This document shows positions 1 through 64,000 of a stretch of 64,000 nt of DNA, in pieces. Made by a program: the position numbers and the translations under genes. Location of the stretch: contig CAYHBB010000040.1 of assembly GCA_964354795.1 (NCBI GenBank), forward strand, positions 12,593-76,592, in the 5' to 3' direction. Every line of letters begins with the position of its first letter. Within the stretch, counting starts at the first letter, position 1. A model generated the notes under the pieces. It ran no database searches. It was given only the letters and a program-made list of their open reading frames with translations, and had not been told where the DNA came from. The stretch comes from an uncultured Planctomycetales bacterium. GTDB lineage: Bacteria; Omnitrophota; Gorgyraeia; Gygaellales; Profunditerraquicolaceae.

Positions 1-176
1 GAAATAGGGTACCAGCTTTTACCAAATAAAAAAGCCAAAGGGCTGACTATCTTAAACACAGCCAGCCCCTCCTTGAGCAAAAAAAGAAATATCAGCACCA
101 CAAAGAAGATAGAAGCCAATCCGCAGATAAGGATCAGCTTCTCAATAATGAACTCTTTAAACTTACGGGAAGTCAT
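1..176 (-). CDS. pstC: phosphate ABC transporter permease PstC, N-terminal fragment (runs off window edge)
   Basis: The minus-strand frame from ATG at 176-174 reads MTSRKFKEFIIEKLILICGLASIFFVVLIFLFLLKEGLAVFKIVSPLAFLFGKSWYPI... This is a TM helix followed by a GKxWxP motif, as in PstC N-termini. The start overlaps the pstS stop (ATGA junction at 173-176). It is not in the ORF track because it is under 60 aa within the window. Confidence 0.5.
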   Translation of the reverse strand, partial: MTSRKFKEFIIEKLILICGLASIFFVVLIFLFLLKEGLAVFKIVSPLAFLFGKSWYPI

Positions 177-1021
177 TTTATGGGAACAAAATCCGTTTTC
201 AAAACGATCTCCTGACCCTCTTTGGAAAGCGCGTAATCCACAAACTTTTTCACCGCATCCTTTGGTTCTCCGTTGCTATACATTAACAAAGGCCTGGATA
301 TGGGGTACTTTCCGCTGATGACATTTTCGATGATCGGTTTAACGAATTCAGATTTATCATCTTTAGCAACTAAAATAGCTTTCTGCTTAACAGAAACATA
401 CCCCATTCCGTAATAGCCGATAGCCGAAGGATTTCCCGCTACCTCATCTGCAATAGCCTGAGAAGAGGAAAGCATCAACGCCTGAGGAGCAAACTCCTCC
501 TTGCTGGCAGGATCATTCTTCCTTAAAACGTGCTCCTTAAAATAAACATGCGTACCGGAATTAACTTCGCGGGAAAGTATGACAATCTTGAGGTCCTTGC
601 CTCCGACATCCTTCCAATTAGTTATTTTTCCTGTAAAAATATCCGCCAACTGCTGTGCAGTCAAGCTACTCACTGAATTCTGAGGATTCACCACCACTGC
701 CAAGCCATCAAGGCCGACTTTAATCTCATAAGGGTTAATGCCCTTAGCCTTAGCCAAATCTATTTCTTTGGACTTGATGTTACGAGAGCTCATGGCAATA
801 TCGCATGTACCGCTGATCAAGCTGGATAACCCGGTGCCCGATCCGCCACCGGTGACTGCCACAAAAGCGCCAGGATTTTCTTCCATGTATTTCTCAGCCC
901 AAGCCTGACCGAGATTAACCATGGTGTCTGAACCCTTGATTTGTATAGAATTCTTCGGTCCTGCAGCAAATGAAGCTCCAGCGAACATCATAAGAACAAG
1001 TATTAAGAAAAGTTTTTTCAT
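173..1021 (-). CDS. pstS: phosphate ABC transporter substrate-binding protein PstS
   Basis: 282 aa with a signal peptide (MKKLFLILVLMMFAGASFA). It is a PBP-fold protein carrying the PstS-family motifs GSDTMVNLGQAWAEKY and TGGGSGTG. It lies directly upstream of the pstC fragment and in a Pho-regulon neighbourhood. Confidence 0.85.
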   Translation of the reverse strand: MKKLFLILVLMMFAGASFAAGPKNSIQIKGSDTMVNLGQAWAEKYMEENPGAFVAVTGGGSGTGLSSLISGTCDIAMSSRNIKSKEIDLAKAKGINPYEIKVGLDGLAVVVNPQNSVSSLTAQQLADIFTGKITNWKDVGGKDLKIVILSREVNSGTHVYFKEHVLRKNDPASKEEFAPQALMLSSSQAIADEVAGNPSAIGYYGMGYVSVKQKAILVAKDDKSEFVKPIIENVISGKYPISRPLLMYSNGEPKDAVKKFVDYALSKEGQEIVLKTDFVPIK

Positions 1022-1033
1022 AGTTCCTCCTTA

Positions 1034-1702
1034 TTAAAAAGATAGTTTAAATTTTGTGCCTAAAACGTTATTCTCTTTCCAAACGCCGGCGCTTTTCGAA
1101 CTCTGCAGCATATAATAAATGTCGCCGCTTAAGTTCTTGAATATCTTCATAGTCAACCCACCTGAGAGCCTGTTCTGATTGAACCCGCTCCATCCGGCAA
1201 ATCTCACAAAGATCTCTTCCGCCATATACGGCTGAATCTCAAGTTTCGTGAATTTCCAGGGTAGCTTCATGGTTAACTTGTTGCGGTATGACCAGGAATC
1301 ATGCTGATACACATAATGCTTATATTCCAGGCGGCTACGGGAATCCATTGCGCACCCCGCGAAATTCCAGTAAACGGTCCCGGTTACAAATGGCTGATTC
1401 TCCCCTTTCCATTTGCCGCTTTTTAGCTCCAGCACCTGGCGGTAACCTGCTCCCAACTGCAGCCATTTCTTAAGCTTGTAAAAATATCCTATATCGTAAT
1501 GCTGGTAAAAGAACTGGTTGGCGTTGTCCCCCCAGCGCAACTCCTGCTCCAGGCCTATCTTGGAATTATCGCTGATCTTGAGCTCTTCGGTATCGGTATT
1601 CCATACCTGAAAATCATGGTTGTCATAAGCATGCGCCCAGCCGAAAAATAGTAAACTTATAGCAGCGATTAGAAAAACTTTTTTTACCATCAATTCCTCC
1701 AT
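1034..1702 (-). CDS. putative outer-membrane beta-barrel protein or porin (signal peptide, C-terminal ...FKLSF)
   Basis: 222 aa with an N-terminal signal peptide. Hydrophilic and aromatic residues alternate as in beta-barrel outer-membrane proteins. The terminal aromatic residue (F) is typical of OMP sorting signals. The gene sits 12 nt upstream of pstS and is probably co-transcribed with it. An SD GGAGGAA lies before the ATG. Confidence 0.5.
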   Translation of the reverse strand: MEELMVKKVFLIAAISLLFFGWAHAYDNHDFQVWNTDTEELKISDNSKIGLEQELRWGDNANQFFYQHYDIGYFYKLKKWLQLGAGYRQVLELKSGKWKGENQPFVTGTVYWNFAGCAMDSRSRLEYKHYVYQHDSWSYRNKLTMKLPWKFTKLEIQPYMAEEIFVRFAGWSGFNQNRLSGGLTMKIFKNLSGDIYYMLQSSKSAGVWKENNVLGTKFKLSF

Positions 1703-1758
1703 TCTTAATATCTTGTAATTAATAATATACTATCTCTGTGATACCGACGTTAAGCCTA

Positions 1759-1780
1759 TGTAAAATCTATGTAAAATCAC
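1759..1780 (-). promoter_or_regulatory. candidate PhoP/PhoB box upstream of the porin-pstS-pstC operon
   Basis: The minus strand reads GATTTTACATAGATTTTACA, which is TTTACA-N5-TTTACA with 11-bp periodicity. It lies 57-78 nt upstream of the porin ATG. A PhoB-like regulator and PhoR-like kinase are encoded 4 kb away. Confidence 0.4.
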
Positions 1781-1840
1781 CTCCCTCCATAGAAAATGGA
1801 GCACCAACTTTTCCGTCCCACAAGGGACGCACTTGGCAAT

Positions 1841-1879
1841 CACTTATGCCAAGGTGCTATAAAGCCAGGTGTTTCGCAG
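1841..1879. repeat. related partial copy of the palindromic element (shares ctataaagccaggtg) fused to a different hairpin
   Basis: Plus strand cacttggcaatcacttatgccaaggtgctataaagccaggtg. The 15-nt core ctataaagccaggtg (1865-1879) is shared with copies A and B. The upstream arm is replaced by a different hairpin, cacttggc...gccaaggtg. Confidence 0.5.
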
Positions 1880-1960
1880 TAAGTGGAACTTATTTTCTAA
1901 GACTGGGTTGTATCATCAGCTAAAGTATAACGAATAGCGATTAAATCGGCTTGAAGGGGA

Positions 1961-1980
1961 TGTAAAATCAAAGTAAAAGA
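1961..1980 (-). promoter_or_regulatory. second PhoP/PhoB-box-like direct repeat (overlaps the greA terminator U-tract)
   Basis: The minus strand reads CTTTTACTTTGATTTTACA (TTTACT-N5-TTTACA, 11-bp period). Caveat: it coincides with the U-rich tail of the greA terminator. Confidence 0.25.
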
Positions 1981-2011
1981 AAACCCCGCTTCTTCTTACG
2001 AAAAAACGGGG
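1969..2011 (-). terminator. intrinsic terminator downstream of greA
   Basis: Plus strand 1983-2011 is ccccgcttcttcttacgaaaaaacggggg. On the minus-strand RNA this gives a CCCCG...CGGGG-stemmed hairpin followed by UUUUCUUUUACUUU (1969-1982). It lies 22 nt after the greA stop. Confidence 0.5.
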
Positions 2012-2032
2012 GTAAATGGGGCTAAAAGAGGG

Positions 2033-2506
2033 TTATACTCGAGAAATACCTAAAATCCTATACTTAAGCGTTCCGGCAGGGATCTTGATATCGACTACAT
2101 CGCCGACCTTATGATTCAACAGACCGCTGCCAACGGGAGAGGCAATCGAAATCTTATTTTGAGCGTAATCCGCTTCTTCGCCAGAAACTAGCATATACTC
2201 CAGCTCTTCATCAGTATCCATATCCTTAAGCTTAACAGTAGCACCTATTAAAACTTCATCGCTTGACATCTCATGATCATCGAGTATGCGCGCACCCGCT
2301 AACTTATTCTCTAGCTCTACAATACGCTTCTCATTCATGCCTTGGGCATCCTTGGCAGCGTCATATTCGGCATTTTCCGAAATATCACCCTGCGCACGGG
2401 CTAAACCTATTGCCTTAGATAACTCCCTGCGCTTAGTAGTCTTTAAATGCTCTAGCTCTTCCATTAGCTTCTGATGGCCTTTCTTAGTCAAATATATTTC
2501 GCTCAT
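2033..2506 (-). CDS. greA: transcription elongation factor GreA
   Basis: 157 aa. The N-terminal coiled-coil and C-terminal FKBP-like domain align over their full length to the GreA/GreB family (LTKKGHQKLMEELEHLK...; C-terminus ...VGDVVDIKIPAGTLKYRILGI). Confidence 0.9.
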   Translation of the reverse strand: MSEIYLTKKGHQKLMEELEHLKTTKRRELSKAIGLARAQGDISENAEYDAAKDAQGMNEKRIVELENKLAGARILDDHEMSSDEVLIGATVKLKDMDTDEELEYMLVSGEEADYAQNKISIASPVGSGLLNHKVGDVVDIKIPAGTLKYRILGISRV

Positions 2507-2533
2507 CTTTTAAACCCCTTTTGTAGGAAACAA

Positions 2534-2562
2534 AACACTGGCTTATCCTATAAAGCCAGGTG
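2534..2562. repeat. 29-bp palindromic intergenic element, copy A (between phoR and greA)
   Basis: aacactggcttatcctataaagccaggtg. The arms cactggctt / aagcca(g)gtg form a 9-bp stem with a 1-nt bulge and an 8-nt loop. On the minus-strand RNA it is followed by UUUUGUUUCC. It is identical to copy B at 26894-26922. Confidence 0.7.
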
Positions 2563-4371
2563 CATTCCTTTACTAATAGTAAACCAAAATTTGGAACCCA
2601 GCCCCTCAATGCTCTCGACACCCACGCTTCCGCCGTGGAGTTCAGCGATATGCTTGACTATTGATAGCCCAAGACCAGTTCCACCCATCTCCCGAGAACG
2701 CGCCTTATCCACCCGGTAAAAACGCTCAAAGATTCGTGGGATATCTTTTGCGGGAATACCTATGCCGGTATCTTCCACAAAAACCTTAAGTACATCCTGA
2801 CTGTCATCAGCATAAATCTTAATATTACCGCCATCTTTATTAAACTTTAAGGCATTATCCAATAGATTCGTTATCACCTGTTCCACTCTATTACGATCTG
2901 CCCGCACCATCAAAAACGCAGGCAAACCGTTAGTAATCTCAATATTTTTCTTCTTAAGCTGCGAGTTAAATCCGAATACTACCTGCCCAACCAGTTCCCT
3001 AAGATTAAAATCTTCCTTTCTTAAAACGATTTCCCTTGATTCCATAGAAGATAAATCCAATAAGTCGTTGATCAGGTTATTCAACCTATCCGCATGATTC
3101 TGGATTATCTTTAAGAACTGCCGGCCATGCTCTTGGTCATCCATGGCCCCCTCTAATAGCGTCTCTACAAATCCCTTAATCGAAGTAAGCGGAGTCTTGA
3201 GCTCATGGGAAACGTTAGCCACAAAGTCACGGCGCATTGACTCCAATTTTCTTATTTCGGTTATATCGTGTATCACCACCAGACACCCAATCACACTATT
3301 CTTTTCAAAAATAGGCGTGGCGTTGAGCTGAAATATCCGCTGGACCGGCCAAACAAGATTAAGCTCTCGCGACAGAGCTTTGCCGCCTTTTAACACCTCA
3401 TTGATGATCTCAGAAATATCGTTATTTGGGATTGCTTGCAGAAATAGCTTATTCTCGGCCTCCTGCCGGGAAACGCTAAATATCTTCTCAATACTATGAT
3501 TGAGCGAGACAATGTGGCCATTTTTGTCAAGAACCACTACCCCCTCGATCATACTATTTAAAATTGCTCCCAGATGCTGGTTTTGCCTAGTGATCTGGCT
3601 AATTTTATCCTCTATATCCTGGGCCATCTTGTTTAAGGTCAAGGCGAGTTCTGCGATTTCATCATGCGAACCATTAGGTATCCTGCGACTAAAATCTCCA
3701 TGAGAGAACTTTTGAGAAACCAGAATAATCTTGTTAATCGGAGCAAGCAAGGCACGCGCTAATAAAGTACCGAAGACAAGAGCAAGAATCAGGCCAAAAA
3801 GGATACCAACAAAAATAGTTTTACGAACCGCAGAAAGGTTGTTTTGAATATTAGTCAGAGGAAGCGATAATCTTAAGACCCCTTTTATCCCGTAGCTATC
3901 TTTAATTGGCAAAGCAACATAAAACATGTCCATTTTAAGCGTCGATGAGTAACGAATACTATCCCCCACCTCGCCGCTTAACGCCTGTCTGACCTCCGGA
4001 CGGAATAAGTGGTTTTCTAATGACTGTCCATCCCGCAACGGATCTTCGGAATCATTAAGAACTACCCCCTTACTATCAATAACAGTAATACGACATTTTG
4101 CCTGTTGACGCAGTTTTTTGATGTAAGCATCCAGCGAACCGGCATTATCAGACCCCGGGAACTTAGCCTTAACCTGATCTTCGATAAGATAAGCCTGGTT
4201 AATAAGGGAAGACCTGATCTCCTGCAGAGAATTTTCTTCGAGTCGCTTATCAAGGAAAAAAGCGACCAAGCTAAAAGCCCCTATGATAACAAAAACATAG
4301 GAAAGAAAAAGCTTGTTTTTAAAACTGCACCTGCGAAAAAACATAGATTTTTTATCTTGACCTGATGGCAA
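2548..4371 (-). CDS. phoR: sensor histidine kinase, PhoR-like (TM-HAMP-PAS-HisKA-HATPase)
   Basis: 607 aa with a TM anchor, a second TM helix, a HAMP domain, a PAS-like segment, an H-box FVANVSHELKTPLTSI, an N-box LLDNALKF, a G1 box VEDTGIGIP and a G2 box GGTGLGLSIV. It is adjacent to phoU, pit and phoB. It overlaps phoU by 20 nt. Confidence 0.85.
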   Translation of the reverse strand: MPSGQDKKSMFFRRCSFKNKLFLSYVFVIIGAFSLVAFFLDKRLEENSLQEIRSSLINQAYLIEDQVKAKFPGSDNAGSLDAYIKKLRQQAKCRITVIDSKGVVLNDSEDPLRDGQSLENHLFRPEVRQALSGEVGDSIRYSSTLKMDMFYVALPIKDSYGIKGVLRLSLPLTNIQNNLSAVRKTIFVGILFGLILALVFGTLLARALLAPINKIILVSQKFSHGDFSRRIPNGSHDEIAELALTLNKMAQDIEDKISQITRQNQHLGAILNSMIEGVVVLDKNGHIVSLNHSIEKIFSVSRQEAENKLFLQAIPNNDISEIINEVLKGGKALSRELNLVWPVQRIFQLNATPIFEKNSVIGCLVVIHDITEIRKLESMRRDFVANVSHELKTPLTSIKGFVETLLEGAMDDQEHGRQFLKIIQNHADRLNNLINDLLDLSSMESREIVLRKEDFNLRELVGQVVFGFNSQLKKKNIEITNGLPAFLMVRADRNRVEQVITNLLDNALKFNKDGGNIKIYADDSQDVLKVFVEDTGIGIPAKDIPRIFERFYRVDKARSREMGGTGLGLSIVKHIAELHGGSVGVESIEGLGSKFWFTISKGMHLAL

Positions 4372-5020
4372 CGACTTTTATGAAATCAGCCGCATCCTCA
4401 ATTTTATCCGTTACCCCTTCAAGATACTCAGCAAGCTGATAGCTCAACAATAGGCTGATAGGCTCTAGTTTTGCGTGAATAATCGACTCTATAAGAAGCT
4501 GCTTCTGGTCATCCGCCTCATGCTCAAAGCGATCAATCTCCTCGCAATCTATAAGCGCCTTCTTAAGATCATTCTTGGCCAGCCCATTGATCGCCTCCTG
4601 CAGCTTAGTAATCGAATCGATGATCGTCCCAGTCGCGGTAGTCATATTCTTGAGAACATTCTCCGGAAGCTTCTGCTCGATAAACCCGAGGATTCTGGCT
4701 GCGCCGTTGGTCCAGTCGGCGATTTTATCAAGAGTTTTGACGAAATGCATAAGATCTTCCCGGTCAGGAGGATTGAGTAGACTCTCGGAAAGCTCTTTTA
4801 CCATTTTAGAGCGCAAGAGGTCAGCCTGATGTTCGCCTTCACGCACTTTTCCAATGGCAACCGCCTTAGCGCTGATATCCCCTTTTGTAAACGCGCTTAC
4901 CGCTTCAGCAAAAAATTTCACTGTCTTACATGTTTCCTCGACATGCTTCTGCGCATCCTTGATGATCGAAAGCTCCTCTGCCATCCCTAACCAACCTAGA
5001 ATATTCCTCATTTCTTTCAT
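4352..5020 (-). CDS. phoU: phosphate signalling complex protein PhoU
   Basis: 222 aa all-helical protein with the duplicated PhoU repeat and acidic E/D-rich motifs. It lies between the PiT transporter and the PhoR-like kinase. Confidence 0.8.
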   Translation of the reverse strand: MKEMRNILGWLGMAEELSIIKDAQKHVEETCKTVKFFAEAVSAFTKGDISAKAVAIGKVREGEHQADLLRSKMVKELSESLLNPPDREDLMHFVKTLDKIADWTNGAARILGFIEQKLPENVLKNMTTATGTIIDSITKLQEAINGLAKNDLKKALIDCEEIDRFEHEADDQKQLLIESIIHAKLEPISLLLSYQLAEYLEGVTDKIEDAADFIKVVAIRSR

Positions 5021-5022
5021 CT

Positions 5023-6009
5023 CTATCCTCCTATTTTAAAAAATACGTAAAGTCCCTTAAGTACCAGGAAACTGATTATGCCTGAGATAAACGGAGTCGC
5101 TAGCCAACAGATGATGATTTCTTTCATAATCGACAAATTTACCACTCTCACACCCTTGACTAATCCTACGCCAAAAATTGCCCCAACAATAGAATGGCTT
5201 GTGGAAACCGGTATACCAAAAATCGTATACACATGTACGTTTATAGCGCTGGCGAGTTGCGCGGAAAAAGCCATGATCGGCAGAAGGCTGGTGATTCCCG
5301 ATCCGATAGTCTCGATGACTTTGTATCCCCAAGTCATAATGCCTAATACTATCGCTAACCCCCCGATTAAAATACTGGCATTGACAGAAAGGACACCGGC
5401 GCCGGCGATAACGCCTACTGAGTTGGCGACATCATTTGCGCCCCAAGTAAAAGCAACGTAACAACCGCTGACAATGATCAAGGCCGAAAGAATAAACCTT
5501 AAGTATCTACGCGGAATAATCCGGTAGAAGATATTCTTAAAAATCCGATAAAAAATATATCCTAAGACCGCAGCCCCAATAGGGGTAAAAATCCAACAGA
5601 CAAAAATATCTCCTATCACCTTCCATTTTACCGGAGCGCCTATCGCCAATCCTCCGCCTGCGACAGCTCCAACGATAGAGTGACTAGTAGAAATAGGCAT
5701 CTTCCAATACGTGGCCAGGACTACCCAAACGCATGCCGCAAAAGAAGCTACCAGCGCAAGATAAATCGACAGATCTTTCTGCAGTGTATCCATCGGTACG
5801 ATTCCTTTACCGATGGTCTTGACGACATTCGACCCCTGAAAATAAGCACCTAAAAAACCGAATATCGCAATCAAAACAATCGCCTGGCGCAGGTTAATAA
5901 CGCGCGAGCCCACTGCAGTACCCATGGAATTCGCGGCGTCATTGGCCCCTATAGACCAGCCAACAGCAATGCCCATCAAAATAGTGATGCCAACCAAGAA
6001 AATAAACAT
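5023..6009 (-). CDS. pit: inorganic phosphate transporter, PiT family (PHO4)
   Basis: 328 aa polytopic membrane protein. It has the two diagnostic GANDxANS signatures, GANDAANSMGTAVGS and GANDVANSVGVIAG. Confidence 0.9.
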   Translation of the reverse strand: MFIFLVGITILMGIAVGWSIGANDAANSMGTAVGSRVINLRQAIVLIAIFGFLGAYFQGSNVVKTIGKGIVPMDTLQKDLSIYLALVASFAACVWVVLATYWKMPISTSHSIVGAVAGGGLAIGAPVKWKVIGDIFVCWIFTPIGAAVLGYIFYRIFKNIFYRIIPRRYLRFILSALIIVSGCYVAFTWGANDVANSVGVIAGAGVLSVNASILIGGLAIVLGIMTWGYKVIETIGSGITSLLPIMAFSAQLASAINVHVYTIFGIPVSTSHSIVGAIFGVGLVKGVRVVNLSIMKEIIICWLATPFISGIISFLVLKGLYVFFKIGG

Positions 6010-6701
6010 TATTCTTCCTCTTGAAAGCGGTAACCGTAATTCTTTACCGTCATAATATACCTGGACTCTGATTTTAGCTTCTTGCGCAGCGACCTAATAT
6101 GCACATCTACGGTGCGGGTCTGGATCTCAATAGCGTGGTCATACCCCCAGATTGTATCCAATAAATAATCGCGCGAAAGCATCCTGCCCTTGGCTTTTAT
6201 TAGAGTCCTTAAAAGTTCGAATTCTTTTGCCGTAAGCGCTACCACCCTATCCTTCACCCGGACCTCTATCTTTGAGAAATCAATGCTCAGATCACCTATC
6301 CTTAAGACTTCCGGAAGTTTATCTTTTTCCTGGGCCCGGCGTAAAACCGCCTTGACCCGGGCAAGAAGCTCTCTAACGCTAAAAGGCTTGGTCACGTAAT
6401 CATCCGCTCCTAGCTCTAACCCAACCACCTTGTCTGACTCCTGACTCTTAGCAGTGACCATGATCACAGGAATACTTGCAGTCTTGGATTCCTTCTTAAG
6501 CTGCTTACAGACTTCCAGACCGTCAATCCCGGGAAGCATAAGGTCCAGTAAAATAAGATCCGGTCGCTCGGAATGCGCCATTTCAATAGCATCTTCTCCG
6601 TCGCGCGCGCAAACAGTTCGGTATCCTTCTTTCTTAAGGTTATACTCTACCATCTTCAAAATATCCTTATCATCTTCAACAATAAGAATCTTTTCTTTCA
6701 T
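6009..6701 (-). CDS. phoB: OmpR/PhoB-family response regulator
   Basis: 230 aa. It has a REC domain (ILIVEDDKDI...DLMLPGIDG...K) and a C-terminal winged-helix trans_reg_C domain (RLLARVKAVLRR...LTAKEFELL...GYRF). It overlaps pit by 1 nt and the queG-like gene by 4 nt. Confidence 0.9.
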   Translation of the reverse strand: MKEKILIVEDDKDILKMVEYNLKKEGYRTVCARDGEDAIEMAHSERPDLILLDLMLPGIDGLEVCKQLKKESKTASIPVIMVTAKSQESDKVVGLELGADDYVTKPFSVRELLARVKAVLRRAQEKDKLPEVLRIGDLSIDFSKIEVRVKDRVVALTAKEFELLRTLIKAKGRMLSRDYLLDTIWGYDHAIEIQTRTVDVHIRSLRKKLKSESRYIMTVKNYGYRFQEEE

Positions 6702-7372
6702 TTATTTTTACCTTTGCAAACATTCACGCATACTCCGCAAATATACTGGTCAACTAGCTTTTGCCTCTGAAAATCTTTGAGCTTCTCAAGACACTTTGCG
6801 CGATCAAAATCCCTGCTTTCTTCTTTTATCGCCTGAGCCGGACAGGCTGAAACGCAAAGCCTGCAGGTATCGCAACCGTCTTTTGCCGGTTTATCCAACT
6901 TTAACGGCATATCCGTAAGAATAGTGGCCAAGCGGAACTGGCTGCCCAACCTCTTGCTCACCAAAAGATTATTCCTGCCTATCCAGCCCAGACCGGCTAA
7001 AACCCCCAAATGCCGGTGGGATAGATGCGCGGTCTGATTTTCCCAATCCACAATAATGGATGCCGGGATTTGTAGTGCCCTGAAACCTTTACTCTGAATA
7101 TAATTACTTACCTTGAGCGCGGACTGATCCAAAAAAGCATTCACTGTACGATAATGATGAAAATAAAGCCTAGTAGGAGCGCTAGTGATTTCTTCCAGGA
7201 TACTTGAGGAAAGTCTGACACCCAGGCATACTGCCTTATCCAGCTTTTTTAAAACATCTTTAGAAACCTTGATGTGCTCTTTTATGCCGGATATATCCCC
7301 TACCCCGAAAAGCTCTATGCCTAAATTCTGGCAGTATTTTTTAAGCGAATTATACGCGGTTACTTTACTCAT
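6698..7372 (-). CDS. queG: epoxyqueuosine reductase QueG-like protein (short form, 4Fe-4S)
   Basis: 224 aa. The motif WENQTAHLSHRHLGVLAGLGWIGRNNLLVSKRLGSQFRLATILTDMPL resembles the QueG cobalamin/DUF1730 core. There is one CxxCxxCxxxCP ferredoxin motif (CDTCRLCVSACP) plus a C-terminal CGVCVNVC. It is shorter than canonical QueG (~350-380 aa). It sits next to mnmG, another tRNA wobble-modification enzyme. Confidence 0.6.
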   Translation of the reverse strand: MSKVTAYNSLKKYCQNLGIELFGVGDISGIKEHIKVSKDVLKKLDKAVCLGVRLSSSILEEITSAPTRLYFHHYRTVNAFLDQSALKVSNYIQSKGFRALQIPASIIVDWENQTAHLSHRHLGVLAGLGWIGRNNLLVSKRLGSQFRLATILTDMPLKLDKPAKDGCDTCRLCVSACPAQAIKEESRDFDRAKCLEKLKDFQRQKLVDQYICGVCVNVCKGKNK

Positions 7373-9228
7373 TTTTCTAACTTTCTTAAATATACCATCA
7401 ACAACGAGATTGCCGCGGGAGTGACTCCTGAAATGCGCGAGGCCTGCCCTAAATTGATCGGCTTAAACTTCCCCAGTTTTTCCTTTATTTCCCGGGAAAG
7501 GCTTGATAGATTTTTATAATCCAGGTCCTCGGGCAGCCGGATCTTCTCCAGATTCTTTAACCTCTCCACATCCTTAAGCTGCCTCTGAATGAACCCTGAA
7601 TATTTTACCTCTATTTCAATATGACGCAAGGCTAAATCTGAGATTTCTAAACATCCTCGATCCACCTCTTTCAAATCAGGCGCGCTCACCTGCGGCCTCT
7701 TCAAAAGCTCTTCCAGCGTAGTGTCTTTAATAAGTGCCGCGGTATTAAGTTTTCCCAGCCGATTGTTGACTTGCATGCCCGGTTTTATCCGTGTGCTCTT
7801 TAAATAGCGCATTCCGACCTCTATTGATCTAGATTTCTCCTCTACCTGCCGGTATTTCTCTTCACTCAACAAACCAACGTCAAATCCGATTTTGCTCAGA
7901 CGCAAGTCCGCGTTATCTTCGCGAATGATCAGCCGGTACTCGACCCGAGAAGTAAACATACGGTACGGCTCATTGGTGCCCTTGGTAGTCAGATCATCGA
8001 TCAGCACGCCGATATAACTGCTGGAACGGTCTAGGACCAGCGGCTCTTTGCCTCTTACCCGTAAAACTGCATTGATCCCGGCGACTAATCCTTGCGCAGC
8101 CGCCTCTTCATAACCAGTTGTGCCGTTGATCTGCCCGGCTAAATACAGACCCTTAATCAGCTTAGTCTCCAGGGTTGGATTTAGCTGTGTGGGCTCAACC
8201 ACCGCATGCTCAATCCCGTAACCAAAACGGATAACCTTGGCATTCTCTAGCCCTTCGATAGAATGGATCAAATCCAGCTGCACATCTTCAGGTAGGCTTG
8301 TAGAGATGCCATTAGGATATATCTCGTCAGAATCCCTTCCCTGCGGTTCAAGGAATATCTGATGCCTATCTTTATCAGCGAATTTTACGACTTTATCCTC
8401 AATAGACGGGCAATAGCGCACACCTGTGGCCTTGATCAGGCCGGCGTAAAGCGGAGAGCGGTCCAGATTATCACGAATAATTTCATGGGTGCGCGGATTA
8501 GTATGGGTGATGTGACAGGGAACCTGCTCCTGGGACAGACGAGAGGTAAAAAACGAGAATGGCTTTGGCGGCTTATCCCCCTCCTGGATAATAAGCTTGG
8601 AGAAATCTATTGAGCTCTTATTTAAACGAGGGCAAGTGCCGGTTTTAAAACGTAAAAGGTTAAAATTTAATTCTTTAAGATTTTGAGCCAGACTTGCAGA
8701 AGCAGGCTCATTGATCCGGCCTCCGGGATGATGATTTAGGCCGATATGGATCAGGCCGTCCAGAAAGGTTCCGGCACAGATAATCACGCACTGAGCGGTA
8801 ATCCTCTCATTATCCTGCGTCAGGACCCCGCATGCCCGGCCGCCTTCTACTATCAATTCTTTTACCTGTGCTTCTTTCACGCTCAGGCCTTCGGTTTCTC
8901 CGGCAAGCCTTACCATGTAGCGATTATACTGATACATGTCTACCTGGGCCCGCGATGACTGCACTGCCGCGCCTTTAGAAGCATTAAGAATACGAAACTG
9001 TATGCCGCAGGCATCTGCGGCTAAACCCATTTCACCGCCCAAGGCATCTATTTCCTTGACCAGCTGGCCTTTACCTACGCCTCCGATAGCCGGATTACAG
9101 CTCATGGCGCCAATCGTGCTCTTATCAAGATTCAGCATCAGGGTCTTGCAACCCAGGCGCGCACCTGCCAATGCCGCTTCCACGCCGGCATGTCCGGCAC
9201 CGACCACTATAATATCGAAATCATTCAT
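7369..9228 (-). CDS. mnmG: tRNA uridine 5-carboxymethylaminomethyl modification enzyme MnmG (GidA)
   Basis: A full-length MnmG homolog. It has the N-terminal FAD dinucleotide motif DIIVVGAGHAG, as in MnmG N-termini, and conserved blocks along its whole length. The ORF track extends to a TTG at 9252, but the ATG at 9228 (MNDFDIIVVGAGHAG) matches MnmG N-termini. The extension would overlap the left IR of the RAYT element. Confidence 0.9.
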   Translation of the reverse strand: MNDFDIIVVGAGHAGVEAALAGARLGCKTLMLNLDKSTIGAMSCNPAIGGVGKGQLVKEIDALGGEMGLAADACGIQFRILNASKGAAVQSSRAQVDMYQYNRYMVRLAGETEGLSVKEAQVKELIVEGGRACGVLTQDNERITAQCVIICAGTFLDGLIHIGLNHHPGGRINEPASASLAQNLKELNFNLLRFKTGTCPRLNKSSIDFSKLIIQEGDKPPKPFSFFTSRLSQEQVPCHITHTNPRTHEIIRDNLDRSPLYAGLIKATGVRYCPSIEDKVVKFADKDRHQIFLEPQGRDSDEIYPNGISTSLPEDVQLDLIHSIEGLENAKVIRFGYGIEHAVVEPTQLNPTLETKLIKGLYLAGQINGTTGYEEAAAQGLVAGINAVLRVRGKEPLVLDRSSSYIGVLIDDLTTKGTNEPYRMFTSRVEYRLIIREDNADLRLSKIGFDVGLLSEEKYRQVEEKSRSIEVGMRYLKSTRIKPGMQVNNRLGKLNTAALIKDTTLEELLKRPQVSAPDLKEVDRGCLEISDLALRHIEIEVKYSGFIQRQLKDVERLKNLEKIRLPEDLDYKNLSSLSREIKEKLGKFKPINLGQASRISGVTPAAISLLMVYLRKLEK

Positions 9229-9235
9229 AATATAC

Positions 9236-9851
9236 CCAGGGACGGTTCTCAAAACAAAGCAAAAGTGTCCCTTTTTGTTATTTATTTATGTTAGAAATTG
9301 GCACCTTGTCCGTCTATTATATTAGGAGGTGGTGAATATGACTAGGATAGCCAGGATAGCTATGGACAATGCTGTGTATCATATTATCACAAGGGGCAAT
9401 CAGAAACAAACGGTTTTTAGAGAACAACGAGATTATACGGAGTATTTATCGCGGCTGGAATTCTATAAGAAGAAATACGCCTTCAAGCTATATTCATTTT
9501 GCCTGATGCCTAACCATGTACATTTAATTATCGAGGTAGATGTTAATTCGAAGTTAAACAAGATTATGCGAGGACTAAATCTTAGTTACACCTTATATTT
9601 TAATTTCAAATATAAGACCGTTGGGCATCTTTGGCAAGATCGTTTTAAGAGTAAAATTATCGAGAAAGATACATATCTCCTAGAATGTATTAATTATATT
9701 GAAGCAAATCCTCTGCGAGCAAACCTAACATCAAATATAGAAGAATATGTCTGGAGTAGTTATGCTTTTAAGAAAAAAGAGAATACTCTTTTAGACAACA
9801 TATTCTCTTTATAGGGGGACACTTTTCGATTGAGTTGAGAACCGTCCCTGG
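9236..9851. mobile_element. Compact RAYT element bounded by nested inverted repeats (REP-doublet-like)
   Basis: A perfect 17-bp inverted repeat occurs as ccagggacggttctcaa (9236-9252) and ttgagaaccgtccctgg (9835-9851). An inner 11-bp inverted repeat occurs as aaaagtgtccc (9261-9271) and gggacactttt (9816-9826). Together they bracket the RAYT gene exactly. The element fills the whole gap between mnmG and apgM. Confidence 0.65.
9329..9814 (+). CDS. REP-associated tyrosine transposase (RAYT) / IS200-like Y1 transposase
   Basis: 161 aa. It has the HUH motif (PNHVHLIIE) and a downstream catalytic Tyr region (YIEANPLRA) typical of the Y1_Tnp (IS200/RAYT) fold. It is the only plus-strand gene in the window and is flanked by nested inverted repeats. 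Confidence 0.8.
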   Translation: MVNMTRIARIAMDNAVYHIITRGNQKQTVFREQRDYTEYLSRLEFYKKKYAFKLYSFCLMPNHVHLIIEVDVNSKLNKIMRGLNLSYTLYFNFKYKTVGHLWQDRFKSKIIEKDTYLLECINYIEANPLRANLTSNIEEYVWSSYAFKKKENTLLDNIFSL

Positions 9852-11135
9852 CTATTCTTTTGCGAGTTTTACCAGGAGGGGCATGATATCTGTTCCGTTG
9901 ATCTGGCCGATGCTCCCAAGCTTTGCGGCTTTTTCTGAGAAGCTCATTGAGCCATCAGGCTTTATATTTCCCCCGCAGACCAGTAAAGGAACAGGATCTG
10001 CGGTGTGAGCCCTAGCTTTGCAGCTGGTAGAGTGATCTGCGGTCACCGCGATTATAGAATTCTCCAAATCAAGGCCCTGCAGCAAGGGCCCGAAGAAATG
10101 CTTGTCGATGGCTTCGATGACCTCGATCTTACGCTTACAATCTCCGTCATGCGAGGGGTCATCCGGGCCCTTGATATGGATATACAATCCATCAAAACTC
10201 TTGATACACTCAACTGCCAGCTTCCCCCATACCGGATAATCTACGTCAAAGTGACCCGTGGGCTGCGGCACATCAATGACTTCTATCCCGGTCAAAAGGG
10301 CAATCCCCTTCTCTACCGGCATCTGCACAAAGGAAGCGAATTTAAGGCCGAAGTTCTTTTCTACGGAAGGAAATTTCGGCAAGGAATCTCCGGCATCGCG
10401 CATCAATATAAGATTTCCCGCTAGCTTCCCCTCCAAGACCCTTTTCTTATTCAGCGAAGACTCATTTAAGACCTTGTTAGACTTTACAGTAAACTCATTT
10501 AACAGCTTTGCAGTCTCCCGAGCCTCGATAGATCCTTCATGGCCGGGCATGGGGATTGAATCTAAAACCAGATTCTCAAACTTCTCCCTTGCCACGCCAA
10601 AAAAACCTTGCCTGCCATAAGCCGGGTCAGTGTTAGTCACCAAACCGGACAATTTAGAGCGCACGCCGCGGATGATCAGTATCCCGCGATGGCCGATAGT
10701 GCTCTTAAACTCAAAAGTCCCGCTACTTAAGGTCACCTTTTGGTTGATCTCTTTGGCCAGCATCGCCGCGTCATCCGTAGCCAAGTCTCTGCCTACGCGC
10801 CGGTCAAGAATGGTGCGCCCGTCATCGCCAGCTGTAGCAAAGTTCACCCGCAAAGCCACATCCCCATCATTAGTAGGCACGCCTTCGGCAAAAGATTCAA
10901 GCGGCCCCCGGCCGGTATAAAACTTAGCCGCGTCATACCCTAAGAGGCTGATCACCGCGATGTCAGACTCAGGAGCGATGCCCTTTGCCACCGGATAAAC
11001 CACGCCGGTTATACCTTTCTGCGCAAGCCGGTCCATATTAGGCGTAACTGCCGCCTCAAGCGGAGTCTTGTTTTTAAGCTCTTTTAAAGGCAGGTCTCCC
11101 AAGCCGTCCAACACCACATATACTATTTTCTTCAT
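9852..11135 (-). CDS. apgM: 2,3-bisphosphoglycerate-independent phosphoglycerate mutase, archaeal type (ApgM family)
   Basis: 427 aa. The N-terminus MKKIVYVVLDGLGD...KTPLEAAVTPNMDRLA and the metalloenzyme core are collinear with ApgM-type iPGMs. Confidence 0.8.
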   Translation of the reverse strand: MKKIVYVVLDGLGDLPLKELKNKTPLEAAVTPNMDRLAQKGITGVVYPVAKGIAPESDIAVISLLGYDAAKFYTGRGPLESFAEGVPTNDGDVALRVNFATAGDDGRTILDRRVGRDLATDDAAMLAKEINQKVTLSSGTFEFKSTIGHRGILIIRGVRSKLSGLVTNTDPAYGRQGFFGVAREKFENLVLDSIPMPGHEGSIEARETAKLLNEFTVKSNKVLNESSLNKKRVLEGKLAGNLILMRDAGDSLPKFPSVEKNFGLKFASFVQMPVEKGIALLTGIEVIDVPQPTGHFDVDYPVWGKLAVECIKSFDGLYIHIKGPDDPSHDGDCKRKIEVIEAIDKHFFGPLLQGLDLENSIIAVTADHSTSCKARAHTADPVPLLVCGGNIKPDGSMSFSEKAAKLGSIGQINGTDIMPLLVKLAKE

Positions 11136-11161
11136 AAATTCTTAACAGCCTATTTAGCGTT

Positions 11162-11196
11162 TAGCCCGTTTGTCAAATTTTCTGACAAACGGGCTA
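11162..11196. repeat. perfect 14-bp-stem hairpin between nrdJ and apgM
   Basis: tagcccgtttgtca-aattttc-tgacaaacgggcta. No U-tract follows on either strand, so it is not a canonical intrinsic terminator. Confidence 0.6.
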
Positions 11197-11221
11197 ACCG
11201 GTTTACCTATATATTAGGGCT

Positions 11222-13510
11222 CTAACACTTTGAATAGCCGCAGGCCTGGCATTTAACACAGCCTTCTTCGTGGCGCAGGGCTCCTCCGCAATCAGGGCAC
11301 ATTCCCACTATATCGCCCAGGTCATTCAGATCCGCCACAGCCGACTCATCAAAGCTAGAATGTTTCATCGCTACCTGCGATATCTCAATAGTCGCGCTCA
11401 CCGGGCTGACGTTCACCAGGCGCTTCTCTACAACGCGCGCGATAGCATCGGCGCAGGAGAATATCCTCTGGCCCTTTTCCCAGCTGGGAGAGGGACAGCG
11501 GATATTGCGCAGCTGCTCGATTATAGACTTGACTTCGATCCCAGAGCGGAATCCCAATGAAACCAGGCGGCCTAAAGCCTCAAGCTGGCTGGCAGCGCAT
11601 CCGCCGGCCTTACCCATCTGGGTAAAAAGCTCAAAAGGCTTACCCTCTTCATCCACGTTGATAGTAATATAAAGATTTCCGCATCCTGTAGCCACTTTAG
11701 TTGTGGTTCCGATAGTTACTTCCGGGCGCGGCCGGGGCGCGATCTCTTTTTTTCCGCCCACAGTCACGGAATCTTTCTTGCACTCGGCGCGGCCGATATT
11801 CAGGACCTGCTCCTCGCGGCTCTTATCGCGATAAATTGTGATACCTTTGCACCCTAACTCAAAAGCCATAACATAAGCCTGACGGACACCTTCCAGAGTC
11901 GCCTCATGCGGAAAGTTGATGGTCTTTGAGGTGGCGTTATGCACGTATTTCTGAAACGCCGCTTGCATGCGCACGTGCCACTCGGGAGTTATATCGTGAG
12001 CGGTCACAAAGACTTTCTTCACATCCTCAGGTATCGCTTTTAAATCATGCAAAGGAGTGCCGTCAGCGATTTTCTCCATCAGCTCGCGGCTATAAAAGCC
12101 CCGCGCCTTGGCCACTTCCTCGAATAACGGCTCCACTTCCACCAACTTGTCATTATCCATGACGTTGCGGAAAAAAGACAGTGCAAACAAAGGTTCGATT
12201 CCCGATGAACACGGCCCGGCAATGATGCTGATAGTTCCGGTAGGAGCGATAGTGGTAAGAGTGGCGTTACGCAGCTTCAAGCCATCCTTTTTATCATAGA
12301 TGCTTCCTTTAAATGCCGGGAAAGTGCCCTTATCTTTGCCTAACTCTAAAGATTTCTTTACTGACTCATCAAGAATAAAAGACATCACCTTTTCCGCCAG
12401 AGCCACTGCCTCATCGCTATTATAGGGAATTCCTAAGCGGATCAGCAGGCTGGCCCAACCCATTACGCCTAAGCCCACCTTGCGCGTAGCCTTGGTGGCT
12501 TTCTCGATCTCAGCTAGAGGAAACTTATTTACGTCAATAAGATTATCCAGGAAGTGCACTGCCAGGCGGGTAACCTCGCGTAATCTATCCCAATCCACTT
12601 CATAACGCGTTCCTATCTGCTTATATAAAACCGTTAAGTTAATAGATCCCAGATCACAGCTTTCATAAGGAAGCAATGGCTGCTCACCGCAAGGATTTGT
12701 GCTTTCAATGGCTCCCAGCTTAGGAGTGGGATTATGCTGATTGATGCGGTCGATAAAGATTATTCCCGGCTCTCCGTTCTTATGCGCCTGCTTAACGATC
12801 AGGTCAAAGACATCACGGGGACTAAGGCGGCCCACCGGCTTATGGGTATGCGGGTCGATCAGGTCGTAATCTTCGCCTGCCGCAAGTTTTTGCATAAAAT
12901 CATCTGTCACCGCAACCGAAATATTGAAGTTAGTGATCTTCTTGGAATCATCTTTGCAGCAGATAAACTCCATAATATCCGGATGGTCCACCCGAAGGAT
13001 CCCCATATTCGCGCCGCGGCGGCTCCCGCCCTGCTTGACCGCTTCGGTGGCGGAGTCATACACCTTCATAAATGATATCGGGCCCGAGGCGACTCCTCCC
13101 GTAGATTTCACTACTGCATTCTTAGGTCGAAGACGAGAAAAAGAAAACCCTGTGCCACCGCCTGATTTGTGGATAAGGCTGGTGATCTTAAGGGTTTCAA
13201 AAATAGATTCCATGGAATCATGGATGGGCAGCGTGAAGCAGGCGCTTAGCTGTCCCAGGTCCTTGCCGGCATTCATCAGACAGGGTGAGTTCGGCAGGAA
13301 CTCAAGCTCAGTCAAAGTATTATAAAAAGACTGCGCTAGCTCACTGACCTCTTTGTCGGTTTTGCCGTAGAGCTTGTCCGCGCTGGCAATAGCATCCGCG
13401 ACACGGTGAAAAAGCTCCTCAGGAGCCTCTATCACCTTGCCCTGTTCATCCTTCAAAAGGTACCTTCTCTCCAGCACCTTCAGGGCGTTTGCGTTAAGTT
13501 TCAATCCCAT
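11222..13510 (-). CDS. nrdJ: class II (adenosylcobalamin-dependent) ribonucleotide reductase
   Basis: 762 aa. It has the N-terminal RNR motif LKVLERRYLLKDE, the catalytic-site block SNPCGEQ, and a C-terminal Cys cluster (CPDCGG...CVKCQACG). The length and collinearity fit monomeric class II RNRs. Confidence 0.9.
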   Translation of the reverse strand: MGLKLNANALKVLERRYLLKDEQGKVIEAPEELFHRVADAIASADKLYGKTDKEVSELAQSFYNTLTELEFLPNSPCLMNAGKDLGQLSACFTLPIHDSMESIFETLKITSLIHKSGGGTGFSFSRLRPKNAVVKSTGGVASGPISFMKVYDSATEAVKQGGSRRGANMGILRVDHPDIMEFICCKDDSKKITNFNISVAVTDDFMQKLAAGEDYDLIDPHTHKPVGRLSPRDVFDLIVKQAHKNGEPGIIFIDRINQHNPTPKLGAIESTNPCGEQPLLPYESCDLGSINLTVLYKQIGTRYEVDWDRLREVTRLAVHFLDNLIDVNKFPLAEIEKATKATRKVGLGVMGWASLLIRLGIPYNSDEAVALAEKVMSFILDESVKKSLELGKDKGTFPAFKGSIYDKKDGLKLRNATLTTIAPTGTISIIAGPCSSGIEPLFALSFFRNVMDNDKLVEVEPLFEEVAKARGFYSRELMEKIADGTPLHDLKAIPEDVKKVFVTAHDITPEWHVRMQAAFQKYVHNATSKTINFPHEATLEGVRQAYVMAFELGCKGITIYRDKSREEQVLNIGRAECKKDSVTVGGKKEIAPRPRPEVTIGTTTKVATGCGNLYITINVDEEGKPFELFTQMGKAGGCAASQLEALGRLVSLGFRSGIEVKSIIEQLRNIRCPSPSWEKGQRIFSCADAIARVVEKRLVNVSPVSATIEISQVAMKHSSFDESAVADLNDLGDIVGMCPDCGGALRHEEGCVKCQACGYSKC

Positions 13511-13605
13511 TTCCCCCTCCTAAAATAGTAAAAAGATTAAGACGAAAGTCCAAACATCAGCAAAAAATTATAACTTGGCAACATTTTATTGTCAAGACAA
13601 AAATA

Positions 13606-13651
13606 CAACAGGTTGTGTATCTTTTTGGTAAGCATACTACAAATTGTGTAG
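13606..13651. promoter_or_regulatory. candidate tandem NrdR boxes upstream of nrdJ
   Basis: There are two imperfect palindromes, acaacaggttgtgt (13606-13619) and ctacaaattgtgtag (13637-13651). Both end in TTGTGTA. The half-sites are spaced 31 bp apart, which is the three-helical-turn spacing typical of paired NrdR boxes. They lie 100-140 nt upstream of the nrdJ start. Confidence 0.35.
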
Positions 13652-13674
13652 GAACAGCTGTTTTATCGAGGAGC

Positions 13675-14697
13675 TTACAGCGCTTTACAGGACTCGCGGA
13701 TGACTAACTCAGCAGGCAAATATATTTTCTTAAACGCGCTCTTTTTCTTGGCGTTCATCAACTGGTTCAGCTCTTTCACTGATTCCTCAGCCATTTTTAT
13801 CAGCGGCTGCCTTACGGTAGTCAATGCCACCGGGCCATACAGGCCGGAAGGATTATCGTCAAAACCCACCACAGACAGGTCCTCGGGAATATTCTTCCCC
13901 GCCTCCCTTACCACGGCCATGACTTCAAGCGCCATGGCATCAGATGCCACAAAAACCGCGGTCGCGGCATCCGGCATCTTGATCAATTTCTCAGCTGCCT
14001 GTCTGGCTTGTCCACGAGAGTAGTCCGTCTTGAATACCAACTTTTCGTTATAGGGGATCTTGTTCTTGGCCAGCGCGCTCTTATAGCCCTCGAAACGCTG
14101 GGCAGCGGCCTGTGTGACTGTGTCTCCTGCGATATGCGCGATTTTTCTGTGCCCCAGCGACACCAGATAATTCACCGCGTTCTCAGCGCCTATGGCGTTA
14201 TCGATAGCGATACAGGGCACATCCAGATCCTCGATATAATTATTGATCACGACACAAGGGATCTTAGTTTGGAGAGCCTCTTCAAGCTGATGCCGGTTAC
14301 CGATGATATCGGCGAAGATTATCCCGCCTACGCCTTTAAGATTCAAGGGAGCCCTGGTGTCAGTCAGGTGCAGCAATAGATCCAGCTTCAGCGCATCACA
14401 AAGTGTGCCCACGCCGCGGATCAACTCCAAAACGTAGAAAGAATAAAACACTCCTTCGTAGCGTGGCACGACCAAAGCCACGACATTGCTTTTTCCGGTC
14501 GCCAGGCGCTGGGCGAAGATCGAAGGCTGGAATTTAAGCTCTTTAACAGCATCCATCACCCTCACGCGGTTTTTCTCCTTTACCGTGTTCATCTTGTTGA
14601 TCACGCGCGAGACAGTAGTAATGGATACGCCGGCGAGTTTTGCTACATCCTCGATGGAAATTGCTCTGTTTGCTGCGGGGTTTCTGGTGCGAGTCAT
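13675..14697 (-). CDS. LacI-family transcriptional regulator
   Basis: 340 aa. It has an N-terminal HTH (ISIEDVAKLAGVSITTVSRVIN) followed by a periplasmic-binding-protein-like sugar-binding core. It heads the carbohydrate locus. Confidence 0.9.
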   Translation of the reverse strand: MTRTRNPAANRAISIEDVAKLAGVSITTVSRVINKMNTVKEKNRVRVMDAVKELKFQPSIFAQRLATGKSNVVALVVPRYEGVFYSFYVLELIRGVGTLCDALKLDLLLHLTDTRAPLNLKGVGGIIFADIIGNRHQLEEALQTKIPCVVINNYIEDLDVPCIAIDNAIGAENAVNYLVSLGHRKIAHIAGDTVTQAAAQRFEGYKSALAKNKIPYNEKLVFKTDYSRGQARQAAEKLIKMPDAATAVFVASDAMALEVMAVVREAGKNIPEDLSVVGFDDNPSGLYGPVALTTVRQPLIKMAEESVKELNQLMNAKKKSAFKKIYLPAELVIRESCKAL

Positions 14698-14719
14698 ATA
14701 TATGAAGACAAGTGAAGCT

Positions 14720-15889
14720 TTATTTTATTAAATCGCCGATCTTGATGGGCACATCCTGCTTCTTGATATCGCAGGCAGACACGCTCTTCGATGTCCTGAT
14801 GACTTCCAAAGCCGCGATCTTATTGCCCTCGCGGTAGACCGAGAACGTGTCGCCGTTTTCTAAGCCGGCGTCATCGCCCATATCGATGATGACAAAATTA
14901 CCTTCCTTATTTATAGCCAACACTCTTCCTGCCTGGCGGTTAGATGCCACACCCATACCCTGCGGCCGCACCACTATCGCAGGCAACTCCACCGAACCGT
15001 TTCTTTTCTGCATCTGAACCTGCGCAGCCGAAGCGCGCGCCGGAGCCTCCGCCGACACTCCGCTTTCTAACCTATCTTTAAGCTCATTGACTTGGGAAAT
15101 ATTCTCGGAAAGCAGGCCTTCTACATCCTTGAACTTGCGCTCCATAGTGCCTTTGTCTTCCTGTATCTGGCGCATTTTTTGCTCCAATTCGATCTTGCGA
15201 GAATTCAGGCCTTCAACCTGGCGAAGAAGCGTGGTGTTCTCGTTCTTAACGATCTTCATGCTATCCTGGATCTTCATCTTGTCGTTCTTTTCCGTGACCA
15301 ACTCAGTCGAGATACGGTCCAGGATCTTCTTGTTGTAATCCATCTGGCGCTTGACGTCTTCGCTTTCACGCTTGAAGCTCTTTATCTGCAACTCTAAAGT
15401 GCTCTTTTCCCGCTGCAGCTGCTCATTAGTGATGGATATGGATTTCAATTCATTACGCACATTGGTAAGCTGCATCTCCAGGTCTAGTTTAGCCTGAAGG
15501 ATGCTTCCCCAATATGCCTCATCAGCCTGCAAAACAGGCCCAGATACCGGTGCCGTGGACCCTGTCCGTGCCGATGTCCGGCGTTCTTTAAATTTCTCTA
15601 CCAACTCTTCTTTAGCCTTATTGACAGCCTCATACCTATCCTGCAAATCTTCTTTTTCCTTCTTGACCATGATCAGGTCTTTATTTAAAGAGGTGATCTT
15701 GGTTTCATAGGAGCGCAGGCTGGTTTCAAAAGAGCCGACTTTATTTTCAAGAGAGATCTTCTCTTTTTGCAGGTCATCGCGCTCGCGAGTCAGATCCTGT
15801 TTGGCTTTTAAAGCTTGGGCAAGAAAAACTGCGCAAATAAGGATAATACCGACCAATCCGAATAATAAAAATCTCGCTTTTTGTTCCAT
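14720..15889 (-). CDS. membrane-anchored coiled-coil protein of unknown function
   Basis: 389 aa. It has an N-terminal TM helix, about 250 aa of heptad-rich coiled coil (many E, K, L and Q residues), and a C-terminal ~90-aa beta-rich domain (VVRPQGMGVASNRQAGRVLAINKEGNFVIIDMGDD...). I recognise no family. Confidence 0.35.
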   Translation of the reverse strand: MEQKARFLLFGLVGIILICAVFLAQALKAKQDLTRERDDLQKEKISLENKVGSFETSLRSYETKITSLNKDLIMVKKEKEDLQDRYEAVNKAKEELVEKFKERRTSARTGSTAPVSGPVLQADEAYWGSILQAKLDLEMQLTNVRNELKSISITNEQLQREKSTLELQIKSFKRESEDVKRQMDYNKKILDRISTELVTEKNDKMKIQDSMKIVKNENTTLLRQVEGLNSRKIELEQKMRQIQEDKGTMERKFKDVEGLLSENISQVNELKDRLESGVSAEAPARASAAQVQMQKRNGSVELPAIVVRPQGMGVASNRQAGRVLAINKEGNFVIIDMGDDAGLENGDTFSVYREGNKIAALEVIRTSKSVSACDIKKQDVPIKIGDLIK

Positions 15890-15931
15890 GGTCCTCCCTT
15901 CAAAGTAAACCTATAAATAATCCCCTAAAAA

Positions 15932-17167
15932 TTACCAAAGCCTTCCGAACGCCTTTTGCATCACAAGGCTTGCCGCGCCCAACGCCACCGCGTTCTCCCG
16001 CAACTGAGAATAAACTATTCTTAGGTCATCGGTGGTTTCGCTAAAGGCCCACTCTTTAACCGTAGCGACTACGTCTTTGAGGAAAGGCTCTCCAGCCTCC
16101 TCGAACCCGCCGCCGATGATCACTGCCTGCGGATTAAGCAGATTCACCAGATACGCGATCCTTACCCCCATCCGCGTCGCCGCTTTTTTAAGGACTGCCC
16201 TTGCCAGCGCGTCATTTGCCCGCGCCGCCATGAATATGCTTTTTAAATCCAGGGTTTCGAAAGTCGCCGACGTAAGGCTGTAGAAATCCTGCGCCTTTAT
16301 TAATTCGTGCGCCAGGGCCGCCTTCATGTCCGCGGTGATCCCAAGATCTATATCCCAGCGTTTCAGGAAACAGGGATTTCCCGCCTCGCAATTAAAGGCT
16401 TTGTCTTCTTTGTAATTGTAAACCGAAAGCTCTCCGGCATACCCCTGGGCCCCGCGGTAAACCTCACCGTTGATCATGATCCCGCAGCCCACACCCGAAA
16501 ACATATAAAGAACGTTTTTAATATTGTTATCTAAATTATGCCAGTGCTCTCCGAAACAGGCGCTGGTCGCGTCATTCTCGATAAGAGCAGGCAGATCGAA
16601 TTCCTTTTCCATCAATTCGCGCAGCGGCAGATCCAACGACTCGTAAGTATAATACCCGCCTACGCGCTGCGGCCAGTGTATGGTGCCGCTTACCTTATTG
16701 ATCAGTCCGGCGATGCCCACACCCACGCCGATGATGTCGGACGTATAATCTTTAGAGCGCCGTAGAATTTCTCTGACAATCTCTAAAAGGCAATCGCCGA
16801 TCTCTCTGACTGACGTATTTGTTCGGGCGATCTGGGTCTTGGTGACGATATTGCCTTTTAAATCCACCAGCAGGCCGACCATGTTCATCAGGTTTAAGCC
16901 TACCCCGACCACGAATCCGGCGCGCGGATTCAGATCCAGCAATACCGGCCTTCTACCGCCTTCCGAAACATCAAGCTCTTTCTCGTAAACCACATTACGC
17001 TTGATGAACTCATCGATGTAATTAGAGATGGTGACTACATTTATGCCCATCTCTTTGGAGATATCGGGACGGCTTATGGGCCCGTGCTTGCGTACGATCT
17101 CCAGTATGTCAATATTACGCCGCTCTTTCTCGGTATAGTCTTCTTTCTGTAAATCTATCTCGCGCAT
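15932..17167 (-). CDS. ROK-family transcriptional regulator / sugar kinase
   Basis: 411 aa. It has an N-terminal winged HTH (ILEIVRKHGPISRPDISKEMGINVVTISNYIDEF). The ROK core carries glycine-rich ATPase-fold motifs (GVGVGIAGLIN; GCGIMINGEVYRGAQGYAGELS). Confidence 0.85.
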   Translation of the reverse strand: MREIDLQKEDYTEKERRNIDILEIVRKHGPISRPDISKEMGINVVTISNYIDEFIKRNVVYEKELDVSEGGRRPVLLDLNPRAGFVVGVGLNLMNMVGLLVDLKGNIVTKTQIARTNTSVREIGDCLLEIVREILRRSKDYTSDIIGVGVGIAGLINKVSGTIHWPQRVGGYYTYESLDLPLRELMEKEFDLPALIENDATSACFGEHWHNLDNNIKNVLYMFSGVGCGIMINGEVYRGAQGYAGELSVYNYKEDKAFNCEAGNPCFLKRWDIDLGITADMKAALAHELIKAQDFYSLTSATFETLDLKSIFMAARANDALARAVLKKAATRMGVRIAYLVNLLNPQAVIIGGGFEEAGEPFLKDVVATVKEWAFSETTDDLRIVYSQLRENAVALGAASLVMQKAFGRLW

Positions 17168-17324
17168 CCGGCTTTTTTCAAGTCTTTCCCCGTGGCAAAT
17201 ATTCTAGGGTTTTAACGCTAAACTTTATATTTGTAACCCTGCGATGAATACAAACATATTGTGGCTTGAATTATTTATACTACTAAATACTGCGTAAGTC
17301 AAGTAAATTTACTGATTTAGGGAA

Positions 17325-18962
17325 TTAACGCACATCGACCATACTGAAATCGCGATCGATGATATCCGGGGGAGAGATAAGGACTATGAAGACCTCTTTT
17401 GTTCCAGGTTCGCTGTAGGTAGTCTTAAATCCGACCTTATCCAGGCCAGGCTTAGTCGAGCCGGTATTGCCTGACCAATGATATTCCATGATCACCTGCA
17501 TGCATCCGGCAGTGTAAGATACGGCGCTGGATGAAATATCCACTTCTTCTTCTACCTTTACCTTTGAGGGCCCGTAGCGCAGGCCCACCTTGGTCATATC
17601 AAAACGGTTGTTCTCCGGCTTAAGAGAAGCATCAAGAAAAGTCTTGAGATTTAATTCAATGGGCAAATTTCCGCTAAGCTCCTGCTGACGGGCATTGACC
17701 AAAGCAATAGTCTCCTTGTAAAGTCCCGCGGCAAGAGTCAGAGCTTTTGCGTAATAGTCTTTTGCCTTTGCCGATTCCTCCTGCCACTGGCTCAACAATC
17801 CCAACTGGTACATCGCCGAGATCACCTGAGGCGATACAATTTCTTTATTGGCCAGCTTCTGGAAATATTCTTTTGCCCCTTCTTTATCGCGCAGGGCATA
17901 AGCGCTGATCAAGCCGATCTTATACAATGCTTCATCAGCATGCGGAGTCTGGGGGAAACGCTTGAGCAACTCGATATACATTTCACGAGCCTGTTTCCAA
18001 AGCTTGCCTTTTTCAAGATTCCAGGCGCGTATATACAACAACTCTTCATCAAATGCCTGCGGGCCTGCGGCAGCCTCAAGCTTCGCGAACATCTTCTCGG
18101 CATATTCCGAATCGCTCATGGAAGTATCATTATAGCTAAAAGACTTGGCAATATTTTTTAAAACCGAAGCCAATGCCTCTTTGTTTCCCTCTTTGTTTAA
18201 CCGCTGGACATAGGCGTCGTACACTTCTTCGGATAAATCCAGGTTGCCCTCTTTATAGAAGCCATCCGCGAGTTTCGCAAGGTCTTCGTTTTTAACCTCG
18301 CCTCCGGTCACTCTGCTGATATAGATACGGTAAAGCTCTCTTGCCCGGGCCTTTTCTCCGGAGGCAAGCAATTTATCGGCGGACAACTTTACCGGCTCTA
18401 GATCCAAGGCACTTTTGGCGTATTCGGTGGTTGACTGCATCAACGCAATAAGCGCATCCATACTGGAGACATCCTCCTGCGCGCTGTAATACTGCCACAA
18501 AAGCAGGCGGGAATAAATGTGCACCGGGTCATAGACCGCGGTAGCCTTGACCGCGGCAAAGGCATTAGCCGTTAATTCCTCGCGGTACGCGCTTCCCTGA
18601 TTAAAATACTCATCCCAAGCCTGGCTTTTTTCAAGGTAGGCCAACTGATAATACCGGGTGAGCGCGGCATAATAATGTAACGGCGCGGCAGCCAGCTGCT
18701 TCTTGGCCAGCAGTGACTTCAAAAAATCCGCTATCTCGTTATACTTACCTTCGCAACAGCAGCAATCCGCAAGATCATTAAACCTTTTAGTTATATCGGT
18801 AACCGGCTTTGTCTCGGCAATATCGGTCTTTAAAACTACGTCGCATTTGGACTGGGGGTCCTGATTGCATTTTTTGTCGCAAGGTAAATTCTGAGCAAAA
18901 CAAAAACTCAACATAAAAAACATGGCCGCAAAACAGACAAAAGTTTTCAGTATGTAATTCAT
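17325..18962 (-). CDS. secreted TPR-repeat protein with Cys-rich N-terminal region
   Basis: 545 aa with a signal peptide. The N-terminal ~60 aa contain 10 Cys, including CCCCEGKY. The remainder is TPR-like helical repeats (many AxxYYxxA/LxxL patterns). The stop overlaps the start of the downstream glycosidase. Confidence 0.55.
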   Translation of the reverse strand: MNYILKTFVCFAAMFFMLSFCFAQNLPCDKKCNQDPQSKCDVVLKTDIAETKPVTDITKRFNDLADCCCCEGKYNEIADFLKSLLAKKQLAAAPLHYYAALTRYYQLAYLEKSQAWDEYFNQGSAYREELTANAFAAVKATAVYDPVHIYSRLLLWQYYSAQEDVSSMDALIALMQSTTEYAKSALDLEPVKLSADKLLASGEKARARELYRIYISRVTGGEVKNEDLAKLADGFYKEGNLDLSEEVYDAYVQRLNKEGNKEALASVLKNIAKSFSYNDTSMSDSEYAEKMFAKLEAAAGPQAFDEELLYIRAWNLEKGKLWKQAREMYIELLKRFPQTPHADEALYKIGLISAYALRDKEGAKEYFQKLANKEIVSPQVISAMYQLGLLSQWQEESAKAKDYYAKALTLAAGLYKETIALVNARQQELSGNLPIELNLKTFLDASLKPENNRFDMTKVGLRYGPSKVKVEEEVDISSSAVSYTAGCMQVIMEYHWSGNTGSTKPGLDKVGFKTTYSEPGTKEVFIVLISPPDIIDRDFSMVDVR

Positions 18963-20254
18963 TTTTTATTCTTCTTAGGCAACGCGACGTTGGGATTCTT
19001 CCAGAACTCGCGCACCACGTAATAGGCCTTGCGCGGGATACGCTGGTTCAGGCCGCTTTCCAGGTTTTCGGAGATGGCTACAATCCCAAACCACTCCTCG
19101 TTCATATTTTTGTTGCCTTCGGCATCAATATCAAAATAATAGCTGCCGTTGGACCAGTTGCTCTCGGTGTCATGCACCTTCCAACCCTCTTCATAGTCCT
19201 GGTTGTGCTTCCACCACTCATCAGTCCACTCGAAACTAGTGCCGCCAATACAGTTGCCAGAACCCTTAGGGTTATTAGCCAGATTCTCGTAAATCTGGCG
19301 CCACTGCGATTCCAAAAAATAAGCCTGCATATTCTGGTCTTCTTTTTTTAATTTTGCGTCATAGCAGTCCGCTCCAAACTCCGCGATCATGATCGGCCGG
19401 TCAAAGGTCGCTCTCAACGAGCGGAAAAGATTACCGAAAGTCTTACCTCTATATATGATGCAGGCTACCAAGTCCACATCCTGGCAGTATTTATTGGCGT
19501 AATCCAGGCCGGCCAGCTCTCCGTTACCAAGAGCCACCGGACGGCTTAAGTCGATTTTATGGATTTCTTTTGAAATATCATTGATATAGGAATAATAAAT
19601 GCAGGAGCGGATATCTTTTTTCTTAACCGGGTCTGTTTCTTTATCCACTTCTTCACTTGACCATGGGTTCACCCGGCCAAGGCAGGAATAATTATTCTCA
19701 TTTCCCAGTATCCAAAGTAGGACCCCGGGCTCATCCTTATACTCTTTCACCATATCCAGAACATCTTTTTTAATCCTATCCTGGAATTCTTTATCTCCGT
19801 AAAAGGGGCACGGATATTCCCAAAAACCCAGCCAGTGCCCGAGGATGGTGCGGATGCCGTAATTATTATACAAGTCCCTGATTACCTGATGTACCTCTTC
19901 TTTATTCTCATGCGCTTGATAAAGACGGATTGTATTGATGCCCATTTCCTTCATCAGTTTGCCATCGACCATCCAGGGCTTAGCCGGGTCGCTCCACCAG
20001 TCATACTCGTGGTTTGTGCCGATAGTGATGGGGTTATAGCAGACACCCTTAATAAGATAAGGCTTATTGTCCACCATAAGCTGGTAGTGGTTGTTCTTGA
20101 GCTTCTTAATAAACACTTTGGGCTTTGGGCGCAAAACCATGCCCATAACCAGGGCAAGGCTTGCGGAAAATAACACGCAAGCCGCAAGGAAGATTACCTT
20201 GCGGCTTGTGTGCTTTACTTTTGAGCTTGAGCTATTATTCGTACTTGATCTCAT
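18959..20254 (-). CDS. membrane-anchored clan GH-A (TIM-barrel) glycoside hydrolase
   Basis: 431 aa with an N-terminal signal-anchor TM. The catalytic domain carries the clan GH-A acid/base strand-4 motif WILGNENNY and GINTIRLY near strand 1. It is a paralog of the C-terminal domain of the 21493..23802 product. Confidence 0.6.
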   Translation of the reverse strand: MRSSTNNSSSSKVKHTSRKVIFLAACVLFSASLALVMGMVLRPKPKVFIKKLKNNHYQLMVDNKPYLIKGVCYNPITIGTNHEYDWWSDPAKPWMVDGKLMKEMGINTIRLYQAHENKEEVHQVIRDLYNNYGIRTILGHWLGFWEYPCPFYGDKEFQDRIKKDVLDMVKEYKDEPGVLLWILGNENNYSCLGRVNPWSSEEVDKETDPVKKKDIRSCIYYSYINDISKEIHKIDLSRPVALGNGELAGLDYANKYCQDVDLVACIIYRGKTFGNLFRSLRATFDRPIMIAEFGADCYDAKLKKEDQNMQAYFLESQWRQIYENLANNPKGSGNCIGGTSFEWTDEWWKHNQDYEEGWKVHDTESNWSNGSYYFDIDAEGNKNMNEEWFGIVAISENLESGLNQRIPRKAYYVVREFWKNPNVALPKKNKK

Positions 20255-21446
20255 CCAGATAGAACGTTATGCCGCCGTTTTCATCCAGCGCTTCGGGAGC
20301 CTGCGATTCCATGTTGGTGGACCAACAGAAACCTCCGAAAACGTAGGACATATCTTTGCCGGCTAAGTCAATAGTATACTGCTTCCATTCCTTGGTCAGG
20401 ATCGCCGGCCCGATCTCAGCCGCGTCTGAATCCGCGAACTCTTTGATCAAACCGCCCACCTTAAAGGTCTGGATGTTTTCTCCACCCTTAACCCCGCGCG
20501 CCCAGAAAGTCACCTTGGTCGCATTGGAAAGATCGTAACCACCGTCGACATCGCCCCAGTTGTTCGCAGGGTTCTGCCAGTAGATACCGGCCCAGCCGTT
20601 TCCGGAGTTGTCTTTGTAGGAGACCTTGATGCAGGTCTCGCCTGACTGCGGCTCATCCTTGGACCTTGCGTCAAACTTTATATCTTTTCCCGTCTCTGCT
20701 CCGGGCATCCATCCGGAAGGAATAAAGTGATTTCCAACCGAGCGGCTGTCAGAATAAACAAAGAAAGGCATGGCCTCCTGCTTCTTACCTTCCGGCTTCA
20801 TGGAGCTATCCGCCTCAAACTTTACGTCGTCAATATAGAAAGTTGCTCCGTCAGGATTCAGGTCCGAATTCATGACCCAGGCGAAACCGCCGCTGACGTA
20901 AGACATGTCTTTGCCGGACAGATTTACCGTATACTGCTTCCACTCACTTGTAAGCTCAATAGGGCCCATCTCAACGCTCAGTGAATCCGGATAGGGCTTT
21001 TTGTCGTCAATACCAATACCACCTATCTTTGCCTTGTCGATGACCTCTCCACCCTTGGCACCGCGCGCCCAAAAGGTAAGCTTGGTCATACCGGTCAGGT
21101 CAAAACCACCCTTCTTGGTGCCCCAGTTCTGAGCGGGATTCTGCCAGTAAACACCAGCCCAGCCTTTGCCTTGAGTCTTTTTAGCAGAATACGTAAACTC
21201 AATGCTGGTGGTACCCGAATGAGGATTATTAGCGCACTGCTCATTCATTTTGATATCGCCAAAATCTCCCATCCAGCCCGAAGGAATATAGTGGTTACCC
21301 TTGGCGTTCTTATCAGCGTAAACCACAAACTCCTTTGCCCCTGACGCACCTGCTGTTTCACTTGAGCCAGCTGCCCGTTCCTGTGCCCTTGCCACCATCG
21401 GCAACGCCAGAACCAATGCTGCCACTACTGCCAATAACTTCTTCAT
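20235..21446 (-). CDS. secreted protein with two tandem ~180-aa beta-sandwich repeats (putative carbohydrate-binding modules)
   Basis: 403 aa with a signal peptide. There is an internal duplication: NHYIPSGWMGD...GWAGVYWQNPAQNWG...KLTFWARGAKGGE versus NHFIPSGWMPG...GWAGIYWQNPANNWG...KVTFWARGVKGGE. The aromatic-rich composition is typical of CBMs. It lies between the two glycosidases. Confidence 0.45.
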   Translation of the reverse strand: MKKLLAVVAALVLALPMVARAQERAAGSSETAGASGAKEFVVYADKNAKGNHYIPSGWMGDFGDIKMNEQCANNPHSGTTSIEFTYSAKKTQGKGWAGVYWQNPAQNWGTKKGGFDLTGMTKLTFWARGAKGGEVIDKAKIGGIGIDDKKPYPDSLSVEMGPIELTSEWKQYTVNLSGKDMSYVSGGFAWVMNSDLNPDGATFYIDDVKFEADSSMKPEGKKQEAMPFFVYSDSRSVGNHFIPSGWMPGAETGKDIKFDARSKDEPQSGETCIKVSYKDNSGNGWAGIYWQNPANNWGDVDGGYDLSNATKVTFWARGVKGGENIQTFKVGGLIKEFADSDAAEIGPAILTKEWKQYTIDLAGKDMSYVFGGFCWSTNMESQAPEALDENGGITFYLDEIKYE

Positions 21447-21492
21447 TGCAACTTCTCCTTTCCTTTATACACCTACTACTCTTTTTTTTATT

Positions 21493-23802
21493 TTATTTCC
21501 TATTCCAGGCCTTCTTGTACATGTAGTATGACTTGCGCAGCTGCCGCAGGAACGGGCTTATTGTCCCGTCCCCCTGGCCGGCTAAACCAAGCCACTCTTC
21601 ATGCATGTAGCCATCCGGAAAAGGCCCGGCCCACAGGCCCTTAGTGTCATGGATCTTCGGCTCATACGCCTTCCACCACTCATCCAGATATTCAAAAGCG
21701 ATCCCGCCGACTGAGTTGCCCGCTCCGCCGTGGAACGCCATATTATGCTCAATATCCTCCCAGGAGCCGCGGTGAAACTGCGCCTGCAAATCTTCGACCT
21801 GCTCAGCAGTTTTCCCTTCGGCATATGCCGGGCACCCATACTCAGTGATAAACGCTGGCCTATCCGCCTCTTCCTTGACACTTTGCCATAAACGGCCGAA
21901 GCCGTAATCCCCGCGATAAGCGTTTGTCCCGAACATATCCACATCAGGAGCGTTCTTGCCGAATTTATCCAGGAATAAAACATCCCCACTGCAGACCGCC
22001 ACCGGATGCTCTGGGTCTATAGACTTGATGACCTTAGCCACCTCATTGACGAAAGCGAAATAGGCATCCGGCTTTTTGTCGGCGTTGCAGGCGTAGCCGT
22101 ATACATTCTCATTTCCCAGAAGCCAGAACAGAATAAACGGCTCATCCTTATATTCATTGATCATAGAAGTGACAGACTCGATCATCTTTTTCTTTTGTTC
22201 TTCATTCTCATAATCCGTGCCCGGGTTCCATGCCGCACCTGACCCAAGCGCGTATTTACCAAGAAAATCCCCCATGATCACCCGTATGCCGTATTTTTTA
22301 TACATTTGGCGAAGAAGCTCTTTGCTCACTTTTTGCGGATGATGATACACGCGGATAGAGTTGACACCCATCTCTCTCATCAGCCTGAAATCTCCCACTG
22401 ACGGCTCATTGGCATCCTGCTTATTATTTTTATTTTTATCCACAAAGGCGTCATACGGCCCGTCGATTTTTCCGTTCTTATTAAAATCGTCATACATCCA
22501 ATCGGTAAGCGTCCCCTCATCCGGAGACTGCCCGACTTTTGTGGGAGCGTAAGTCACCGCCCTGATCACAAAAGGCTTATTGTTCACTATCATCTGCCAA
22601 TCGCCTGTCTCATACTGGATCAAATGCACCTTGCCGTGCCCCAAGCGCTTCTTTATGCTTAAAAACTCCGTAGCCTGTTTAGGCTTTAGTTTATCCCAAA
22701 GAGTAGGCTTGCCCATCTTGACGAACTTTCCCGGGCTGGCGATCACCACGTCATTAGAGACATCATTATCAAAACCATTGACCACCTTGATATCCGCATC
22801 CTGCAGCTTAAGCCCTAGCTGCGGATTGCGGCGTAAAAGGGAATTTATTTTAGCCAAAGCCGCCTGCCCCACATACCAGGGAGTATGCCAGTAGGTCCAG
22901 CCGTAACTGGCCGGATAATGTACCACTATGGCGTAATAACATTTAATAGCATGTTTGAGCAAACCGGCTTTTTCCAGCACAAGGCCGGTATAAAACATCC
23001 TTACTCCCGGGGGCTCTGCCGCGGTAGCCCATTTTAAAAACGCCGCTTCTAGATCCGGGGACTGCGAAAAATCCCAATGCGTTCCCTCAAGCCGTTTTTC
23101 TTTCACCGCTTTTTTAAATTCAGGATCCTGGCGGATAGATGAAGTATTAGGATAGATCCCTTCCCCGACAGCAGCGATCAAACCGGCCTGGTCCTTGATC
23201 AGATACTCGTAATCCTTGGTACCGGCATTCTTGAACTCGCCGTACTTCTCGTAATTGACCACATCTTCTTTGCCGGGATCGAATAAAACGACTTTTGTCG
23301 GAAGCTGGCTGACTTTCTTCTTCTGCTGCTCCAGCTCATTAGTGCCGGTCTCAAGCTTCTGTATGCTCTGCTTGGAAGCCTCAGCTATCTTCCAGTACCA
23401 TCCGCGGGGATCCCATGCCTGGGCATAAGGATATTTATCGATGATCAGTAAAAAGAGTTTTTTAGCATCTTCAACCTTCTGCTGGCGCATATAAGACTCT
23501 GCCTGGATAAAATACGCGGTAGCCACATCATTAAGCACGGTCACCGCCTCTATTTCATCCTTACCCTTAGGGATGCCGGTAAGTATTGCCTGCTGCTTAT
23601 CCGCCTCATCCTTATAAAGATCGATGCACTCTTGTGTATATTTAAAAGTTTCTTCGACATCGCCCTTGCCGTGCACAGTCCAGGCCTTGACTACCAATTC
23701 TCCGGAAGAAGGCTTTTGTACAACAGGCTCAGCCTCCTGGGCATAAGAAACCCTCAAAGCACAAACCGCAAAGATTAAAATCAATAATCTGGCGACTTTC
23801 AT
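21493..23802 (-). CDS. secreted TPR-like + clan GH-A glycoside hydrolase fusion
   Basis: 769 aa with a signal peptide. It has an N-terminal helical/TPR-like half and a C-terminal catalytic domain (GVNSIRVYHH...; WLLGNENVYGYA) paralogous to the 18959..20254 product. The stop overlaps the ABC permease start by 1 nt. Confidence 0.6.
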   Translation of the reverse strand: MKVARLLILIFAVCALRVSYAQEAEPVVQKPSSGELVVKAWTVHGKGDVEETFKYTQECIDLYKDEADKQQAILTGIPKGKDEIEAVTVLNDVATAYFIQAESYMRQQKVEDAKKLFLLIIDKYPYAQAWDPRGWYWKIAEASKQSIQKLETGTNELEQQKKKVSQLPTKVVLFDPGKEDVVNYEKYGEFKNAGTKDYEYLIKDQAGLIAAVGEGIYPNTSSIRQDPEFKKAVKEKRLEGTHWDFSQSPDLEAAFLKWATAAEPPGVRMFYTGLVLEKAGLLKHAIKCYYAIVVHYPASYGWTYWHTPWYVGQAALAKINSLLRRNPQLGLKLQDADIKVVNGFDNDVSNDVVIASPGKFVKMGKPTLWDKLKPKQATEFLSIKKRLGHGKVHLIQYETGDWQMIVNNKPFVIRAVTYAPTKVGQSPDEGTLTDWMYDDFNKNGKIDGPYDAFVDKNKNNKQDANEPSVGDFRLMREMGVNSIRVYHHPQKVSKELLRQMYKKYGIRVIMGDFLGKYALGSGAAWNPGTDYENEEQKKKMIESVTSMINEYKDEPFILFWLLGNENVYGYACNADKKPDAYFAFVNEVAKVIKSIDPEHPVAVCSGDVLFLDKFGKNAPDVDMFGTNAYRGDYGFGRLWQSVKEEADRPAFITEYGCPAYAEGKTAEQVEDLQAQFHRGSWEDIEHNMAFHGGAGNSVGGIAFEYLDEWWKAYEPKIHDTKGLWAGPFPDGYMHEEWLGLAGQGDGTISPFLRQLRKSYYMYKKAWNRK

Positions 23803-24656
23803 TATCCTACAATAGCTCCCTGAGTGACACCCTTGATAATATATTTCTGCATCAGAACATAAACTACAATAATAGGTAAGGCGGCGATAGTAAGTCCAGC
23901 CATGAGCAGCGGATAATTGGTCACGAATTCACCCTGAAATACCTGCAGAGCCACCTGAAGAGGCATAAAACTTTTGGAATCAAAGATGATCAAAGCTAAA
24001 ACGTACTCATTCCACACCGCAAGTGCGTTGAAAACTACCACTACTGCCAACACCGGCTTAGCCAGCGGCAAAGCCACGTGCCACCAGATACCCAGCTTTG
24101 AACAGCCGTCAATACGCGCGGCGTCCTCAAGCTCCTTAGGCATTTTATCAAAGAAAGTCTTGAGCATGAATATGCTAGTGGATAAGCCGACGTTGATCAT
24201 TGCCAGAATGTAACCAATAGGGGTATTACGCAGATGCAGCTTGTTCAATAAAACATAAAGCGCCACAAAACTTCCCGGAATCGGTATCATCATCGCGGCC
24301 ATGAACATCACAAATAAAATGTTTTTCCCCGGAAACTTAAGACGGGAGAATGCGTATGCCGCCATAGAAGAGATGATCACTATACCGCAAACTACCGTCA
24401 CCGTGTAGATGATACTGTTCAAAAAATACCGGCCGAATCCGCCCTCGACCCAAGCCTGATAATAATTGGCAAAGTTAAAGTGCGTCGGGATCAATGACGC
24501 GTCTTTAAAAATCGTATCCTGAGTTTTAAAGCTGGCAGCGATCATCCAAAGCAAAGGATACACGCAGGTCACTGCCACAGCCAGCAAAAATAAATGTATC
24601 AGCACATTAATGGTGGTCTTCTTGGTCTTATAGTACATAACGGCTTTTGGCTGCAT
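23802..24656 (-). CDS. carbohydrate ABC transporter permease (MalG/UgpE-like)
   Basis: 284 aa with six predicted TM helices. It has the EAA-loop region (ELEDAARIDGCSKLGIWWHVALPLAKP) typical of binding-protein-dependent transport permeases. Confidence 0.85.
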   Translation of the reverse strand: MQPKAVMYYKTKKTTINVLIHLFLLAVAVTCVYPLLWMIAASFKTQDTIFKDASLIPTHFNFANYYQAWVEGGFGRYFLNSIIYTVTVVCGIVIISSMAAYAFSRLKFPGKNILFVMFMAAMMIPIPGSFVALYVLLNKLHLRNTPIGYILAMINVGLSTSIFMLKTFFDKMPKELEDAARIDGCSKLGIWWHVALPLAKPVLAVVVVFNALAVWNEYVLALIIFDSKSFMPLQVALQVFQGEFVTNYPLLMAGLTIAALPIIVVYVLMQKYIIKGVTQGAIVG

Positions 24657-24659
24657 ACT

Positions 24660-25547
24660 TTATTGCCTGGCTTTCTTTGAGAAACGGTATTGGATAAATG
24701 AGATGGCCACCAGGATCACGCCGAAACTGATACCTTGAGCGCAGGCGTAGCCAAAACGCGATGACCCGCGCATTGAAGCAAGTATTCTTAACACCGGAAC
24801 CGAGGTGTGGCCGGCGAATTCTCCGCCGACAAGGCCGATTATCAAGACGAATATCTGCATAGTCCCCAGTACCGTAAGTATCGCCACCAGCACGATGACC
24901 GGGACCATCAAAGGAATAGTCACATTCTTAAAAGACTGCCAGGCATTGGCTCCGTCCACACGAGCCGCTTCGTATAATTCACGCGGTATGGTCTGCAGTC
25001 CGGCAAGAAAGATCAGAAATCCCCAACCAAAACCTTTCCAGCAATGTACCAATGCAACGGTAGTCAGCGCGGTATTCGGGTCATTGAGCCAGCTGTGCAC
25101 CAAATTCGGCAGGCCGATACCTGTCAGCATGCGGTTGATCATATTGGCGCCTTCTACGTCGTTAATAATGAAGCGCCAGACCATGCCCACCACGATCTCG
25201 GATAATACCGGTGGGATAAAAAATATCACCCGATAGAAATTCTTCATGCGGATCTCGCGGTCACATGCCAAAGCCAGCATAAAAGCAAAAGCATTCTGCA
25301 AGGTCAGCGCGATAACCGTGATCCAGGTGGCGTTAAACATCGACTGCCACCAGCTTCTATCCTGCAATAAAATCTCTTTGAAATTATTGATCCCGACGAA
25401 CTGGGCCATGCCGAGCGGAACGATCCCGTCCCAGTCATAAAAACCCAGCTTAAAGACATAAATAAAAGGAATAATATAAAAAACAGAAAAAATCAAAACC
25501 GCGGGGAGGACAAAAACGTAATTCTCTAAAGTCGACTTGATGCGCAT
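24660..25547 (-). CDS. carbohydrate ABC transporter permease (MalF/UgpA-like)
   Basis: 295 aa polytopic membrane protein. It has the EAA motif (LYEAARVDGANAWQSFKNVTIPLM). It lies between the substrate-binding protein and the second permease. Confidence 0.85.
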   Translation of the reverse strand: MRIKSTLENYVFVLPAVLIFSVFYIIPFIYVFKLGFYDWDGIVPLGMAQFVGINNFKEILLQDRSWWQSMFNATWITVIALTLQNAFAFMLALACDREIRMKNFYRVIFFIPPVLSEIVVGMVWRFIINDVEGANMINRMLTGIGLPNLVHSWLNDPNTALTTVALVHCWKGFGWGFLIFLAGLQTIPRELYEAARVDGANAWQSFKNVTIPLMVPVIVLVAILTVLGTMQIFVLIIGLVGGEFAGHTSVPVLRILASMRGSSRFGYACAQGISFGVILVAISFIQYRFSKKARQ

Positions 25548-25549
25548 GG

Positions 25550-26869
25550 TTAACGGGCCTTCTTTTTAGCCATCTCCCGCTCTTTTATCTTCTGAGTATC
25601 TAAAGCCACCTGCTCCGGAGTCTTTTCGCCAATGATGATAGACTGAATACCCATATCCCAGGTCTCAATGACCGCTGAGAACTCAGAGACTCCCCAAGTA
25701 TTAGGATGGGTAGCATAATCCATGCCTTTAGCGAATTGAGCCAGGACCTCGGGGATCTTGTTCAGACAGTTCTTGTTGGCGGGAAGATTATTGGTTGATT
25801 CGGAAAGATAAGCCTGCTGATCGCGGCTGGTAAGCCACTGCAGGAATTTCACCGCCTCATCCTTGTTCTTGGAATTGGCATTGACCATGAACGATGAACC
25901 GGCGCCTCCCCAGATAGCCATGGGAAATTTGTCGGTTACCTGCGGAGGAAGCATTGCCCCATACTCGATCTTGGGATTCATTCCTTTATATACGTTAACG
26001 CACCAGGAACCGTTAAAAGCGAAGACCGCTTTCTCATTGGCAAAAAGCTGCTCAGCAGTCTTATTCACCATGGTCACAACACCTGTGCCTATGAGCCCTG
26101 CTTCGCGCATATCCTTAAACACTGTCAACACCTTGATCCAGTCAGGATCGGTATAGGCAACCTCTCCCTTAATGGTCGCAATGACCTTATCTTTGCCCAT
26201 AATATTAAAGGCATAATTATTGGCAAAACAATCTGCCATCCATAATTCACCCCAGCCGGAGACCATGCCCTGCAGGCCGGCAACTTTGATCTTCTTTCCA
26301 AGAGCCAGGAAATCGACAAAATTCTGCGGGGGGTGCACTCCAAGGGACTTCAAAAGATTTTTATTATAGACCATCTGAATGGTCATGATATCTAAAGGAA
26401 CGCCATAAATGCCGGCCTTTGCGCCGTAGCTGTTTCCCTCGGCAAACTCATTTACCCCAAGGGCCTTGGCGAAAAAACTATTGAACCACTCAGAATTATT
26501 AGCCTGCATGTAAGGAGTAAGGTCCAGCACATATTCAGCCTTGACAAAAGAAGCAAAATCCCGCTTCTCACCGAGTATGCCGAATATGTCGGGAAGATTA
26601 GCACCCTGGCCTGCAGCACGTATCTTCTGAGTATAGGCGTCCGAGGGGGCGTAAAGTTCAAAATCTATTTTTACACCGGTCTGAGCTTCGTATTTCTTGG
26701 CGAGTTCCTGAAAGGCGGGCTCGCGGTCGGTCATCCAGTGCCAGATAGTGATAGTGGTTTTTGCGTTGGACTTATTTGCGGGGGAGCATCCTGCGGAAAA
26801 ACCTAACAGCAAAAGTGTTGGAATGATGAATAATGACAGAATCCGAAAACGCTTTCTTTCAGACAGCAT
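25550..26869 (-). CDS. extracellular solute-binding protein of a sugar ABC transporter
   Basis: 439 aa. It has a signal peptide with a lipobox-like LLLGFSAGCS. The rest is family-1 extracellular solute-binding protein fold sequence. It is the first gene of the permease operon and has an SD GGAGGAA. Confidence 0.85.
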   Translation of the reverse strand: MLSERKRFRILSLFIIPTLLLLGFSAGCSPANKSNAKTTITIWHWMTDREPAFQELAKKYEAQTGVKIDFELYAPSDAYTQKIRAAGQGANLPDIFGILGEKRDFASFVKAEYVLDLTPYMQANNSEWFNSFFAKALGVNEFAEGNSYGAKAGIYGVPLDIMTIQMVYNKNLLKSLGVHPPQNFVDFLALGKKIKVAGLQGMVSGWGELWMADCFANNYAFNIMGKDKVIATIKGEVAYTDPDWIKVLTVFKDMREAGLIGTGVVTMVNKTAEQLFANEKAVFAFNGSWCVNVYKGMNPKIEYGAMLPPQVTDKFPMAIWGGAGSSFMVNANSKNKDEAVKFLQWLTSRDQQAYLSESTNNLPANKNCLNKIPEVLAQFAKGMDYATHPNTWGVSEFSAVIETWDMGIQSIIIGEKTPEQVALDTQKIKEREMAKKKAR

Positions 26870-26893
26870 GATTCCTCCTTCCGCAGAAAGCGG

Positions 26894-26922
26894 AACACTG
26901 GCTTATCCTATAAAGCCAGGTG
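26894..26922. repeat. 29-bp palindromic intergenic element, copy B (between PilZ gene and sugar-binding protein gene)
   Basis: This copy is 29/29 identical to copy A. It lies 25 nt upstream of the SBP start codon, the same offset as copy A from the greA start (28 nt). It is followed on the RNA by a second small hairpin, UUCCGCUUUCUGCGGAA. Confidence 0.7.
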
Positions 26923-27060
26923 TAAATTGAAAACCGGCCTTACCTATAATATGAATAGGGTTTTGTTCCGGGGGTTGATTCCGGAGGCAAGTAAATAATA
27001 CTAAAATGTAACATATTTCACAACCAAGGTCAAGGAGATTTGTGCTTGCCCCGAGTGAGA

Positions 27061-27753
27061 TTATGACCTTAAAATCCGTGACAATCCCATCAGGTCAGCT
27101 TTCTCAAGGCTCACCCCGGCGCGATATTCATTCTCACCGATAGGCTTTGTCCAGATGACCTCGCCTCTGGTATAAACAGGCTCTCCCTTGTCAGGTATCT
27201 GCAGCCAGATCTCAACCGTCGTTCGCGGCATTAATTCTTCTTTGGTGCTAAAGCCAATACCCTTAGCGCTTACATCCTGAGTAAGAGCCAAGCCCTCTTT
27301 GCCGCTGTTTAGATCCAGGAACCGCACAGGAAATTTCACCACAAATCTCTGGAAAATCCTTTTATCTTCCATAGACTCTACCGCCTTTTCTTCGGGCTCA
27401 AAATCCTGCCACCAGGTTTTTTCCAGCGCCTCGCGGTGATTCTCGGTTATATAGCGGTAAATCTTTTCCTTGTCGCTGTCTGCGATCCTGGTAAAATACA
27501 GGCCGTAAGTATTCACCCCTTCGCTATGTTTATACCAGCCTACCCAGGCCTCAATATTCAGCACAAAAGTATCTGTTAGCACTAGGGTTAGCTTAATAAA
27601 CTTGTCTTCGGGAAGCTTAAGCGGCAGGGAAAACTTGACCCCCATCATGCTAATATCATCGACATGACAGTTGACGAATTTCTCGGCCCCGGCCAGTCTC
27701 ATCTGCGCCGGCATTCCTACTTTCCATCTGGCGAATCTTCTGCGTACTTCCAT
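27061..27753 (-). CDS. tandem PilZ-domain protein (putative c-di-GMP receptor)
   Basis: 230 aa. There are two PilZ signature pairs: RRRFAR ... DDISMMG (domain 1) and KRIFQR ... DVSAKGIG (domain 2). These match RxxxR + DxSxxG. Confidence 0.65.
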   Translation of the reverse strand: MEVRRRFARWKVGMPAQMRLAGAEKFVNCHVDDISMMGVKFSLPLKLPEDKFIKLTLVLTDTFVLNIEAWVGWYKHSEGVNTYGLYFTRIADSDKEKIYRYITENHREALEKTWWQDFEPEEKAVESMEDKRIFQRFVVKFPVRFLDLNSGKEGLALTQDVSAKGIGFSTKEELMPRTTVEIWLQIPDKGEPVYTRGEVIWTKPIGENEYRAGVSLEKADLMGLSRILRS

Positions 27754-27801
27754 CTGACTTACTCCTTTGCGCCCGCAGCGCCTGCGCGCCCCGACGCCTT
27801 T

Positions 27802-27829
27802 ATCTTACCAAAAATTAACAATTTGTCAA
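27802..27829 (-). promoter_or_regulatory. sigma70-like promoter for the PilZ gene (-35 TTGACA, 16-bp spacer, -10 TAAGAT)
   Basis: On the minus strand, TTGACA (27829-27824) is followed after 16 nt by TAAGAT (27807-27802). This is ~45 nt upstream of the PilZ ATG. An SD AAGGAG lies 8 nt before the start. It sits in the 85-nt gap after the giant-gene stop. Confidence 0.35.
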
Positions 27830-27838
27830 AACCCTAAT

Positions 27839-30800
27839 TTAATTTTCCTCCTGGCCAAGATCCTGACTGTTTCCATCATTATCCGTATCGACATCTACAT
27901 AGTCTTTTCTGATAGCGAATAATCTGATGTTTTCTAATGCCTCACTCTTGAAATACGCCAGTCGCTCTGATAGTTCTTTATACATAGGGTAAACCGCGGG
28001 CCTCTTTTCCCATGAAGAGGCCTTTGCTTTTTCTTTTAACTTAAGTTGCATCTGGGATGCTTTTTCAAGGAGTGCCTTGGGATCATCCAATACCAGAGAA
28101 GGAAAATTCTTCTCGACATATTCCGCCTTTACCTGAATAAGAAATAATGTTTCTTGATCATTCAGCGGCTTCCCGGATATTTTATTGGCACTGTTGCGAT
28201 TAACCAGGAATCTGATATTTTCTATCCGTGAATAAATAAATATACCGTCATTACGGCCGATAAGCTGCCCGGATAGAGAAAGCTTTACCGCTTCATCATC
28301 CGGCATTAAGAAAACTCGCATTCCTGCGCGCGAACCCTCAACCACTATCACCTGTTGGGCCCCTGCTAATTTGGTGGATTTAATCAGCTCCGCTGTTTTT
28401 TTCTGGTCAAATTTTCCGATTGCGATCGGGGATTCAGGGACAAGATACGGGAAGTCGCTGATATCGGATATACCCGGGACAAAGATCTCAATAAGGCCAC
28501 CGATGGCATCAGGATTACCTGCCCCGCGCACAGAGTCAATTTTCGGCAAATTCTCGATCAGTTTCCCGATACAGTCAAGGGAGTCTTTTATGGCCTTAAG
28601 GCCTTCCGCGGCAAAACCCCTCTTATCATTAAGCGTAAGATCGAAATATGACTGTATTATATTAACCCTGTTATTGAATTTATGGATCACCGTCCGAAGA
28701 ACAGCCTGAAGGATCATTTTTGAAACCTTATCTTTCGCCATATTTTCTGCGATGTGTAACGTCTTGATCAAAGCATTACATGCGCCTAATGAACGGCTTA
28801 TTGCGGCACGTAATTCTTTTATTGCTTCTGAGCCTTCATCTGTAAGATGTTCCAACTTAAACCCGGATGTTATCGATCGCGCCTTATCGATATCGTTCCT
28901 CAAAATCCTATCCAGGACCCATCCCAGTTGACGCACAATCTGCAAAGGCGTTTTTTCGCCGCTTGGGTTGCGGATAGAATCTTCACAAGCCTTAAAAATA
29001 TCGCCTTCGCCTTTTTGCGCGTCTTTAAGGACTTTATTTATCCTGCAATAAGGGCTGCAAGAAGAGCTTTCGCCATGCACCAGCATCTGAGTAATGATCT
29101 CTCTACCGGATTCCGTCAACGCGAAATTCGTAAGCAGAGGGTCATCCGGCCAGAAATACGGCATAAAGTAATCGCATAATTCATGGCGAAAATCAGCTAC
29201 CCTCCTGCCTGACGTTACCCTATATCTTCTTAAGCTGCCGTTATGCCTGTCAGGGCTGTTTTCCCAGGCATACAAATAATCCTGATTAGCCCAGGTAAAT
29301 AATTCCCCGACTTCATGAGCCATGGATAGCTTCAGGACTTGCTTTAAGAAAGCGATTTTATCATCACGCGTAAATATAAGCCTCGTCGGTGAGAAGCCGG
29401 TAGCCTTGGCCATATCCACCAACTCCCCAAGGGATCCTTCCGGCATATCCGCAACCGTGATCTCCCCTTTTAATAAACCCTGAAGATCATTACGCTGTTC
29501 GAATATAGTAATGAATAGCGGGATGCTGCTCTCGGCCCGACGATAAGTGATCCCTTCCAGCAAGAATGCCGGCAACAGACTGACTGAATCCTGAATATCT
29601 TTATCGTTAAGAACCCTTATAAAGCCTTTCCTTGGCCCGCCTTCCGGAGCGCTCCTGCCGTATTCTCTGCGGTCTCTTTCTATGGTCCTTTCTACTACCT
29701 CCCTATCCTTACCCTCTTTAAGGGCCAACTCCAGGGAATATCTCTCCGCCTGCCTGAAGACATATCCTTCATCGGGATAAAACTCTGAGCTGGGTATTAA
29801 TAAGCGGCTATCTTTGGGATTAGAGTATAATCTGTTTTTCTTTGACTGGATCGTTGCGGCTAAGAGCGGGATGACGAAAAGCGCTGCTAATGCCGGCGGA
29901 GCATGAATTAATCCTGGGATTAAAATCGGGGCTAAGATAAAGCAAAGCGCCACCAGCACGAGGAACGCAATTAAAGTTTGGCCGGATCTACTAAAATTAG
30001 AACCGTCTCCTTTCTTGATACGGCTGGCAAGCCTGGCCACATCCGGCTTTTGGGGATGGGCCTTGCCATCAGACCGGGTTACGTCACCAAGGGCATCGAT
30101 TATATTTTGGATATCCATTTCATAATGCGTGTATAAACCTCCTAATGTCTTTCCCATGCCCGCTAATTTGTTCTTGAAATCACCCTTGGTCAGCTGGGAT
30201 AATCTTGACTTTCCGGCAGCTTCGAGAAGTTTGCGTATGAGGAACCGCTGGATCCTGACATCAACATTTTTCCAAAAGGTCTTTGGCCTATCGAAGAGCC
30301 TTCTTGCCGCTTCCTCCATTTTCTCCTCTGTCGATCCAATCTCCACCATTACATCGCCAAGGGCATCTACCATCTTTTGGACATTCATCCCATAATGCCG
30401 GCATAAACCTGCTAATGTCTTTTCTGAGCCCATCACCTGTGTATTAAAATCGTGCACAGTCAACTGGGATAATCTTGACTTTCCGGCAGCTTCAAGAAGT
30501 TTGCGCATGAGGAACCGCTGGATCCTGACATCGACATTTTTCCAACGAGATACTTTCCTCTCGAGGAGCTTTCTTGCCGCTTCCTCTATTTTCTTATCTG
30601 TCAATTTAAGTTTCACTTCCACATCGCCAAGGGTATCGATGATACTCGGGATATTCCGCCCGTAATAAGCGTATAAAGCGCTTAACGTTTTTTCCGTGCC
30701 CATTATCCCGGTCTCCATAAAATCAATATCCGTTAGTTGGGATAATCTTGACTTTACGCAGGCGCGCAGGAGTTCACATATAAGGAACCGCTGGATCCTT

Positions 30801-33800
30801 ACATCGACATTTTTCCAGCGATCCACTCCCTCCTCGAGAAGGTTTTTCGCCGCCTCCACTATTTGTTCCGCTGGCAATTCAATCTCCACATTGCCGAGGG
30901 CATCGATGATATTCTGGATATTTTCCCCGTAATGACAACACAGACCTATTAATGTTTTACCTGAGCCCAGCACCTCGATATAAAAATCATACGCGTTCAG
31001 CTGGGATAATCTTGACTTTCCTGTCTCTTCCAGGAGTTCGCGTATGAGGAACCGTTGGATCCTTACATCGACATTCTCCCAAAAGATATTTTGCCCCGCG
31101 AAGAGTTTTTTCGCCGCCTCCACTATTTGTTCCGCTGGCAATTCAATCTCCACATTGCCGAGGGCATCGATGATATTCTGGATATTTTGCCCGTAATGAT
31201 TGTATAGACCTGTTAACGTTTTACCCGAGCCCAATACCTCGTTATCAAAATCGTGCACGGTCAGCTGGGATAATCTTGACTTTCCTGTCTCTTCCAGGAG
31301 TTCGCGTATGAGGAACCGCTGGATCCTTACATCAACGTTTTCCCAGAAGGTTTTTTGTTTCTCTAGAAGTTTTCTCGCTGCCTCCTCTATTTGGCCCTCT
31401 GTCAATTCAAGCTCCACATCACCGAGGGCATCGATGATTTTCGCGACATCCCTTCCGTAATAAATATAAAAACCCCATAGCCTTTTTCCTGTGCCCATTA
31501 TCCTGGTATCTTTAAAATCAGGCGCATTCAGCTGGGATAATTTTAACTTTCCTGTCTCTCCCAAAAGCTCGTGTATGAGGAACCGCTGGATCCTGACATC
31601 GACTTTTCTCCAATGGATATTTTGCCTCTCCAGGAGGTTTCTCGCTACTTCCCCTATTTTTTCCTCTGTCAATTCAAGCTCCACATCACCAAGGGCATCA
31701 ATGATATTTTGAATATCACTCCCATAATGACAAAATAGACCGCGTAATGTCTTTCCTGAGCCCATTATTTTGATAGTGCTAAAGTTAGTTGTGGTCAGCA
31801 GGGATAATTTTGACTTTCCCGAGGCCTCCATGAGCTTGCGTATGAGGAAACGCTGGATCCTGGCATCAACATTACTCCAAGAAGCTATTTTTTCTTCGAG
31901 AAGTTTTTTCCCCATCTCCTCTATTTGTTCTTCTTGCAATTCAAGCTCCACATCGCCAAGCGCATCGACCATCTGTTGGATATTGCCTCCGTAATGATAG
32001 CATAAACCGCTTAATGCCTTTTTTGAACCCAGTATCTTGGCATTTGCGAAAGCATCCAGGGTCAGCTGGGATAACCGTGACTTTCCGCTGGCTTCCAGGA
32101 GCTCGCGTATGAGGAACTGCTGGACCCTTACATCGACATTTTCCCAGAGGGTTCTTTGCCTCTCGAAAAGTTTTTTCGCCGCCTCTTCTATCTCCTCATT
32201 TGTCAATTCAAGCTCCACATCGCCAAGCGCATCGACCACCTTTTGGACGCTGCTCCCATAATGGTTGTAAAAACCCCTTAACGTATTTTTTGCACCCAAT
32301 ACCTTAATATCAAAATCACTGCTTGCCAGCCGGGATAACCTTGACTTTCCGCTGGCCTTCAGGAGTTCGCATATGAGGAACCGCTGAACGGGAACAGGAA
32401 CCTTCGTCCAATGGATCGTGCCTTTTTTAAGTAAAAGGGTCTCTCCTTTTGCTTGTTCGTAATACACCTCATTTATTTCCTCAGGCAGGAATTTGCCGCC
32501 TTTGGGCCAACGCTTAAGCAAACTAACTGCGCCCGGAAAGTCCATCGCTGCCGAGGTCAAAAGCGCATCTATAAAACCCGGGAAGTGTTTCTCTATTTCT
32601 GCCGGGGTTAGGCCTACAGCTCTGTCGCGTCTCCTTTTTAATCTGATCAGATCATCTTTAGACATATAATCGGTAGCCTCAAGCCTGGCGTCAAATTCAT
32701 CAGCCCCTGTCTCCTCATACCAGGCTTTAACTTCCGGCAGGTGGCTTTTTATTTTTGCGACCGAATAATACGGCTCAAGCTGTCCCGATATTTCCGACAG
32801 CCTCTGCGCAAAATCTGACCTGACATGATCTTGTGCATCGTACCACTGGACAAGGAGTAGCTCCAGCTGGTGCCGGGTGCGCGCCGGTAAAAATGGCTTT
32901 AATGTCCTAAGTTCAAATAGGATATCTTCTAGTTCCGGATTTTTGCCGGCCAGATCCGTTTTTCTGACGCGGTCTGATGACGGCGATATTATGGCATCGG
33001 CTGATAAATTCGCTGCAAGATATAGGGCTTCGAGCTGGACAGGGTCAACCTCGGTCGTTTCAGGTTTATTTTTTCCAAGCGGCCTTATTTCTGATTTGGA
33101 AAAGAGAAGATCTTTTTCTTCTATTTCAGGAACCCGGGTTACATCTTTTACCTTCCTCAAGATCAAGACGTAGAACTTCTTTTCGACGAGGCTGCGTAAG
33201 GCATCGGCTGCATCTTTTCCCATATCGGATTTACAGCTGTTATATATTCTGTCGTCGAGCGTATTATTGATGGGAGAGTCGCTTACAATTTCAAACCCGA
33301 GTTCTGTTAATATGGAGAAAAATCCTTCGCATGGCTGACAGTTCAACGGAAGTGTGATCGCGAACTCTCCGGTCCGCTCATTCGGTTCCTCTGATGTGGA
33401 TGCCCTCAAAAGCCTGTTCGCATGAACGAAAACTTTGAGCCTCTCCTTTGGCGTAAGATGAACGAATACAAAGTTCGACACTAAAACGTCGTAGGCGCCG
33501 GCACGGTAGTAATCGCTTAAGGGAGCCTGCGAAAGATCAATCGGCCTATCAAGCGTTGCGGCACTTTCGACCAGGACCTTGTTCGGATTTTGGCCTTCTG
33601 AGTAAGATTCCACGTCCTTTTCAATATCTACTATTTTCGCCATCGGCATGGCTTTGCCGATCTGCTTTATTACTGTATAAAAGGCGGAGCGGCCCGCACC
33701 TATATCCATTACATTTTGCACCCTGCCTTCGCCTATTGCCCGCGCGTAGCGGTTTGCCAAATATAAGTTCGCCAGATGCGCCACCGTGGCATTGATGAAA

Positions 33801-36800
33801 TGATCGTCTACCGCTTCGTTGGCGCGTCTTGTATCGCCTCTTGCCCAGGCGCGGCGCGCCTTCTCAAGGGCCGTTTGGGCGCAGGTGAGTTTATTGTAAA
33901 TCTCATCGAGCGCGGTTATTTCTTCCCGGGTCAGGAGGTCTATCGGGCCCTGTGATTCATACCTCTGGATCGCGGAATCGAGGAACGCGCGCTCATTTGG
34001 TGTGAAGTAAAATTCTGCCATACCTTTACGTTTCATAATAACCTTTAACTTATCCAGCGCCTTCCGGACCTTTATTGCGCTTTCGAGTTTTGCGTAAAGC
34101 GTATCAATAATGCCGAAATCGTCATCGCCCACGCCAGAGCGGGCTAAAAGCTCGTTAAGCGACGCCCGCTCATCCGGTGATAACGCCTGGCCAAAACGAG
34201 ATATATCATCCAGCCTCTTTGCGTATAGCGACGCCTGTTTTCGCTTTTTCGCTATGGCAGCTTCGACAGTCCCTTTTTCCGGAGGAAAATGAGTCGCGAT
34301 GTCATCCCTTCCTATGGAGAATTCGAAACCGCTAAGCCTGTTCTTTATCGTTACGAAATAATCAGGATAGTTGCCGAAAGCGTCCGGCTTTTTCCTTGCC
34401 GTAAAGTTGCCGGGGATATAATATATATCGACCGTGCCGTCCGCTGCTTTTATGACGCCCCATTCCTTAATCGCTTCTTCATAAATCTTCGATGAGCTAT
34501 GGGCAACTATCACATTTTCGCCGATGCGGGGTTTTTCCGCTGCGCTAACCACCGCCCCCAGCACGCAGGCGCCGAGAATTAGCGCCAGCCCGTGCACTGC
34601 GGTGAGTGCCGCCAGCGCGCCGATCGCCGCCGATGCGACGCCGATCATTATCAAAATTGAGCTTGCGCCGAACGTATCAGGACCTTCCTTATCATCAGAA
34701 AGGTCTCTGCTTTTATAGGGTTCGATAAGCGTAGCCTTTTCGGGGTCATTTACGATTTGCCAATTAAGATCCGCGGGTTTGATCTCTTTGGCTATCCAAG
34801 CCATTGTCAGATGCAGATGAGCCGGCGCGCTGGTCAACTTTTGACGAGGATCCGCGATTCTAACGATGATATCCTGCGCCCGGCATATCCTACCTTCCTC
34901 AATCCCCTGCTCTGGCTGGACATGACCGTAAATGGTATAGAGTTGTTTTCCCTCTCCATCATAGACTTCATGGTTGACAAATATAGTATTACCGATAAAA
35001 TCGTCGATTATCCGCACAATCTTTCCGCCGTAGATAAGCGGCACTCCTTGGCCCGGTTGGACATATTGAATCTTACCTTGTGAATCTTCATACGAATAAA
35101 GATCTATCCCTTCATGGCTAAAGGTGCTTAAGCGCCCTTTTTTCTCCCCCCACCAATATTTTTGGGCCTCAAAGAGCATATCCGGTTCAAAGACCCACTT
35201 TTTAAACCAGCCCGGCAATTTGAAACTCATCAGCCATTTTAGAACCGGACATGCGGCCAGTTCTCGCAGCGCCAGGCGCCATTCTTGAAATGCCTTATCT
35301 GCTTCTTCGCTGATCTTCGATTCATTCTCTTCAAGCTCATCCTGAATACCGGCTATTTCATCTATCAAACTTATTAAAATCTTTCTTTGTTTGATGATTT
35401 CCTCGGGATTTGCCTCAAACAACTCCCTCAACTCCTTTACCCTATCCCTTGCTACCGCAATTAAATCATCGATCTCTTTCAGGTCTCTTGAGTTCTCCAG
35501 CACAGAATCTGCAATTTCTCCGATATCAATAGAAATCAAGTCAATTAAGTACAATATCCTGTCTTCCCGCTCACTCGTTATCGATTCTTTGCCATCATCT
35601 TTTAACCTGCCTCTTTTCCCAATGGCTTCTCTTATTTTCTCCTGGACTTTTGGATCATTGTTCGCCCGCCAGACGATTGCGCTTTCCGCAAGCCCCATCT
35701 TGCCTTTGTAGCGCGTTTCTTGCGCGAGGCTTCTTACGCTCACAGGCATACCTTTTCTTTTCAATCTCTCTATGGCAAGCGATATTTCTCTATCATATGA
35801 TGAACCGACAACCAAAAGAGCTCTCCTTAGATCCGGATGCTCGTCAACAAATCTTCTGACTGTATTCTCATTACTCAGCAATAATATCGCGATCTCATGT
35901 AGGCTAACGGGAGAGCCTTGCGCCTGTAAATATGATATCGCTGAACGAATACTTTTCTCGGTTACAAAAGTGAATTTCGCATCGTCTGTAGCGGATTGTA
36001 AAGTTGTGGATAAAAGCGGGAAGGCAAAAAGCGCGGCTAATGCCGGTCCCGCCACATGCAAGGCAAATAACGGCGCCAGCACCAGTCCGGCAAACGCAAA
36101 AATAGCACAAATACCCCACAGCGACTCAATGCGGCTTGAGCCGGATTTCCCTGCAGAAGTATCTATCCCTCTGCCTGACCTTATCCTGGCGCAGATAAAA
36201 CTTATGATTGAAACAAAGATGTAGGATATGACTCCGATACCCAAAACTATTCCTACCGGCTTGAGGTATTTCTTGAGGCTAAGCGGTTTTGTCTCGGTTA
36301 CAGCAGTTACCTTAGCCCAATCTTCGGGCGCAACTCGCGCCCTTATCGCCTCCAGCGCCGCTTGTGCCGCTTGGCGCTCTGCTTTGGAGTGCTTGATTTC
36401 ATTCGCAGATATAAAGCGAAGTGAAGGCACGGCGCTTATATCGCCAAACCGGCTAAGCCTATGAATAGCAGCTAAACGGATGTTCAAATGCTTTACCTTC
36501 AGGCATTTCAGTAATGTGTCCCTGTCCGAGACAGACTCGGTAATAGATATAAGGCTTGAAGCTGCGGAATTACGCACCCCCTCATCTTCGTCGCTCAAGG
36601 CTTTAATTAGTGGCTCTATTGCCCTGAGATCTTTAAGCTCGCCCAAAGAACAGGCTGCAACGGATCTTAATCTATCGTTAGATCTGCTGTTTAAGTTCTC
36701 GATAAAAGCTGATACCGCTTGCTGATCGCCGATCCCAATCAGGATCTTGGCTACAGATTCAGAACCATATATTTTGTATATTTCGATTAAAACCGGGACT

Positions 36801-39800
36801 GCTTGTCTGTCTCCGGTTTTACCTAAGGCGATTGCGGCAGCTTCCATATCCTCAAAGCTGTATAAATCCTTAAATTCCTCAGCGAGGGCAGAGAATGCGG
36901 GAGGGCCGATATCAGCTAAGGCCCCCCAATCTTTCATGCCGATCAAATATGCAATCTTTTCCTGTAAGTCTTGCGGCTTCCAATCTAACTTACTTAATGA
37001 TCTTGCGCTGCAGCCACGGAGAAATTGCTTTTCGTTTTTCAGCACTTCGATCAGGGCCGGAATCGCTTGTCTGTCAGATATTTGGCCTAAGACCCACGCT
37101 GATGTACCGCGGATATTGATTTCTTCCTTTTTGTCCCTTAATAATCCTATAAGGACAGGAACTACGGATGTGTTAATCTTGCCTAAGCCAGCCAATGCTT
37201 CTAATGCACACAAGCGGCATTGCAAATTATCCTTATCTTTTAATGCCTCAATAAGGCCTGGGACTGCGGGCTGTCCGATTTCAATGAGAGCTTTAACTAC
37301 CAGGCTGCTAGCTTTGCCTCTTAAGGCTTTGATCAAAACAGGAACTGCAGGTTCTCCGATCCTCGCTAACTCAGTAATACGGGACTGAATGTCTTCTCTC
37401 CTATTATTAGACCAACTGTAATATTCTAAACTGGATATTATCTCCTCTATTCTTTCTTGTGTGACTTTGACTGTTTGAGCAATCAACGGCTTTGCAGCGT
37501 TATTTGTTTCCTGCGCATAGATAGCAGTGGAACTAAATACAGCCCAAGATAAAGCAGACATAACTAATACGATAAAAAGTGTAGAATTGATTTTTCTTGA
37601 TTTGATTCTGGTGTAAATAAAGCTTATGATCGAAACGAAGACGTAGAATATGACGCCGACACCCAAGATTATGCCTGCGGGTTTAAGGTATTTTTTGAGG
37701 TTAAGCGGTTTTTTCTCGGGCGCAGCCGTGGCCTTGGTCCATTCTTCGGGAGTGGCGCGCGCCTTGATCGCCTCCAGCGCCGCTGTGGCTGAATTACGAA
37801 TTTGTTTTGACTGTTTGATCTCATTTACGCTAATATCCCTAAGCGCTGCGATCACGCTGGTATCTCCTATCTCGCCAAGCCTCCTTATAGCAACTGAACT
37901 GATTTCCGGATGCTTTGCCTTTGTAACTTCGCTTAAAGCAGATAAATTTGTGGTATTTTCCACAGTGGCTCTAAGGCCTTCGGTGGCGATTTTGGATACT
38001 TCTTCGTCTTTATCATCCACCAGCCTGATTAACGCACAGACTTTACGCTCGGAATCAATTCTTGCCAACGTACGTGCAGCCGGCAGGCGGCCATATCTTC
38101 TTGTGTCTTTCAAAGACTGAACGAGCGGCTCAACAGCCGGTTCTCCGATTTTAACCAAAGCCTCTTCGGCAAAAGAAGAATCTTCGCTAAAGCCGCCGAA
38201 CATCTGCATAAGGGGCCCTATCGTTTTCTCCGGCCTTATTTTCACCAAAACAGTGATAGCAAATTTCTTGATCTCCGGGTCCTGGACAAATATATCCCTG
38301 ATCAAATATTCGGCTGCGGCCGGAGCGCTATTAACCAGCCCTTCATAATCCTGCTTTGCGGCCATATAGCGTATTTTATCTTCTTCTGATGCGGGAACCC
38401 ATTCCAGCGAAGTTAAGACTGAAACTACGGATTTTCTTTCCTGCGCGTAGTCATTGGAGAGATGTTTTACTAAGCGCGGGAGGCTCGGCTTTCCTATATT
38501 AATGAGCTTCTGCCAATCTTTACAGGCAATAGCGTAATCGATCTCCTCTGCTTCGCCGCGAGGACACCAATCCTTCTTTTTAAGCGCAGCTATTGCCGCA
38601 GATCGGACAGAATCCCTGCGATCAGTAAGAAGGATAAGGATTGAACCCGGCGCTCGGCTTTCGATTTCAAACAGCTTGGCGGAAAGTTCGTTATAATTAT
38701 ATTTCGCGGTTGTATACGAGATCTTCTCGTCCGAAGTCCGGGGTTTCCATCCAGCCATATCCAGAACCTTTATGGCAAGAGAAACTTTTTCGTTATCTGC
38801 ATCAGTAAGGAGATCGACCATTTGCGGGACAGCCGCATTTCTATTTTCCAGCGTCGGAACGATCCAATTATCCCTCTTGTATGCCAATAAAGGGCTTGCG
38901 TTTTCACTGGAAAACTCTTCAATCAATACGGGGGTCTCCTTAATAGAAGTATTGATTTTAAAAGAAAGAAAGATTATACCCGGCAAGAAAATGATCAGAA
39001 ATCCCGGAAGGCACTCTCTTCTTTCAAGCTTGTCCAAAACCAGCAAGAACGCTACTGCTGTAAAAAATCCCCATATAAGCGTACCCGCGGTAATAAGCGC
39101 GGGATTAAGCAGGTAAAGGACGATAAAAAATGCATTTATCAGCATAAAACCTAAAGAAGGAGAGTTTCCCTTGAGGCCGTCATCCCTGAGCTCGCAAATC
39201 AAGCTTATCGCGAAGAGCAATAGGTTTATCACCATCGCGGCAAGGATAACTTTTGCGAAAAAGGGCGTGGCTACGGCGGAACAAAGCTTTAAAACAAGTA
39301 GATAGATTGCTATCGAACCGAAAGAAAGAATATTAAATATCATGCCGGTCACCCCCCAATTTACGGCGGCAGGGTGTTTTTCGTCGAATATCCTTTCGTT
39401 TCCCATTTTACGCATAAAATAATAAAGAACAAAGACGCCTGCCAACATCACTATTACAACTATTCCTAAGCCGATGCCGTCATTTACAAAGGGGGTACTC
39501 AATGCCAATGGCAGAATGGCGCAATTGGCTTGCGTTATTTTTTTGACATCCTTTCCCTTTAGTTTCTGCCTTACAGTTGAGTTTTTACGGGAAAACACGT
39601 AACTTACTGCTGAAGCAAAAATATAAAACAAGGCAAATACTCCTAAGATTAGTCCTACAGGCTTGAGGTATTTCTTGAGGCTAAGGGACTGCTTGCTTGT
39701 TGCCTTGGCCCATTCTTCAGAGGAAACCCGTGCCTTAATCGCCTCCATTGCCTCTTGCGCTGCCTGGCGCTCTTCTTTGGAGTACTTGATTTCGTTTTGG

Positions 39801-42800
39801 GAGATGAATTGGAGTTTCGGGATTGCGCTTAGATCGCCCACCTTAACAAGACGCTTGAGAGAAAGTAGGCGAAAATCATAATCATTTACCTTCAGTAATC
39901 TTAATAATGCGGGGTTATCAGAAGAAGATTCTACGATGAGCTTAAGGGTTTCGGCTGCGGATTGGCGGTCAAACACCTCGTCATTTTTCATAACTGCGAT
40001 GAGAAATTCAACTGCGGAAGAGCCGATTTTAGCTAAGGCTTCGACTACGGATGGACGGACATGCCCATACTCATCTTTTAAAGCTGTGATAAGAGGCTTA
40101 ACTGCTCTTGGGTCTTTAAGTTCGGCTAAGGCTTTGGCTGCGGAGAATCGGATATCCCAATCGCCATAATCCAAGAATACTACCAACCTTTCTATTTCTT
40201 TTTTTGTAGCTTCATCTGTCTTAGTTGTCGCGGGGTTTGAATTTGTATCCTGCGCATAGGTAGCTGGAGAATAGAATATTGAAGAGGATAAAGCGAACAT
40301 CAATAATATGGTTAAAAGTTTGAGATTGGATCTGTTCAGGCGGGATCTTATCCTGGCGCTGATATAGCTTGCAAATGCAATAATAGCATAGAGCGCAGCC
40401 AGCGCGCCGGCGATTATTCCTGCGGCATTGAGGTATTTTTTGAGTTGAAGCGGCTTTTTCTCGGCTGCGCCAGTTGCCTTGGCCCATTCTTCTAAAGAGA
40501 CGCGCGCCTTAATCGCCTCCAGCGCTCCCTTGGCCGCCTGGCGCTCTCCACTGGAATACTTGAATTCGTTTTGGGCGATAAATTGCAGATTAGGGATAAC
40601 AGCTATGTCGCTAAACTGTCCCAGCCTCTGAATAGCCAAGAGATTGATTCCACCTTCATTTACTTCAATTAACTTTAGTAATACAGGTATATTTTGGGTG
40701 GATTGAGCAATGGATCGCATGACTGAAATTACTATTTTATGCTTAGCTTGATCCTGGTCTTTTAAAAGCTTGATAAGCGGTTCGACTGCTGGCTGTCCGA
40801 TTTTAATCAAGGTATTTGTCACTACCTGAAGGACATCGGGATCGTCGATTGTCAATAAGCTTAATAATGCCGAAACGCTGTTAAGAGACCCTATCGTCTC
40901 CCTTACTTCCTTAAATTCTTTTAGAGCATAGGCGATCGCGCGCTGGACTTCCTCATTCTTGTCTTCCTTCATTCTAATTAAAGTATCAAAATATTTCTTC
41001 AATGCTTCGTGGTCACCTTTGCTATCAACAATGCAAGCGCCCAAAGCGACGATAGTCCGCGCCCTGACTGCAGGAACCGCATTAGTTAAGTGCGTAGCAA
41101 GCAGGTCTCTATTTTTTGTTTCTTCGCATATTTTCTTTAAAGCCGTGGCTTCCTCGCTATAAACAGATAAATTACTATTATCCCATAATCTACGTGACTC
41201 TAATAAAGGAAGGATGGCCCGAGGGTCCCTCTTTTCTCCCAGCACTTTCACAATATTATCTCCCGTATGACCAAATATCTCGCCTTCTTTCAACTCCTCT
41301 ATTAATGGCTCTATGGTTCTTGGGTCTTGCAATGCGCATAAGATCTCGATAGGTTTCTCATCGCATAGATCTTTATGAAGCAGACGAGTAATGCTTTCTA
41401 AATCCAATTCTCCTTTCCTGATCGCTTCGCAAGCTTCTTTTATATCATTATCGCTGCGGCTATCATTACTTGGAATACAGAAAATCCTCCAAACAATAGG
41501 CGCAAGAGTTTTCTGTAAAACATCATTGACTGTCGCCTCGGCGACTTCATCATGCCCTCTCCAACTCCTAAGGTTATAATAATGTATCAACCCCTTCAGA
41601 ACATTATCATCCTCCAGCATCTTAGCTAATTCTTCGACAGAATGCTTTCTGACCTTTTGGTCATCGTCCCATAATCCTGTCAATAACTCATCTCTCTTCT
41701 GGGCATATGCATTAAGTTCTTTTGTTTGTTTTGTGCAGGCATTTGCAAAAAGGAATACTAAAGAAAATAAAGTAAACATTAAGAAAAGGCTCAGGAGCAT
41801 GGAATTAAACCTGCCTGATTTTAACCTGGCGCGAAAGAAACTAATAAGGCAGATAATAGGATAGAATAAAATAATCGCCCCTAAGATTATTCCCGCGGGC
41901 TTGAGGTATTTTTTGAGTTGAAGCGGCTTTTTCTCGGCTGCGCCAGTTGCCTTGACCCATTCTTCTGTGGAGACGCGCGCCTTGATTGCATTCAGAGCTC
42001 CCTTGGCTGCCTCGCGCTCTGCTTCCTTGAACCTAATTTTATTTGAGGCGATTAAATTTAGCCTGCGGATTGCGCTTGTGTCGCTGAACTGGCCAAGGCG
42101 CTGGATAGCGATAAGCCGAATTCTAGATTCCTTATCTCCTGCTTCTGTTAACCTTAGTAAAGCGGGCACATCTTTTAAGTTGCCCGCGAGAGATAAAAGA
42201 GCCCCAAGCGTTGACCGATTAACATCTTCACAAGTATGCCCCAAAGCTTTAATTAACGGCTCTACCGCTCTTTGGTCTGCGATCTTACCTAAAGCTTCGG
42301 CTGCGGATGAACGAAAGCTCCATTCTGTATAGCCTGCATCACCCAAAGCTTTAATCAATGGCTCTACCGCGGTTCGATCGCCGATCTTACCTAAGGCTTC
42401 GGCTGCGAGAGAACGGGCCTTTGGGTCCTTACCACTTAGAACCTTAATCAAAGGTTCTACTGCCGGCTGACCGATTTTTACCAGGGCTTCGGCATCGGGG
42501 GAGCGGGCAAGCCAGTCTTCATCTTTTAATGCCTCATCAAGAGCAGGAACTGCGGCAGGGCCGATTTTGGCTAGGGCTTCAGCTGCGGCTGAACGGACTT
42601 CTGGATACTGGTATTGTAAAACTCTAATAAGTGCTGGAACGGCATCCTTAGCAGCAGGACCGATTTCACCGAGGGCTTTGGCTACGGATATGGATGAGCG
42701 GACATACCAAAGTTTATCTTTCAATGCTTCGCTAAGGGCTGGGACCGCGTCCTTAGCGGCAGGGCCGATTTTACCTAAGGCGTCGGCAGCGGAACAACAT

Positions 42801-45800
42801 TCATCAGAGGAAGCCCTTCTTTTTAGCTGCTTTATTAACTCTGCTATCTTCTGTTGCGTTGTCTGATCTGTCTGCGCGGTAGTTTGGATTGCGGTATTAG
42901 TAGTTTCCTGCGCATATGCGAGATTCGGATTAGTTATAGCTAGAAACGAAAGGATGAAAAAGAACGGCAAAATCCAGAATCTGCGTAGGAGCGAATTCGG
43001 GGCGCGAGGTTTTTGCGGGCTGGATTTGATCTCGGTCCGGGCATTCCCCCCGATTGTATCCAGAATTGACTGCGTAGCAATAAGGTTCTTAAGCTCTGTT
43101 TGAATAATATTTTGTTTTTGCTCTGCTATTGTAGGCGAGTTGCATCCGACGTTAATAGAGACTGCGCGCGGGAAAGATGCCAGAAGCCTTCTCTCCATGC
43201 CGAAACTCCTTGCTTTATTTCCAACAATAATAAGATTTTCTTCGCTCAGGCCTGTGCGGGAAATAAAATCCCTTGCCGCTTCAAAAGGACCAAATCGCAG
43301 GATATTTAGGCTTTCTTCGCCCTGGAAGATGATTTCTGCGGAAAGGCCTTTTGCCCGCAGCGCCTCCTCTATCTCTGAAGCGAATTTCCGCCTTTCCTTG
43401 GCTAATTTGCTGCTGATCTTTATTTTCACTTTATAGTCCTGCCGCTTGATCTTATAAGAAAGGCCTGTGAGAGCATTTTTTACTACTTCCAAGATAGTTT
43501 GCCGGTCATTCGCGCTCAATTCAAAACGGTAATAACCGACTTTATTCCCCCGCTCGTCAAAACCAAACCCCCTGGTCCCGGTGTTGGAATATAAATGCAA
43601 GTTTTTAAGCAGCTCCTTCGGGATCTGCGCCCAGACTCGCGATTCCAGATTATCTTCTGTTTCATCGGTGATGATGGCAATATGCTTACCGCAACGTAAA
43701 AGATTGACAAGATGATCGTTGATCGCCAGGCTGACCGGCTGCTTAAGCGTAGCTATACAATCCTCCAAGCCGAAGATGAAACCATTGATCTTGCTTAAAT
43801 CGATTTTTACTCCCTGGATCGCGACCGCGCTTGAAACTTCCTGCGGCGCCTTTTCCTGTTTGTCAATTTGCGGCTCTATAACCTTAACTTTTTTGCGCTC
43901 TGTAACGACAATGCCGCTGGCCTTAGCCTTGATCAACCTGTCCCTGGCCCAGGAAAGCGTTTCTCTGACCTTCTTGCTGCCCTCAGCCTTTAAAGCCTTC
44001 TCCACCGCGCCTAAGGCGCCGGGATCTCCCAGTTGTCCCAATGACCATGCTGTCTTTTCTCTTACCTCTTCTGATTTATCGACCAATAGCAGTTCGCTTA
44101 AAACCTCTACGACCTCCGCGGTTTTTTCCGCCAGGGAATCCGTCAGGTCGCCTAAGCCTTCGGCAATAATCGCCCTTAAAGTCTCATCCTTGTCATTCAA
44201 GTATTTAATGGCCTCGCTGACCACCGCCTTGCCTCCTACATCAAGATATGCCTCTGCGGCCATCGTCCTGATTATCGGATCCTTATCCTCTTTGATGGTC
44301 TTCAGCAGCACCAGCAAAACTCCGTTATCTTTGATATTGCGCAGTGCCTGGATCACCTCCTGCCGCACCTCGTCGCTCCTTTCATCCTCTAATGACTTTG
44401 CTAATGCGGGTATGGTGGAGGGATCCGCGAATTTCTTCAAAGCCCTGGCTGACACCTTTCTCACTTCAACCGCAGAGTCATTGTGCAGTGCCGCTATTAA
44501 GTCCTTACCTGAATCCTTGAGGCCAATGACCCCTAATGAGGAAGCGGCCCAATACCTTACCTCCCTGCCCTTATCATTAAGCAGCGCCTTTCTTAATGCC
44601 TGCGCGATAGTCTCGTTCCCCGCATAATCGCCTAAAGCGCCGGCAGCATCGGCGCGGATTTTAGCGTTTCTATCGGTAAGCTCATCGATCAGACGGCGAA
44701 CCTTTATTTCATTATAGTTATTGGTAGTGGCGACGGGGTCGGCCTTGGCATCGTCCATTTTCACAGCCTCGGTTTTAGCTACGGGAACACTGCGGGGCAA
44801 CACAGCTTTTTTCCTCTGCGATTTCGGCATCAGGCTTTCCAGGTCCCTCATCTCCAGCTCATACAAATGGTCGGCTAAATGGACGCCGTCTTCAGTGAAT
44901 TTGAAGAAAAGATGCACGATCCTTAAATACTCCTTGTCGTCAAAATATCCCGGAGTGTGCCCGGTATTTCCGGCCATTTTCTTTACGCTGTCAGGCAGCT
45001 CCTTATCCGTCACCACCGTATTTACGAAAATGAATGCCGGACTTTTTAAATCCCTGATATTCAGCACATCGGGATATCCGGCATTCTGCCTGTATTGCCT
45101 GATATGCAATTTCTCGCCCCTGGGATTCCAGAAACGGAAACCATAGAGGCTGGTATCTTTTAGGCCCCTTTCAGAAATATTGTCAAACTCTTTCTGGATG
45201 ATTTTCTTTATCGCTTTAAAATCGTTATTTGCCCTTAAATCCCGGATAAACTTCGCGTCTCTGTATACCAGATGTGCGTACCTTGATTCGTCCTCCCCGG
45301 AAATGATCTCGTTAAGCGCGATCGCAAGATTAAGGTAGCCCTGGTGGGCATCGGGATAACGGTTGTGCTGGGTAGTGTCCACCACAATGACCACCGGCCT
45401 CTCAGCAAGCATCCTGTACAATATCTGGCTGCGCACAAATTTAGGGTCGATATAATAGGGGTTGGTATGGGTCTCGCTGGAGCCCACCTTGGCAAAGACT
45501 ATATCAATGTCATCCAGTTTCAGATCGCCCTCGATGAACGCCGCGGAAAATCTGCCCAGGGTAAAATTCGGCATTATCCAGACATCTCTGCCAAAAGAGG
45601 CGGACTGGACCTTGACTGCCTCAATGAACTCCTTGAGTTTAAGCGCCTCGTAAGCCGCATAGACAAGCTCATGCTCTATTGTGCCGCTATCGGGCAATCC
45701 TGACAGGCCATGGCAACCTGTACCGGAAAAACGGATATAGTCCTTGTAAGAAAGATTCTTAAATTGCATTGCGATAATGCGGCTGTTATCCACAATGCGC

Positions 45801-48800
45801 CTGAAATTCGAATACTCCAGTTCCGTATGCATGGGGTTATTGATATCGAACCTGCCGGCTTTTATCTGGGTCAGCATTGCCTGCCAATCCCTGTATAGCG
45901 CTATCCTGTCCGCAGCGCTCTTGGCCAGATTGATCAGCTGCTCCGTCGGGAACAGGCCGTGCCGGATGATCTCAAAGATTATATCCAGGGCGCCGCTTAA
46001 TGTAGCCTTGCTCATACCCTTAAAGACCTCGTCGTAGAAATTCTGGATGTCAAAGCCCTGCTGTTTCAACCTATACTCGAGCAACCCGATCGACTCGACG
46101 GTCTGCTCGGCATTGATCGGCCGCAGATCTTTGTCGAACTTCTCGAAGTAGGCCCTGAAACTGCCTTTGTCCTGTATAAGCGCGGCATCGCTTAGCTTGG
46201 TAAGGATCTGCTCAACAATATCCAGGTTGACTTTAAATTCGGACAGATTCCCGGAGACATCGATCGCTACGGGGACCGGGATCTCCAGCAGATGCCGGAT
46301 ATCCTTATTCTGCTGATGCATCCGGTAAGCGATCTCGATCACCGCGCCCAGGACTAAGAGGTCTTCACCCTTGGCGAACTGCTTTCTCGCCTGGTTCCTT
46401 ATGTCATCGAATAGCCTTTCTCCGATCTCTTTCTTGAATCTGCGCAGGATATAGAAATGCTCGGGGTTCAAAGCGGAGGAATAATCGTATTCGCGGGATA
46501 TTGACTCAAATCTAAGTGGGAATATTGAAAACCTGAAGGAAAACCTGACTAAATCTACACCTTTGCCAAATAAGGCAACTCCGGAATCAGACTGCAGCAG
46601 GATAACCGGGATCAGTATGGCTGCAAAAAGAGCAAATGCTGCAGCATAGGTGTATATGACATTAAATATGATCAAGGTAACGCAGATAACTACCGCAATT
46701 ATTCCTACAATAAATCCTGCGCCGCCCCTGCTCTCTGTCCCAAACCTTACCACCTTGGCTAATGTATCTTTGTCTATCCTCTCTTCCTTGCCGATCTTGA
46801 CCACCTCGGACATGGTCTTAAGGAAAGGCAAAGCGGCTTTTCCCTGCGCAGGCGGAGCCCTGATCTCCTGGATGAGCCTCTGGATAAGATAGGCTAAGAT
46901 CCCCAGGACAAATATCCCCAGGACTGCATAAATGACCGGGCTTAAGTTTATGGTAGCGATGGAACCAGCAAAGGCTAAAGGAATAACGGGAGCAAAAGAA
47001 TTTAATGAGGTTGTGTTATTCTGATTCTGCGGCCTCTGCGTCAGGCGGGACCTTATTCTTGCGCAGACAAAGCTTATTATCGAAATAATGGCATAGAACG
47101 CAGCCAGCGCGCCGGCGATTATCCCGGCGGGCTTGAGGTATTTCTTGAGGTTAAGCGGTTTTTTCTCTGGGGCAGACGCAGCCTTTGCCAATTCTTCGAG
47201 AGAGACGCGGGCCATAATTGCCTCCAGCGCCTGCTTGGCTGCATCGCGTTCTTTCTTAGAATGCTTGATTTCATTTGAAGCGATGGCTCTTAAATCATCC
47301 ACTGCATCTAATGCGCCTATTTGGCCAAGGCGATTTATAGCGGCCAGGCGAAGATCGGAATCTTTAAGCTTTAATGATCTTATTGCTACTGAAGCGTCTT
47401 TTGTCGATTCAATGAGCAATCTGGTCTTTATGACGGCGAACTTGCGGATGTCACTAGTCTTGGCCTCCAATAATTTTATTAATATCTCTATATCCTCGGT
47501 TGAATCGGCTATAGGCTGAAGGGCGCTACTGATCTCCCATTTCATGCCCTCTTCGTTTTCGTTTAGGAATTTAACAAGGGCAGCGACTGCTCCAGCGTCT
47601 TGAATTCTGCCTAGCATCTCAATAACGGCCCGTTTCCGAGACGACGCTCTAGCATCCCACCTTACAGCCGAAAACTCATCAATAAGCGGCCCCGTAGCCT
47701 GTTTTCCAACCTTTAGCAAAGCTTCCTCTACATCGGAATCCTCTACTCCAAACGCAATAAGGGTCCTTGCAGTTTCTTCGTTGCCGATTTCACCGAGCGC
47801 CCTAATCGACTCTTTACACTTTAACCTCCCTAAAGCTCCCACTGCGGGTGGCCCGATCCTGACCAGCTCTGGCCAATCTTTATTTGCGATCAAATATAAT
47901 ATTTTTTCTTCTTCGCTTGCCGCTGACCAACCCGCTTCTTTCAAGACTGCTACGGCGCCCTCTCTTATACGCAGGCAATCATCCTCAAGAAGAAAAACCA
48001 AGAAAGGCGCTGCTTCATTCTTCAGGCTGCTTAATGCCTTCCAGTCCTCTTTAGCAATAAAATATTTTATCTTTTCCACATCATTTTTCGGCCGCCAACC
48101 CAGCCTGCTTAAAACCTCAACCATACCTTCGCGCATCTTGCTATCCCCCCGGGGAAGTAATTCTATCAAAGGTTTTATCGCCTGAGGGCCGAGGGAAGAT
48201 ATATCATCGACAAAAGAGTCTTTTCCCCTATTTTGGGCTAGTGCATAAGCAACTTTTTCATGATAAGTTCCCGGCTTCCACCTCGCTGCATCAAGCACTG
48301 TCAATGCAAGATCGGATTTTCTTTTATCGCGATCCGTGAGCAGCTCGATCATTAAAGGGCTGATTTGCCGGCTGCTCCTACCCGCCAGCACGGGAATTGT
48401 CCAGTATTTGTTACGGAAATTTGATGGCCCGGAAGACTCCGTTCTTTCAGCTTCTTCTCTTTCTATGTATTCGCGGATAAGCGCATCATTATCTTTAAAA
48501 GCAGTGGGAATCTTGAAAGAATAGTAGATAATTACCGGTAATACAAAAAGAGCAAAGTAGCCTAGTCTTGCCCTCCAACCGAACTCATCTAGGCTTAAAA
48601 TTGAGATAAGAACCGAAAGGGCGAATACAGAAGAGACGATCAGCCAAAATGATATAAGCCCGGGATTAATGATGAAAAGGGCGAGCAACAGGCCGTTTAA
48701 GATCGTGAAACCGATAGGAACAGCACGGCCAAATAGATCTTCATCCTTTTCTTTCATCATCAGTAAAGAGGCTCTTAAGGCTAATATACAATTCAAGGCA

Positions 48801-51800
48801 AACACGGTAAAAATAATCTTACCCGCCAAAGGTATAAATATTAAATTATTGTGAACAACATAAAGCCCCGTAAGCCCCAAGGTGACAAGGATGAATCCAA
48901 TAGCTGAAAACATTAATTGAGGTTTTTCATATGTATCATAACCTTTTATTATCGAATTTCTATGCATCAGCCAGCGTAAAGAACGGTATATAGTTTCTGC
49001 TATAATTGCCGCAACCGCTATGCAGACTAAAACGGTGGTTATGCCGCTGTCATTAAACAAGGGGGCTAGCATAAGGTTGGCCCCATAGAGGTTGCTTGAG
49101 CCATTCTTGTCGTTTATTTTATTCTCAGCCGCGCGGGAACGGGATCTGGATATCAGATAACTTATGGCCGAGGCTAAAACATAGATTAAAGCGAGCGTAC
49201 CTGCGATTATACCTGCAGGCTTAAAGTATTTCCTAAAGTTAAGCGGCTCTTTTTTGGCCTCTCCTGCCACCGTAGCCCATTCTTCGGCAGTTGTGCGCGC
49301 CTTGATCGCCTCAAACGCCTCTTTGGCAGCTTGGCGCTCATATTTATTGTATTTGATTTCGTTGAAAGCAATGGCTTGCAACCTAGAGACCACCTCTATA
49401 TCTCCGACTTTGCCTAAAGCTTCTATGGTATATCTACGGACCGATCCTTCATCATCCTTTAACGCCTCAAGCAATACAGAAACTGCTTCTTTATCTCCGA
49501 GATTACCTAATGCTTGAGCTGCAGAACTACGGACTCCCCAACTCTCCTGCCTTAATGCCTCGATAAGATACGGGAGAGCCTGCTTATCGCCGATCCTGCC
49601 CAAGGCTGTTACTGCGCAGTCGCGCATACGCGGCGTTTTGTCTTTTAATAACCCGATAAGATAGGGTAGCGCCTGTTTTTCGCCGATCCTTCCCAGAGTT
49701 ATTATTATTGACTCGCGGACATCCAGGTCCTCGTCTTTTGTTACCTTTAATTCCTCTATAAGAGCCGGGCCGGCAGGCAGGCCGATCTTAACTAAAGCCT
49801 GCACCGCTGAACATCGCACAGAGCCAGATCTATCCTTTAATGCCTCGATAAGGGCCGGGATTGCTTGTCGGTCACCGATCTTACCTAATGCGTCTGCTGC
49901 GTGGTTGCGGACCCATTCATCACCGTCATTTTTCAATACTTCTATTAATTCTTCTATCTTTTTCTCATTAACTACATCTATTTGGGTAACTTCGGGTTCA
50001 ATGCTTGTGTTTGTACCCTGCGCATAGGAAGCTGTAGAGCTGAACAACGCGGGAGATAAAATAAATGCCAGCAGCATAATTAAAAGCGAAGAATTGAATT
50101 TGCCGGATAGAAGCTTTCTTGATCTTTCCCTGGCGCGGATATAGCTGATACTTAAGACAATCATATAGATTAAAGCAGACACTCCCAAAACAACTCCGGC
50201 GGTCTTCATGAACTGTTTAAACTTATAAGATTTCGAAGTGGCCTTCTCCCATTCCCGAGGGGAAACTTTGTTTTTTATCTGCTCTAATGCTGCCTTGGCG
50301 TTGTTCCTCTGGCCTTCGTTATATTTGATTTCATTTAAGGCAATGGAGTTAAGCGGCTTTACTGCCCTGATATCTCCAATTTTACCTAAGGCTTCCATAG
50401 CTTCTTCGCGGACAGAATAATCTTCTAGTGCTTTGATAAGGGCCTCTGTTGCTTTTGGATCACCGATTTCACCTAATTTACCTAAAGCTTTCACGGCTTC
50501 TTCGCGGACAGAGTAATCTTTCAGTGCTTTGATAAGGGCCCCTATTGCTTCTTGACCGCCAATTTCACCTAATGCTTTTACCAAATATTCCCGTCCAAAG
50601 CCACTTCCTCTTTCTAGTTTTTCTATAATGGTTTTTGTATAAGCTCTCAAGGGTTCTATGGCACGAGGATCGCCAATTTCTTTTAAAGCCTTTGCTGCTT
50701 CTATATTAAAATACGAGTCTTTATCTACAATAATCTTAATAAGCGGCTCAACTGCATCTGGGCCAATCTTTACCAATCCTGCCCAATCATGTTTTGCGAA
50801 AAAATAAGGTATCTTTTCTTGATTAGTTTTTGGTTCCCATTTTAATTTATCTAGAATTTCTGCTATTTTCTCCCTAATAAAGGACAAATTTTCATCATTT
50901 AATGCACTAATAAGCTCAGGAATTGCGGGTTGCCCGATTCCAACTATGATTTCGGAACCAGCTTTGGAAAGATATTCGTTCGAAGATATACGAAGTTCTT
51001 GAAGAATAGGTTTAATCACAGACGGGCCAATATAAATCAATGAATCAGCTGCCTGTTTACGAACATAATAACTTTTTTCTTTCAATATATGGATAAGAGC
51101 TGGGACTGCAGGGGAGCCGATTTTCATTAAGGCTTCTCCTGCGGATTTAAAAATAAAGCGATCCTCATCTTTCAATGCTCCAATGAGACCGGGAACAGCG
51201 GGATATCCAATGTCCGCTAAAGCTTCGGATGCAGTTTTGGAGATATACTGATCTTTTAATGCTTTAATAAGGGCTGGGATAGCTTCTTCGTCAGCGATTT
51301 TGCCTAGCGCTTTTGCTGCCTCCGCCTTAATAAGAATATCTCCATCATTTAATGCTCTAATAAGAACCTGGACAGCTCGCTTATCCTTACTCTCGCCCAA
51401 AACCCGAATTTTTGATGAAAGATCAAGAATTTCTTCTATAGACCTCTGGTCATCATATTGGGCATATGCCTTTCTCTGATTAGGTAAAATATTCGACAAG
51501 AATACAATGATTAAAATAGTTATTAATGATTTTGTTTTGCTTTTTGCATATTTACTTTGGCTTTGCTGTCTGATCTGTTTTTCTTTTCTAACTGAATCAT
51601 TCTTTTTTTGCAACCCTGTGGATTTTGTCCTTACCAGAACATAGCTTATAATTGAAGTAATGATGTAAAATAGAGCAAATACTCCGCCAGCAATAGCTGC
51701 GGGCTTGAGGTATTTCTTGAAGTTAAGCGGTTGTTGGGCGGTAGCCTTTGTCCATTCTTCGGCAGGAGTGCGCGCCTTGATTGCTTCAAGAGCCTGCTTG

Positions 51801-54800
51801 GCAATTTCTCGCTCTTGCTTTGAGTGCTTAAATTCGTTTCCGGCGATGAATTGAAGCTCGCTGGCTACATCTATATCGCCAATTTCAGCAAGCTTCTTTA
51901 TGGCTTGCAGATTGATATCTGATTCTTCAACATTTAATAACGCCCTCAATCCCGCTATATCCTCTGTAGATTCAGAAAATATTTTCAGACTATTTATCGC
52001 AACTTCATGCGTATCTTTATTTTGTAAAGCGTTGATTAAAGGCCCGATTGCCCGAGGGTCTTTAATCTTTGTTAAGATTTCTGCCGCTAATACACGAAGG
52101 ATGACATCTCTATCCTTCAATGTTTTTGTTAAAGAATCGACTGCGGGGGGGCCTATTTTAACTAAAGATTCTGATGCGATCTGGCGCACGGTAACGTCCT
52201 TGTCTTTCAAAGCATCTATTAACGGCTTGACGGCCCTTGGGTCATTGATTTCTCTCAGGGCTTTTGCTGCGGCTTCGCGCACCGGCATTTCTTCATCTCT
52301 TAAAGCTTTGATTAGCTGTTCAACTGCTCTTGGGTCTTTAAGCTCGCCTAAGACCTTGGCTGCGGATTCACGAACGAATAGGTAATCATCGGTTAAAGCT
52401 TTAATAATAATTTCGGATGCTCGCACATCTTTGCTCTTACCTAAAGCTTCGATAACGTGACTACGAAATCCTCCGTGTTTATCTCCCAAAGCCTCAGCTA
52501 GCGCTTCGAATGCTCGAGGGTCTTTAATTTGGCCTAAGCCCCGCACAGCATTCTCGCGCACCCAGAGATTCTCATTTTTTAAGGCGCCGATCAGAGAATC
52601 AACTGCCGGTTGTCCAATTTTAGCTAAAGCATCTGCCGCAACCTGACCAACCTCATTATGATAACTATAACGGGCTCTACTATACGCATTTGTATATCCA
52701 TCTCCCAAAGCCTTAATTAGAGGAGAAACAGCCTTTGAATCCCTCAAAACACCTAATATTTCAGCTGCTGTCTTACGGACAATATAAGATTCATCCCCCA
52801 AGGCTTCAATCATAGAAGTAACTGCTCCGGGATCTTCGATCTTGCCAAAAGCTCTTACTGCTTCCTTGCGAACATTCCGATCTTCATTATTCATTAATTT
52901 GCGTATCAATTCTTTTATCTTTTTCTGGCTGGCTTCGTCTGTCTGTGCGACTGACTGGATTTGTGTGGAATTCGTGTCCTGCGCATGGGTAGTCTCAGGT
53001 AAGATGGCAAAATAAGGTAAAGCGGATACTGCTAAGATAGACAAAAGTTTGGGATTAGTTTTTCTTGATTTTATCCTTGCGTAAATAAAACTTATGAGGC
53101 AAGCGACAGGATAAAGTAAAATAATTATTGCTGCAATTATGCCTGCGGGTTTGAGGTATTTTTTAAGTACAAGCTCTTTCTCGGGTGTAGCCGATTTCTT
53201 TGCCCATTCTTCAGGAGTGACTCTTGCCTTAATCGCTTCCAGCGCCTGCTTAGCGGCCTGGCGCTCTTCTTTGGAATATTTGATCTCGTTTTGCATAATA
53301 AATTGAAGCTGAGAAACCGTATTTATATCCCCGGCTTCGCCCAACTGCACTATTTGCTGTATAAATTGGCCCCTATTGCTCAATATCTCATCGGCCCATT
53401 CGTTTCTGAGCTTCTTTTCTTGCTCATAGTCCCGGCTTAAAACGTAAGAATGCCTTGTTTCCGGTAAATCACGCAGCCCATAATTAGAAAAGCCATCCTG
53501 TTCATCCTTCTTAGGCTCTATTATAAAGTACGGCTGTCCTTTACTTAATTTCTCCAACAGAGAAGATGTATCGCTAACAGCCATATTGAACTTGGGGTAC
53601 CAATATAGGCAAAGATATACACTAATAAAGACAGGAACAATCCAGATGAAAGGAGTAAGGCCGATCTTGCCTTCAAGAGTGAAAGATGAAGCCGTCCATA
53701 AAGAACGGGTTGCTTCTAGGCATTTGGCAAAGCATGGGCAAAGTAGAGCACCCCAAATAATGACGCCCCAAGATAAAAGAGCCGCATTTATAAGATGCAA
53801 GGTAAGGAATAATACGCCCCAGAAAATGACACTTTTTGCATGGCATTTTATAGCAGTATACCTTTCAACCTGCCTAGTTTCACTTACAGCTTTTATCAGG
53901 ACAAATGATTGGAACAAAATGTTTGCTACTAAGGTCATGGCTATGATTGCCGCTGCCAAGCCGCCAACAATATTTCCTGCTGTAAATTTATAGACAAATA
54001 GCGCTACGAAACAAGCGTAGGCCAGAAAATTACCCGCCCATGCCAAACCAACAACAGGACTTTCCTGAGCACCTATCTTCTTTATGGCTATTTTCGATAT
54101 GCCATAGAATATGCCTGCTAGGGCAATAAAAGCAAGAGCAGCATAAATTAAATCTGTATTTACTGTAGCGAATTTGTCCATAAAGGCCAAAGGAAGGAAA
54201 ATATTCAGGCAAGTTGTGCTGGTAGGGCCTTGTCCTTTTTGTTTCTGAATGAGGCCGCGCTTTATTCTGGCCCGTACATAACTGATGGCCGAAACAATAA
54301 TGTAAAGCGCCGCTGATATTCCTGCGATCATGCCTGCGGGCTTAAGGTATTTCTTAATATTACGCGGCTCTTTTACCGGAAATGCCTTTGCCCATTCTTC
54401 GGCAGGCGTGCGCGCCCTAATAGCTTCCAGCGCCTGCTTAGCGGCCTGGCGCTCTTGTTGGGAATGCTTAAATTCGTTAGCGGCGATGAATTGAATCCTG
54501 GGTAACGCTACAATACCCCCCACCTGGCCAAGCCTTCGAATTGAAATCAAATAAATCTTTGCATCCTTACTGTCTAAAAGCTTAATCAACAAAGACACAT
54601 CTTGAGTAACCTCGATAATATTCGTAAGGCTTGAATAAACAACCTCGCGAGCTCCTTCAGAATGTCCGTCTTTTAACAACTCGATTAAAGGCTCTACTGC
54701 CCGGGAATCTTGAATCTTTCCTAGGGCTTCAATCGTAGTCAATAAAACAGGCAAATCTTTTCCTTTCAGCAATTTCAGCAGCTCAGGGACTAACTCTCGC

Positions 54801-57800
54801 GTATCTGGACCCAACTCACCTATACAGAAAATCACTTGTTTTTGGAGCTCTTTGTCTTTATTGAAAATGTTCTCGCTAAAGACACGAATGGCTTTCTTGT
54901 CTTTCAATTGTCCGAGAGCGCTTAATGCCTTGGCCCTTACTCTAAGATTATCCGATCTGGCAAACTCAACTAGCATATCAAAAGAAGGAGAACCTGAAAT
55001 GTATTTAATAATCGTATTTTCTGATGCCATACGCACAGACTCATCTTCATCAGAAAGAGTCTTCAATAATATCTTTGTGATTTGGAGGTCTTCAAACGTC
55101 TCGATTGCTTCAATAGCCGCGACGCGGATCTCCGAATCAGGAACGGCTAGGATTTTCATGATCAATCCGTTGTTTTTAGAAGACCTGATCTCGTCTTTCA
55201 CCGAATCTCTGACTGAATCATTAACAAATCCTTTGCCTGCGCTTATTAAGCCAATAATGGCTTCCCATGATTCCGGAGTTCTCAACCCAACCAAAACTTT
55301 TATAAAGTTATCGGATGAAGAAAAGCCCGGCTTTAAACTTATTGCGTCAATAATATACGGAATTGCCTGATTGCCTGTTTCAGATAATCCTTTCCGATCA
55401 CACTTTGCTACAAAATATAATATCTTTAGCTCTTTATCGCGAGGCGTCCACGATAATTTATCCAATACTCTTACAGCAAAAGTCCGCGTTTCGAAATCTT
55501 TACTGCTCAACGCCGCTTCCAGATATGGTATTGCTGACTGACCGAACCCAAAAACTGTTTCCTCTAGATTTATCTTGCAATCTGAAGAAGCCTTCCCTGA
55601 AATCTTAATAATCTCGGGGACAATAGATTCATCGAATTGGGCTAACGTATGAAATATAGGGCCGAATCCTTGATCATACAAACTATGGTAAGGCCATCCT
55701 ATGCCACAAGTGAAATATCTTGACGAACTCAATGCTTCAATAAGGGCCGGTATTGCTTGTTTATCTCTAATCTCTCCAAGGGCAATTATCGCGCCCTCCC
55801 TGATCGAGGAAAACTTATTTTTTAAAGCTTCTGTCAAAAGCGGAACTGTCAATCTTTTATCCATCCTAACTATAGTTTTAATTGCAACATCACGGGGGCT
55901 GCTTAAGCCTCCTGTGAAAACTGGAAGATTATGCCCTGTGTCCGCTAACAATTCCAGTAACTCATTCAGGGCTGGTGTAGCCGGAGGGCCAATCTTAGTT
56001 AATGCTGCGGCCGCATCTTGGCGGACACGCGGATCTTGGTCGATCAATTTTTCTATCAATTCTTTGGTTATCTCTTGGATAGCTTTGTCGATTTGATTAG
56101 TTGCCGGATTTGCCTTGGTATCTTGTGCGTTGACAGTTAAAGAATAAAGTGCTGAAAATGGCAGGATAAACGCAAACAATAAGGTTAAGAAAGTAGGATT
56201 TGATTTTCCGGCTCGAATCTTCCTCAGGCTTATCCTGGCGCGAATATAGCTAATAAAGCAAACAACAGGATAGATCAAAATAAGCACCGCTAAAGTTATG
56301 CCTGCGGGCCTGAGGTATTTCTTAAGGCTAAGCGGCTCTTTTGCCGTAAATGCCTTTGCCCATTCTTCCGCAGGCGTGCGCGCCTTGATCGCCCCCAACG
56401 CTTCTTTAGCGGCTTGGCGCTCTTCTTTGGGGTGCTTGATTTCGTTCTGGACGATAAGTTGGATGCGGGGGATAACATTAGAACCGCCAACATTACCAAG
56501 CCGTTTAATAGTAATTATGCGTACGGCTTCAAATTCTCCTGTTATTGATATATTCCTTCTGGTATCTAATATTCTTAATAAGGCAGGGACATCTTGGGTG
56601 GATTCAGCAATTGATTTCAGGCTTGAAGCAGCAGCTGAGCTGACATCGACATCAGCATCTCTTAATGCTTCAACTAAAAGCCCTACCGCTGTTGAGTCTC
56701 TGAATTCACCCAAGACTTTAGCTGCAGCTAACCGCGTGTCTTTTCTGCCTTTTGTCAAGGCTACTGTTAATAATTCGATTTTTTCATATCTCCTGATGTA
56801 CCATTCAGGTAGAGCCTGGTCAAAATAGCGCAAGGCTTTGACTGCGGATTGGTGGACGATTTCAGAACCATCTAGCGCTGCAATTAAAACGGGGAAAGCT
56901 TCTTTCTCGCCGATTTCACCCAGGGCTTCAATTGCGGATTCGCGGACATGCCGATCTTCATCTTTCAAAGCTGTTATCAGTCCTTCTATCTTTTTCTTTG
57001 TGGCTTCATCTGTCTGGGTGATTGCGGGATTATTATTTGTATCCTGTGCGTAGGTAGTCGCGGTAGAAGATATGCCAAGGAGAAAAGAAAGGAATACCAA
57101 TAAGAATGCTGGAGCTTTTACATTCTTACTAACCGGAGGCGCTCTTGTATTCTGGGTGAGTTTCCGGAGGCTAAATAAAATTACTATGCCAAGTACAAGA
57201 AGACCTACGCAGATAAGGTTGGCATCAGCTGGGATGATATTGGTCATAAAGGCTAAAACATGGGCGGGAATGAGGGAATTTAACGAGTTTGTGTTTGCTT
57301 TGTCTTGCGGCCCCTGCGTCAAGGGGGACCTTTTTCTTGCGCGGATAAAGCTGATGAGGCAGATGACGGGATAAAGCAAAATAAGTATTCCTGCGATTAT
57401 GGCTGCGGGTTTAAGGTATTTCTTGAGGTTAAGAGGTTGTTTTGCTGTGGCCTTGGCCCATTCTTCGGGCGTGACGCGTAATTTTATCGCCTCCAGCGCT
57501 TCCTTGGCTGCCTGGCTCTCTGCTTTGGAAAATTTGATTTCATTCTGAGCAATTAACTGAAGTTTGAAAAGTGCGGTTATATCTCCTACTTCGCCAAGCC
57601 GAGTAATAGCAGCTATACGAAAACCTCCCTCATCTAAAAGCCTAACCAGCGTTGGGACATCCTGGGTGAATACAGTAATGGATTCAAGAGCCTTGGCTGC
57701 CTTTTCGCGGACACGACTATCGGATGATTGATATAATAATGCCTCAATAAGGGCTGGAACGGCGTCTTTGGCTGCTGGTCTAATTTGGCCTAAGGCTTCG

Positions 57801-60800
57801 GCTGCCCTCCAGCGTACCTCGTAACGCCCATGCTTCAATGCCTCAATAAGAGATGGGATTGCGGGAGGGCCGATTTTGCCTAAGGCTTCGGCTGCGCAGG
57901 AGCGGACATTACTATACTCATCCTCTAATGCCTCAATAAGAGATGGGATTGCGGGAGGGCCAATTTTGACGAGAGCTTCTGCTGCGGATAAACGGATAGA
58001 TTCATCTTTTAGCGCCTTAATAAGTAAGAATATAGCATCTTTGGCGTCAGGGCCAATTTGGCCTAAGGCTTCGGCTGCCTTCCGGCGGACAGAATCATCT
58101 TCATATTCATCTTTTAATGCCTCAATAAGTTTTGGCATTGCGTCTTTGGCAGGAGGACCAATTTGATCTAAAGCTTCTGCTGCGCATAAACGGATAGATT
58201 CATTTTTATCTTTTAATGCGTTAATTAGGGCTGGGATGGCGTCTCTGGCGGTAGGACCAATTTGGCCTAAGGCTTTGGTTGCCGCATAGCGAACAATAAA
58301 TTTTTCGCTTTTTAATGCTTCGCTAAGGGCCGGAACTGCATCTATGGCTGCTGGGCCGATTTTGCCTAAGGCTTCGGCTGCGGATTCGCGACCCCACCAA
58401 CCCTTATCTTTTAAGATTTCAATGAGGGCCGGGATGGCGTCTTTGGCGTCAGGGCCAATTTGGCCTAAGGCTTCGGCTGCGGTGCCGGCACCCGGGCGTC
58501 CAACTTTCAATGCCGCTATCAAAGCAGGGATTGCATCTTTAGCCGCAGGGCCGATCTTACCTAAGGCTTCGGCTGCCCTATGGCGGACAAACGGTTCTTT
58601 ATCCTTCAATACCTCGATAAGGGCGGGGACTGCTAAAGAACCGATTTTGCCTAGGGCATCGGCATCATAGCCATGAACATCTTTTAGTTTCCGTATCAAC
58701 TCTTCTATTCTCTTTTGTGTAGCCTCATCCGGTTGGAACTGGGTTATAGTGGTGTTGGTGGCGGGTTCCTGGGCAAGGGCAGTTGTAGTATTGGGCTGGC
58801 CGGTCAGTGTTGCTAGAAGGGCTAGAATAAAGGCTAGTGCTTTGGCAGGAGGAGCTCTTTGCTTCTGGGTAAGCTTGTAGAGGGCATAAATCAGGATAGC
58901 TAAGCTTGCCAGAACAAGGCTGGTATAGACAAGATAAGGACTAAGCAGGATAAGCTTATCGATGGATGCTAAGGGAAGGATCGGGAGTACAGAATTCAAC
59001 GTAGTGGTATTTTGACCTTGGCCGGGCTGATTCTGCGCTTTTTTCGATATTATCCTCGCGCGGATAATACTTATGATTGAGACTATGGCATAGAGTGCAA
59101 CCAGCGCGCCGGAGATTATGCCTGCGGGCTTGAGGTATTTCTTAAAGCTATGCGGCTCTTTTACCGGGAACGCCTTCGCCCACTCTCCGGCAGGCGTGCG
59201 CGCCTTGATCACCTCCAAAGCCTTTTTCGCTGCTTCGCGCTCTTCCTTGGAGTATTTAATTTCGTTTTGAGAGACGAGTCTGAGCATGAGGGCTGCATTT
59301 GTATCTGCGGTTACTGAAAGCCTGCGGATTGCTGCTAAGCGAGTCCGTATTACATCTGACCTAGCCTCTTTAATATATTCTTTTCTGGAACCACACCCAA
59401 AATTCTCAGAATTACCGACACGCCAGGTGTTTATCTCCAATATTTTTAATAAAACAGATGCATCATCCGTGGATTCCATAATCTTCTGAAGACTTTCTGC
59501 TGCATAACTTCGAACCTGAGGATCTAACAAATCTTTGATAAGAAGATCTACTGCCCTTGCTTCTTTAAGCTCACCTAATGCTATAATTGCGCCTCGATGG
59601 ACCCTCCAGGTGCTGTCTTTCATTGCCTTCAATAAAGGTTCTACAGCCGGCTGACCTATTTTAGCCAAAGCTACCGGAGCTTCAATAAAACCGACATTCC
59701 CGCTTTCATCGTCTAAGGCGCTCATTAAAGGAGCTATCGCCCTTGGATCCCCGATTTCGCCTAAGGCGTAAGCCGCGCTATCACGAATGAAAATAATTTG
59801 ATCATAATTAACCCCCCTCAAGACCCTGATCAAAGGCTCAACAGCTGCCGGGTCTTTGATTTCAGCTAGGGTCCTAATAGCTGTTTCGCGAACGCGCCAA
59901 TCTTTATCCTCTAGCTTTCCTATCAATTCTTCTATTTTCTTTTGCTTGGTTTCGTCTGGCTGGGTGATTACGGGTTGTGTGTCCGTATTAGTATTCTGAG
60001 CAAAGACCACTGCGGGAGCAAACACGCAGGAAGATAAAGCGAATATTAAAAATAAAGCTGTGAATTTGGAATTGGATCTGCCTGATCTTATCCTTGCGCG
60101 GATATAACTTATAGCTGAGGCAATGACGTAGAGCGCTGCCAGCGCGCCTACGATTATGCCTGCGGGCTTGAGGTATTTCTTAAATTTAAGCGGCTCTTTT
60201 GCCGGAAATGCCTTTGCCCATTCTCCCGCAGAGGTACGCGCCTTTATGGCTTCCAGCGCTTCCTTGGCGGCCTGGCGCTCTTCTTTGGAGTTCTTGAATT
60301 CGTTGGAAGCGATAAACTGCAGTCTCTGCACTATGGATATGTCACCCACCTGGCAAATACGGTTAAGTGCGGATAGACTTACGCCTGACTGCCTGATTTC
60401 CATCAGGCGCAACAATAGGGTTATGTCTGAAGTATCCTTAGCAATCGTTTGTAGTCCGAAGACAGAGGCCTCAACAAGAGACTGATTAGAGCCATTTAAA
60501 GACTCAATTAAGCAATCGGCTGCCGGATCGCCTATTTTAGCCAAAGCAGAGACTATGGATTCGGCTTTTTCTGCGGGTAAAAAAGAATGTTCCTTTAATT
60601 CTTTGGCGAGAGCGGGAATGGCGCTTTTTGCTTCAGGGCCGATGTTCCCCAGCGCCGTTACCGCCTCCTCTCCTGCGCCATAATCATTCAAGGCTTCGAC
60701 AAGAGCAGGGACCGCATCTTTGGCCGCGGGGCCGATGCGGCCTAATAATCTCGCGGCGTATTTATGGTCGTCATAATCATTGTTTTTCAGTGCCGCGATA

Positions 60801-63800
60801 AGATAAGGCACCGCTTCTTTTGTCTCGGGGCCGATACGAAGATCTGCTAAAGCCTCCAGGTCGCCCTTCGCAACCGCATACATGATCATTTCCTTCGGAT
60901 TCTGCGGCTTCCAGCCAGACTCATCGAGTATCCTTGCCACCACGGCCTTGTCGATATTTTTATTTTTTAGCTCTTCTAAAAGCGCAGTGATCGCGGGAGC
61001 GCCGATATCAGATAGGACCTTTGCAGCATGATTACGGCAGTCGCTTTTCTCGTCTTTCAACACATCTATAAGGAATGGGACTGCAGGGCTGCCGATCTTC
61101 ACTAACGCGTTGGTAGCCGATTCGCGCTCTCCATACGAATTAAGCGCTTTAATAAGATGCGGCACCGCATCTTTTGCTTCCGAGCCGATATTACCCAAGG
61201 CCTCTGCCGCTTTATAGCAAAAACCAATATACGTCTTGTCTTCAAGTAATTTAATGAGAGATGGAACCGCATCTTTGGCTGCGGGTCCTATTCCGCTTAA
61301 GACATCCGCAACTTCATAGCAAGCCTTTTGATTGTTTAACAATTCAATAAGCGCCCTGACTGCGTCCTTGCCCTCAGGACCGATTTTCTTTAGGGCTTCA
61401 GCTGCGCAATGGCAGACCCAATAATCTGCGTCTTTTAATGTTTCGATAAGGGCGGGGACTGCATCTTTGGCTGCGGGTCCGATTTTGCCTAAGGCTTCGG
61501 TTGCGGATGAGCGGACATCCTTCTCTTGATCTTTCAATGCTTCAATAAGTGCTGGGACTGCGTCTTTGGCAACGGGCCCTATATCACCCAAGGCTTCGGC
61601 TGCGGATGAGCGGACATACTTCTCTTCGTCTTTCATTGCCTTTATAAGGCCAGGAATCGCATTTCTGGCAGCAGGGCCGATTTTACCTAAGGCCTCGGCT
61701 GCGGATGCGCGGACATACCACTCTTTATCTTTTAATGCTTGAATAAAGTTCGGGATTGCCTCTTTAGCAGTGGGGCCGATTTGACCAAGAGCTTCTATTG
61801 CCCCACTTCGAACCTTATAATTTTCATTTTTTGACGCTTCAATGAGGGCAGGCACAGCTGGTGAGCCGATTTTGGCCAAAGCTCTTATTATAGGATCATC
61901 TGTCGTATACGTGGTAGTCAGGGCTTCAATCAGATAGGGAACGGCGGGTAAACCAATGTCTTTTAATCTATATATCGCTAATGCACCATCATTGGGAAGC
62001 CAATAGTTTTTTCTACGTAAATCTTCTATTAGTTTTTCGATCTCAGCTTTCTTTTCTGTTTCCGTTATTCTTACTTCCTCTGCATAGGAGGCTGTGGAGG
62101 AAAATGCGGCAAAGAACGGTAAGGCCAATAATATAGGTACGAGGATGGCGCTTAAAGCCTTATTTATCAGAGGCGGGCCGCGGCTGAAAGCGCCTTCGTT
62201 AACCCCTAAGGCCTTCCGCAAAGCTTCTGCGATGCTAGCTATATCCGCAAGCACGATATTCTCCAAATCCTCCTGCCTAAAACCTTCCGTGGCCAATTCA
62301 AGAGTTAAGCTGTTATTTGTCTTTGCGGCATACAACTTGGCTCCGATACCTCCGTGATTTAATACAATGAGCTTTTTATTAGCCTGTAGCGTAGTTACCG
62401 CCTCATGCATAGTGCCGCCGGATCCATTTAAAACAATCACTATATCCGCTACCTTTCCCACTCCGATCCTTCTCTCAAACATTCCCCGGCCGATGTGCGC
62501 CACTTTTACATCTTTATCCCCGGCCGCCTCCTGATACTTCCTGTCCGGCGTAAGCCCTTCCGGCAATAACGCAAAGAATCTCTCTCTCCCAGCTTTATTT
62601 TCGCTGCACATGCCTTTAAATACATCCGCGCCTACTCCGCCCACGCCGCCGGTAAACACAAAACCTTCGGCTCCCAGATATTGCGACAACTTTCTTCCTA
62701 GCTCCTGGCCTATTTCAGCAGAATAACCTTTTGAAGGCATCGTCGCGCCTATCACCCCGATCTTTATGCCCGGGAATTCGCGCCTGATGGCTTCGGCCCT
62801 TACGCCTAATTCCTCTGACCTGTCTTTCTCGGTCTTGGCACCAAGCTCTTCTTGCGGTTTATTTTCCAAAAGGACACCCTTGTCCTGGCCTTTACCTTCA
62901 CCCTTATCCTCAATCTTCATCCTTATCCGGATCAAGTTTATCAGCTCACCCAGCACATAATCTCCGCCCCGCCAGCCGTGGAAAGGATAAAACTCGATGC
63001 CAGCGCGCAGATGCCGGTGATGTATCCTACCTCCGACGGAGAAGACTTTCGCGCCTTTTACCATCATCTCCCTGTCGTCTCCGGACTCATCAAAGCTATT
63101 GCCTAAGATCACAACCTCATTTGGTTTTGGCACGGCGCCGAACCTCCTTAGGCAGACCTTCGTCAGATGATGTTTCACCGCGAGGGATTTATCTACCTCT
63201 TTCATGGTCATACGTATGGAGGAATGCCCGATTTCTTTAAGCTCTATTAACAGCTTATCTTTCTCCAGCTGCTCTTCCAGGCGTTTATAGACCTGGCGGC
63301 GCAAAAAGGCCCTTTCTTTCAGGCGCACGATGATCTGGCTGCCGGCATCGATGATTTTCACCGAATTATAGATGATCTCGCCATTATCATCCGCGACCGG
63401 TTTGGTCAATCCGTATTCTGCCAGCAGATCATCGATGATCTCCCTCCATTTATCCAGCTGCGCGTCGCTCATTATGGCTTTGGCGGTATCGTAAAGCGCT
63501 TCTTTAAGCGGCTGGCCGTTTTGATCAAAGCCAAAACCCTGGCTCCCTGTGGCAGGATAAACAGTCAAATTATGCAACAATGATCTATGCTGCAAAGGAA
63601 CGGCTTTAATAAGATATTTTTCCACTTCTTTATAGCTTTGGGTAGTGACTATGGCCACCTGCACGCCAAGCTGCAGAAGATAAAGCAGTTTCTGCATTAC
63701 TGATTCCGGGACTTCTTTCAGGGTATGCGCCAGAGTGCCGTCTAGATCAGAAATCACCGCTTTAAAAGGAAGCCTCCCCAGATTCTGCGGCCTAGCGGAT

Positions 63801-64000
63801 ATCGAAAGTGCCGGATGATAAATTGATTTTATCCTTCTGTAGGACCTATTTATGCTTTCTTCAAGAGAGTCTGATAAACTTACTCCGGAATTATCCACAT
63901 TAAAGATAAGATTTTGTATGCGCGAGGTATCGTCAAAATAAGCTGGCGTATGCGAAACATGCTTGCCCTTCGTCGCCCAATCGCGTATAAATACCGGGAT
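27839..64000 (-). CDS. giant (at least 12,019 aa) multi-module membrane protein: HAD-like + LOG-like N-terminus, ~15 TM-anchored HEAT-repeat modules, 3 polytopic blocks, M23 peptidase + SAM-MTase-like + 9x88-aa repeat C-terminal region
   Basis: The frame is uninterrupted from the stop at 27839-27841 to the window edge. The first in-window start codon is GTG at 63898 (ORF track), but upstream codons to 64000 have no stop, so the feature is given as 5' open. Recognisable domain motifs and codon-level conserved repeats appear throughout (see the domain features and findings). Confidence 0.85.
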   Translation of the reverse strand: MPVFIRDWATKGKHVSHTPAYFDDTSRIQNLIFNVDNSGVSLSDSLEESINRSYRRIKSIYHPALSISARPQNLGRLPFKAVISDLDGTLAHTLKEVPESVMQKLLYLLQLGVQVAIVTTQSYKEVEKYLIKAVPLQHRSLLHNLTVYPATGSQGFGFDQNGQPLKEALYDTAKAIMSDAQLDKWREIIDDLLAEYGLTKPVADDNGEIIYNSVKIIDAGSQIIVRLKERAFLRRQVYKRLEEQLEKDKLLIELKEIGHSSIRMTMKEVDKSLAVKHHLTKVCLRRFGAVPKPNEVVILGNSFDESGDDREMMVKGAKVFSVGGRIHHRHLRAGIEFYPFHGWRGGDYVLGELINLIRIRMKIEDKGEGKGQDKGVLLENKPQEELGAKTEKDRSEELGVRAEAIRREFPGIKIGVIGATMPSKGYSAEIGQELGRKLSQYLGAEGFVFTGGVGGVGADVFKGMCSENKAGRERFFALLPEGLTPDRKYQEAAGDKDVKVAHIGRGMFERRIGVGKVADIVIVLNGSGGTMHEAVTTLQANKKLIVLNHGGIGAKLYAAKTNNSLTLELATEGFRQEDLENIVLADIASIAEALRKALGVNEGAFSRGPPLINKALSAILVPILLALPFFAAFSSTASYAEEVRITETEKKAEIEKLIEDLRRKNYWLPNDGALAIYRLKDIGLPAVPYLIEALTTTYTTDDPIIRALAKIGSPAVPALIEASKNENYKVRSGAIEALGQIGPTAKEAIPNFIQALKDKEWYVRASAAEALGKIGPAARNAIPGLIKAMKDEEKYVRSSAAEALGDIGPVAKDAVPALIEALKDQEKDVRSSATEALGKIGPAAKDAVPALIETLKDADYWVCHCAAEALKKIGPEGKDAVRALIELLNNQKACYEVADVLSGIGPAAKDAVPSLIKLLEDKTYIGFCYKAAEALGNIGSEAKDAVPHLIKALNSYGERESATNALVKIGSPAVPFLIDVLKDEKSDCRNHAAKVLSDIGAPAITALLEELKNKNIDKAVVARILDESGWKPQNPKEMIMYAVAKGDLEALADLRIGPETKEAVPYLIAALKNNDYDDHKYAARLLGRIGPAAKDAVPALVEALNDYGAGEEAVTALGNIGPEAKSAIPALAKELKEHSFLPAEKAESIVSALAKIGDPAADCLIESLNGSNQSLVEASVFGLQTIAKDTSDITLLLRLMEIRQSGVSLSALNRICQVGDISIVQRLQFIASNEFKNSKEERQAAKEALEAIKARTSAGEWAKAFPAKEPLKFKKYLKPAGIIVGALAALYVIASAISYIRARIRSGRSNSKFTALFLIFALSSCVFAPAVVFAQNTNTDTQPVITQPDETKQKKIEELIGKLEDKDWRVRETAIRTLAEIKDPAAVEPLIRVLRGVNYDQIIFIRDSAAYALGEIGDPRAIAPLMSALDDESGNVGFIEAPVALAKIGQPAVEPLLKAMKDSTWRVHRGAIIALGELKEARAVDLLIKDLLDPQVRSYAAESLQKIMESTDDASVLLKILEINTWRVGNSENFGCGSRKEYIKEARSDVIRTRLAAIRRLSVTADTNAALMLRLVSQNEIKYSKEEREAAKKALEVIKARTPAGEWAKAFPVKEPHSFKKYLKPAGIISGALVALYAIVSIISIIRARIISKKAQNQPGQGQNTTTLNSVLPILPLASIDKLILLSPYLVYTSLVLASLAILIYALYKLTQKQRAPPAKALAFILALLATLTGQPNTTTALAQEPATNTTITQFQPDEATQKRIEELIRKLKDVHGYDADALGKIGSLAVPALIEVLKDKEPFVRHRAAEALGKIGPAAKDAIPALIAALKVGRPGAGTAAEALGQIGPDAKDAIPALIEILKDKGWWGRESAAEALGKIGPAAIDAVPALSEALKSEKFIVRYAATKALGQIGPTARDAIPALINALKDKNESIRLCAAEALDQIGPPAKDAMPKLIEALKDEYEDDSVRRKAAEALGQIGPDAKDAIFLLIKALKDESIRLSAAEALVKIGPPAIPSLIEALEDEYSNVRSCAAEALGKIGPPAIPSLIEALKHGRYEVRWRAAEALGQIRPAAKDAVPALIEALLYQSSDSRVREKAAKALESITVFTQDVPTLVRLLDEGGFRIAAITRLGEVGDITALFKLQLIAQNEIKFSKAESQAAKEALEAIKLRVTPEEWAKATAKQPLNLKKYLKPAAIIAGILILLYPVICLISFIRARKRSPLTQGPQDKANTNSLNSLIPAHVLAFMTNIIPADANLICVGLLVLGIVILFSLRKLTQNTRAPPVSKNVKAPAFLLVFLSFLLGISSTATTYAQDTNNNPAITQTDEATKKKIEGLITALKDEDRHVRESAIEALGEIGEKEAFPVLIAALDGSEIVHQSAVKALRYFDQALPEWYIRRYEKIELLTVALTKGRKDTRLAAAKVLGEFRDSTAVGLLVEALRDADVDVSSAAASSLKSIAESTQDVPALLRILDTRRNISITGEFEAVRIITIKRLGNVGGSNVIPRIQLIVQNEIKHPKEERQAAKEALGAIKARTPAEEWAKAFTAKEPLSLKKYLRPAGITLAVLILIYPVVCFISYIRARISLRKIRAGKSNPTFLTLLFAFILPFSALYSLTVNAQDTKANPATNQIDKAIQEITKELIEKLIDQDPRVRQDAAAALTKIGPPATPALNELLELLADTGHNLPVFTGGLSSPRDVAIKTIVRMDKRLTVPLLTEALKNKFSSIREGAIIALGEIRDKQAIPALIEALSSSRYFTCGIGWPYHSLYDQGFGPIFHTLAQFDESIVPEIIKISGKASSDCKINLEETVFGFGQSAIPYLEAALSSKDFETRTFAVRVLDKLSWTPRDKELKILYFVAKCDRKGLSETGNQAIPYIIDAISLKPGFSSSDNFIKVLVGLRTPESWEAIIGLISAGKGFVNDSVRDSVKDEIRSSKNNGLIMKILAVPDSEIRVAAIEAIETFEDLQITKILLKTLSDEDESVRMASENTIIKYISGSPSFDMLVEFARSDNLRVRAKALSALGQLKDKKAIRVFSENIFNKDKELQKQVIFCIGELGPDTRELVPELLKLLKGKDLPVLLTTIEALGKIQDSRAVEPLIELLKDGHSEGAREVVYSSLTNIIEVTQDVSLLIKLLDSKDAKIYLISIRRLGQVGGIVALPRIQFIAANEFKHSQQERQAAKQALEAIRARTPAEEWAKAFPVKEPRNIKKYLKPAGMIAGISAALYIIVSAISYVRARIKRGLIQKQKGQGPTSTTCLNIFLPLAFMDKFATVNTDLIYAALAFIALAGIFYGISKIAIKKIGAQESPVVGLAWAGNFLAYACFVALFVYKFTAGNIVGGLAAAIIAMTLVANILFQSFVLIKAVSETRQVERYTAIKCHAKSVIFWGVLFLTLHLINAALLSWGVIIWGALLCPCFAKCLEATRSLWTASSFTLEGKIGLTPFIWIVPVFISVYLCLYWYPKFNMAVSDTSSLLEKLSKGQPYFIIEPKKDEQDGFSNYGLRDLPETRHSYVLSRDYEQEKKLRNEWADEILSNRGQFIQQIVQLGEAGDINTVSQLQFIMQNEIKYSKEERQAAKQALEAIKARVTPEEWAKKSATPEKELVLKKYLKPAGIIAAIIILLYPVACLISFIYARIKSRKTNPKLLSILAVSALPYFAILPETTHAQDTNSTQIQSVAQTDEASQKKIKELIRKLMNNEDRNVRKEAVRAFGKIEDPGAVTSMIEALGDESYIVRKTAAEILGVLRDSKAVSPLIKALGDGYTNAYSRARYSYHNEVGQVAADALAKIGQPAVDSLIGALKNENLWVRENAVRGLGQIKDPRAFEALAEALGDKHGGFRSHVIEALGKSKDVRASEIIIKALTDDYLFVRESAAKVLGELKDPRAVEQLIKALRDEEMPVREAAAKALREINDPRAVKPLIDALKDKDVTVRQIASESLVKIGPPAVDSLTKTLKDRDVILRVLAAEILTKIKDPRAIGPLINALQNKDTHEVAINSLKIFSESTEDIAGLRALLNVEESDINLQAIKKLAEIGDIDVASELQFIAGNEFKHSKQEREIAKQALEAIKARTPAEEWTKATAQQPLNFKKYLKPAAIAGGVFALFYIITSIISYVLVRTKSTGLQKKNDSVRKEKQIRQQSQSKYAKSKTKSLITILIIVFLSNILPNQRKAYAQYDDQRSIEEILDLSSKIRVLGESKDKRAVQVLIRALNDGDILIKAEAAKALGKIADEEAIPALIKALKDQYISKTASEALADIGYPAVPGLIGALKDEDRFIFKSAGEALMKIGSPAVPALIHILKEKSYYVRKQAADSLIYIGPSVIKPILQELRISSNEYLSKAGSEIIVGIGQPAIPELISALNDENLSFIREKIAEILDKLKWEPKTNQEKIPYFFAKHDWAGLVKIGPDAVEPLIKIIVDKDSYFNIEAAKALKEIGDPRAIEPLRAYTKTIIEKLERGSGFGREYLVKALGEIGGQEAIGALIKALKDYSVREEAVKALGKLGEIGDPKATEALIKALEDYSVREEAMEALGKIGDIRAVKPLNSIALNEIKYNEGQRNNAKAALEQIKNKVSPREWEKATSKSYKFKQFMKTAGVVLGVSALIYMIVLSISYIRARERSRKLLSGKFNSSLLIMLLAFILSPALFSSTASYAQGTNTSIEPEVTQIDVVNEKKIEELIEVLKNDGDEWVRNHAADALGKIGDRQAIPALIEALKDRSGSVRCSAVQALVKIGLPAGPALIEELKVTKDEDLDVRESIIITLGRIGEKQALPYLIGLLKDKTPRMRDCAVTALGRIGDKQALPYLIEALRQESWGVRSSAAQALGNLGDKEAVSVLLEALKDDEGSVRRYTIEALGKVGDIEVVSRLQAIAFNEIKYNKYERQAAKEAFEAIKARTTAEEWATVAGEAKKEPLNFRKYFKPAGIIAGTLALIYVLASAISYLISRSRSRAAENKINDKNGSSNLYGANLMLAPLFNDSGITTVLVCIAVAAIIAETIYRSLRWLMHRNSIIKGYDTYEKPQLMFSAIGFILVTLGLTGLYVVHNNLIFIPLAGKIIFTVFALNCILALRASLLMMKEKDEDLFGRAVPIGFTILNGLLLALFIINPGLISFWLIVSSVFALSVLISILSLDEFGWRARLGYFALFVLPVIIYYSFKIPTAFKDNDALIREYIEREEAERTESSGPSNFRNKYWTIPVLAGRSSRQISPLMIELLTDRDKRKSDLALTVLDAARWKPGTYHEKVAYALAQNRGKDSFVDDISSLGPQAIKPLIELLPRGDSKMREGMVEVLSRLGWRPKNDVEKIKYFIAKEDWKALSSLKNEAAPFLVFLLEDDCLRIREGAVAVLKEAGWSAASEEEKILYLIANKDWPELVRIGPPAVGALGRLKCKESIRALGEIGNEETARTLIAFGVEDSDVEEALLKVGKQATGPLIDEFSAVRWDARASSRKRAVIEMLGRIQDAGAVAALVKFLNENEEGMKWEISSALQPIADSTEDIEILIKLLEAKTSDIRKFAVIKTRLLIESTKDASVAIRSLKLKDSDLRLAAINRLGQIGALDAVDDLRAIASNEIKHSKKERDAAKQALEAIMARVSLEELAKAASAPEKKPLNLKKYLKPAGIIAGALAAFYAIISIISFVCARIRSRLTQRPQNQNNTTSLNSFAPVIPLAFAGSIATINLSPVIYAVLGIFVLGILAYLIQRLIQEIRAPPAQGKAALPFLKTMSEVVKIGKEERIDKDTLAKVVRFGTESRGGAGFIVGIIAVVICVTLIIFNVIYTYAAAFALFAAILIPVILLQSDSGVALFGKGVDLVRFSFRFSIFPLRFESISREYDYSSALNPEHFYILRRFKKEIGERLFDDIRNQARKQFAKGEDLLVLGAVIEIAYRMHQQNKDIRHLLEIPVPVAIDVSGNLSEFKVNLDIVEQILTKLSDAALIQDKGSFRAYFEKFDKDLRPINAEQTVESIGLLEYRLKQQGFDIQNFYDEVFKGMSKATLSGALDIIFEIIRHGLFPTEQLINLAKSAADRIALYRDWQAMLTQIKAGRFDINNPMHTELEYSNFRRIVDNSRIIAMQFKNLSYKDYIRFSGTGCHGLSGLPDSGTIEHELVYAAYEALKLKEFIEAVKVQSASFGRDVWIMPNFTLGRFSAAFIEGDLKLDDIDIVFAKVGSSETHTNPYYIDPKFVRSQILYRMLAERPVVIVVDTTQHNRYPDAHQGYLNLAIALNEIISGEDESRYAHLVYRDAKFIRDLRANNDFKAIKKIIQKEFDNISERGLKDTSLYGFRFWNPRGEKLHIRQYRQNAGYPDVLNIRDLKSPAFIFVNTVVTDKELPDSVKKMAGNTGHTPGYFDDKEYLRIVHLFFKFTEDGVHLADHLYELEMRDLESLMPKSQRKKAVLPRSVPVAKTEAVKMDDAKADPVATTNNYNEIKVRRLIDELTDRNAKIRADAAGALGDYAGNETIAQALRKALLNDKGREVRYWAASSLGVIGLKDSGKDLIAALHNDSAVEVRKVSARALKKFADPSTIPALAKSLEDERSDEVRQEVIQALRNIKDNGVLLVLLKTIKEDKDPIIRTMAAEAYLDVGGKAVVSEAIKYLNDKDETLRAIIAEGLGDLTDSLAEKTAEVVEVLSELLLVDKSEEVREKTAWSLGQLGDPGALGAVEKALKAEGSKKVRETLSWARDRLIKAKASGIVVTERKKVKVIEPQIDKQEKAPQEVSSAVAIQGVKIDLSKINGFIFGLEDCIATLKQPVSLAINDHLVNLLRCGKHIAIITDETEDNLESRVWAQIPKELLKNLHLYSNTGTRGFGFDERGNKVGYYRFELSANDRQTILEVVKNALTGLSYKIKRQDYKVKIKISSKLAKERRKFASEIEEALRAKGLSAEIIFQGEESLNILRFGPFEAARDFISRTGLSEENLIIVGNKARSFGMERRLLASFPRAVSINVGCNSPTIAEQKQNIIQTELKNLIATQSILDTIGGNARTEIKSSPQKPRAPNSLLRRFWILPFFFILSFLAITNPNLAYAQETTNTAIQTTAQTDQTTQQKIAELIKQLKRRASSDECCSAADALGKIGPAAKDAVPALSEALKDKLWYVRSSISVAKALGEIGPAAKDAVPALIRVLQYQYPEVRSAAAEALAKIGPAAVPALDEALKDEDWLARSPDAEALVKIGQPAVEPLIKVLSGKDPKARSLAAEALGKIGDRTAVEPLIKALGDAGYTEWSFRSSAAEALGKIADQRAVEPLIKALGHTCEDVNRSTLGALLSLAGNLKDVPALLRLTEAGDKESRIRLIAIQRLGQFSDTSAIRRLNLIASNKIRFKEAEREAAKGALNAIKARVSTEEWVKATGAAEKKPLQLKKYLKPAGIILGAIILFYPIICLISFFRARLKSGRFNSMLLSLFLMFTLFSLVFLFANACTKQTKELNAYAQKRDELLTGLWDDDQKVRKHSVEELAKMLEDDNVLKGLIHYYNLRSWRGHDEVAEATVNDVLQKTLAPIVWRIFCIPSNDSRSDNDIKEACEAIRKGELDLESITRLLHKDLCDEKPIEILCALQDPRTIEPLIEELKEGEIFGHTGDNIVKVLGEKRDPRAILPLLESRRLWDNSNLSVYSEEATALKKICEETKNRDLLATHLTNAVPAVRARTIVALGACIVDSKGDHEALKKYFDTLIRMKEDKNEEVQRAIAYALKEFKEVRETIGSLNSVSALLSLLTIDDPDVLQVVTNTLIKIGQPAVEPLIKLLKDQDQAKHKIVISVMRSIAQSTQNIPVLLKLIEVNEGGINLLAIQRLGQFSDIAVIPNLQFIAQNEFKYSSGERQAAKGALEAIKARVSLEEWAKATGAAEKKPLQLKKYLNAAGIIAGALAALYAIIAFASYISARIRSRLNRSNLKLLTILLMFALSSSIFYSPATYAQDTNSNPATTKTDEATKKEIERLVVFLDYGDWDIRFSAAKALAELKDPRAVKPLITALKDEYGHVRPSVVEALAKIGSSAVEFLIAVMKNDEVFDRQSAAETLKLIVESSSDNPALLRLLKVNDYDFRLLSLKRLVKVGDLSAIPKLQFISQNEIKYSKEERQAAQEAMEAIKARVSSEEWAKATSKQSLSLKKYLKPVGLILGVFALFYIFASAVSYVFSRKNSTVRQKLKGKDVKKITQANCAILPLALSTPFVNDGIGLGIVVIVMLAGVFVLYYFMRKMGNERIFDEKHPAAVNWGVTGMIFNILSFGSIAIYLLVLKLCSAVATPFFAKVILAAMVINLLLFAISLICELRDDGLKGNSPSLGFMLINAFFIVLYLLNPALITAGTLIWGFFTAVAFLLVLDKLERRECLPGFLIIFLPGIIFLSFKINTSIKETPVLIEEFSSENASPLLAYKRDNWIVPTLENRNAAVPQMVDLLTDADNEKVSLAIKVLDMAGWKPRTSDEKISYTTAKYNYNELSAKLFEIESRAPGSILILLTDRRDSVRSAAIAALKKKDWCPRGEAEEIDYAIACKDWQKLINIGKPSLPRLVKHLSNDYAQERKSVVSVLTSLEWVPASEEDKIRYMAAKQDYEGLVNSAPAAAEYLIRDIFVQDPEIKKFAITVLVKIRPEKTIGPLMQMFGGFSEDSSFAEEALVKIGEPAVEPLVQSLKDTRRYGRLPAARTLARIDSERKVCALIRLVDDKDEEVSKIATEGLRATVENTTNLSALSEVTKAKHPEISSVAIRRLGEIGDTSVIAALRDISVNEIKQSKQIRNSATAALEAIKARATPEEWTKATAAPEKKPLNLKKYLKPAGIILGVGVIFYVFVSIISFIYTRIKSRKINSTLFIVLVMSALSWAVFSSTAIYAQETNNAAKPLIAQTVKVTQERIEEIISSLEYYSWSNNRREDIQSRITELARIGEPAVPVLIKALRGKASSLVVKALIEIGQPAVPGLIEALKDKDNLQCRLCALEALAGLGKINTSVVPVLIGLLRDKKEEINIRGTSAWVLGQISDRQAIPALIEVLKNEKQFLRGCSARSLSKLDWKPQDLQEKIAYLIGMKDWGALADIGPPAFSALAEEFKDLYSFEDMEAAAIALGKTGDRQAVPVLIEIYKIYGSESVAKILIGIGDQQAVSAFIENLNSRSNDRLRSVAACSLGELKDLRAIEPLIKALSDEDEGVRNSAASSLISITESVSDRDTLLKCLKVKHLNIRLAAIHRLSRFGDISAVPSLRFISANEIKHSKAERQAAQAALEAIRARVAPEDWAKVTAVTETKPLSLKKYLKPVGIVLGIGVISYIFVSIISFICARIRSGRGIDTSAGKSGSSRIESLWGICAIFAFAGLVLAPLFALHVAGPALAALFAFPLLSTTLQSATDDAKFTFVTEKSIRSAISYLQAQGSPVSLHEIAILLLSNENTVRRFVDEHPDLRRALLVVGSSYDREISLAIERLKRKGMPVSVRSLAQETRYKGKMGLAESAIVWRANNDPKVQEKIREAIGKRGRLKDDGKESITSEREDRILYLIDLISIDIGEIADSVLENSRDLKEIDDLIAVARDRVKELRELFEANPEEIIKQRKILISLIDEIAGIQDELEENESKISEEADKAFQEWRLALRELAACPVLKWLMSFKLPGWFKKWVFEPDMLFEAQKYWWGEKKGRLSTFSHEGIDLYSYEDSQGKIQYVQPGQGVPLIYGGKIVRIIDDFIGNTIFVNHEVYDGEGKQLYTIYGHVQPEQGIEEGRICRAQDIIVRIADPRQKLTSAPAHLHLTMAWIAKEIKPADLNWQIVNDPEKATLIEPYKSRDLSDDKEGPDTFGASSILIMIGVASAAIGALAALTAVHGLALILGACVLGAVVSAAEKPRIGENVIVAHSSSKIYEEAIKEWGVIKAADGTVDIYYIPGNFTARKKPDAFGNYPDYFVTIKNRLSGFEFSIGRDDIATHFPPEKGTVEAAIAKKRKQASLYAKRLDDISRFGQALSPDERASLNELLARSGVGDDDFGIIDTLYAKLESAIKVRKALDKLKVIMKRKGMAEFYFTPNERAFLDSAIQRYESQGPIDLLTREEITALDEIYNKLTCAQTALEKARRAWARGDTRRANEAVDDHFINATVAHLANLYLANRYARAIGEGRVQNVMDIGAGRSAFYTVIKQIGKAMPMAKIVDIEKDVESYSEGQNPNKVLVESAATLDRPIDLSQAPLSDYYRAGAYDVLVSNFVFVHLTPKERLKVFVHANRLLRASTSEEPNERTGEFAITLPLNCQPCEGFFSILTELGFEIVSDSPINNTLDDRIYNSCKSDMGKDAADALRSLVEKKFYVLILRKVKDVTRVPEIEEKDLLFSKSEIRPLGKNKPETTEVDPVQLEALYLAANLSADAIISPSSDRVRKTDLAGKNPELEDILFELRTLKPFLPARTRHQLELLLVQWYDAQDHVRSDFAQRLSEISGQLEPYYSVAKIKSHLPEVKAWYEETGADEFDARLEATDYMSKDDLIRLKRRRDRAVGLTPAEIEKHFPGFIDALLTSAAMDFPGAVSLLKRWPKGGKFLPEEINEVYYEQAKGETLLLKKGTIHWTKVPVPVQRFLICELLKASGKSRLSRLASSDFDIKVLGAKNTLRGFYNHYGSSVQKVVDALGDVELELTNEEIEEAAKKLFERQRTLWENVDVRVQQFLIRELLEASGKSRLSQLTLDAFANAKILGSKKALSGLCYHYGGNIQQMVDALGDVELELQEEQIEEMGKKLLEEKIASWSNVDARIQRFLIRKLMEASGKSKLSLLTTTNFSTIKIMGSGKTLRGLFCHYGSDIQNIIDALGDVELELTEEKIGEVARNLLERQNIHWRKVDVRIQRFLIHELLGETGKLKLSQLNAPDFKDTRIMGTGKRLWGFYIYYGRDVAKIIDALGDVELELTEGQIEEAARKLLEKQKTFWENVDVRIQRFLIRELLEETGKSRLSQLTVHDFDNEVLGSGKTLTGLYNHYGQNIQNIIDALGNVEIELPAEQIVEAAKKLFAGQNIFWENVDVRIQRFLIRELLEETGKSRLSQLNAYDFYIEVLGSGKTLIGLCCHYGENIQNIIDALGNVEIELPAEQIVEAAKNLLEEGVDRWKNVDVRIQRFLICELLRACVKSRLSQLTDIDFMETGIMGTEKTLSALYAYYGRNIPSIIDTLGDVEVKLKLTDKKIEEAARKLLERKVSRWKNVDVRIQRFLMRKLLEAAGKSRLSQLTVHDFNTQVMGSEKTLAGLCRHYGMNVQKMVDALGDVMVEIGSTEEKMEEAARRLFDRPKTFWKNVDVRIQRFLIRKLLEAAGKSRLSQLTKGDFKNKLAGMGKTLGGLYTHYEMDIQNIIDALGDVTRSDGKAHPQKPDVARLASRIKKGDGSNFSRSGQTLIAFLVLVALCFILAPILIPGLIHAPPALAALFVIPLLAATIQSKKNRLYSNPKDSRLLIPSSEFYPDEGYVFRQAERYSLELALKEGKDREVVERTIERDRREYGRSAPEGGPRKGFIRVLNDKDIQDSVSLLPAFLLEGITYRRAESSIPLFITIFEQRNDLQGLLKGEITVADMPEGSLGELVDMAKATGFSPTRLIFTRDDKIAFLKQVLKLSMAHEVGELFTWANQDYLYAWENSPDRHNGSLRRYRVTSGRRVADFRHELCDYFMPYFWPDDPLLTNFALTESGREIITQMLVHGESSSCSPYCRINKVLKDAQKGEGDIFKACEDSIRNPSGEKTPLQIVRQLGWVLDRILRNDIDKARSITSGFKLEHLTDEGSEAIKELRAAISRSLGACNALIKTLHIAENMAKDKVSKMILQAVLRTVIHKFNNRVNIIQSYFDLTLNDKRGFAAEGLKAIKDSLDCIGKLIENLPKIDSVRGAGNPDAIGGLIEIFVPGISDISDFPYLVPESPIAIGKFDQKKTAELIKSTKLAGAQQVIVVEGSRAGMRVFLMPDDEAVKLSLSGQLIGRNDGIFIYSRIENIRFLVNRNSANKISGKPLNDQETLFLIQVKAEYVEKNFPSLVLDDPKALLEKASQMQLKLKEKAKASSWEKRPAVYPMYKELSERLAYFKSEALENIRLFAIRKDYVDVDTDNDGNSQDLGQEEN
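30085..32430 (-). repeat. nine tandem in-frame 264-nt (88-aa) repeats in the giant gene
   Basis: The repeated protein unit is NVDVRIQRFLIRELLE(E/A)(T/A)GKSRLSQL...GSGKTL.GLY.HYG.NIQNIIDALGDVE(L/I)EL.EEQIEEAA(R/K)KLLE. The nucleotide motif gaggaaccgctggatcct recurs on the plus strand at ~30241, 30508, 30781, 31048, 31309, 31576, 31846, 32107 and 32380. Copies 5 and 6 are nearly identical at the nucleotide level (264-nt offset, 30851 vs 31115). Confidence 0.85.
33200..33780 (-). other. class I SAM-dependent methyltransferase-like domain within the giant protein
   Basis: Motif I VQNVMDIGAGRSAFY (hh-D-h-G-x-G). An acidic residue follows at the end of beta-2 (IVDIEKD). Downstream there is a YDVLVSNFVFVHL motif-II/III-like segment. 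Confidence 0.45.
34790..35165 (-). other. M23 (LytM/lysostaphin-type) metallopeptidase domain within the giant protein
   Basis: FSHEGIDLYS (HxxxD) is followed ~80 aa later by YGHV and SAPAHLHLTMAW (HxH). Spacing and beta-rich context (GKIVRIIDDFIGNTIFVNHE) match M23 peptidoglycan endopeptidases. Confidence 0.65.
43080..43810 (-). other. second, degenerate HAD-like domain inside the giant protein (internal duplication of the N-terminal domain)
   Basis: GFIFGLEDCIATL ... HIAIITDETEDNLESRVWAQ ... NTGTRGFGFDERGN aligns with the N-terminal VISDLDGTLAHTL ... VAIVTTQSYKEVEKYLIKA ... ATGSQGFGFDQNG. The nucleophile Asp is replaced (DxDG becomes GxED). Confidence 0.5.
57450..58740 (-). repeat. HEAT_2 (PBS-lyase-type) tandem repeat array with high nucleotide-level identity
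   Basis: The 31-aa unit (...VR..AAEALGKIGPAAKDAVPALIEALKD...) repeats ~12 times. The plus-strand motif cctaaggcttcggctgc recurs at ~57790, 57880, 58060, 58365, 58470 and 58565. Shadow ORFs on the plus strand (57876..58166, 58344..58670) show the same periodicity. Confidence 0.8.
62300..62800 (-). other. LOG/SLOG-like Rossmann domain within the giant protein
   Basis: IGVIGATMPS...FVFTGGVGGVGADVF...IVLNGSGGTMHEAVT resembles the LOG-family glycine-rich motifs (GGGxG ... PGGxGTxEE). Confidence 0.4.
62900..63780 (-). other. HAD-like phosphatase domain (HAD-IIB-like) at the N-terminus of the giant protein
   Basis: Motif I VISDLDGTLAHT (DxDGT). Downstream blocks VAIVTTQSY and ATGSQGFGFDQNG follow, and a late GNSFDESGDD motif-IV-like segment. 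Confidence 0.55.

What the first reader, a model, noticed from the sequence alone, without database searches (positions are those of the whole stretch)
30085..32430. Nine tandem 264-nt repeats with two near-identical adjacent copies: a likely length-variable, recently expanding array inside the giant gene
The 88-aa unit (NVDVRIQRFLIRELLEETGKSRLSQL...GSGKTLxGLYxHYGxNIQNIIDALGDVELEL.EEQIEEAARKLLE) repeats nine times, head to tail and in frame. Copies 5 and 6 share long runs of identical nucleotides, e.g. cgcctccactatttgttccgctggcaattcaatctccacattgccgagggcatcgatgatattctggatatttt at 30851 and again at 31115. That implies a recent duplication or gene conversion. Such arrays are hotspots for slipped-strand or recombinational copy-number change and for assembly collapse. 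The unit looks like a small helical domain of unknown function. I recognise no family.
Basis: seen in the sequence. Interest (0 to 1): 0.65.

Follow-up and report, generated by a model that had tools for sequence, protein, structure and literature searches.

The report
Nine-copy helical domain array, uncatalogued family
A very long membrane-protein gene from an uncultured Omnitrophota bacterium holds nine diverged, in-frame tandem copies of a small five-helix domain that no domain or structure library recognises; rare relatives fused to sigma factors and helicases show it is a real family, but nothing shows the array is currently expanding.

Summary
Nine head-to-tail, in-frame units of 87-91 aa (261-273 nt) lie at window 30071-32467 on the minus strand, inside an ORF of at least 12,019 aa. 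The organism is Omnitrophota: its MnmG is 87% identical to a Lac Pavin Omnitrophota MAG.

Units 5 and 6 are not near-identical. They are 86-87% identical in nucleotides and 80% in protein. They form a mosaic: an 82-nt exact tract, far longer than chance allows, sits next to patches as diverged as unrelated units. That pattern indicates short-tract gene conversion. Overall the array is old (dS 0.36-1.4, dN/dS 0.2-0.7).

Each unit folds confidently (AF2 pLDDT 93) into five helices. It has no match in Pfam, NCBIfam, PADLOC, PDB or BFVD.

An exhaustive profile search found eight rare relatives, always as tandem arrays of four or five units. They are fused to sigma-70 factors or SF1 helicases, carry a weak sub-threshold HTH match, or sit in a second, unrelated 6,478-aa protein.

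The array is most likely a cytoplasmic, membrane-tethered, non-catalytic binding scaffold, amplified in this lineage from one founder unit. Length variability and recent expansion are untested and unsupported. No orthologous array was found in any collection searched.

The parts
27839..63898 (-). Host gene: ORF of at least 12,019 aa. It has an N-terminal HAD hydrolase and a SLOG domain, then about 9,000 aa of HEAT-repeat modules separated by transmembrane pairs, then a tail that holds the array.
   Evidence: ORF list. Pfam hits to HEAT_2, HEAT_PBS, Hydrolase_3 and LDcluster4. Hydropathy scan and recurring boundary motif. The reading frame stays open to window end 64000, so the gene may be cut at its 5' end.
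30071..32467 (-). The array: nine tandem in-frame units (aa 10478-11276) of an uncatalogued five-helix domain.
   Evidence: An HMM built only from relatives recovers all nine units.
32204..32467 (-). Unit 1 (88 aa), the most divergent unit.
31937..32203 (-). Unit 2 (89 aa).
31670..31936 (-). Unit 3 (89 aa).
31403..31669 (-). Unit 4 (89 aa).
31139..31402 (-). Unit 5 (88 aa). This unit was modelled by AF2 (pLDDT 93.2, five helices).
30875..31138 (-). Unit 6 (88 aa), the mosaic partner of unit 5.
30602..30874 (-). Unit 7 (91 aa). Its first helix is nearly identical to that of unit 6.
30332..30601 (-). Unit 8 (90 aa).
30071..30331 (-). Unit 9 (87 aa), the last unit. About 32 aa separate it from the membrane hairpin.
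31107..31188 (-). First copy of the 82-nt exact tract (gene-conversion tract). It spans the end of unit 5 and the start of unit 6.
30843..30924 (-). Second copy of the 82-nt exact tract. It spans the end of unit 6 and the start of unit 7.
29855..29974 (-). Predicted transmembrane hairpin (aa 11309-11348) directly after the array. Both of its flanks are rich in K and R.
   Evidence: Hydropathy scan and sequence. The topology is inferred.
34559..34657 (-). Predicted transmembrane hairpin (aa 9748-9780) that bounds the array-bearing segment on its N-terminal side.
   Evidence: sequence.
32489..34531 (-). Unannotated 680-aa segment between the upstream hairpin and the array. The only hint is a weak methyltransferase-like match (VMDIGAG motif; Methyltransf_12 at E=0.23).
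27842..29851 (-). Unannotated 670-aa C-terminal domain after the last hairpin.

Best explanation
The region encodes nine tandem copies of a non-catalytic, five-helix domain of about 89 aa. The domain belongs to a rare family that no library describes. The family signature is W-x-x-(V/L)-P...Q-x-x-L-(V/I)-x-x-L...G-K...L-(T/S)-x-x-D-(F/Y)...G-x-x-L-x-G-L-Y-x-x-Y...L-G.

All nine units share a shortened C-terminal segment that relatives lack. They are much more like each other (mean 56% aa) than like any relative (about 23%). The array therefore arose in this lineage by amplification of one founder unit, then diverged under purifying selection. Occasional short-tract gene conversion between neighbouring units has occurred, most recently between units 5/6 and 6/7.

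Functionally, it is most likely a cytoplasmic, membrane-proximal string of binding modules. It is tethered about 32 aa from a transmembrane hairpin in the tail of a very long HEAT-repeat membrane protein. It probably serves as a multivalent scaffold for a partner, and by association that partner is likely to be nucleic acid or nucleic-acid machinery.

Shown: the copies, the reading frame, the divergence, the mosaic, the confident helical fold, the existence of the family and its fusion partners. Inferred: founder amplification, cytoplasmic location and the binding or scaffold role.
For: Array and units.

Fold: a single unit gives pLDDT 93.2 and pTM 0.84 with five helices. Three units give pLDDT 88.1 and pTM 0.65 with the same five helices in each unit.

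No known family: Pfam, NCBIfam, PADLOC, PDB profile search (best E=0.15), Foldseek against PDB (best E=4.9 and TM of 0.35 or less; three units), Foldseek against BFVD.

Partners: sigma-70 regions 3 and 4 (P0012 and its tandem paralogue in L003). SF1 IGHMBP2/Upf1-like helicases (P0004 and the L088 helicase, with a free-standing array protein next door). A weak HTH match below Pfam's cut-off (P0003, P0007). A Pol X and MGMT-like neighbourhood. These are all cytoplasmic, nucleic-acid-related contexts.

No conserved catalytic-type residues: the nearly invariant family columns are W, L and G only.

Evolution: dS 0.36-1.4 and dN/dS 0.2-0.68. Identical residues use the same codon in 69% of unit pairs against 36% expected, decaying from 76% for adjacent units to 60% for the most distant. 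The window array has the highest within-array identity of the family. The 82-nt tract has p<5e-5, and pS along the pair is mosaic.

Location: both flanks of the hairpin after the array are K/R-rich.
Against: Function is inferred only from fusion partners in distant relatives (about 23% identity) and from charge-rule topology.

Most window units are acidic or neutral (net charge -8 to +6), whereas relatives' units are mostly basic with pI 9-10.8. That weakens a direct nucleic-acid-binding role for this particular array.

The published TMHMM analysis of Omnitrophota giant proteins places most domains outside the cell, though its authors call those predictions unreliable (10.1101/2023.11.21.568195). 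No dedicated topology predictor was available here.

The family profile was built from the window units only and could not be iterated, so the apparent rarity may be understated.

Confidence: 0.55

Rival explanations
1. One reading: the array is a contingency-type hotspot whose copy number is changing now in the population by slippage or unequal recombination, with units 5 and 6 as the newest duplicate.
For: The tandem head-to-tail geometry and the 82-nt exact tract shared by neighbours give a substrate for unequal recombination. Same-codon use decays with distance between units. Copy number differs among family members at 4, 5 and 9, so it is labile over evolutionary time.
Against: All pairs differ by at least 13% in nt. 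dS is at least 0.36 even for the closest pairs, and dN/dS is 0.2-0.7. The 5/6 similarity is a mosaic with fully diverged patches, not a fresh duplicate. Only one tract longer than 35 nt is shared. The 2026 Omnitrophota survey concludes that repeat architectures in long genes are generally not products of recent tandem expansion (10.64898/2026.06.07.730766). No variant allele was found in any collection.
Confidence: 0.1
2. The array is exported and acts as an extracellular helical stalk or adhesion rod, like the helical repeat rods of giant Gram-positive surface proteins.
For: The host is a very long membrane protein of a phylum whose giant proteins are proposed to act at the cell surface. The three-unit model keeps each unit folded with moderate inter-unit confidence (pTM 0.65).
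Against: Relatives of the unit occur in sigma factors and SF1 helicases and stand next to DNA-repair genes, which are all cytoplasmic. Both flanks of the adjacent hairpin are K/R-rich. The preceding segment has a weak SAM-methyltransferase-like motif.
Confidence: 0.12
3. The array is a direct polymer-reading device: each unit contacts a stretch of DNA or RNA, as in Topo V (HhH)2 arrays or PUF/TALE-type repeats.
For: Relatives' units are mostly basic with pI 9-10.8. They are fused to helicases and sigma factors, and some carry a weak HTH match. Variable positions cluster in one loop and short-helix patch of each unit.
Against: Window units 2-7 are acidic (net -2 to -8). No basic residue is conserved across the family. 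There is no structural match to HhH, HTH, PUF or TALE folds. The weak TetR-HTH Foldseek hits have E of about 5.
Confidence: 0.15
4. The array or its copy count is an assembly artefact.
For: Repeats can be collapsed or inflated by short-read assemblers, and no reads were available here.
Against: All nine units are distinct. The longest exact run shared between units is 82 nt, shorter than common read lengths. The 36-kb reading frame runs through the array without interruption. An independent Logan assembly of run ERR4334728 matches window 23699-26901 at 3202 of 3203 nt, so the flanking assembly is reproducible.
Confidence: 0.03

Closest known systems
Very long HEAT-repeat, many-transmembrane proteins of Omnitrophota ('Archaeovorin'-type giants of West-Roberts et al. 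2023; 'tandem-repeat scaffold' class of the 2026 complete-genome survey)
   Same: Omnitrophota host. HEAT_2 is by far the commonest domain, and there are many TM segments, a HAD domain and a LOG/SLOG-type domain. Diverged tandem nucleotide repeats inside the gene are reported as the rule in such genes.
   Different: At 12,019 aa or more it is below the >90,000-bp threshold of the 2023 set. Pfam found no SecA_DEAD, glycosyl transferase, glycosyl hydrolase, NUDIX or peptidase domains. Term searches of both papers found no mention of this 88-aa helical unit.
Helical-bundle repeat rods in giant bacterial surface proteins (Staphylococcus Ebh FIVAR/GA repeats) and spectrin repeats (own knowledge)
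   Same: Tandem all-helical domains of about 90-125 aa in a very long protein, joined by a linker helix.
   Different: Those are three-helix bundles, and Ebh is extracellular. This unit has five helices, gives no sequence or Foldseek match to them, and is probably cytoplasmic.
Tandem (HhH)2 domains of Methanopyrus topoisomerase V (own knowledge)
   Same: A long run of small helical domains attached to nucleic-acid enzymes. Relatives of this unit are fused to helicases and sigma factors.
   Different: No HhH hit by sequence or structure. The window units are mostly acidic.
SAM/Pointed domain (ETV6/TEL)
   Same: The weak best PDB profile hit aligns '[30 protein letters not shown]' to the unit core. 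Both are helical domains of about 80-90 aa that begin with a conserved W.
   Different: The hit has E=0.15. hhalign probability is only 17%. No SAM or PNT structure appears among the Foldseek hits. This is not a supported relationship.

Membership tests
Omnitrophota giant 'Archaeovorin' proteins (West-Roberts et al. 2023) | Encoded in an Omnitrophota genome | tested here: met
   The window's MnmG is 87% identical to Omnitrophota MAG LacPavin_0920_SED3_MAG_45_14. The next best hits, at 71, 69 and 66%, are also Omnitrophota.
Omnitrophota giant 'Archaeovorin' proteins (West-Roberts et al. 2023) | Gene longer than 90,000 bp | tested here: not met
   36,060 bp lie within the window. The frame is open at the window edge, so the true length is unknown but is at least 12,019 aa.
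Omnitrophota giant 'Archaeovorin' proteins (West-Roberts et al. 2023) | HEAT repeats as the commonest domain, plus numerous transmembrane helices | tested here: met
   HEAT_2 at E=1e-253, 1e-196 and 3e-38 in the three thirds of the protein. About 30 hydrophobic clusters.
Omnitrophota giant 'Archaeovorin' proteins (West-Roberts et al. 2023) | SecA DEAD-like domain and the set of glycosyl transferases, glycosyl hydrolases, NUDIX and peptidases | tested here: not met
   None of these appears among Pfam hits at E<=0.01 (first two thirds) or E<=1 (last third).
New tandem five-helix domain family (defined here by P0002-P0007, P0012, P0013) | Significant reciprocal profile similarity | tested here: met
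   The window-unit profile finds the relatives. An HMM built only from relatives finds all nine window units at E of 1e-6 to 8e-12.
New tandem five-helix domain family (defined here by P0002-P0007, P0012, P0013) | Occurs as head-to-tail arrays of at least three units | tested here: met
   Nine units here and 4-5 in every relative.
New tandem five-helix domain family (defined here by P0002-P0007, P0012, P0013) | Same five-helix fold in relatives | not tested
   Only window units were modelled. Relatives contributed as alignment rows.
Any Pfam, NCBIfam or PADLOC family | A single unit scores above a curated threshold | tested here: not met
   A single unit gave no hit at E<=1. The 39 units scanned one by one gave no shared family. 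The DUF4290 score of 49 bits for the whole array has no individually significant stretch, so it is a summation over repeats. NCBIfam and PADLOC gave only sub-threshold noise.
SAM / Pointed domain | Significant profile or fold similarity | tested here: not met
   PDB profile E=0.15. hhalign probability 17%. No SAM structure among Foldseek hits.
Contingency locus / length-variable repeat | Several copy-number alleles in a population, or near-identical units | not testable with these tools
   No reads were available. No orthologous array was found in genome, metagenome or protein collections. The units are 59-87% identical, not near-identical.

The most novel reading that the evidence does not exclude
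The 90-105-aa unit is a new fold and domain family that works as a multivalent tether for nucleic acid or the transcription and helicase machinery. In this Omnitrophota protein, a nine-unit version would hold such a partner against the inner face of the membrane, beneath a chain of exported HEAT modules. That would couple a cytoplasmic nucleic-acid process to a giant envelope protein.
Probability: 0.12. Interest if true: 0.65.

Novelty: new member of a known kind. Interest (0 to 1): 0.38.

Why it matters
Tandem domain arrays inside very long Omnitrophota genes are already described as the rule, so the array as such is ordinary. What is new is the unit. It is a confidently folded five-helix domain that no sequence or structure library recognises. 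It defines a rare family that always occurs in tandem and has been joined repeatedly to sigma-70 factors, SF1 helicases and two unrelated very long proteins. It annotates 800 aa of 'dark' sequence in a giant protein and offers a testable lead, a cytoplasmic nucleic-acid-associated scaffold, for a protein class whose function and topology remain open. The array is also a clean small example of founder amplification followed by divergence with short-tract conversion.

Tried and rejected
1. Word-indexed protein search with the nine units, with the 39-unit family alignment and with the whole array returned nothing. This negative is weak. The alignment contained exact segments of P0003 and others that are in that collection, yet they were not returned.

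2. Related loci: a genome-contig scan and a metagenome-contig scan with the unit alignment, and a metagenome-contig scan with the C-terminal domain, gave no confirmed relative. The 39-unit alignment was too diverse for pattern scanning.

4. The SAM/Pointed lead from a weak PDB hit was rejected.

5. The DUF4290 hit was rejected as a repeat-summation artefact.

6. My impression by eye of an M23-peptidase-like stretch at aa 9600-9700 got no support from Pfam or PDB and is dropped.

7. A possible degenerate tenth unit upstream ('HFPGFIDALL') is not supported.

8. Positive selection as the explanation for the 5/6 variable patches was rejected, because synonymous divergence is also high there.

9. 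No Rfam family lies in 29000-33500. The plus-strand ORFs there are at most 88 aa and simply repeat with the array.

11. The source sample could not be identified: the PilZ and SBP look-ups failed, and a literature search for ERR4334728 was empty.


Full report
OBSERVATION

Tandem Repeats Finder reports a single strong array at 30188-32386, with period 267, 8.2 copies, 74% matches and score 1606. It lies on the minus strand inside one ORF, 27839-63898, of 12,019 aa. That frame is still open at the window edge, so the gene may be longer.

Anchoring on the V[DP]..[IV]Q.FL motif gives nine units spaced 88, 89, 89, 89, 88, 88, 91 and 90 aa. The region upstream of unit 1 already carries the 'EE.I.E…W' helix, and unit 9 ends at 'DALGDV'. 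The natural domain register therefore starts with that helix, and in it all nine units are complete: aa 10478-11276, window 30071-32467. An HMM of the units finds exactly nine domains, and neither flank hides a degenerate tenth.

The quoted 74-mer is exact at 30851 and 31115. The longest exact run shared by units 5 and 6 is 82 nt.

No Rfam family lies in the region. The only plus-strand ORFs there are short and periodic.

HOW SIMILAR ARE THE COPIES

Pairwise identity is 59-75% in nt and 39-62% in aa, except for units 5/6 at 86-87% nt and 80% aa, with 37 differences in 264 nt.

Nei-Gojobori estimates give dS of 0.36-1.4 and dN/dS of 0.2-0.68 for all 36 pairs. Each unit is therefore old and under purifying selection.

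The 5/6 pair is a mosaic. Proportions of synonymous and non-synonymous differences by segment:

| Segment (aa) | pS | pN |
|---|---|---|
| 1-25 | 0.105 | 0 |
| 26-50 | 0.42 | 0.17 |
| 51-76 | 0 | 0 |
| 77-88 | 0.67 | 0.46 |

An 82-nt perfect run is never reached in 20,000 permutations of the same 37 differences (mean 27, maximum 72). Because synonymous divergence jumps between 0 and the array-wide level, the pattern indicates short-tract gene conversion or unequal exchange. It is not a clean recent duplication, and it is not positive selection alone.

Across the array, identical residues use the same codon in 69% of unit pairs against 36% expected from the gene's own codon usage. This falls from 76% for adjacent units to 60% for the most distant. 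That is the usual signature of local duplication or conversion in a tandem array.

WHAT THE UNIT IS

AlphaFold2 on unit 5 with a 39-unit alignment gives pLDDT 93.2 and pTM 0.84 with five helices. Units 4-6 together give pLDDT 88.1 and pTM 0.65, with the same five helices in each unit.

Nothing known matches:
- Pfam gives no hit for a single unit. A 49-bit DUF4290 score for the whole array has no individually significant stretch, and 39 units scanned singly share no family.
- NCBIfam and PADLOC give only noise.
- A PDB profile search peaks at E=0.15 on the ETV6 SAM/Pointed domain. hhalign does not support that lead (17% probability), and neither does Foldseek.
- Foldseek against PDB has a best E of 4.9 with TM of 0.35 or less. 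The three-unit model also finds nothing, and BFVD finds nothing.

A REAL BUT RARE FAMILY

The exhaustive HMMER search of 1.84 billion cluster representatives with the nine-unit profile returned 13 proteins at E<1e-3. Five are unrelated repeats (LysM and others).

Eight carry tandem units of 95-115 aa with the same signature. The signature is W..(V/L)P…Q..L(V/I)..L…G…L(T/S)..D(F/Y)…G..L.GLY..Y…(F/I)(I/L)…LG.

The relationship is reciprocal. An HMM built only from the relatives recovers all nine window units at domain E of 1e-6 to 8e-12 for a database of a million sequences, with 366 bits in total. Scanning the fetched loci found two more members that were never in any model.

The architectures are informative:
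- P0012 and the gene directly upstream of it carry five units in front of sigma-70 regions 2-4.
- P0004 and the L088 helicase carry four or five units in front of an IGHMBP2/Upf1-like SF1 helicase. In L088 a free-standing array protein sits immediately upstream, in a neighbourhood syntenic with L084.
- P0003 and P0007 each give a weak HTH match below Pfam's cut-off. P0003 follows Pol X and MGMT-like genes.
- P0005 is a 6,478-aa multi-pass protein that shares nothing with the window protein except a four-unit array.

All members are rare, unnamed metagenome proteins. The nearly invariant family columns are W, L and G only. This is a structural or binding domain, not an enzyme.

ORIGIN OF THE NINE COPIES

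The window units share a shorter segment between 'HY' and 'IIDALG' than all relatives. They are 56% identical to each other on average, the highest within-array value in the family, against about 23% to any relative. I infer amplification from one founder unit within this lineage. Copy number in the family (4, 5, 9) is thus labile on evolutionary time, but dS of at least 0.36 says the amplification is not recent.

HOST AND LOCATION

The window is from Omnitrophota: MnmG is 87% identical to a Lac Pavin Omnitrophota MAG, and the next best hits are also Omnitrophota.

The host protein starts with a HAD hydrolase and a SLOG domain. About 9,000 aa of HEAT repeats follow, cut into modules by about 30 hydrophobic clusters. 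The module boundary recurs as '…EEWAKA…KKYLKPAG-TM-RARIRS.R-TM-(V/I)xAQ(D/N)T'.

This resembles the HEAT-rich, many-TM 'Archaeovorin' giants (10.1101/2023.11.21.568195) and the 'tandem-repeat scaffold' class of the 2026 survey (10.64898/2026.06.07.730766). It differs in being below the 90-kb threshold and in lacking their SecA-like and carbohydrate-enzyme domains.

The array sits in the tail, between predicted hairpins at aa 9748-9780 and 11309-11348. It ends about 32 aa before the latter. Both flanks of that hairpin are K/R-rich, the preceding segment has a weak SAM-methyltransferase-like motif, and every relative is in a cytoplasmic protein. From these I infer a cytoplasmic location. That is an inference, not a result.

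MECHANISM

I commit to a cytoplasmic, membrane-tethered, multivalent scaffold of nine non-catalytic helical modules. Its partner is, by association, likely to be nucleic acid or nucleic-acid machinery.

The main caveat is charge. Window units 2-7 are acidic (net -2 to -8), while relatives' units are mostly basic with pI 9-10.8. This copy may bind protein or act as a spacer.

CURRENT COPY-NUMBER VARIATION

This could not be tested. No orthologous array exists in GTDB species genomes, JGI metagenomes or the protein collections searched. The word-indexed searches failed a positive control, so their negatives are weak.

A Logan contig from run ERR4334728 matches window 23699-26901 at 3202 of 3203 nt. 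That identifies a read set in which the count could be checked.

An assembly artefact is unlikely. All units differ, and the longest shared exact run is 82 nt.

VERDICT

The array is an ordinary kind of feature for an Omnitrophota giant gene, built from a domain family that has not been catalogued.

Noticed in passing
window 63899-64000 (-): The giant ORF's reading frame has no stop between the called GTG start (63898) and the window edge. The gene may continue upstream, and the protein may be longer than 12,019 aa.
   Followed up: partly
window ~37500-60200 (-), aa ~1220-8800 of the giant protein: A module boundary recurs at least ten times: 'EEWAKA…KEPL.LKKYLKPAGII-[TM]-RARIRS.R-[TM]-(V/I/H)xA|Q(D/N/E)T'. 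The positive loop, second TM and AxA-like site look like internal signal peptides with signal-peptidase-I-type cleavage sites. The HEAT modules may therefore be exported and possibly released as separate pieces.
   Followed up: partly
window 34559-34657, 29855-29974 and ~36013-36114 (-): Three related transmembrane hairpins lie in the tail, with an 'H-(V/A/G)-(A/P)-(G/P)' turn and a 'PALAALF.(F/I)PLL' second helix. They bracket the unannotated tail segments, including the array.
   Followed up: no
window 50381-50573, 58206-58482, 61431-61795: Three further tandem nucleotide repeats of period 96-99 nt (2-3.7 copies, 70-85% matches) lie inside the same gene. They fall in the part of the protein that Pfam calls HEAT repeats.
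   Followed up: partly
window 62309-63757 (-), aa 48-530: The N-terminus combines a HAD-type hydrolase (Hydrolase_3) and a SLOG cluster-4 (LOG-like) domain before the first hydrophobic segment at aa 577-599.
   Followed up: no
L003 7293-12769: Two adjacent paralogous genes (903 and 922 aa) each encode five units of the new domain followed by sigma-70 regions. They look like a tandem pair of long-N-terminus sigma factors in an unidentified MAG (GCA_020723205.1).
   Followed up: partly
L084 254-8963 and L088 6418-13468: A syntenic block appears in two unrelated contigs: an unknown protein of about 490-510 aa, a small protein or a free-standing array protein, and an SF1 helicase with N-terminal units. 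In L084 a second ResIII/Helicase_C helicase follows. In both contigs a class-I aaRS (tRNA-synt_1c) and a Peptidase_S49 gene then follow. The helicase core resembles the IGHMBP2 family and Mokosh MkoA.
   Followed up: partly
L001 10001-29437 (P0005): A second very long protein (6,478 aa) carries a four-unit array and many short 'RSE(L/V)R'-type motifs. Apart from the array it shares no detectable similarity with the window protein.
   Followed up: partly
L090 (Logan ERR4334728) versus window 23699-26901: An independent public assembly matches at 3202 of 3203 nt, so the same strain is present in run ERR4334728. That run is a read set in which the array could be checked.
   Followed up: partly
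tool behaviour: The word-indexed protein search returned no hits even for an alignment containing exact segments of proteins that are representatives in that collection. Its negative results for this repeat family should not be trusted.
   Followed up: partly
window 14720-27753 (-): Downstream of the giant gene lie a PilZ-domain protein, a sugar-type ABC binding protein with two permeases, two GH2-like TIM-barrel proteins with TPR, and a ROK-family protein. This may be a carbohydrate-uptake block co-oriented with the giant gene.
   Followed up: no

What the first reader, a model, noticed from the sequence alone, without database searches (positions are those of the whole stretch)
33200..36200. 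Enzymatic block near the C-terminus: M23 peptidoglycan endopeptidase domain plus a SAM-methyltransferase-like domain, flanked by TM helices sharing a PALAALF(A/V)(F/I)PLL motif
The M23 motifs are clear: SHEGIDLY then ...YGHV...APAHLHLTMAW (nt ~34790-35165). About 400 residues downstream there is a class-I MTase motif I (NVMDIGAGRS, nt ~33700). The block is bracketed by hydrophobic segments carrying near-identical motifs (GPALAALFAFPLLSTTLQS at ~35980 and APPALAALFVIPLLAATIQS at ~29900). A lytic peptidase tethered to an enormous membrane/HEAT scaffold is consistent with cell-envelope attack or remodelling. Pairing an M23 peptidase with an MTase in one polypeptide is unusual.
Basis: partly seen in the sequence, partly recalled or inferred. 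Interest (0 to 1): 0.75.

Follow-up and report, generated by a model that had tools for sequence, protein, structure and literature searches.

The report
Peptidase and methyltransferase in giant protein
The region encodes a real but divergent M23 zinc peptidase domain and a real SAM-methyltransferase domain in the tail of a giant (at least 12,019-residue) membrane protein of an Omnitrophota bacterium. Both probably face the cytoplasm, so this is more likely a membrane-tethered enzyme platform than a cell-wall-attacking lysin.

Summary
All the motifs lie on the minus strand inside one ORF (27839..63898, at least 12,019 aa) of an Omnitrophota bacterium.

- **Direct scans:** Pfam misses M23 entirely and scores the MTase below threshold.
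- **M23 domain (aa 9564-9733):** it is 33-47% identical to a large family of ~200-aa proteins that pass Pfam Peptidase_M23. All five catalytic/Zn residues (H9595, D9599, H9659, H9694, H9696) are conserved. hhalign places three of them on LytM H260, H291 and H293.
- **PALAALF segments:** these are a true duplication (z 7.6). Each is the second arm of a ~45-residue helical hairpin.

The "cell-envelope attack" reading is weakly supported:
- The M23 subfamily has no signal peptide (236 of 241 members).
- It is fused elsewhere to cytoplasmic-type enzymes.
- It is separated from the SAM-requiring MTase only by a hairpin.

Both domains are therefore predicted to be cytoplasmic. Giant Omnitrophota proteins carrying peptidase and MTase domains are already described. 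The leaderless M23 subfamily is not. Interest is moderate.

The parts
27839..63898 (-). Giant ORF of at least 12,019 aa. It has N-terminal HAD and SLOG domains, about 9,000 aa of HEAT arrays interrupted by TM junctions, and a C-terminal enzymatic tail.
   Evidence: The frame is open to the window end.
36182..36250 (-). TM1 of the last (13th) KKYLKP junction (aa 9217-9239), followed by a basic loop, RIRSGRG...
35990..36124 (-). Hairpin H1 (aa 9259-9303). It is a 45-residue uncharged stretch with an H-VAG-P turn. The second arm carries PALAALFAFPLL.
35210..35989 (-). Helical linker (aa 9304-9563) with two winged-helix-like segments and a coiled-coil-like stretch. Function unknown.
   Evidence: Only a weak TFIIE_beta hit; otherwise read from the sequence.
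34700..35209 (-). M23-family metallopeptidase domain of the leaderless subfamily (aa 9564-9733). Catalytic residues are H9595 and D9599 (HxxxD), H9659, and H9694/H9696 (HxH).
34532..34663 (-). Hairpin H2 (aa 9746-9789). It is a 44-residue uncharged stretch with an A-V-H-G turn, lying between the peptidase and the MTase module.
32675..34534 (-). Conserved ~620-aa 'module B' (aa 9789-10408): a small beta domain, long helices, a class-I MTase and a helical tail. It is shared with 10 other large proteins.
33146..33730 (-). Class-I SAM-dependent methyltransferase core (aa ~10057-10251). Motif I is D10065-x-G10067-x-G10069-x-S10071, and the acidic residue at the end of beta2 is D10091.
30071..32401 (-). 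Nine tandem ~89-aa repeats (aa 10500-11276), 52-60% identical to the first repeat. Fold unknown.
29852..29983 (-). Hairpin H3 (aa 11306-11349), a duplicate of H1. The second arm carries PALAALFVIPLL, and both flanks are basic.
27842..29851 (-). C-terminal 670-aa region (aa 11350-12019) with no detectable family.

Best explanation
The region encodes part of the C-terminal tail of a giant inner-membrane protein of a Candidatus Omnitrophota bacterium.

**Shown:**
1. aa 9564-9733 is a genuine, divergent M23-family zinc metallopeptidase domain with a complete catalytic set (HxxxD, H, HxH). It belongs to a large, uncurated subfamily of ~200-aa proteins that lack signal peptides.
2. aa 9789-10408 is a conserved module whose core is a class-I SAM-dependent methyltransferase fold with intact SAM-binding motifs.
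3. The tail is punctuated by three ~45-residue uncharged helical hairpins. The first and third are duplicates carrying the PALAALF motif.

**Inferred:**
- Each hairpin enters and leaves the membrane on the same side. The wHTH-like linker, the M23 domain, the MTase module, the 89-aa repeats and the last 670 aa would then all sit on the cytoplasmic face, the same side as the N-terminal HAD and SLOG domains.
- The extra PALAALF arm at junction 9209 returns the chain to that side.
- The block would therefore work as a membrane-tethered cytoplasmic enzyme platform. The Zn peptidase would cut a peptide bond in a substrate available at the inner leaflet or in the cytoplasm, such as a cell-wall precursor or recycled stem peptide, or a protein. 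The MTase would use cytoplasmic SAM to methylate, or to sense SAM for, an unknown partner.
- It would not act as a secreted wall-degrading lysin.

The substrates are unknown.
For: **Organism**
- MnmG in the window is 87% identical to an Omnitrophota MAG, and the next best hits are also Omnitrophota.

**M23 domain**
- An exhaustive phmmer search found 551 relatives.
- The small relatives pass Pfam PF01551, for example 46.3, 37.7 and 37.0 bits against a 28.7 cutoff. Their sources name them M23 or DD-metalloendopeptidase.
- The catalytic residues are invariant or nearly invariant across 82 sequences.
- The family profile hits solved M23 enzymes (8s3m E 6e-7; also 9gy1, 5kqb, 6yj1).
- hhalign against LytM (E 3.1e-5) pairs H9659 with H260, H9694 with H291 and H9696 with H293.

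**MTase**
- Sub-threshold hits, all to methyltransferases, came from three libraries.
- Motifs are invariant in 11 sequences.
- The profile hits more than 20 PDB methyltransferases.
- Relatives score 31.7-34.3 bits on Methyltransf_11.
- The AF2 model has pLDDT 81.
- Foldseek gives 82 hits at E<=1e-3, and the top 50 are all class-I MTases.

**Cytoplasmic placement**
- 236 of 241 small M23-subfamily members have no hydrophobic N-terminus.
- The subfamily is fused to GNAT, GIY-YIG, NUDIX, PP2C, GlcN6P-isomerase-like and GT2 domains.
- Module-B relatives are mostly free of TM segments and carry HTH arrays or a kinase.
- The three hydrophobic stretches in the tail are 44-48 aa, about double the 17-27 aa of the single TM2 in the simple junctions.
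- Both flanks of H3 are basic.
- A crude count gives 52 passes, an even number, between the N-terminal HAD/SLOG domains and aa 9304.
- The 2026 preprint 10.64898/2026.06.07.730766 reads TM-only Omnitrophota giants as membrane-anchored with cytoplasmic enzyme domains.
Against: **Topology**
- No dedicated topology predictor was available. The hairpin reading and the pass count are hand-made and error-prone.
- The flank before H2 is acidic.
- The 2023 preprint 10.1101/2023.11.21.568195 reported TMHMM placing most domains of such giants outside the cell, while calling those predictions unreliable.

**Leaderless does not prove a non-wall substrate**
- Phage M23 endolysins are also leaderless. However, no phage record matched this domain.
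- Two related contigs place a stand-alone relative beside FemAB-like, glycosyltransferase and Glyphos_transf genes, which would fit a wall-related substrate.

**M23 fold and direct scans**
- The M23 fold itself was not confirmed structurally. The single-sequence AF2 model was poor (pLDDT 46.7) and its fold search returned only noise.
- Direct Pfam scans of this sequence fail for M23 and are sub-threshold for the MTase.

**MTase function**
- The MTase fold also matches SAMTOR, a non-catalytic SAM sensor.
Confidence: 0.5

Rival explanations
1. The M23 domain faces the periplasm or outside and cleaves peptidoglycan cross-links, either in the cell's own wall to accommodate the giant scaffold or in a prey wall. 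The MTase stays in the cytoplasm. This requires the aa 9746-9789 stretch to cross the membrane an odd number of times, and H1 to act as a single pass.
For: - The catalytic residues are intact, and M23 enzymes characterised so far are peptidoglycan endopeptidases (established knowledge; names; PDB hits).
- The flank before H2 is acidic.
- Omnitrophota giants have been linked to predation and wall degradation, with TMHMM placing most domains outside (preprint 10.1101/2023.11.21.568195).
- A FemAB-like and envelope-gene neighbourhood surrounds one stand-alone relative.
Against: - The subfamily is overwhelmingly leaderless and is fused to cytoplasmic-type enzymes.
- The hydrophobic stretches around the domain are double-length, consistent with hairpins.
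- Winged-helix-like segments precede the domain.
- The gene neighbourhoods of stand-alone relatives are mostly unrelated to the wall.
Confidence: 0.25
2. The M23 domain is a self-processing protease that cuts the giant polypeptide, or partner proteins, into functional pieces. The MTase is an unrelated passenger module.
For: - Processing of giant Omnitrophota proteins by built-in peptidases has been proposed (preprint 10.1101/2023.11.21.568195).
- The catalytic set is intact.
- The giant has a highly modular, repetitive build with 13 stereotyped junctions.
Against: - Most family members are ~200-aa stand-alone proteins with no giant partner.
- The junctions carry signal-peptidase-like AxA sites rather than Gly-Gly sites.
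- To my knowledge, no M23 enzyme is known to act as a polyprotein-processing protease.
Confidence: 0.1
3. One or both domains are non-catalytic. The M23 domain would be a LytM-type regulatory or binding module (as in EnvC, NlpD and SpoIIQ). The MTase fold would be a SAM sensor (as in SAMTOR) that gates the scaffold.
For: - The third glycine of motif I is replaced by serine throughout the family.
- Regulatory LytM domains are common (established knowledge).
Against: - Regulatory LytM domains have lost the Zn ligands. Here all five catalytic residues are present and conserved across 82 sequences.
- The MTase motifs and the beta2 acidic residue are invariant. They are needed for SAM binding, but they do not separate sensing from catalysis.
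Confidence: 0.08

Closest known systems
LytM/lysostaphin-type M23 zinc endopeptidases (Pfam PF01551; e.g. S. aureus LytM, PDB 8s3m lytic endopeptidase)
   Same: - HxxxD, H and HxH catalytic motifs.
- Profile-level homology.
- Relatives pass PF01551.
   Different: - No signal peptide in the subfamily.
- A conserved Trp-rich N-terminal extension (W-x-F-x-P-G-M-L-F...WWG...R) and a ~12-residue insertion right after HxxxD.
- Embedded between membrane hairpins in a giant protein, and predicted cytoplasmic.
- This copy falls below Pfam detection, and no NCBIfam model fits the subfamily.
Class-I SAM-dependent methyltransferases of the Methyltransf_11/25 type (e.g. nucleomethylin/RRP8 2zfu, MM_2633 3dtn, phosphoethanolamine N-methyltransferases)
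   Same: - Motif I, the acidic beta2 residue, and the post-beta4 and beta5 motifs.
   Different: - Part of a ~620-aa module with an N-terminal beta domain and ~190 aa of long helices.
- Motif I is GxGxS.
- Tethered by hairpins.
- In relatives the module is followed by HTH-like arrays, and here by nine 89-aa repeats.
- The substrate class cannot be determined.
Giant multi-domain membrane proteins of Omnitrophota (West-Roberts et al. 2023, bioRxiv 10.1101/2023.11.21.568195; 2026 preprint 10.64898/2026.06.07.730766)
   Same: - Phylum.
- Many TM segments, HEAT_2 scaffolding, and HAD, LOG/SLOG-like, methyltransferase and peptidase content.
   Different: - About 12 kaa rather than more than 30 kaa.
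- HEAT-dominated.
- No SecA_DEAD, C39 or S8 domain in the Pfam scans.
- Neither paper mentions M23 (0 occurrences in each).

Membership tests
Peptidase family M23 (PF01551) | HxxxD motif supplying two Zn ligands | tested here: met
   H9595-E-G-I-D9599 is present. H is invariant and D at least 90% conserved in 82 sequences. The motif lies just upstream of the hhalign block, where LytM H210/D214 would be, separated by a ~12-aa insertion.
Peptidase family M23 (PF01551) | HxH motif (catalytic His plus third Zn ligand) and the central catalytic His | tested here: met
   hhalign aligns H9694 and H9696 with LytM H291 and H293, and H9659 with H260 (E 3.1e-5). HMM alignments to 9gy1 and 5kqb place the same motifs together.
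Peptidase family M23 (PF01551) | This sequence scores above the Pfam gathering threshold | tested here: not met
   No PF01551 hit, even at E<=10, on the isolated domain or in the long scan.
Peptidase family M23 (PF01551) | Significant homology to proteins that are members | tested here: met
   The domain is 33-47% identical (E down to 1e-35) to proteins scoring 31-46 bits on PF01551. It scores 209 bits on the family HMM.
Peptidase family M23 (PF01551) | M23 beta-sheet core fold | tested here: inconclusive
   The single-sequence AF2 model had pLDDT 46.7, and Foldseek returned only noise.
Peptidase family M23 (PF01551) | Peptidoglycan endopeptidase activity at an extracytoplasmic location | not testable with these tools
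   Indirect evidence points the other way: the subfamily is leaderless, and hairpin topology suggests a cytoplasmic location.
Class-I SAM-dependent methyltransferase | Motif I (D/E-x-G-x-G-x-G) and an acidic residue at the end of beta2 | tested here: met
   D10065, G10067, G10069, S10071 and D10091 are invariant in 11 sequences. They align to motif I of 3dtn.
Class-I SAM-dependent methyltransferase | Seven-stranded Rossmann-like fold | tested here: met
   [not shown]
Class-I SAM-dependent methyltransferase | This sequence scores above the Pfam gathering threshold | tested here: not met
   Methyltransf_11 scores 18.3 bits against a 21.2 cutoff. Relatives P0002, P0007 and P0104 score 31.7-34.3 bits.
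Class-I SAM-dependent methyltransferase | SAM binding and methyl transfer | not testable with these tools
   Needs biochemistry. A SAM-sensor role (as in SAMTOR) is not excluded.
Omnitrophota giant proteins ('Archaeovorin' type of West-Roberts et al. 2023) | Encoded by an Omnitrophota genome, with many TM segments plus HEAT, HAD, MTase and peptidase content | tested here: met
Omnitrophota giant proteins ('Archaeovorin' type of West-Roberts et al. 2023) | Length over 30,000 aa and a divergent SecA_DEAD domain | tested here: not met
   The ORF is at least 12,019 aa within the window and open at the edge. No SecA family appeared in Pfam scans covering the whole ORF.

The most novel reading that the evidence does not exclude
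The M23 domain represents a widespread family of intracellular M23 metallopeptidases: at least 794 clusters at E<=1e-10, found in Brocadiales, Desulfobacterales, Chloroflexota, Omnitrophota and others. They are leaderless, catalytically intact, and have no described function. They would act on a cytoplasmic substrate rather than on the sacculus. In this giant protein, the peptidase and a SAM-methyltransferase module would be held together at the inner face of the membrane as a coupled cut-and-methylate station for a peptide, lipid-linked precursor or protein.
Probability: 0.3. Interest if true: 0.6.

Novelty: new variant of a known kind. Interest (0 to 1): 0.4.

Why it matters
M23 peptidases are textbook extracytoplasmic cell-wall hydrolases. 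A large, conserved, leaderless branch with an intact active site would widen what this family is thought to do. Here it is wired into the predicted cytoplasmic tail of a giant Omnitrophota membrane protein.

That placement would also temper the habit of reading any peptidase domain in these giants as evidence for prey-wall degradation.

The analysis also gives a concrete, testable domain and topology map for about 2,800 residues of a giant protein that standard annotation leaves almost blank.

Tried and rejected
**Searches on this sequence that failed or fell short**
- Direct Pfam, NCBIfam and PHROGs scans of the two domains gave no M23 hit and only sub-threshold MTase hits.
- Single-sequence phmmer against PDB gave E about 1 for both domains.
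- The word-indexed homolog search found nothing, both with the block and with the module-B alignment. Only the exhaustive search worked.

**Structure attempts**
- Single-sequence AF2 of the M23 domain gave pLDDT 46.7, and its Foldseek search gave no hit at E<=0.001. Both were discarded.
- The AFDB50 fold library was unavailable.

**Searches for related loci**
- The block as a single query found no relative in genome contigs or JGI metagenome contigs.
- An exact look-up of the neighbouring PilZ protein found nothing on record.

**Context and function leads**
- Seven gene neighbourhoods of stand-alone M23-subfamily genes showed no conserved partner. Redox genes appeared in three places and FemAB/envelope genes in two related contigs, so no function could be drawn from context.
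- A phage origin of the leaderless M23 was rejected: tblastn against 50,697 phage records gave no match.
- The 89-aa repeat profile had no significant PDB match.
- The middle hairpin H2 is not sequence-related to H1 or H3.

**Rejected reading**
- The motifs are not chance matches.

Full report
**What is at the coordinates**

The finding lies on the minus strand inside a single ORF, 27839..63898, of 12,019 codons. The frame is still open at the window edge, so this length is a minimum.

- SHEGIDLY at aa 9594
- YGHV at aa 9657
- APAHLHLTMAW at aa 9691
- NVMDIGAGRS at aa 10062
- PALAALF at aa 9285 and aa 11335

MnmG in the same window is 87% identical to a Lac Pavin Candidatus Omnitrophota MAG. 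The next best hits are also Omnitrophota, so the organism is an Omnitrophota bacterium.

The giant protein starts with a HAD hydrolase and a SLOG (LDcluster4) domain. About 9,000 residues of HEAT repeats follow, interrupted by dozens of hydrophobic segments.

**The M23 call**

Direct scans fail:
- Pfam gives no Peptidase_M23 hit, even at E<=10 on the isolated domain.
- NCBIfam gives nothing, and PHROGs only a weak 'endolysin' hit at E 0.015.
- phmmer against PDB gives one hit at E 1.1, a lytic endopeptidase aligned over YGH...HLH.
- The word-indexed homolog search found nothing.

The exhaustive HMMER search found 551 relatives. Most are ~200-aa proteins that are 33-47% identical to aa 9564-9729.
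- These proteins are Pfam Peptidase_M23 members, several above the gathering threshold: 46.3, 37.7, 37.0, 33.6 and 31.4 bits against a cutoff of 28.7.
- Their sources name them M23 metallopeptidase or peptidoglycan DD-metalloendopeptidase family proteins.

In an 82-sequence alignment, H9595, H9659 and H9696 are invariant, and D9599 and H9694 are at least 90% conserved.
- The family profile hits solved M23 enzymes: 8s3m at E 6e-7, plus 9gy1, 5kqb and 6yj1.
- hhalign against the LytM catalytic domain gives E 3.1e-5. It pairs H9659 with H260, H9694 with H291 and H9696 with H293.
- The HxxxD motif sits just upstream of the aligned block, behind a subfamily-specific insertion of about 12 residues. 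That insertion probably explains why local alignments and Pfam start after the motif.

The M23 fold was not confirmed structurally. The single-sequence AF2 model was poor (pLDDT 46.7) and its fold search returned only noise.

**The methyltransferase call**

On this sequence alone, three independent libraries give sub-threshold hits, all to methyltransferases:
- Methyltransf_11 at 18.3 bits against a 21.2 cutoff
- CpaM at E 8.5e-4
- a PHROG tRNA methyltransferase at E 6e-3

The exhaustive search showed that aa ~9790-10400 is a conserved ~620-aa module shared with ten other large proteins. In their alignment the following are invariant:
- motif I, D-x-G-x-G-x-S (D10065, G10067, G10069, S10071)
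- the beta2 acidic residue, D10091
- several downstream positions

Further support:
- The module profile hits more than 20 solved class-I methyltransferases (best E 1.5e-5).
- Three relatives exceed the Methyltransf_11 cutoff at 31.7-34.3 bits.
- AF2 on the alignment gave a good model (pLDDT 81.1, pTM 0.69).
- Foldseek returned 82 PDB matches at E<=0.001, and the top 50 are all class-I SAM methyltransferases.

The fold and the SAM-binding motifs are therefore established. The substrate is not. Neighbours include small-molecule, lipid-head-group, protein and RNA methyltransferases, as well as the SAM sensor SAMTOR.

**The hydrophobic segments**

The giant protein has 13 stereotyped junctions. 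Each has a KKYLKP motif, a 21-23-residue TM1 and a short, strongly basic loop (+4 to +12). In the simple junctions, a single uncharged stretch of 17-27 residues follows, often ending in an AxA-like site before Q/E.

The last junction, at aa 9209, is different. Its second uncharged stretch is 46 residues long, with a His-x-x-Gly-Pro turn, and the PALAALF motif forms its second arm.

Two further double-length uncharged stretches follow:
- aa 9746-9789, between the peptidase and the MTase module
- aa 11306-11349, which carries the second PALAALF

The first and third stretches are truly related (z 7.6; 0 of 2000 shuffles reach the score). The middle one resembles them only in layout.

**Which side of the membrane**

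This is inference, not measurement. Several observations place the whole tail (aa 9304-12019) on the same side as the N-terminal HAD and SLOG domains, that is, in the cytoplasm:
- The stretches are double-length, which suggests hairpins.
- The loop before H1 and both flanks of H3 are basic.
- A crude count gives 52 membrane passes before aa 9304, an even number.

Independent biology agrees:
- The MTase needs SAM, which is found in the cytoplasm.
- Module-B relatives are mostly free of TM segments and carry HTH-like arrays or a Ser/Thr kinase.
- 236 of 241 small members of the M23 subfamily have no hydrophobic N-terminus.
- The same M23 subfamily is fused elsewhere to GNAT, GIY-YIG, NUDIX, PP2C, GlcN6P-isomerase-like and GT2 domains.
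- The 2026 Omnitrophota preprint reads TM-only giants as membrane-anchored with cytoplasmic enzyme domains.

Evidence on the other side:
- The 2023 preprint reported that TMHMM places most domains of such giants outside the cell, though it called those predictions unreliable.
- The flank before H2 is acidic.
- Phage endolysins show that a leaderless M23 can still target the wall. No phage record matched this domain.
- One pair of related contigs places a stand-alone relative next to FemAB-like and envelope genes.
- The other neighbourhoods are unrelated to the wall and share no conserved partner.

**Is the pairing unusual?**

Profile HMMs of both modules were run against the giant protein and the 15 large relatives. 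Each module occurs once in the giant, and no other protein carries both. The sample is small, and some of those proteins are contig-end fragments. Searches for close relatives of the block in genome and metagenome contigs found none.

**Verdict**

The proposed role in envelope attack is the weaker reading. I favour a membrane-tethered cytoplasmic enzyme platform (confidence about 0.5) over an outward-facing lysin (about 0.25).

Giant Omnitrophota proteins with HEAT, HAD, methyltransferase and peptidase content are already described. Neither paper mentions M23, and no curated model or paper found here covers the leaderless M23 subfamily.

I rate the finding a new variant of a known kind, with moderate interest.

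Noticed in passing
window 63898-64000 (minus strand): The giant ORF's frame has no stop between its listed GTG start and the window edge. The protein may be longer than 12,019 aa.
   Followed up: partly
window ~36000-60160 (aa 1240-9300), 13 sites: Stereotyped junctions separate the HEAT arrays: a KKYLKP motif, a 21-23-aa TM, a basic loop (+4 to +12) and a second TM. The second TM often ends in a signal-peptidase-I-like pattern (V-F-A|Q, V-N-A|Q, T-H-A|Q, I-Y-A|Q, A-Y-A|Q), and the first TM at aa 581 is followed by A-S-Y-A|E-E. These look like internal signal peptides, so some HEAT arrays may be exported and the giant may be processed as a polyprotein.
   Followed up: partly
window 30071-32401 (aa 10500-11276): Nine tandem ~89-aa repeats, 52-60% identical to the first repeat, with consensus VDVRIQRFLIRELLEAxGKSRLSQLT..DF...GSGKTL.GLY.HYG.NIQ.IIDALGDVELELT. 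There is no significant PDB match and only a weak Pfam DUF4290 hit. In relatives, the same position after the MTase module holds HTH-like arrays.
   Followed up: partly
window 27842-29851 (aa 11350-12019): The C-terminal 670 residues have no hit in Pfam or NCBIfam, and only non-significant hits (E>=0.1) in PHROGs.
   Followed up: partly
window ~62300-63760 (aa 48-530): The N-terminus of the giant carries a HAD-type hydrolase (Hydrolase_3, aa 48-245) and a SLOG/LOG-like domain (LDcluster4, aa 378-530). Both lie before the first TM at aa 581.
   Followed up: no
window ~53600-54340, ~48500-49220, ~38950-39660 (aa ~3187-3435, 4894-5128, 8080-8313): Three multi-pass blocks of about 6-7 hydrophobic segments interrupt the HEAT arrays. 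They may be repeated integral-membrane domains.
   Followed up: no
window 35210-35989 (aa 9304-9563): Two winged-helix-like segments (a weak TFIIE_beta hit) and a long acidic coiled-coil-like stretch precede the M23 domain.
   Followed up: no
window 27061-27753 and 1-26869: A PilZ-domain gene lies immediately downstream of the giant gene. Further on are an ABC sugar transporter, two GH2-like/TPR proteins, ROK and LacI regulators, a ribonucleotide reductase with a TSCPD domain, iPGM, MnmG and a Pho-type phosphate module.
   Followed up: partly
relatives P0006, P0078, P0008, P0034, P0042 (not in the window): The leaderless M23 subfamily domain also occurs fused to GNAT, GIY-YIG, GlcN6P-isomerase-like plus NUDIX, PLP-enzyme plus GT2, and PP2C plus DUF7790 domains. 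Stand-alone copies sit near redox genes (rubrerythrin/SOD/flavin reductase, flavodoxin, AhpC/cytochromes) in 3 of 7 neighbourhoods examined.
   Followed up: partly

What the first reader, a model, noticed from the sequence alone, without database searches (positions are those of the whole stretch)
36200..60200. About 15 tandem paralogous modules: [signal-peptide-like AxA-Q segment]-[HEAT array]-[conserved tail ...KKYLKPAGII]-[TM helix]. This suggests a polyprotein-like organisation
The conserved tail LQFIAQNEIKYSKEERQAAKEALEAIKARTPAEEWAKA..K(K/E)PL.LKKYLKPAGII plus a TM helix ending IRARI(R/K)S recurs about 15 times. It is followed 20-60 aa later by a second hydrophobic segment that looks like a cleavable signal peptide (e.g. 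LLTILLMFALSSSIFYSPATYAQD, FLLVFLSFLLGISSTATTYAQD, ILPFFFILSFLAITNPNLAYAQE). Each unit resembles an independent secreted or lipoprotein-like HEAT-repeat protein of 300-700 aa. These units are fused in frame without stops. The plus-strand motif ggcttgaggtatttcttgag marks units at ~36257, 37678, 39660, 40427, 41896, 47128, 49216, 51700, 53148, 54340, 56305, 57408, 59121 and 60165. Two readings are possible. One is a membrane-threaded mega-scaffold that presents all HEAT arrays on one face. The other is a polyprotein processed by signal peptidase at each internal AxA site. Both would be unusual in bacteria.
Basis: partly seen in the sequence, partly recalled or inferred. Interest (0 to 1): 0.85.

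Follow-up and report, generated by a model that had tools for sequence, protein, structure and literature searches.

The report
Repeated export cassettes in giant gene
One giant Omnitrophota gene (over 12,000 codons) repeats a "signal peptide – HEAT-repeat domain – membrane anchor" cassette about a dozen times in frame, and each internal signal peptide keeps a textbook signal-peptidase cut site, which suggests where such giant proteins might be cut into pieces.

Summary
One uninterrupted minus-strand reading frame (27839 to at least 64000; it runs off the window) encodes more than 12,053 aa.

It contains:
- 15 copies of a conserved tail (last HEAT pair, EEWAKA, KKYLKPAG, a TM helix, RARIRS);
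- 12 signal-peptide-like segments, each ending [S/T/A/V/I]-x-A|Q.

The host is an Omnitrophota bacterium. Giant multi-TM proteins are already known in that phylum. What is new is the lineage-specific amplification of a complete export cassette: relatives carry one tail each.

A 62-helix topology model is self-consistent. It places 12 HEAT arrays in the periplasm and the enzyme-like domains in the cytoplasm.

Several facts point to signal peptidase I cutting at these sites:
- A(-1) and Q(+1) are the only near-invariant positions in otherwise scrambled hydrophobic segments.
- The same motif ends genuine N-terminal signal peptides of neighbouring genes.
- The motif is kept in distant relatives.

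I judge cleavage slightly more likely than not (about 0.5). It is untested.

This is a new variant of a known kind. It gives a concrete, testable answer to the open question of whether these giants are cleaved. The "lipoprotein" and "sorting-signal" readings are not supported.

The parts
27839..64000 (-). Giant coding frame. Stop codon at 27839-27841. Open to the window edge at 64000, so the true start lies outside the window. At least 12,053 codons.
36167..60367 (-). Span holding the 15 conserved tail blocks (last HEAT pair, EEWAKA, KKYLKPAG, stop-transfer TM, RARIRS). Blocks at 60074-60367, 59036-59329, 57317-57610, 56216-56509, 54248-54541, 53057-53350, 51611-51904, 50111-50404, 49124-49417, 47039-47332, 41807-42100, 40334-40627, 39569-39862, 37589-37882, 36167-36460.
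62081..62149 (-). SP-like segment 1 (aa 584-606, ..FSSTASYA|EE). Follows the cytoplasmic HAD + SLOG domains.
59999..60073 (-). SP-like segment 2 (aa 1276-1300, ..APAVVFA|QN)
58772..58843 (-). SP-like segment 3 (aa 1686-1709, ..NTTTALA|QE). Last helix of a 4-helix junction.
57047..57124 (-). SP-like segment 4 (aa 2259-2284, ..STATTYA|QD). Last helix of a 4-helix junction.
56126..56206 (-). SP-like segment 5 (aa 2565-2591, ..YSLTVNA|QD)
52982..53062 (-). SP-like segment 6 (aa 3613-3639, ..LPETTHA|QD)
51461..51541 (-). SP-like segment 7 (aa 4120-4146, ..NQRKAYA|QY). Preceded by a 34-aa loop with 10 K/R among the 30 residues counted.
50021..50101 (-). SP-like segment 8 (aa 4600-4626, ..SSTASYA|QG)
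42911..42988 (-). SP-like segment 9 (aa 6971-6996, ..NPNLAYA|QE). Follows the second, degenerate HAD domain.
41702..41812 (-). SP-like segment 10 (aa 7363-7399, long c-region, ..KELNAYA|QK)
40253..40330 (-). SP-like segment 11 (aa 7857-7882, ..YSPATYA|QD)
37514..37594 (-). SP-like segment 12 (aa 8769-8795, ..SSTAIYA|QE)
53600..54214 (-). Seven-helix membrane insert 1 (aa 3229-3433). Replaces the SP-like helix after tail 3182.
48509..49084 (-). Seven-helix membrane insert 2 (aa 4939-5130). Followed by a periplasmic 'WKP'-repeat/HEAT domain.
38954..39529 (-). Seven-helix membrane insert 3 (aa 8124-8315). Paralogue of insert 2 (E 2e-45).
44831..46495 (-). Conserved core domain of unknown function (aa 5802-6356; invariant RYPDAxQGYLNLAIA and FWNPRG). 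Predicted cytoplasmic. This is the part shared with relatives.
43049..44701 (-). Cytoplasmic HEAT array (aa 6400-6660) plus a degenerate HAD-like domain (aa 6700-6950; DLDGT replaced by GLEDC)
62309..63757 (-). HAD (Hydrolase_3, aa 48-245) and SLOG cluster4 (aa 378-530) domains. Used as cytoplasmic markers to anchor the topology.

Best explanation
Proposed identity. This is part of an Omnitrophota giant inner-membrane protein in which one export cassette has been amplified in tandem. The cassette is: signal peptide, a T/N/Q-rich linker, a periplasmic HEAT solenoid, a capping tail, a stop-transfer helix and a basic cytoplasmic stub.

Proposed mechanism.
1. During translation each signal-like helix (N-in, C-out) restarts Sec translocation and pushes the next HEAT array into the periplasm.
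2. Each tail helix (KKYLKPAG-TM-RARIRS) stops translocation.
3. The chain is thereby sewn through the membrane about 62 times. Twelve HEAT arrays and three HEAT-like domains end up outside. The enzyme-like domains (HAD, SLOG, unknown core domain, 89-aa repeats) stay inside.
4. Signal peptidase I then cuts after each [S/T/A/V/I]-x-A, exposing an N-terminal Gln. This yields about 13 separate pieces. Most are type-I HEAT ectodomain proteins held by a C-terminal helical hairpin whose second helix is the spent signal peptide of the next unit.

Status of each step.
- Shown: the repeats, the single open frame, HEAT identity, Omnitrophota origin, the lineage-specific amplification, and the conservation pattern of the cut-site motif.
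- Inferred: the topology (about 0.8). It rests on the positive-inside rule, domain parity and comparison with relatives.
- Inferred: the cleavage (about 0.5). It rests on sequence only.
- Not determined: what the HEAT arrays bind. They resemble protein-binding alphaRep solenoids.
For: Repeats and frame.

HEAT identity: Pfam HEAT_2/HEAT_PBS. A single-sequence AF2 model of one cassette (mean pLDDT 71) shows a 17-residue signal helix, a disordered c-region and linker, helical repeats, and a 34-residue tail/TM helix. Its best PDB matches are alphaRep HEAT-like binders at 31-36% identity.

Topology:
- A hand-curated 62-helix model alternates consistently. Every short 'in' loop carries 2-10 K/R. Short 'out' loops carry 0-1.
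- The model puts HAD, SLOG and the core domain inside.
- Relatives lacking the 'weak + TM' insert (P0045, L005, L002) show that this insert must be topologically neutral.
- In L009 a SLOG domain is followed by an odd (7) helix insert before the HEAT/tail, as in the window.
- Stand-alone relatives P0046 and P0062 start with N-terminal signal peptides, so these HEAT units are exported proteins.

Cleavage-site features:
- All 12 segments have a basic n-region, a hydrophobic core followed by a polar S/T/P/N-rich c-region, -1 = A (12/12), -3 = S/T/A/V/I (12/12) and +1 = Q (11/12).
- Information content peaks at -2, -1 and +1 (3.2-4.5 bits, against 1.3-2.4 bits at the h-region and c-region positions upstream of the site). 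The h-region is not conserved.
- The tails average only 53% identity and synonymous sites are partly randomised.
- Genuine N-terminal signal peptides of neighbouring genes end the same way..RVSYA|QE..MVARA|QE..FCFA|QN. So do those in Omnitrophota relatives.
- The motif is kept in distant relatives with a single cassette: P0044 internal ..RIYA|QE after two HAD domains, L005 ..TTVA|QE, P0057 ..DAVA|QT, P0052 ..MVFS|QN.
- No Met is conserved before the SP-like helices, so internal translation starts do not explain separate units.

Established knowledge (from memory, not checked here):
- Signal peptidase I recognises the -3/-1 pattern after a short N-in/C-out hydrophobic segment, whether or not that segment is at the N-terminus. 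Examples are engineered internal cleavage cassettes in E. coli Lep and the Bradyrhizobium FbcH cytochrome b/c1 precursor.

From papers read here:
- h-region length separates cleaved signals from signal anchors (PMC2120157, abstract).
- Q at +1 is the known 'Q-rule' of signal peptidase I substrates in Bacteroidetes (PMC5837995).
Against: - There is no experimental or proteomic evidence of cleavage for this or any related protein.
- The paralogues are not independent. Synonymous sites are not saturated (0.54 identical codons against 0.35 expected), so part of the motif conservation is shared descent.
- No signal-peptide or topology predictor (SignalP, DeepTMHMM) could be run. The TM list is hand-curated from a hydropathy scan. 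It counts five weakly hydrophobic 'LNSxxPxxPLAF' segments as membrane-crossing on comparative grounds only.
- Distance from the last basic residue to the cut is 22-26 aa in 11 segments and 36 aa in the twelfth (the segment ending at aa 7399). That is at the long end for cleaved signals.
- The tight hairpin loops (10-17 aa) might restrict peptidase access.
- Five of the 15 tails are not followed by a cleavable-looking helix, so any processing would be partial.
- No signal peptidase or glutaminyl cyclase gene lies in the window.
Confidence: 0.5

Rival explanations
1. Uncleaved membrane-threaded mega-scaffold. The topology is the same as in the best explanation, but the signal-like helices are permanent TM helices. 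One polypeptide of more than 1.3 MDa displays a row of HEAT solenoids on the periplasmic face, each tethered at both ends. The AxA|Q motifs are inherited remnants of the ancestral N-terminal signal peptide.
For: Published descriptions treat Omnitrophota giants as single multi-TM chains (10.64898/2026.06.07.730766). Synonymous sites between copies are not saturated, so the duplications are not ancient. The T/N/Q-rich linker after each site could simply be a flexible tether. Five junctions lack any cut site, so covalent linkage through the membrane is tolerated in this protein.
Against: A single substitution at -1 would abolish cleavage. Yet A(-1), small(-3) and Q(+1) are kept in 12/12, 12/12 and 11/12 copies while the rest of the helix has diverged. 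The motif is also kept in an internal position in P0044. No known property of signal peptidase I spares internal signals that fit the rule (own knowledge).
Confidence: 0.38
2. Inverted topology. The HEAT arrays are cytoplasmic, and the short basic loops between the tail helix and the SP-like helix face the periplasm. The 'signal peptides' would then be ordinary N-out/C-in helices and could not be cleaved.
For: HEAT-repeat proteins are most often cytoplasmic. The KKYLKPAG flank before each tail helix is itself basic. The 2026 preprint reads many TM-only giants as mostly cytoplasmic.
Against: It would put loops with 3-10 K/R outside and violate the positive-inside rule at about 25 loops. It would put HAD, SLOG and the core domain outside. 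Relatives P0046, P0062, P0057 and L005 begin their HEAT units with N-terminal signal peptides. Other stand-alone HEAT_2 proteins have signal peptides or lipoboxes.
Confidence: 0.05
3. The tail (KPAG motif + TM + basic cluster) is a C-terminal-type sorting signal, processed by a sortase-, exosortase- or rhombosortase-like enzyme rather than (or in addition to) signal peptidase.
For: The tripartite layout (short conserved motif, hydrophobic helix, Arg/Lys cluster) is the layout of LPXTG, PEP-CTERM and GlyGly-CTERM signals (own knowledge; sequence). The helix has conserved Y and S positions.
Against: No NCBIfam or Pfam sorting-signal model matches the junction at E <= 0.01. The element is internal, not C-terminal. 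No sortase-like gene lies in the 27 kb downstream. In relatives the tail helix leads straight into further membrane helices and a cytoplasmic domain, so it acts as a normal stop-transfer anchor.
Confidence: 0.03
4. Artefact. The long frame would be an assembly chimera of repeats, or a decaying pseudogene, rather than one real gene.
For: The source is a metagenome-derived contig, and repeats can mis-assemble. One relative (L002) shows a frameshift and an in-frame TAA.
Against: 36 kb without a stop cannot arise by chance. The copies are only 39-69% identical in their best-conserved part, far too diverged to collapse or chimerise in assembly. Independent relatives have frames open for more than 7,213 and 4,899 codons with the same domain order. 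An independent JGI contig carries the same 3' end and neighbours.
Confidence: 0.02

Closest known systems
Omnitrophota giant membrane proteins (Archaeovorin / multi-enzyme class; West-Roberts et al. 2023 preprint 10.1101/2023.11.21.568195; 2026 preprint 10.64898/2026.06.07.730766; Velamenicoccus archaeovorus 39,678-aa protein)
   Same: Same phylum. One ORF of more than 12,000 codons with dozens of TM helices. HEAT_2, HAD and SLOG/Lysine_decarbox-like domains. A carbohydrate ABC importer and glycoside hydrolases sit next to the gene. Whether these proteins are cleaved is stated as an open question in that literature.
   Different: No SecA_DEAD, C39 or S8 domain was found in the part visible here. 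The papers propose C39/S8 autoproteolysis and give no cut sites, and one pipeline suppressed internal signal-peptide calls as artefacts. Here the candidate sites are 12 canonical signal peptidase I motifs inside a tandemly amplified cassette. Neither paper's text, as searched by term and in the sections read, describes this.
Flavivirus-type polyprotein processing by host signal peptidase (own knowledge; cf. 10.1101/2025.03.29.646078, listed)
   Same: Stop-transfer and signal helices alternate, forming hairpins. The second helix of each hairpin is the signal for the next lumenal or periplasmic domain and ends in a small-x-small site. After cutting, it stays as the C-terminal helix of the preceding product.
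   Different: That system is a eukaryotic ER and a viral genome, with different proteins in each unit and cleavage demonstrated experimentally. Here the units are bacterial paralogous copies and cleavage is only inferred.
Bradyrhizobium japonicum FbcH cytochrome b/c1 precursor (own knowledge; not retrievable in the paper library)
   Same: A bacterial membrane polyprotein is split at an internal signal peptide following N-terminal TM helices.
   Different: One cut and two unrelated products, against 12 candidate cuts in a repeated cassette. No homology.
Bacteroidetes Q-rule for signal peptidase I substrates (PMC5837995, PMC10653852)
   Same: Gln sits immediately after the cut site. This holds in 11/12 internal sites and in 3 of 5 genuine N-terminal signal peptides of neighbouring genes.
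   Different: The rule is described as specific to Bacteroidetes, and this host is Omnitrophota. No glutaminyl cyclase was looked for outside the window. The sample is small.
Stand-alone exported HEAT_2/HEAT_PBS proteins (e.g. P0062, 478 aa: SP, two HEAT units, LKKY-TM, basic C-terminus; P0046 from a Planctomycetota MAG)
   Same: Same linker motif (DEATQKKI[ED]ELI), same HEAT type, same capping tail (..IK.KV.PEEWAK..). P0062 also has the same LKKY juxtamembrane motif and TM anchor (hhalign probability 93.6%).
   Different: In those proteins the HEAT units are joined directly in the periplasm, with one signal peptide and at most one anchor. In the window a TM hairpin with a fresh signal peptide separates the units.

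Membership tests
Omnitrophota giant multi-TM proteins | Single ORF of more than 10,000 codons | tested here: met
   At least 12,053 codons, open at the window edge
Omnitrophota giant multi-TM proteins | Host belongs to phylum Omnitrophota | tested here: met
   The neighbouring MnmG's best named hits are all Candidatus Omnitrophica/Omnitrophota, up to 87% identity. Core-domain relatives lie on Omnitrophota MAG contigs.
Omnitrophota giant multi-TM proteins | Many TM helices spread along the chain | tested here: met
   78 overlapping hydropathy peaks, curated to 62 helices. No dedicated predictor was available.
Omnitrophota giant multi-TM proteins | Divergent SecA_DEAD domain (present in most, per West-Roberts et al.) | tested here: not met
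   No SecA hit in Pfam scans of all 12,019 aa. The N-terminal part of the gene lies outside the window.
Sec-type signal peptide cleaved by signal peptidase I | Basic n-region, short hydrophobic core, polar c-region | tested here: met
   All 12 segments. The AF2 model shows a 17-residue helix followed by a disordered c-region.
Sec-type signal peptide cleaved by signal peptidase I | Small or aliphatic residue at -3 and small residue at -1; no Pro at +1 | tested here: met
   -3 = S/V/A/T/I in 12/12, -1 = A in 12/12, +1 = Q or E
Sec-type signal peptide cleaved by signal peptidase I | N-terminal position in the precursor | tested here: not met
   All 12 are internal (aa 584-8795). In relatives P0057, L005, P0052 and P0062 the equivalent segment is at or near the N-terminus.
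Sec-type signal peptide cleaved by signal peptidase I | Actual cleavage | not testable with these tools
   Needs proteomics or expression experiments. SignalP was not available.
Lipoprotein signal peptide (signal peptidase II) | Lipobox [LVI][ASTVI][GAS]C at the end of the h-region | tested here: not met
   None of the 12 has it; only 'FANAC' in the segment ending at aa 7399. The neighbouring SBP gene has a true lipobox (..GFSAGC) for comparison.
C-terminal sorting signals (LPXTG, PEP-CTERM, GlyGly-CTERM and similar) | Match to a curated sorting-signal model, C-terminal position, cognate sorting enzyme | tested here: not met
   No NCBIfam hit for the junction. The element is internal. No sortase-like neighbour.
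HEAT_2 / PBS-lyase HEAT-like repeat proteins | Significant match to PF13646 / PF03130 and an alpha-solenoid fold | tested here: met
   HEAT_2 E = 0 with 35 + 14 stretches. The AF2 model matches alphaRep structures at E 3e-6.

The most novel reading that the evidence does not exclude
A bacterial signal-peptidase-processed polyprotein. One gene of more than 36 kb would be translated once, threaded co-translationally through SecYEG, and cut at a dozen internal AxA|Q sites. The result would be a stoichiometric set of separate membrane-anchored periplasmic HEAT proteins plus cytoplasmic enzyme modules. This would be the bacterial counterpart of flavivirus polyprotein biogenesis. It would also give a general answer to how Omnitrophota giant proteins are handled.
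Probability: 0.45. Interest if true: 0.8.

Novelty: new variant of a known kind. Interest (0 to 1): 0.62.

Why it matters
Omnitrophota giant genes are a recognised puzzle. The literature asks explicitly whether their products act as one chain or are cut into pieces, and notes that no cleavage points are known (10.1101/2023.11.21.568195).

This locus offers 12 precisely placed candidate cut sites of a ubiquitous enzyme. They come with an internal control: the same motif ends genuine signal peptides of the neighbouring genes. They also come with a simple readout: peptides starting with (pyro)Gln-Asp/Glu-Thr-Asn, as opposed to peptides spanning A|Q.

If cleavage is confirmed, three things follow:
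- It would show that bacteria can use signal peptidase to process a long polyprotein.
- It would explain why fusing genes into giants can pay off: one targeting event, fixed stoichiometry and co-localisation in an ultra-small cell.
- It would change how topology pipelines should treat 'internal signal peptide' calls, which are currently discarded as artefacts.

If cleavage is refuted, the locus is still a clean example of how a giant protein grows by tandem duplication of a topologically neutral export cassette.

Tried and rejected
1. Tail profile (A1) against the word-indexed 5.8-billion protein set: no hit, not even self. The giant itself is evidently not in that index.
2. Tail patterns in GTDB genome contigs and in JGI metagenome contigs: pattern matches, but no tblastn-confirmed relative. 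Only the exhaustive HMM search of 1.84 billion representatives found relatives: 22 hits, 5 below 1e-10.
3. A whole-cassette query hit only generic HEAT proteins, through the repeats.
4. Exact look-up of the PilZ neighbour in the contig index failed, although the protein is in the cluster table.
5. My by-eye guesses of an M23 peptidase (about aa 9590-9700) and a SAM methyltransferase (about aa 10050-10200) were not confirmed by Pfam or NCBIfam. The only hit was a 16-bit CpaM-like match. I make no claim on them.
6. Core domain: no Pfam, NCBIfam or PDB-sequence hit. The AF2 model has pLDDT 61 and Foldseek gives no match below E 0.001.
7. P0057 as a 'stand-alone cassette gene' was rejected as clean evidence. 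On its contig the downstream part of the family follows after a frameshift at an A6 run and then an in-frame TAA, so it may be a broken or mis-assembled single gene. P0062 is the reliable stand-alone case.
8. Internal translation starts as the source of separate units: rejected, because there is no conserved Met before the SP-like helices.
9. Sorting-signal reading of the tail: rejected.
10. A literature search for bacterial internal-signal polyproteins in the held library found nothing usable. The FbcH and Lep-cassette precedents are cited from memory only.

Full report
WHAT IS THERE

The region lies inside a single minus-strand reading frame. The ORF listing reports 27839..63898, or 12,019 aa from a GTG. 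Six-frame translation shows the frame is open all the way to base 64000, giving 12,053 codons. The 34 residues upstream of the nominal start read IPVFIRDWATKGKHVSHTPAYFDDTSRIQNLIFN. That matches the end of a conserved domain that recurs at aa 5802-6356 of the same protein (..GHTPGYFDDKEYLRIVHLFFKF..). The gene therefore begins outside the window and is larger than 12,053 aa. In what follows, aa n corresponds to window position 63898-3(n-1).

CHECK OF THE OBSERVATION

- The DNA 20-mer occurs 13 times with at most 3 mismatches, against 0.01 expected.
- The protein tail occurs 15 times between aa 1240 and 9209. It consists of the last HEAT helix pair..EAIKARV.PEEWAKA.., KKYLKPAG, a 19-21-residue helix with conserved Tyr/Ser, and RARIRS.
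- The 15 copies align with 64% mean column identity. A profile built from them scores each at 123-149 bits.
- Pfam confirms the HEAT arrays: HEAT_2 with 35 + 14 stretches, plus HEAT_PBS.
- Twelve segments look like signal peptides. Each ends [S/V/A/T/I]-x-A followed by Q (E once).

1. There are 12 SP-like segments, not 15, and the first lies at window 62081-62149, outside the stated range.
2. Only 8 tails are followed directly by an SP-like helix. Two are followed by one after an extra helix pair. Five are followed by seven-helix inserts or other membrane domains.
3. The unit between tails 5585 and 7329 is a different, enzyme-like block.

HOST AND KNOWN CONTEXT

The flanking genes are ordinary chromosomal genes: PilZ, a sugar ABC importer, glycoside hydrolases, ROK, LacI, RNR, MnmG, Pit/PhoU and a two-component system. 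The MnmG protein's best named relatives are all Candidatus Omnitrophica/Omnitrophota, up to 87% identity. The window's proteins sit on a 162,689-bp NCBI contig. An independent JGI contig carries the same 3' end and the same neighbours.

Giant proteins with tens to hundreds of TM helices, rich in HEAT_2, HAD and Lysine_decarbox-like domains, and often next to carbohydrate import genes, are already described for this phylum (10.1101/2023.11.21.568195; 10.64898/2026.06.07.730766). The 'membrane-threaded mega-protein' as such is therefore not new. Those papers state that it is unknown whether and where the giants are cleaved, and they speculate on C39/S8 autoproteolysis. One pipeline suppressed internal signal-peptide calls as artefacts.

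RELATIVES

The tail family is rare. There was no hit in the word-indexed protein set, in GTDB genomes or in JGI metagenome contigs. An exhaustive HMM search of 1.84 billion representatives found 22 hits.

- The strong hits (P0041-P0045; P0052 is weaker, E 2.1e-5) come from Omnitrophota or 'Desantisbacteria' MAGs where named. They align to aa 5500-6960 of the window protein: HEAT, one tail with its TM, membrane helices, a conserved roughly 550-aa domain of unknown function, HEAT, then HAD.
- Scanning all fetched loci with the tail profile gives one tail per relative and 15 in the window.
- L009, an Omnitrophota MAG, is open for more than 7,213 codons on both sides. It has the order SLOG, seven-helix insert, HEAT-like domain, tail, core, HEAT, HAD.

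The amplification of the cassette is therefore specific to this lineage.

The single cassette of relatives also starts with an SP-like segment carrying the same motif:
- P0044 has ..RIYA|QE, internal, after two HAD domains at about aa 2560.
- L005 has ..TTVA|QE.
- P0057 has ..DAVA|QT and P0052 has ..MVFS|QN.

Two smaller proteins show the HEAT unit in stand-alone exported form:
- P0062 (478 aa) consists of an N-terminal signal peptide, two HEAT units, LKKY-TM and a basic C-terminus. It was found with the same gene structure and intergenic spacers in three samples. hhalign to the tail profile gives 93.6% probability.
- P0046, from a Planctomycetota MAG, consists of a signal peptide followed by HEAT units joined directly with no membrane hairpin.

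P0057 looked like a stand-alone cassette. On its contig, however, the rest of the family gene follows after a frameshift at an A6 run and then an in-frame TAA. I do not rely on it.

TOPOLOGY (INFERRED)

I curated 62 helices from a hydropathy scan. Starting from cytoplasmic HAD/SLOG domains, strict alternation gives a self-consistent model.

- Every short 'in' loop carries 2-10 Lys/Arg. Short 'out' loops carry 0-1.
- Each tail helix runs out-to-in and each SP-like helix runs in-to-out.
- Both HAD-like domains, the SLOG domain, the unknown core domain and the C-terminal 89-aa repeats fall inside.
- Twelve HEAT arrays and three HEAT-like 'WKP' domains fall outside. One HEAT array (aa 6400-6660) falls inside.

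The model counts five weakly hydrophobic LNSxxPxxPLAF segments as membrane-crossing. This is supported by comparison. Relatives without the 'weak + TM' insert (P0045, L005, L002) have the same conserved flanks, so the insert must cross the membrane an even number of times. L009 independently shows a cytoplasmic SLOG domain followed by an odd number (7) of helices before the HEAT/tail.

The N-terminal signal peptides of P0046, P0062, L005 and other stand-alone HEAT_2 proteins show that such HEAT arrays are exported. The inverted topology would violate the positive-inside rule at about 25 loops.

ARE THE INTERNAL SIGNAL PEPTIDES CUT? (INFERRED)

For cleavage:
- All 12 segments have a basic n-region, a hydrophobic core followed by a polar S/T/P/N-rich c-region, and -3/-1 residues that fit the signal peptidase I rule.
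- Anchored at the site, information content is 3.2-4.5 bits at -2 (Tyr 8/12), -1 (Ala 12/12) and +1 (Gln 11/12). It is 1.3-2.4 bits at the h-region and c-region positions upstream of the site.
- In the alignment of the eight simple hairpins, the only invariant columns of the SP-like helix are one Leu, A(-1) and Q(+1).
- The copies are not recent. Tails are 39-69% identical (mean 53%). Identical amino acids use identical codons in 54% of cases, against 35% expected from codon usage.
- Genuine N-terminal signal peptides of neighbouring genes end in the same way..LRVSYA|QEAEP..PMVARA|QERAA..LSFCFA|QNLPC. Two others end ..ASFA|A and ..WAHA|Y. Three signal peptides on Omnitrophota relatives' contigs also have Q at +1.
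- The internal sites thus match the organism's own cut-site consensus. That consensus resembles the 'Q-rule' described for Bacteroidetes signal peptidase I substrates, where the exposed Gln is cyclised (PMC5837995, PMC10653852).
- A single-sequence AF2 model of one cassette (mean pLDDT 71) shows a 17-residue signal helix, a disordered c-region and linker, HEAT repeats, and a continuous 34-residue juxtamembrane/TM helix. The solenoid matches alphaRep HEAT-like binder proteins.
- From established knowledge (memory, not verified here): signal peptidase I does not require an N-terminal position. Engineered internal cleavage cassettes in Lep and the Bradyrhizobium FbcH cytochrome b/c1 precursor are cut. 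h-region length separates cleaved signals from signal anchors (PMC2120157, abstract).

Against cleavage:
- There is no experimental evidence.
- The paralogues are not independent.
- No predictor could be run.
- Eleven segments measure 22-26 residues from the last basic residue to the site, which is on the long side; the twelfth, ending at aa 7399, measures 36.
- Five junctions have no cut site.

I put cleavage at about 0.5, the uncleaved scaffold at about 0.4, and everything else at about 0.1.

If the chain is cut, most products would be type-I HEAT ectodomain proteins. Each would be anchored by a C-terminal hairpin whose second helix is the spent signal peptide of the next unit. This is the arrangement known from flavivirus polyproteins.

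ALTERNATIVES REJECTED

- Lipoprotein signals: no lipobox.
- Sorting-signal reading of the tail: no NCBIfam or Pfam model matches, the element is internal, and there is no sortase-like neighbour.
- Internal translation starts: no conserved Met.
- Assembly artefact: the copies are too diverged, and relatives have the same long frames.

VERDICT

The object is a member of the known Omnitrophota giant membrane proteins. It carries a previously undescribed, lineage-specific tandem amplification of a complete export cassette, including 12 internal sites that fit signal peptidase I. This makes it a new variant of a known kind. Its value is that it turns an open question about giant proteins into a simple proteomic or expression test.

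Noticed in passing
window 63899-64000 (minus strand): The giant frame is still open at the window edge. The 34 residues before the nominal GTG start match the C-terminal end of the unknown core domain (..HTPAYFDD..). A second copy of that domain, and the true start of the gene, therefore lie upstream, outside the window.
   Followed up: partly
window 44831-46495 (aa 5802-6356); L003-L023: A conserved domain of about 550 aa with unknown function (invariant RYPDAxQGYLNLAIA, FWNPRG, PEHFYLL). It has no Pfam, NCBIfam or PDB-sequence hit, and its AF2 model is poor (pLDDT 61). Full-length relatives occur in Omnitrophota giants. Its C-terminal half has 26-35% relatives on contigs labelled Woesearchaeota, Methanosarcinales, Elusimicrobiota and Deltaproteobacteria.
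   Followed up: partly
window 30029-32401 (aa ~10500-11290): Eight or nine tandem 88-91-aa repeats (NVDVRIQRFLIRELLEETGKSRLSQL..DALGDVELELT..) in the predicted cytoplasmic C-terminal part. The only family hit is a weak DUF4290-like match.
   Followed up: partly
window 36005-36121 and 29849-29974 (aa 9260-9298, 11309-11350): A second recurrent membrane element: a tight helical hairpin with the shared motif LAPxxxxxxHxxxPALAALFxxPLLxxTxQS. It flanks the C-terminal soluble blocks.
   Followed up: no
window 53600-54214, 48509-49084, 38954-39529: Three paralogous seven-helix membrane inserts. Inserts 2 and 3 match at E 2e-45, and insert 1 is a weaker relative. Inserts 2 and 3 are followed by a HEAT-like domain with repeated W-K/S/V-P motifs, whereas insert 1 is followed only by a ~150-aa linker leading into the next tail. 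A homologous insert sits in the Omnitrophota giant on L009.
   Followed up: partly
window 43049-43801 (aa 6700-6950): The second HAD-like domain is a paralogue of the first (E 3e-11). It has lost the catalytic DxD motif (GLEDC instead of DLDGT), whereas relatives keep DLDDT/DLDGT at this position. It is probably inactive in this genome.
   Followed up: partly
window 17325-18962, 20235-21446, 21493-23802 (N-termini); L011, L013, L021: Genuine N-terminal signal peptides here often expose Gln at +1 (..CFA|QN, ..ARA|QE, ..SYA|QE; relatives ..GFA|QV, ..GFA|QI, ..AFS|QA). This hints at a Q-rule-like habit outside Bacteroidetes. The sample is very small.
   Followed up: partly
L002 1160-1540: In one relative, the cassette gene and the downstream membrane/core part are separated by a +1 frame change at an A6 run (..gagagaaaaaatcATGAATAA..). 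The core part is then interrupted by a single in-frame TAA where relatives have Glu. This could be a pseudogene, a sequencing error or recoding.
   Followed up: partly
window 21493-27753: Directly downstream of the giant gene lie a PilZ-domain protein, a sugar-type ABC importer (SBP plus two permeases) and TIM-barrel glycoside-hydrolase-like secreted proteins. This fits the published note that carbohydrate import systems sit next to Omnitrophota giant genes.
   Followed up: no
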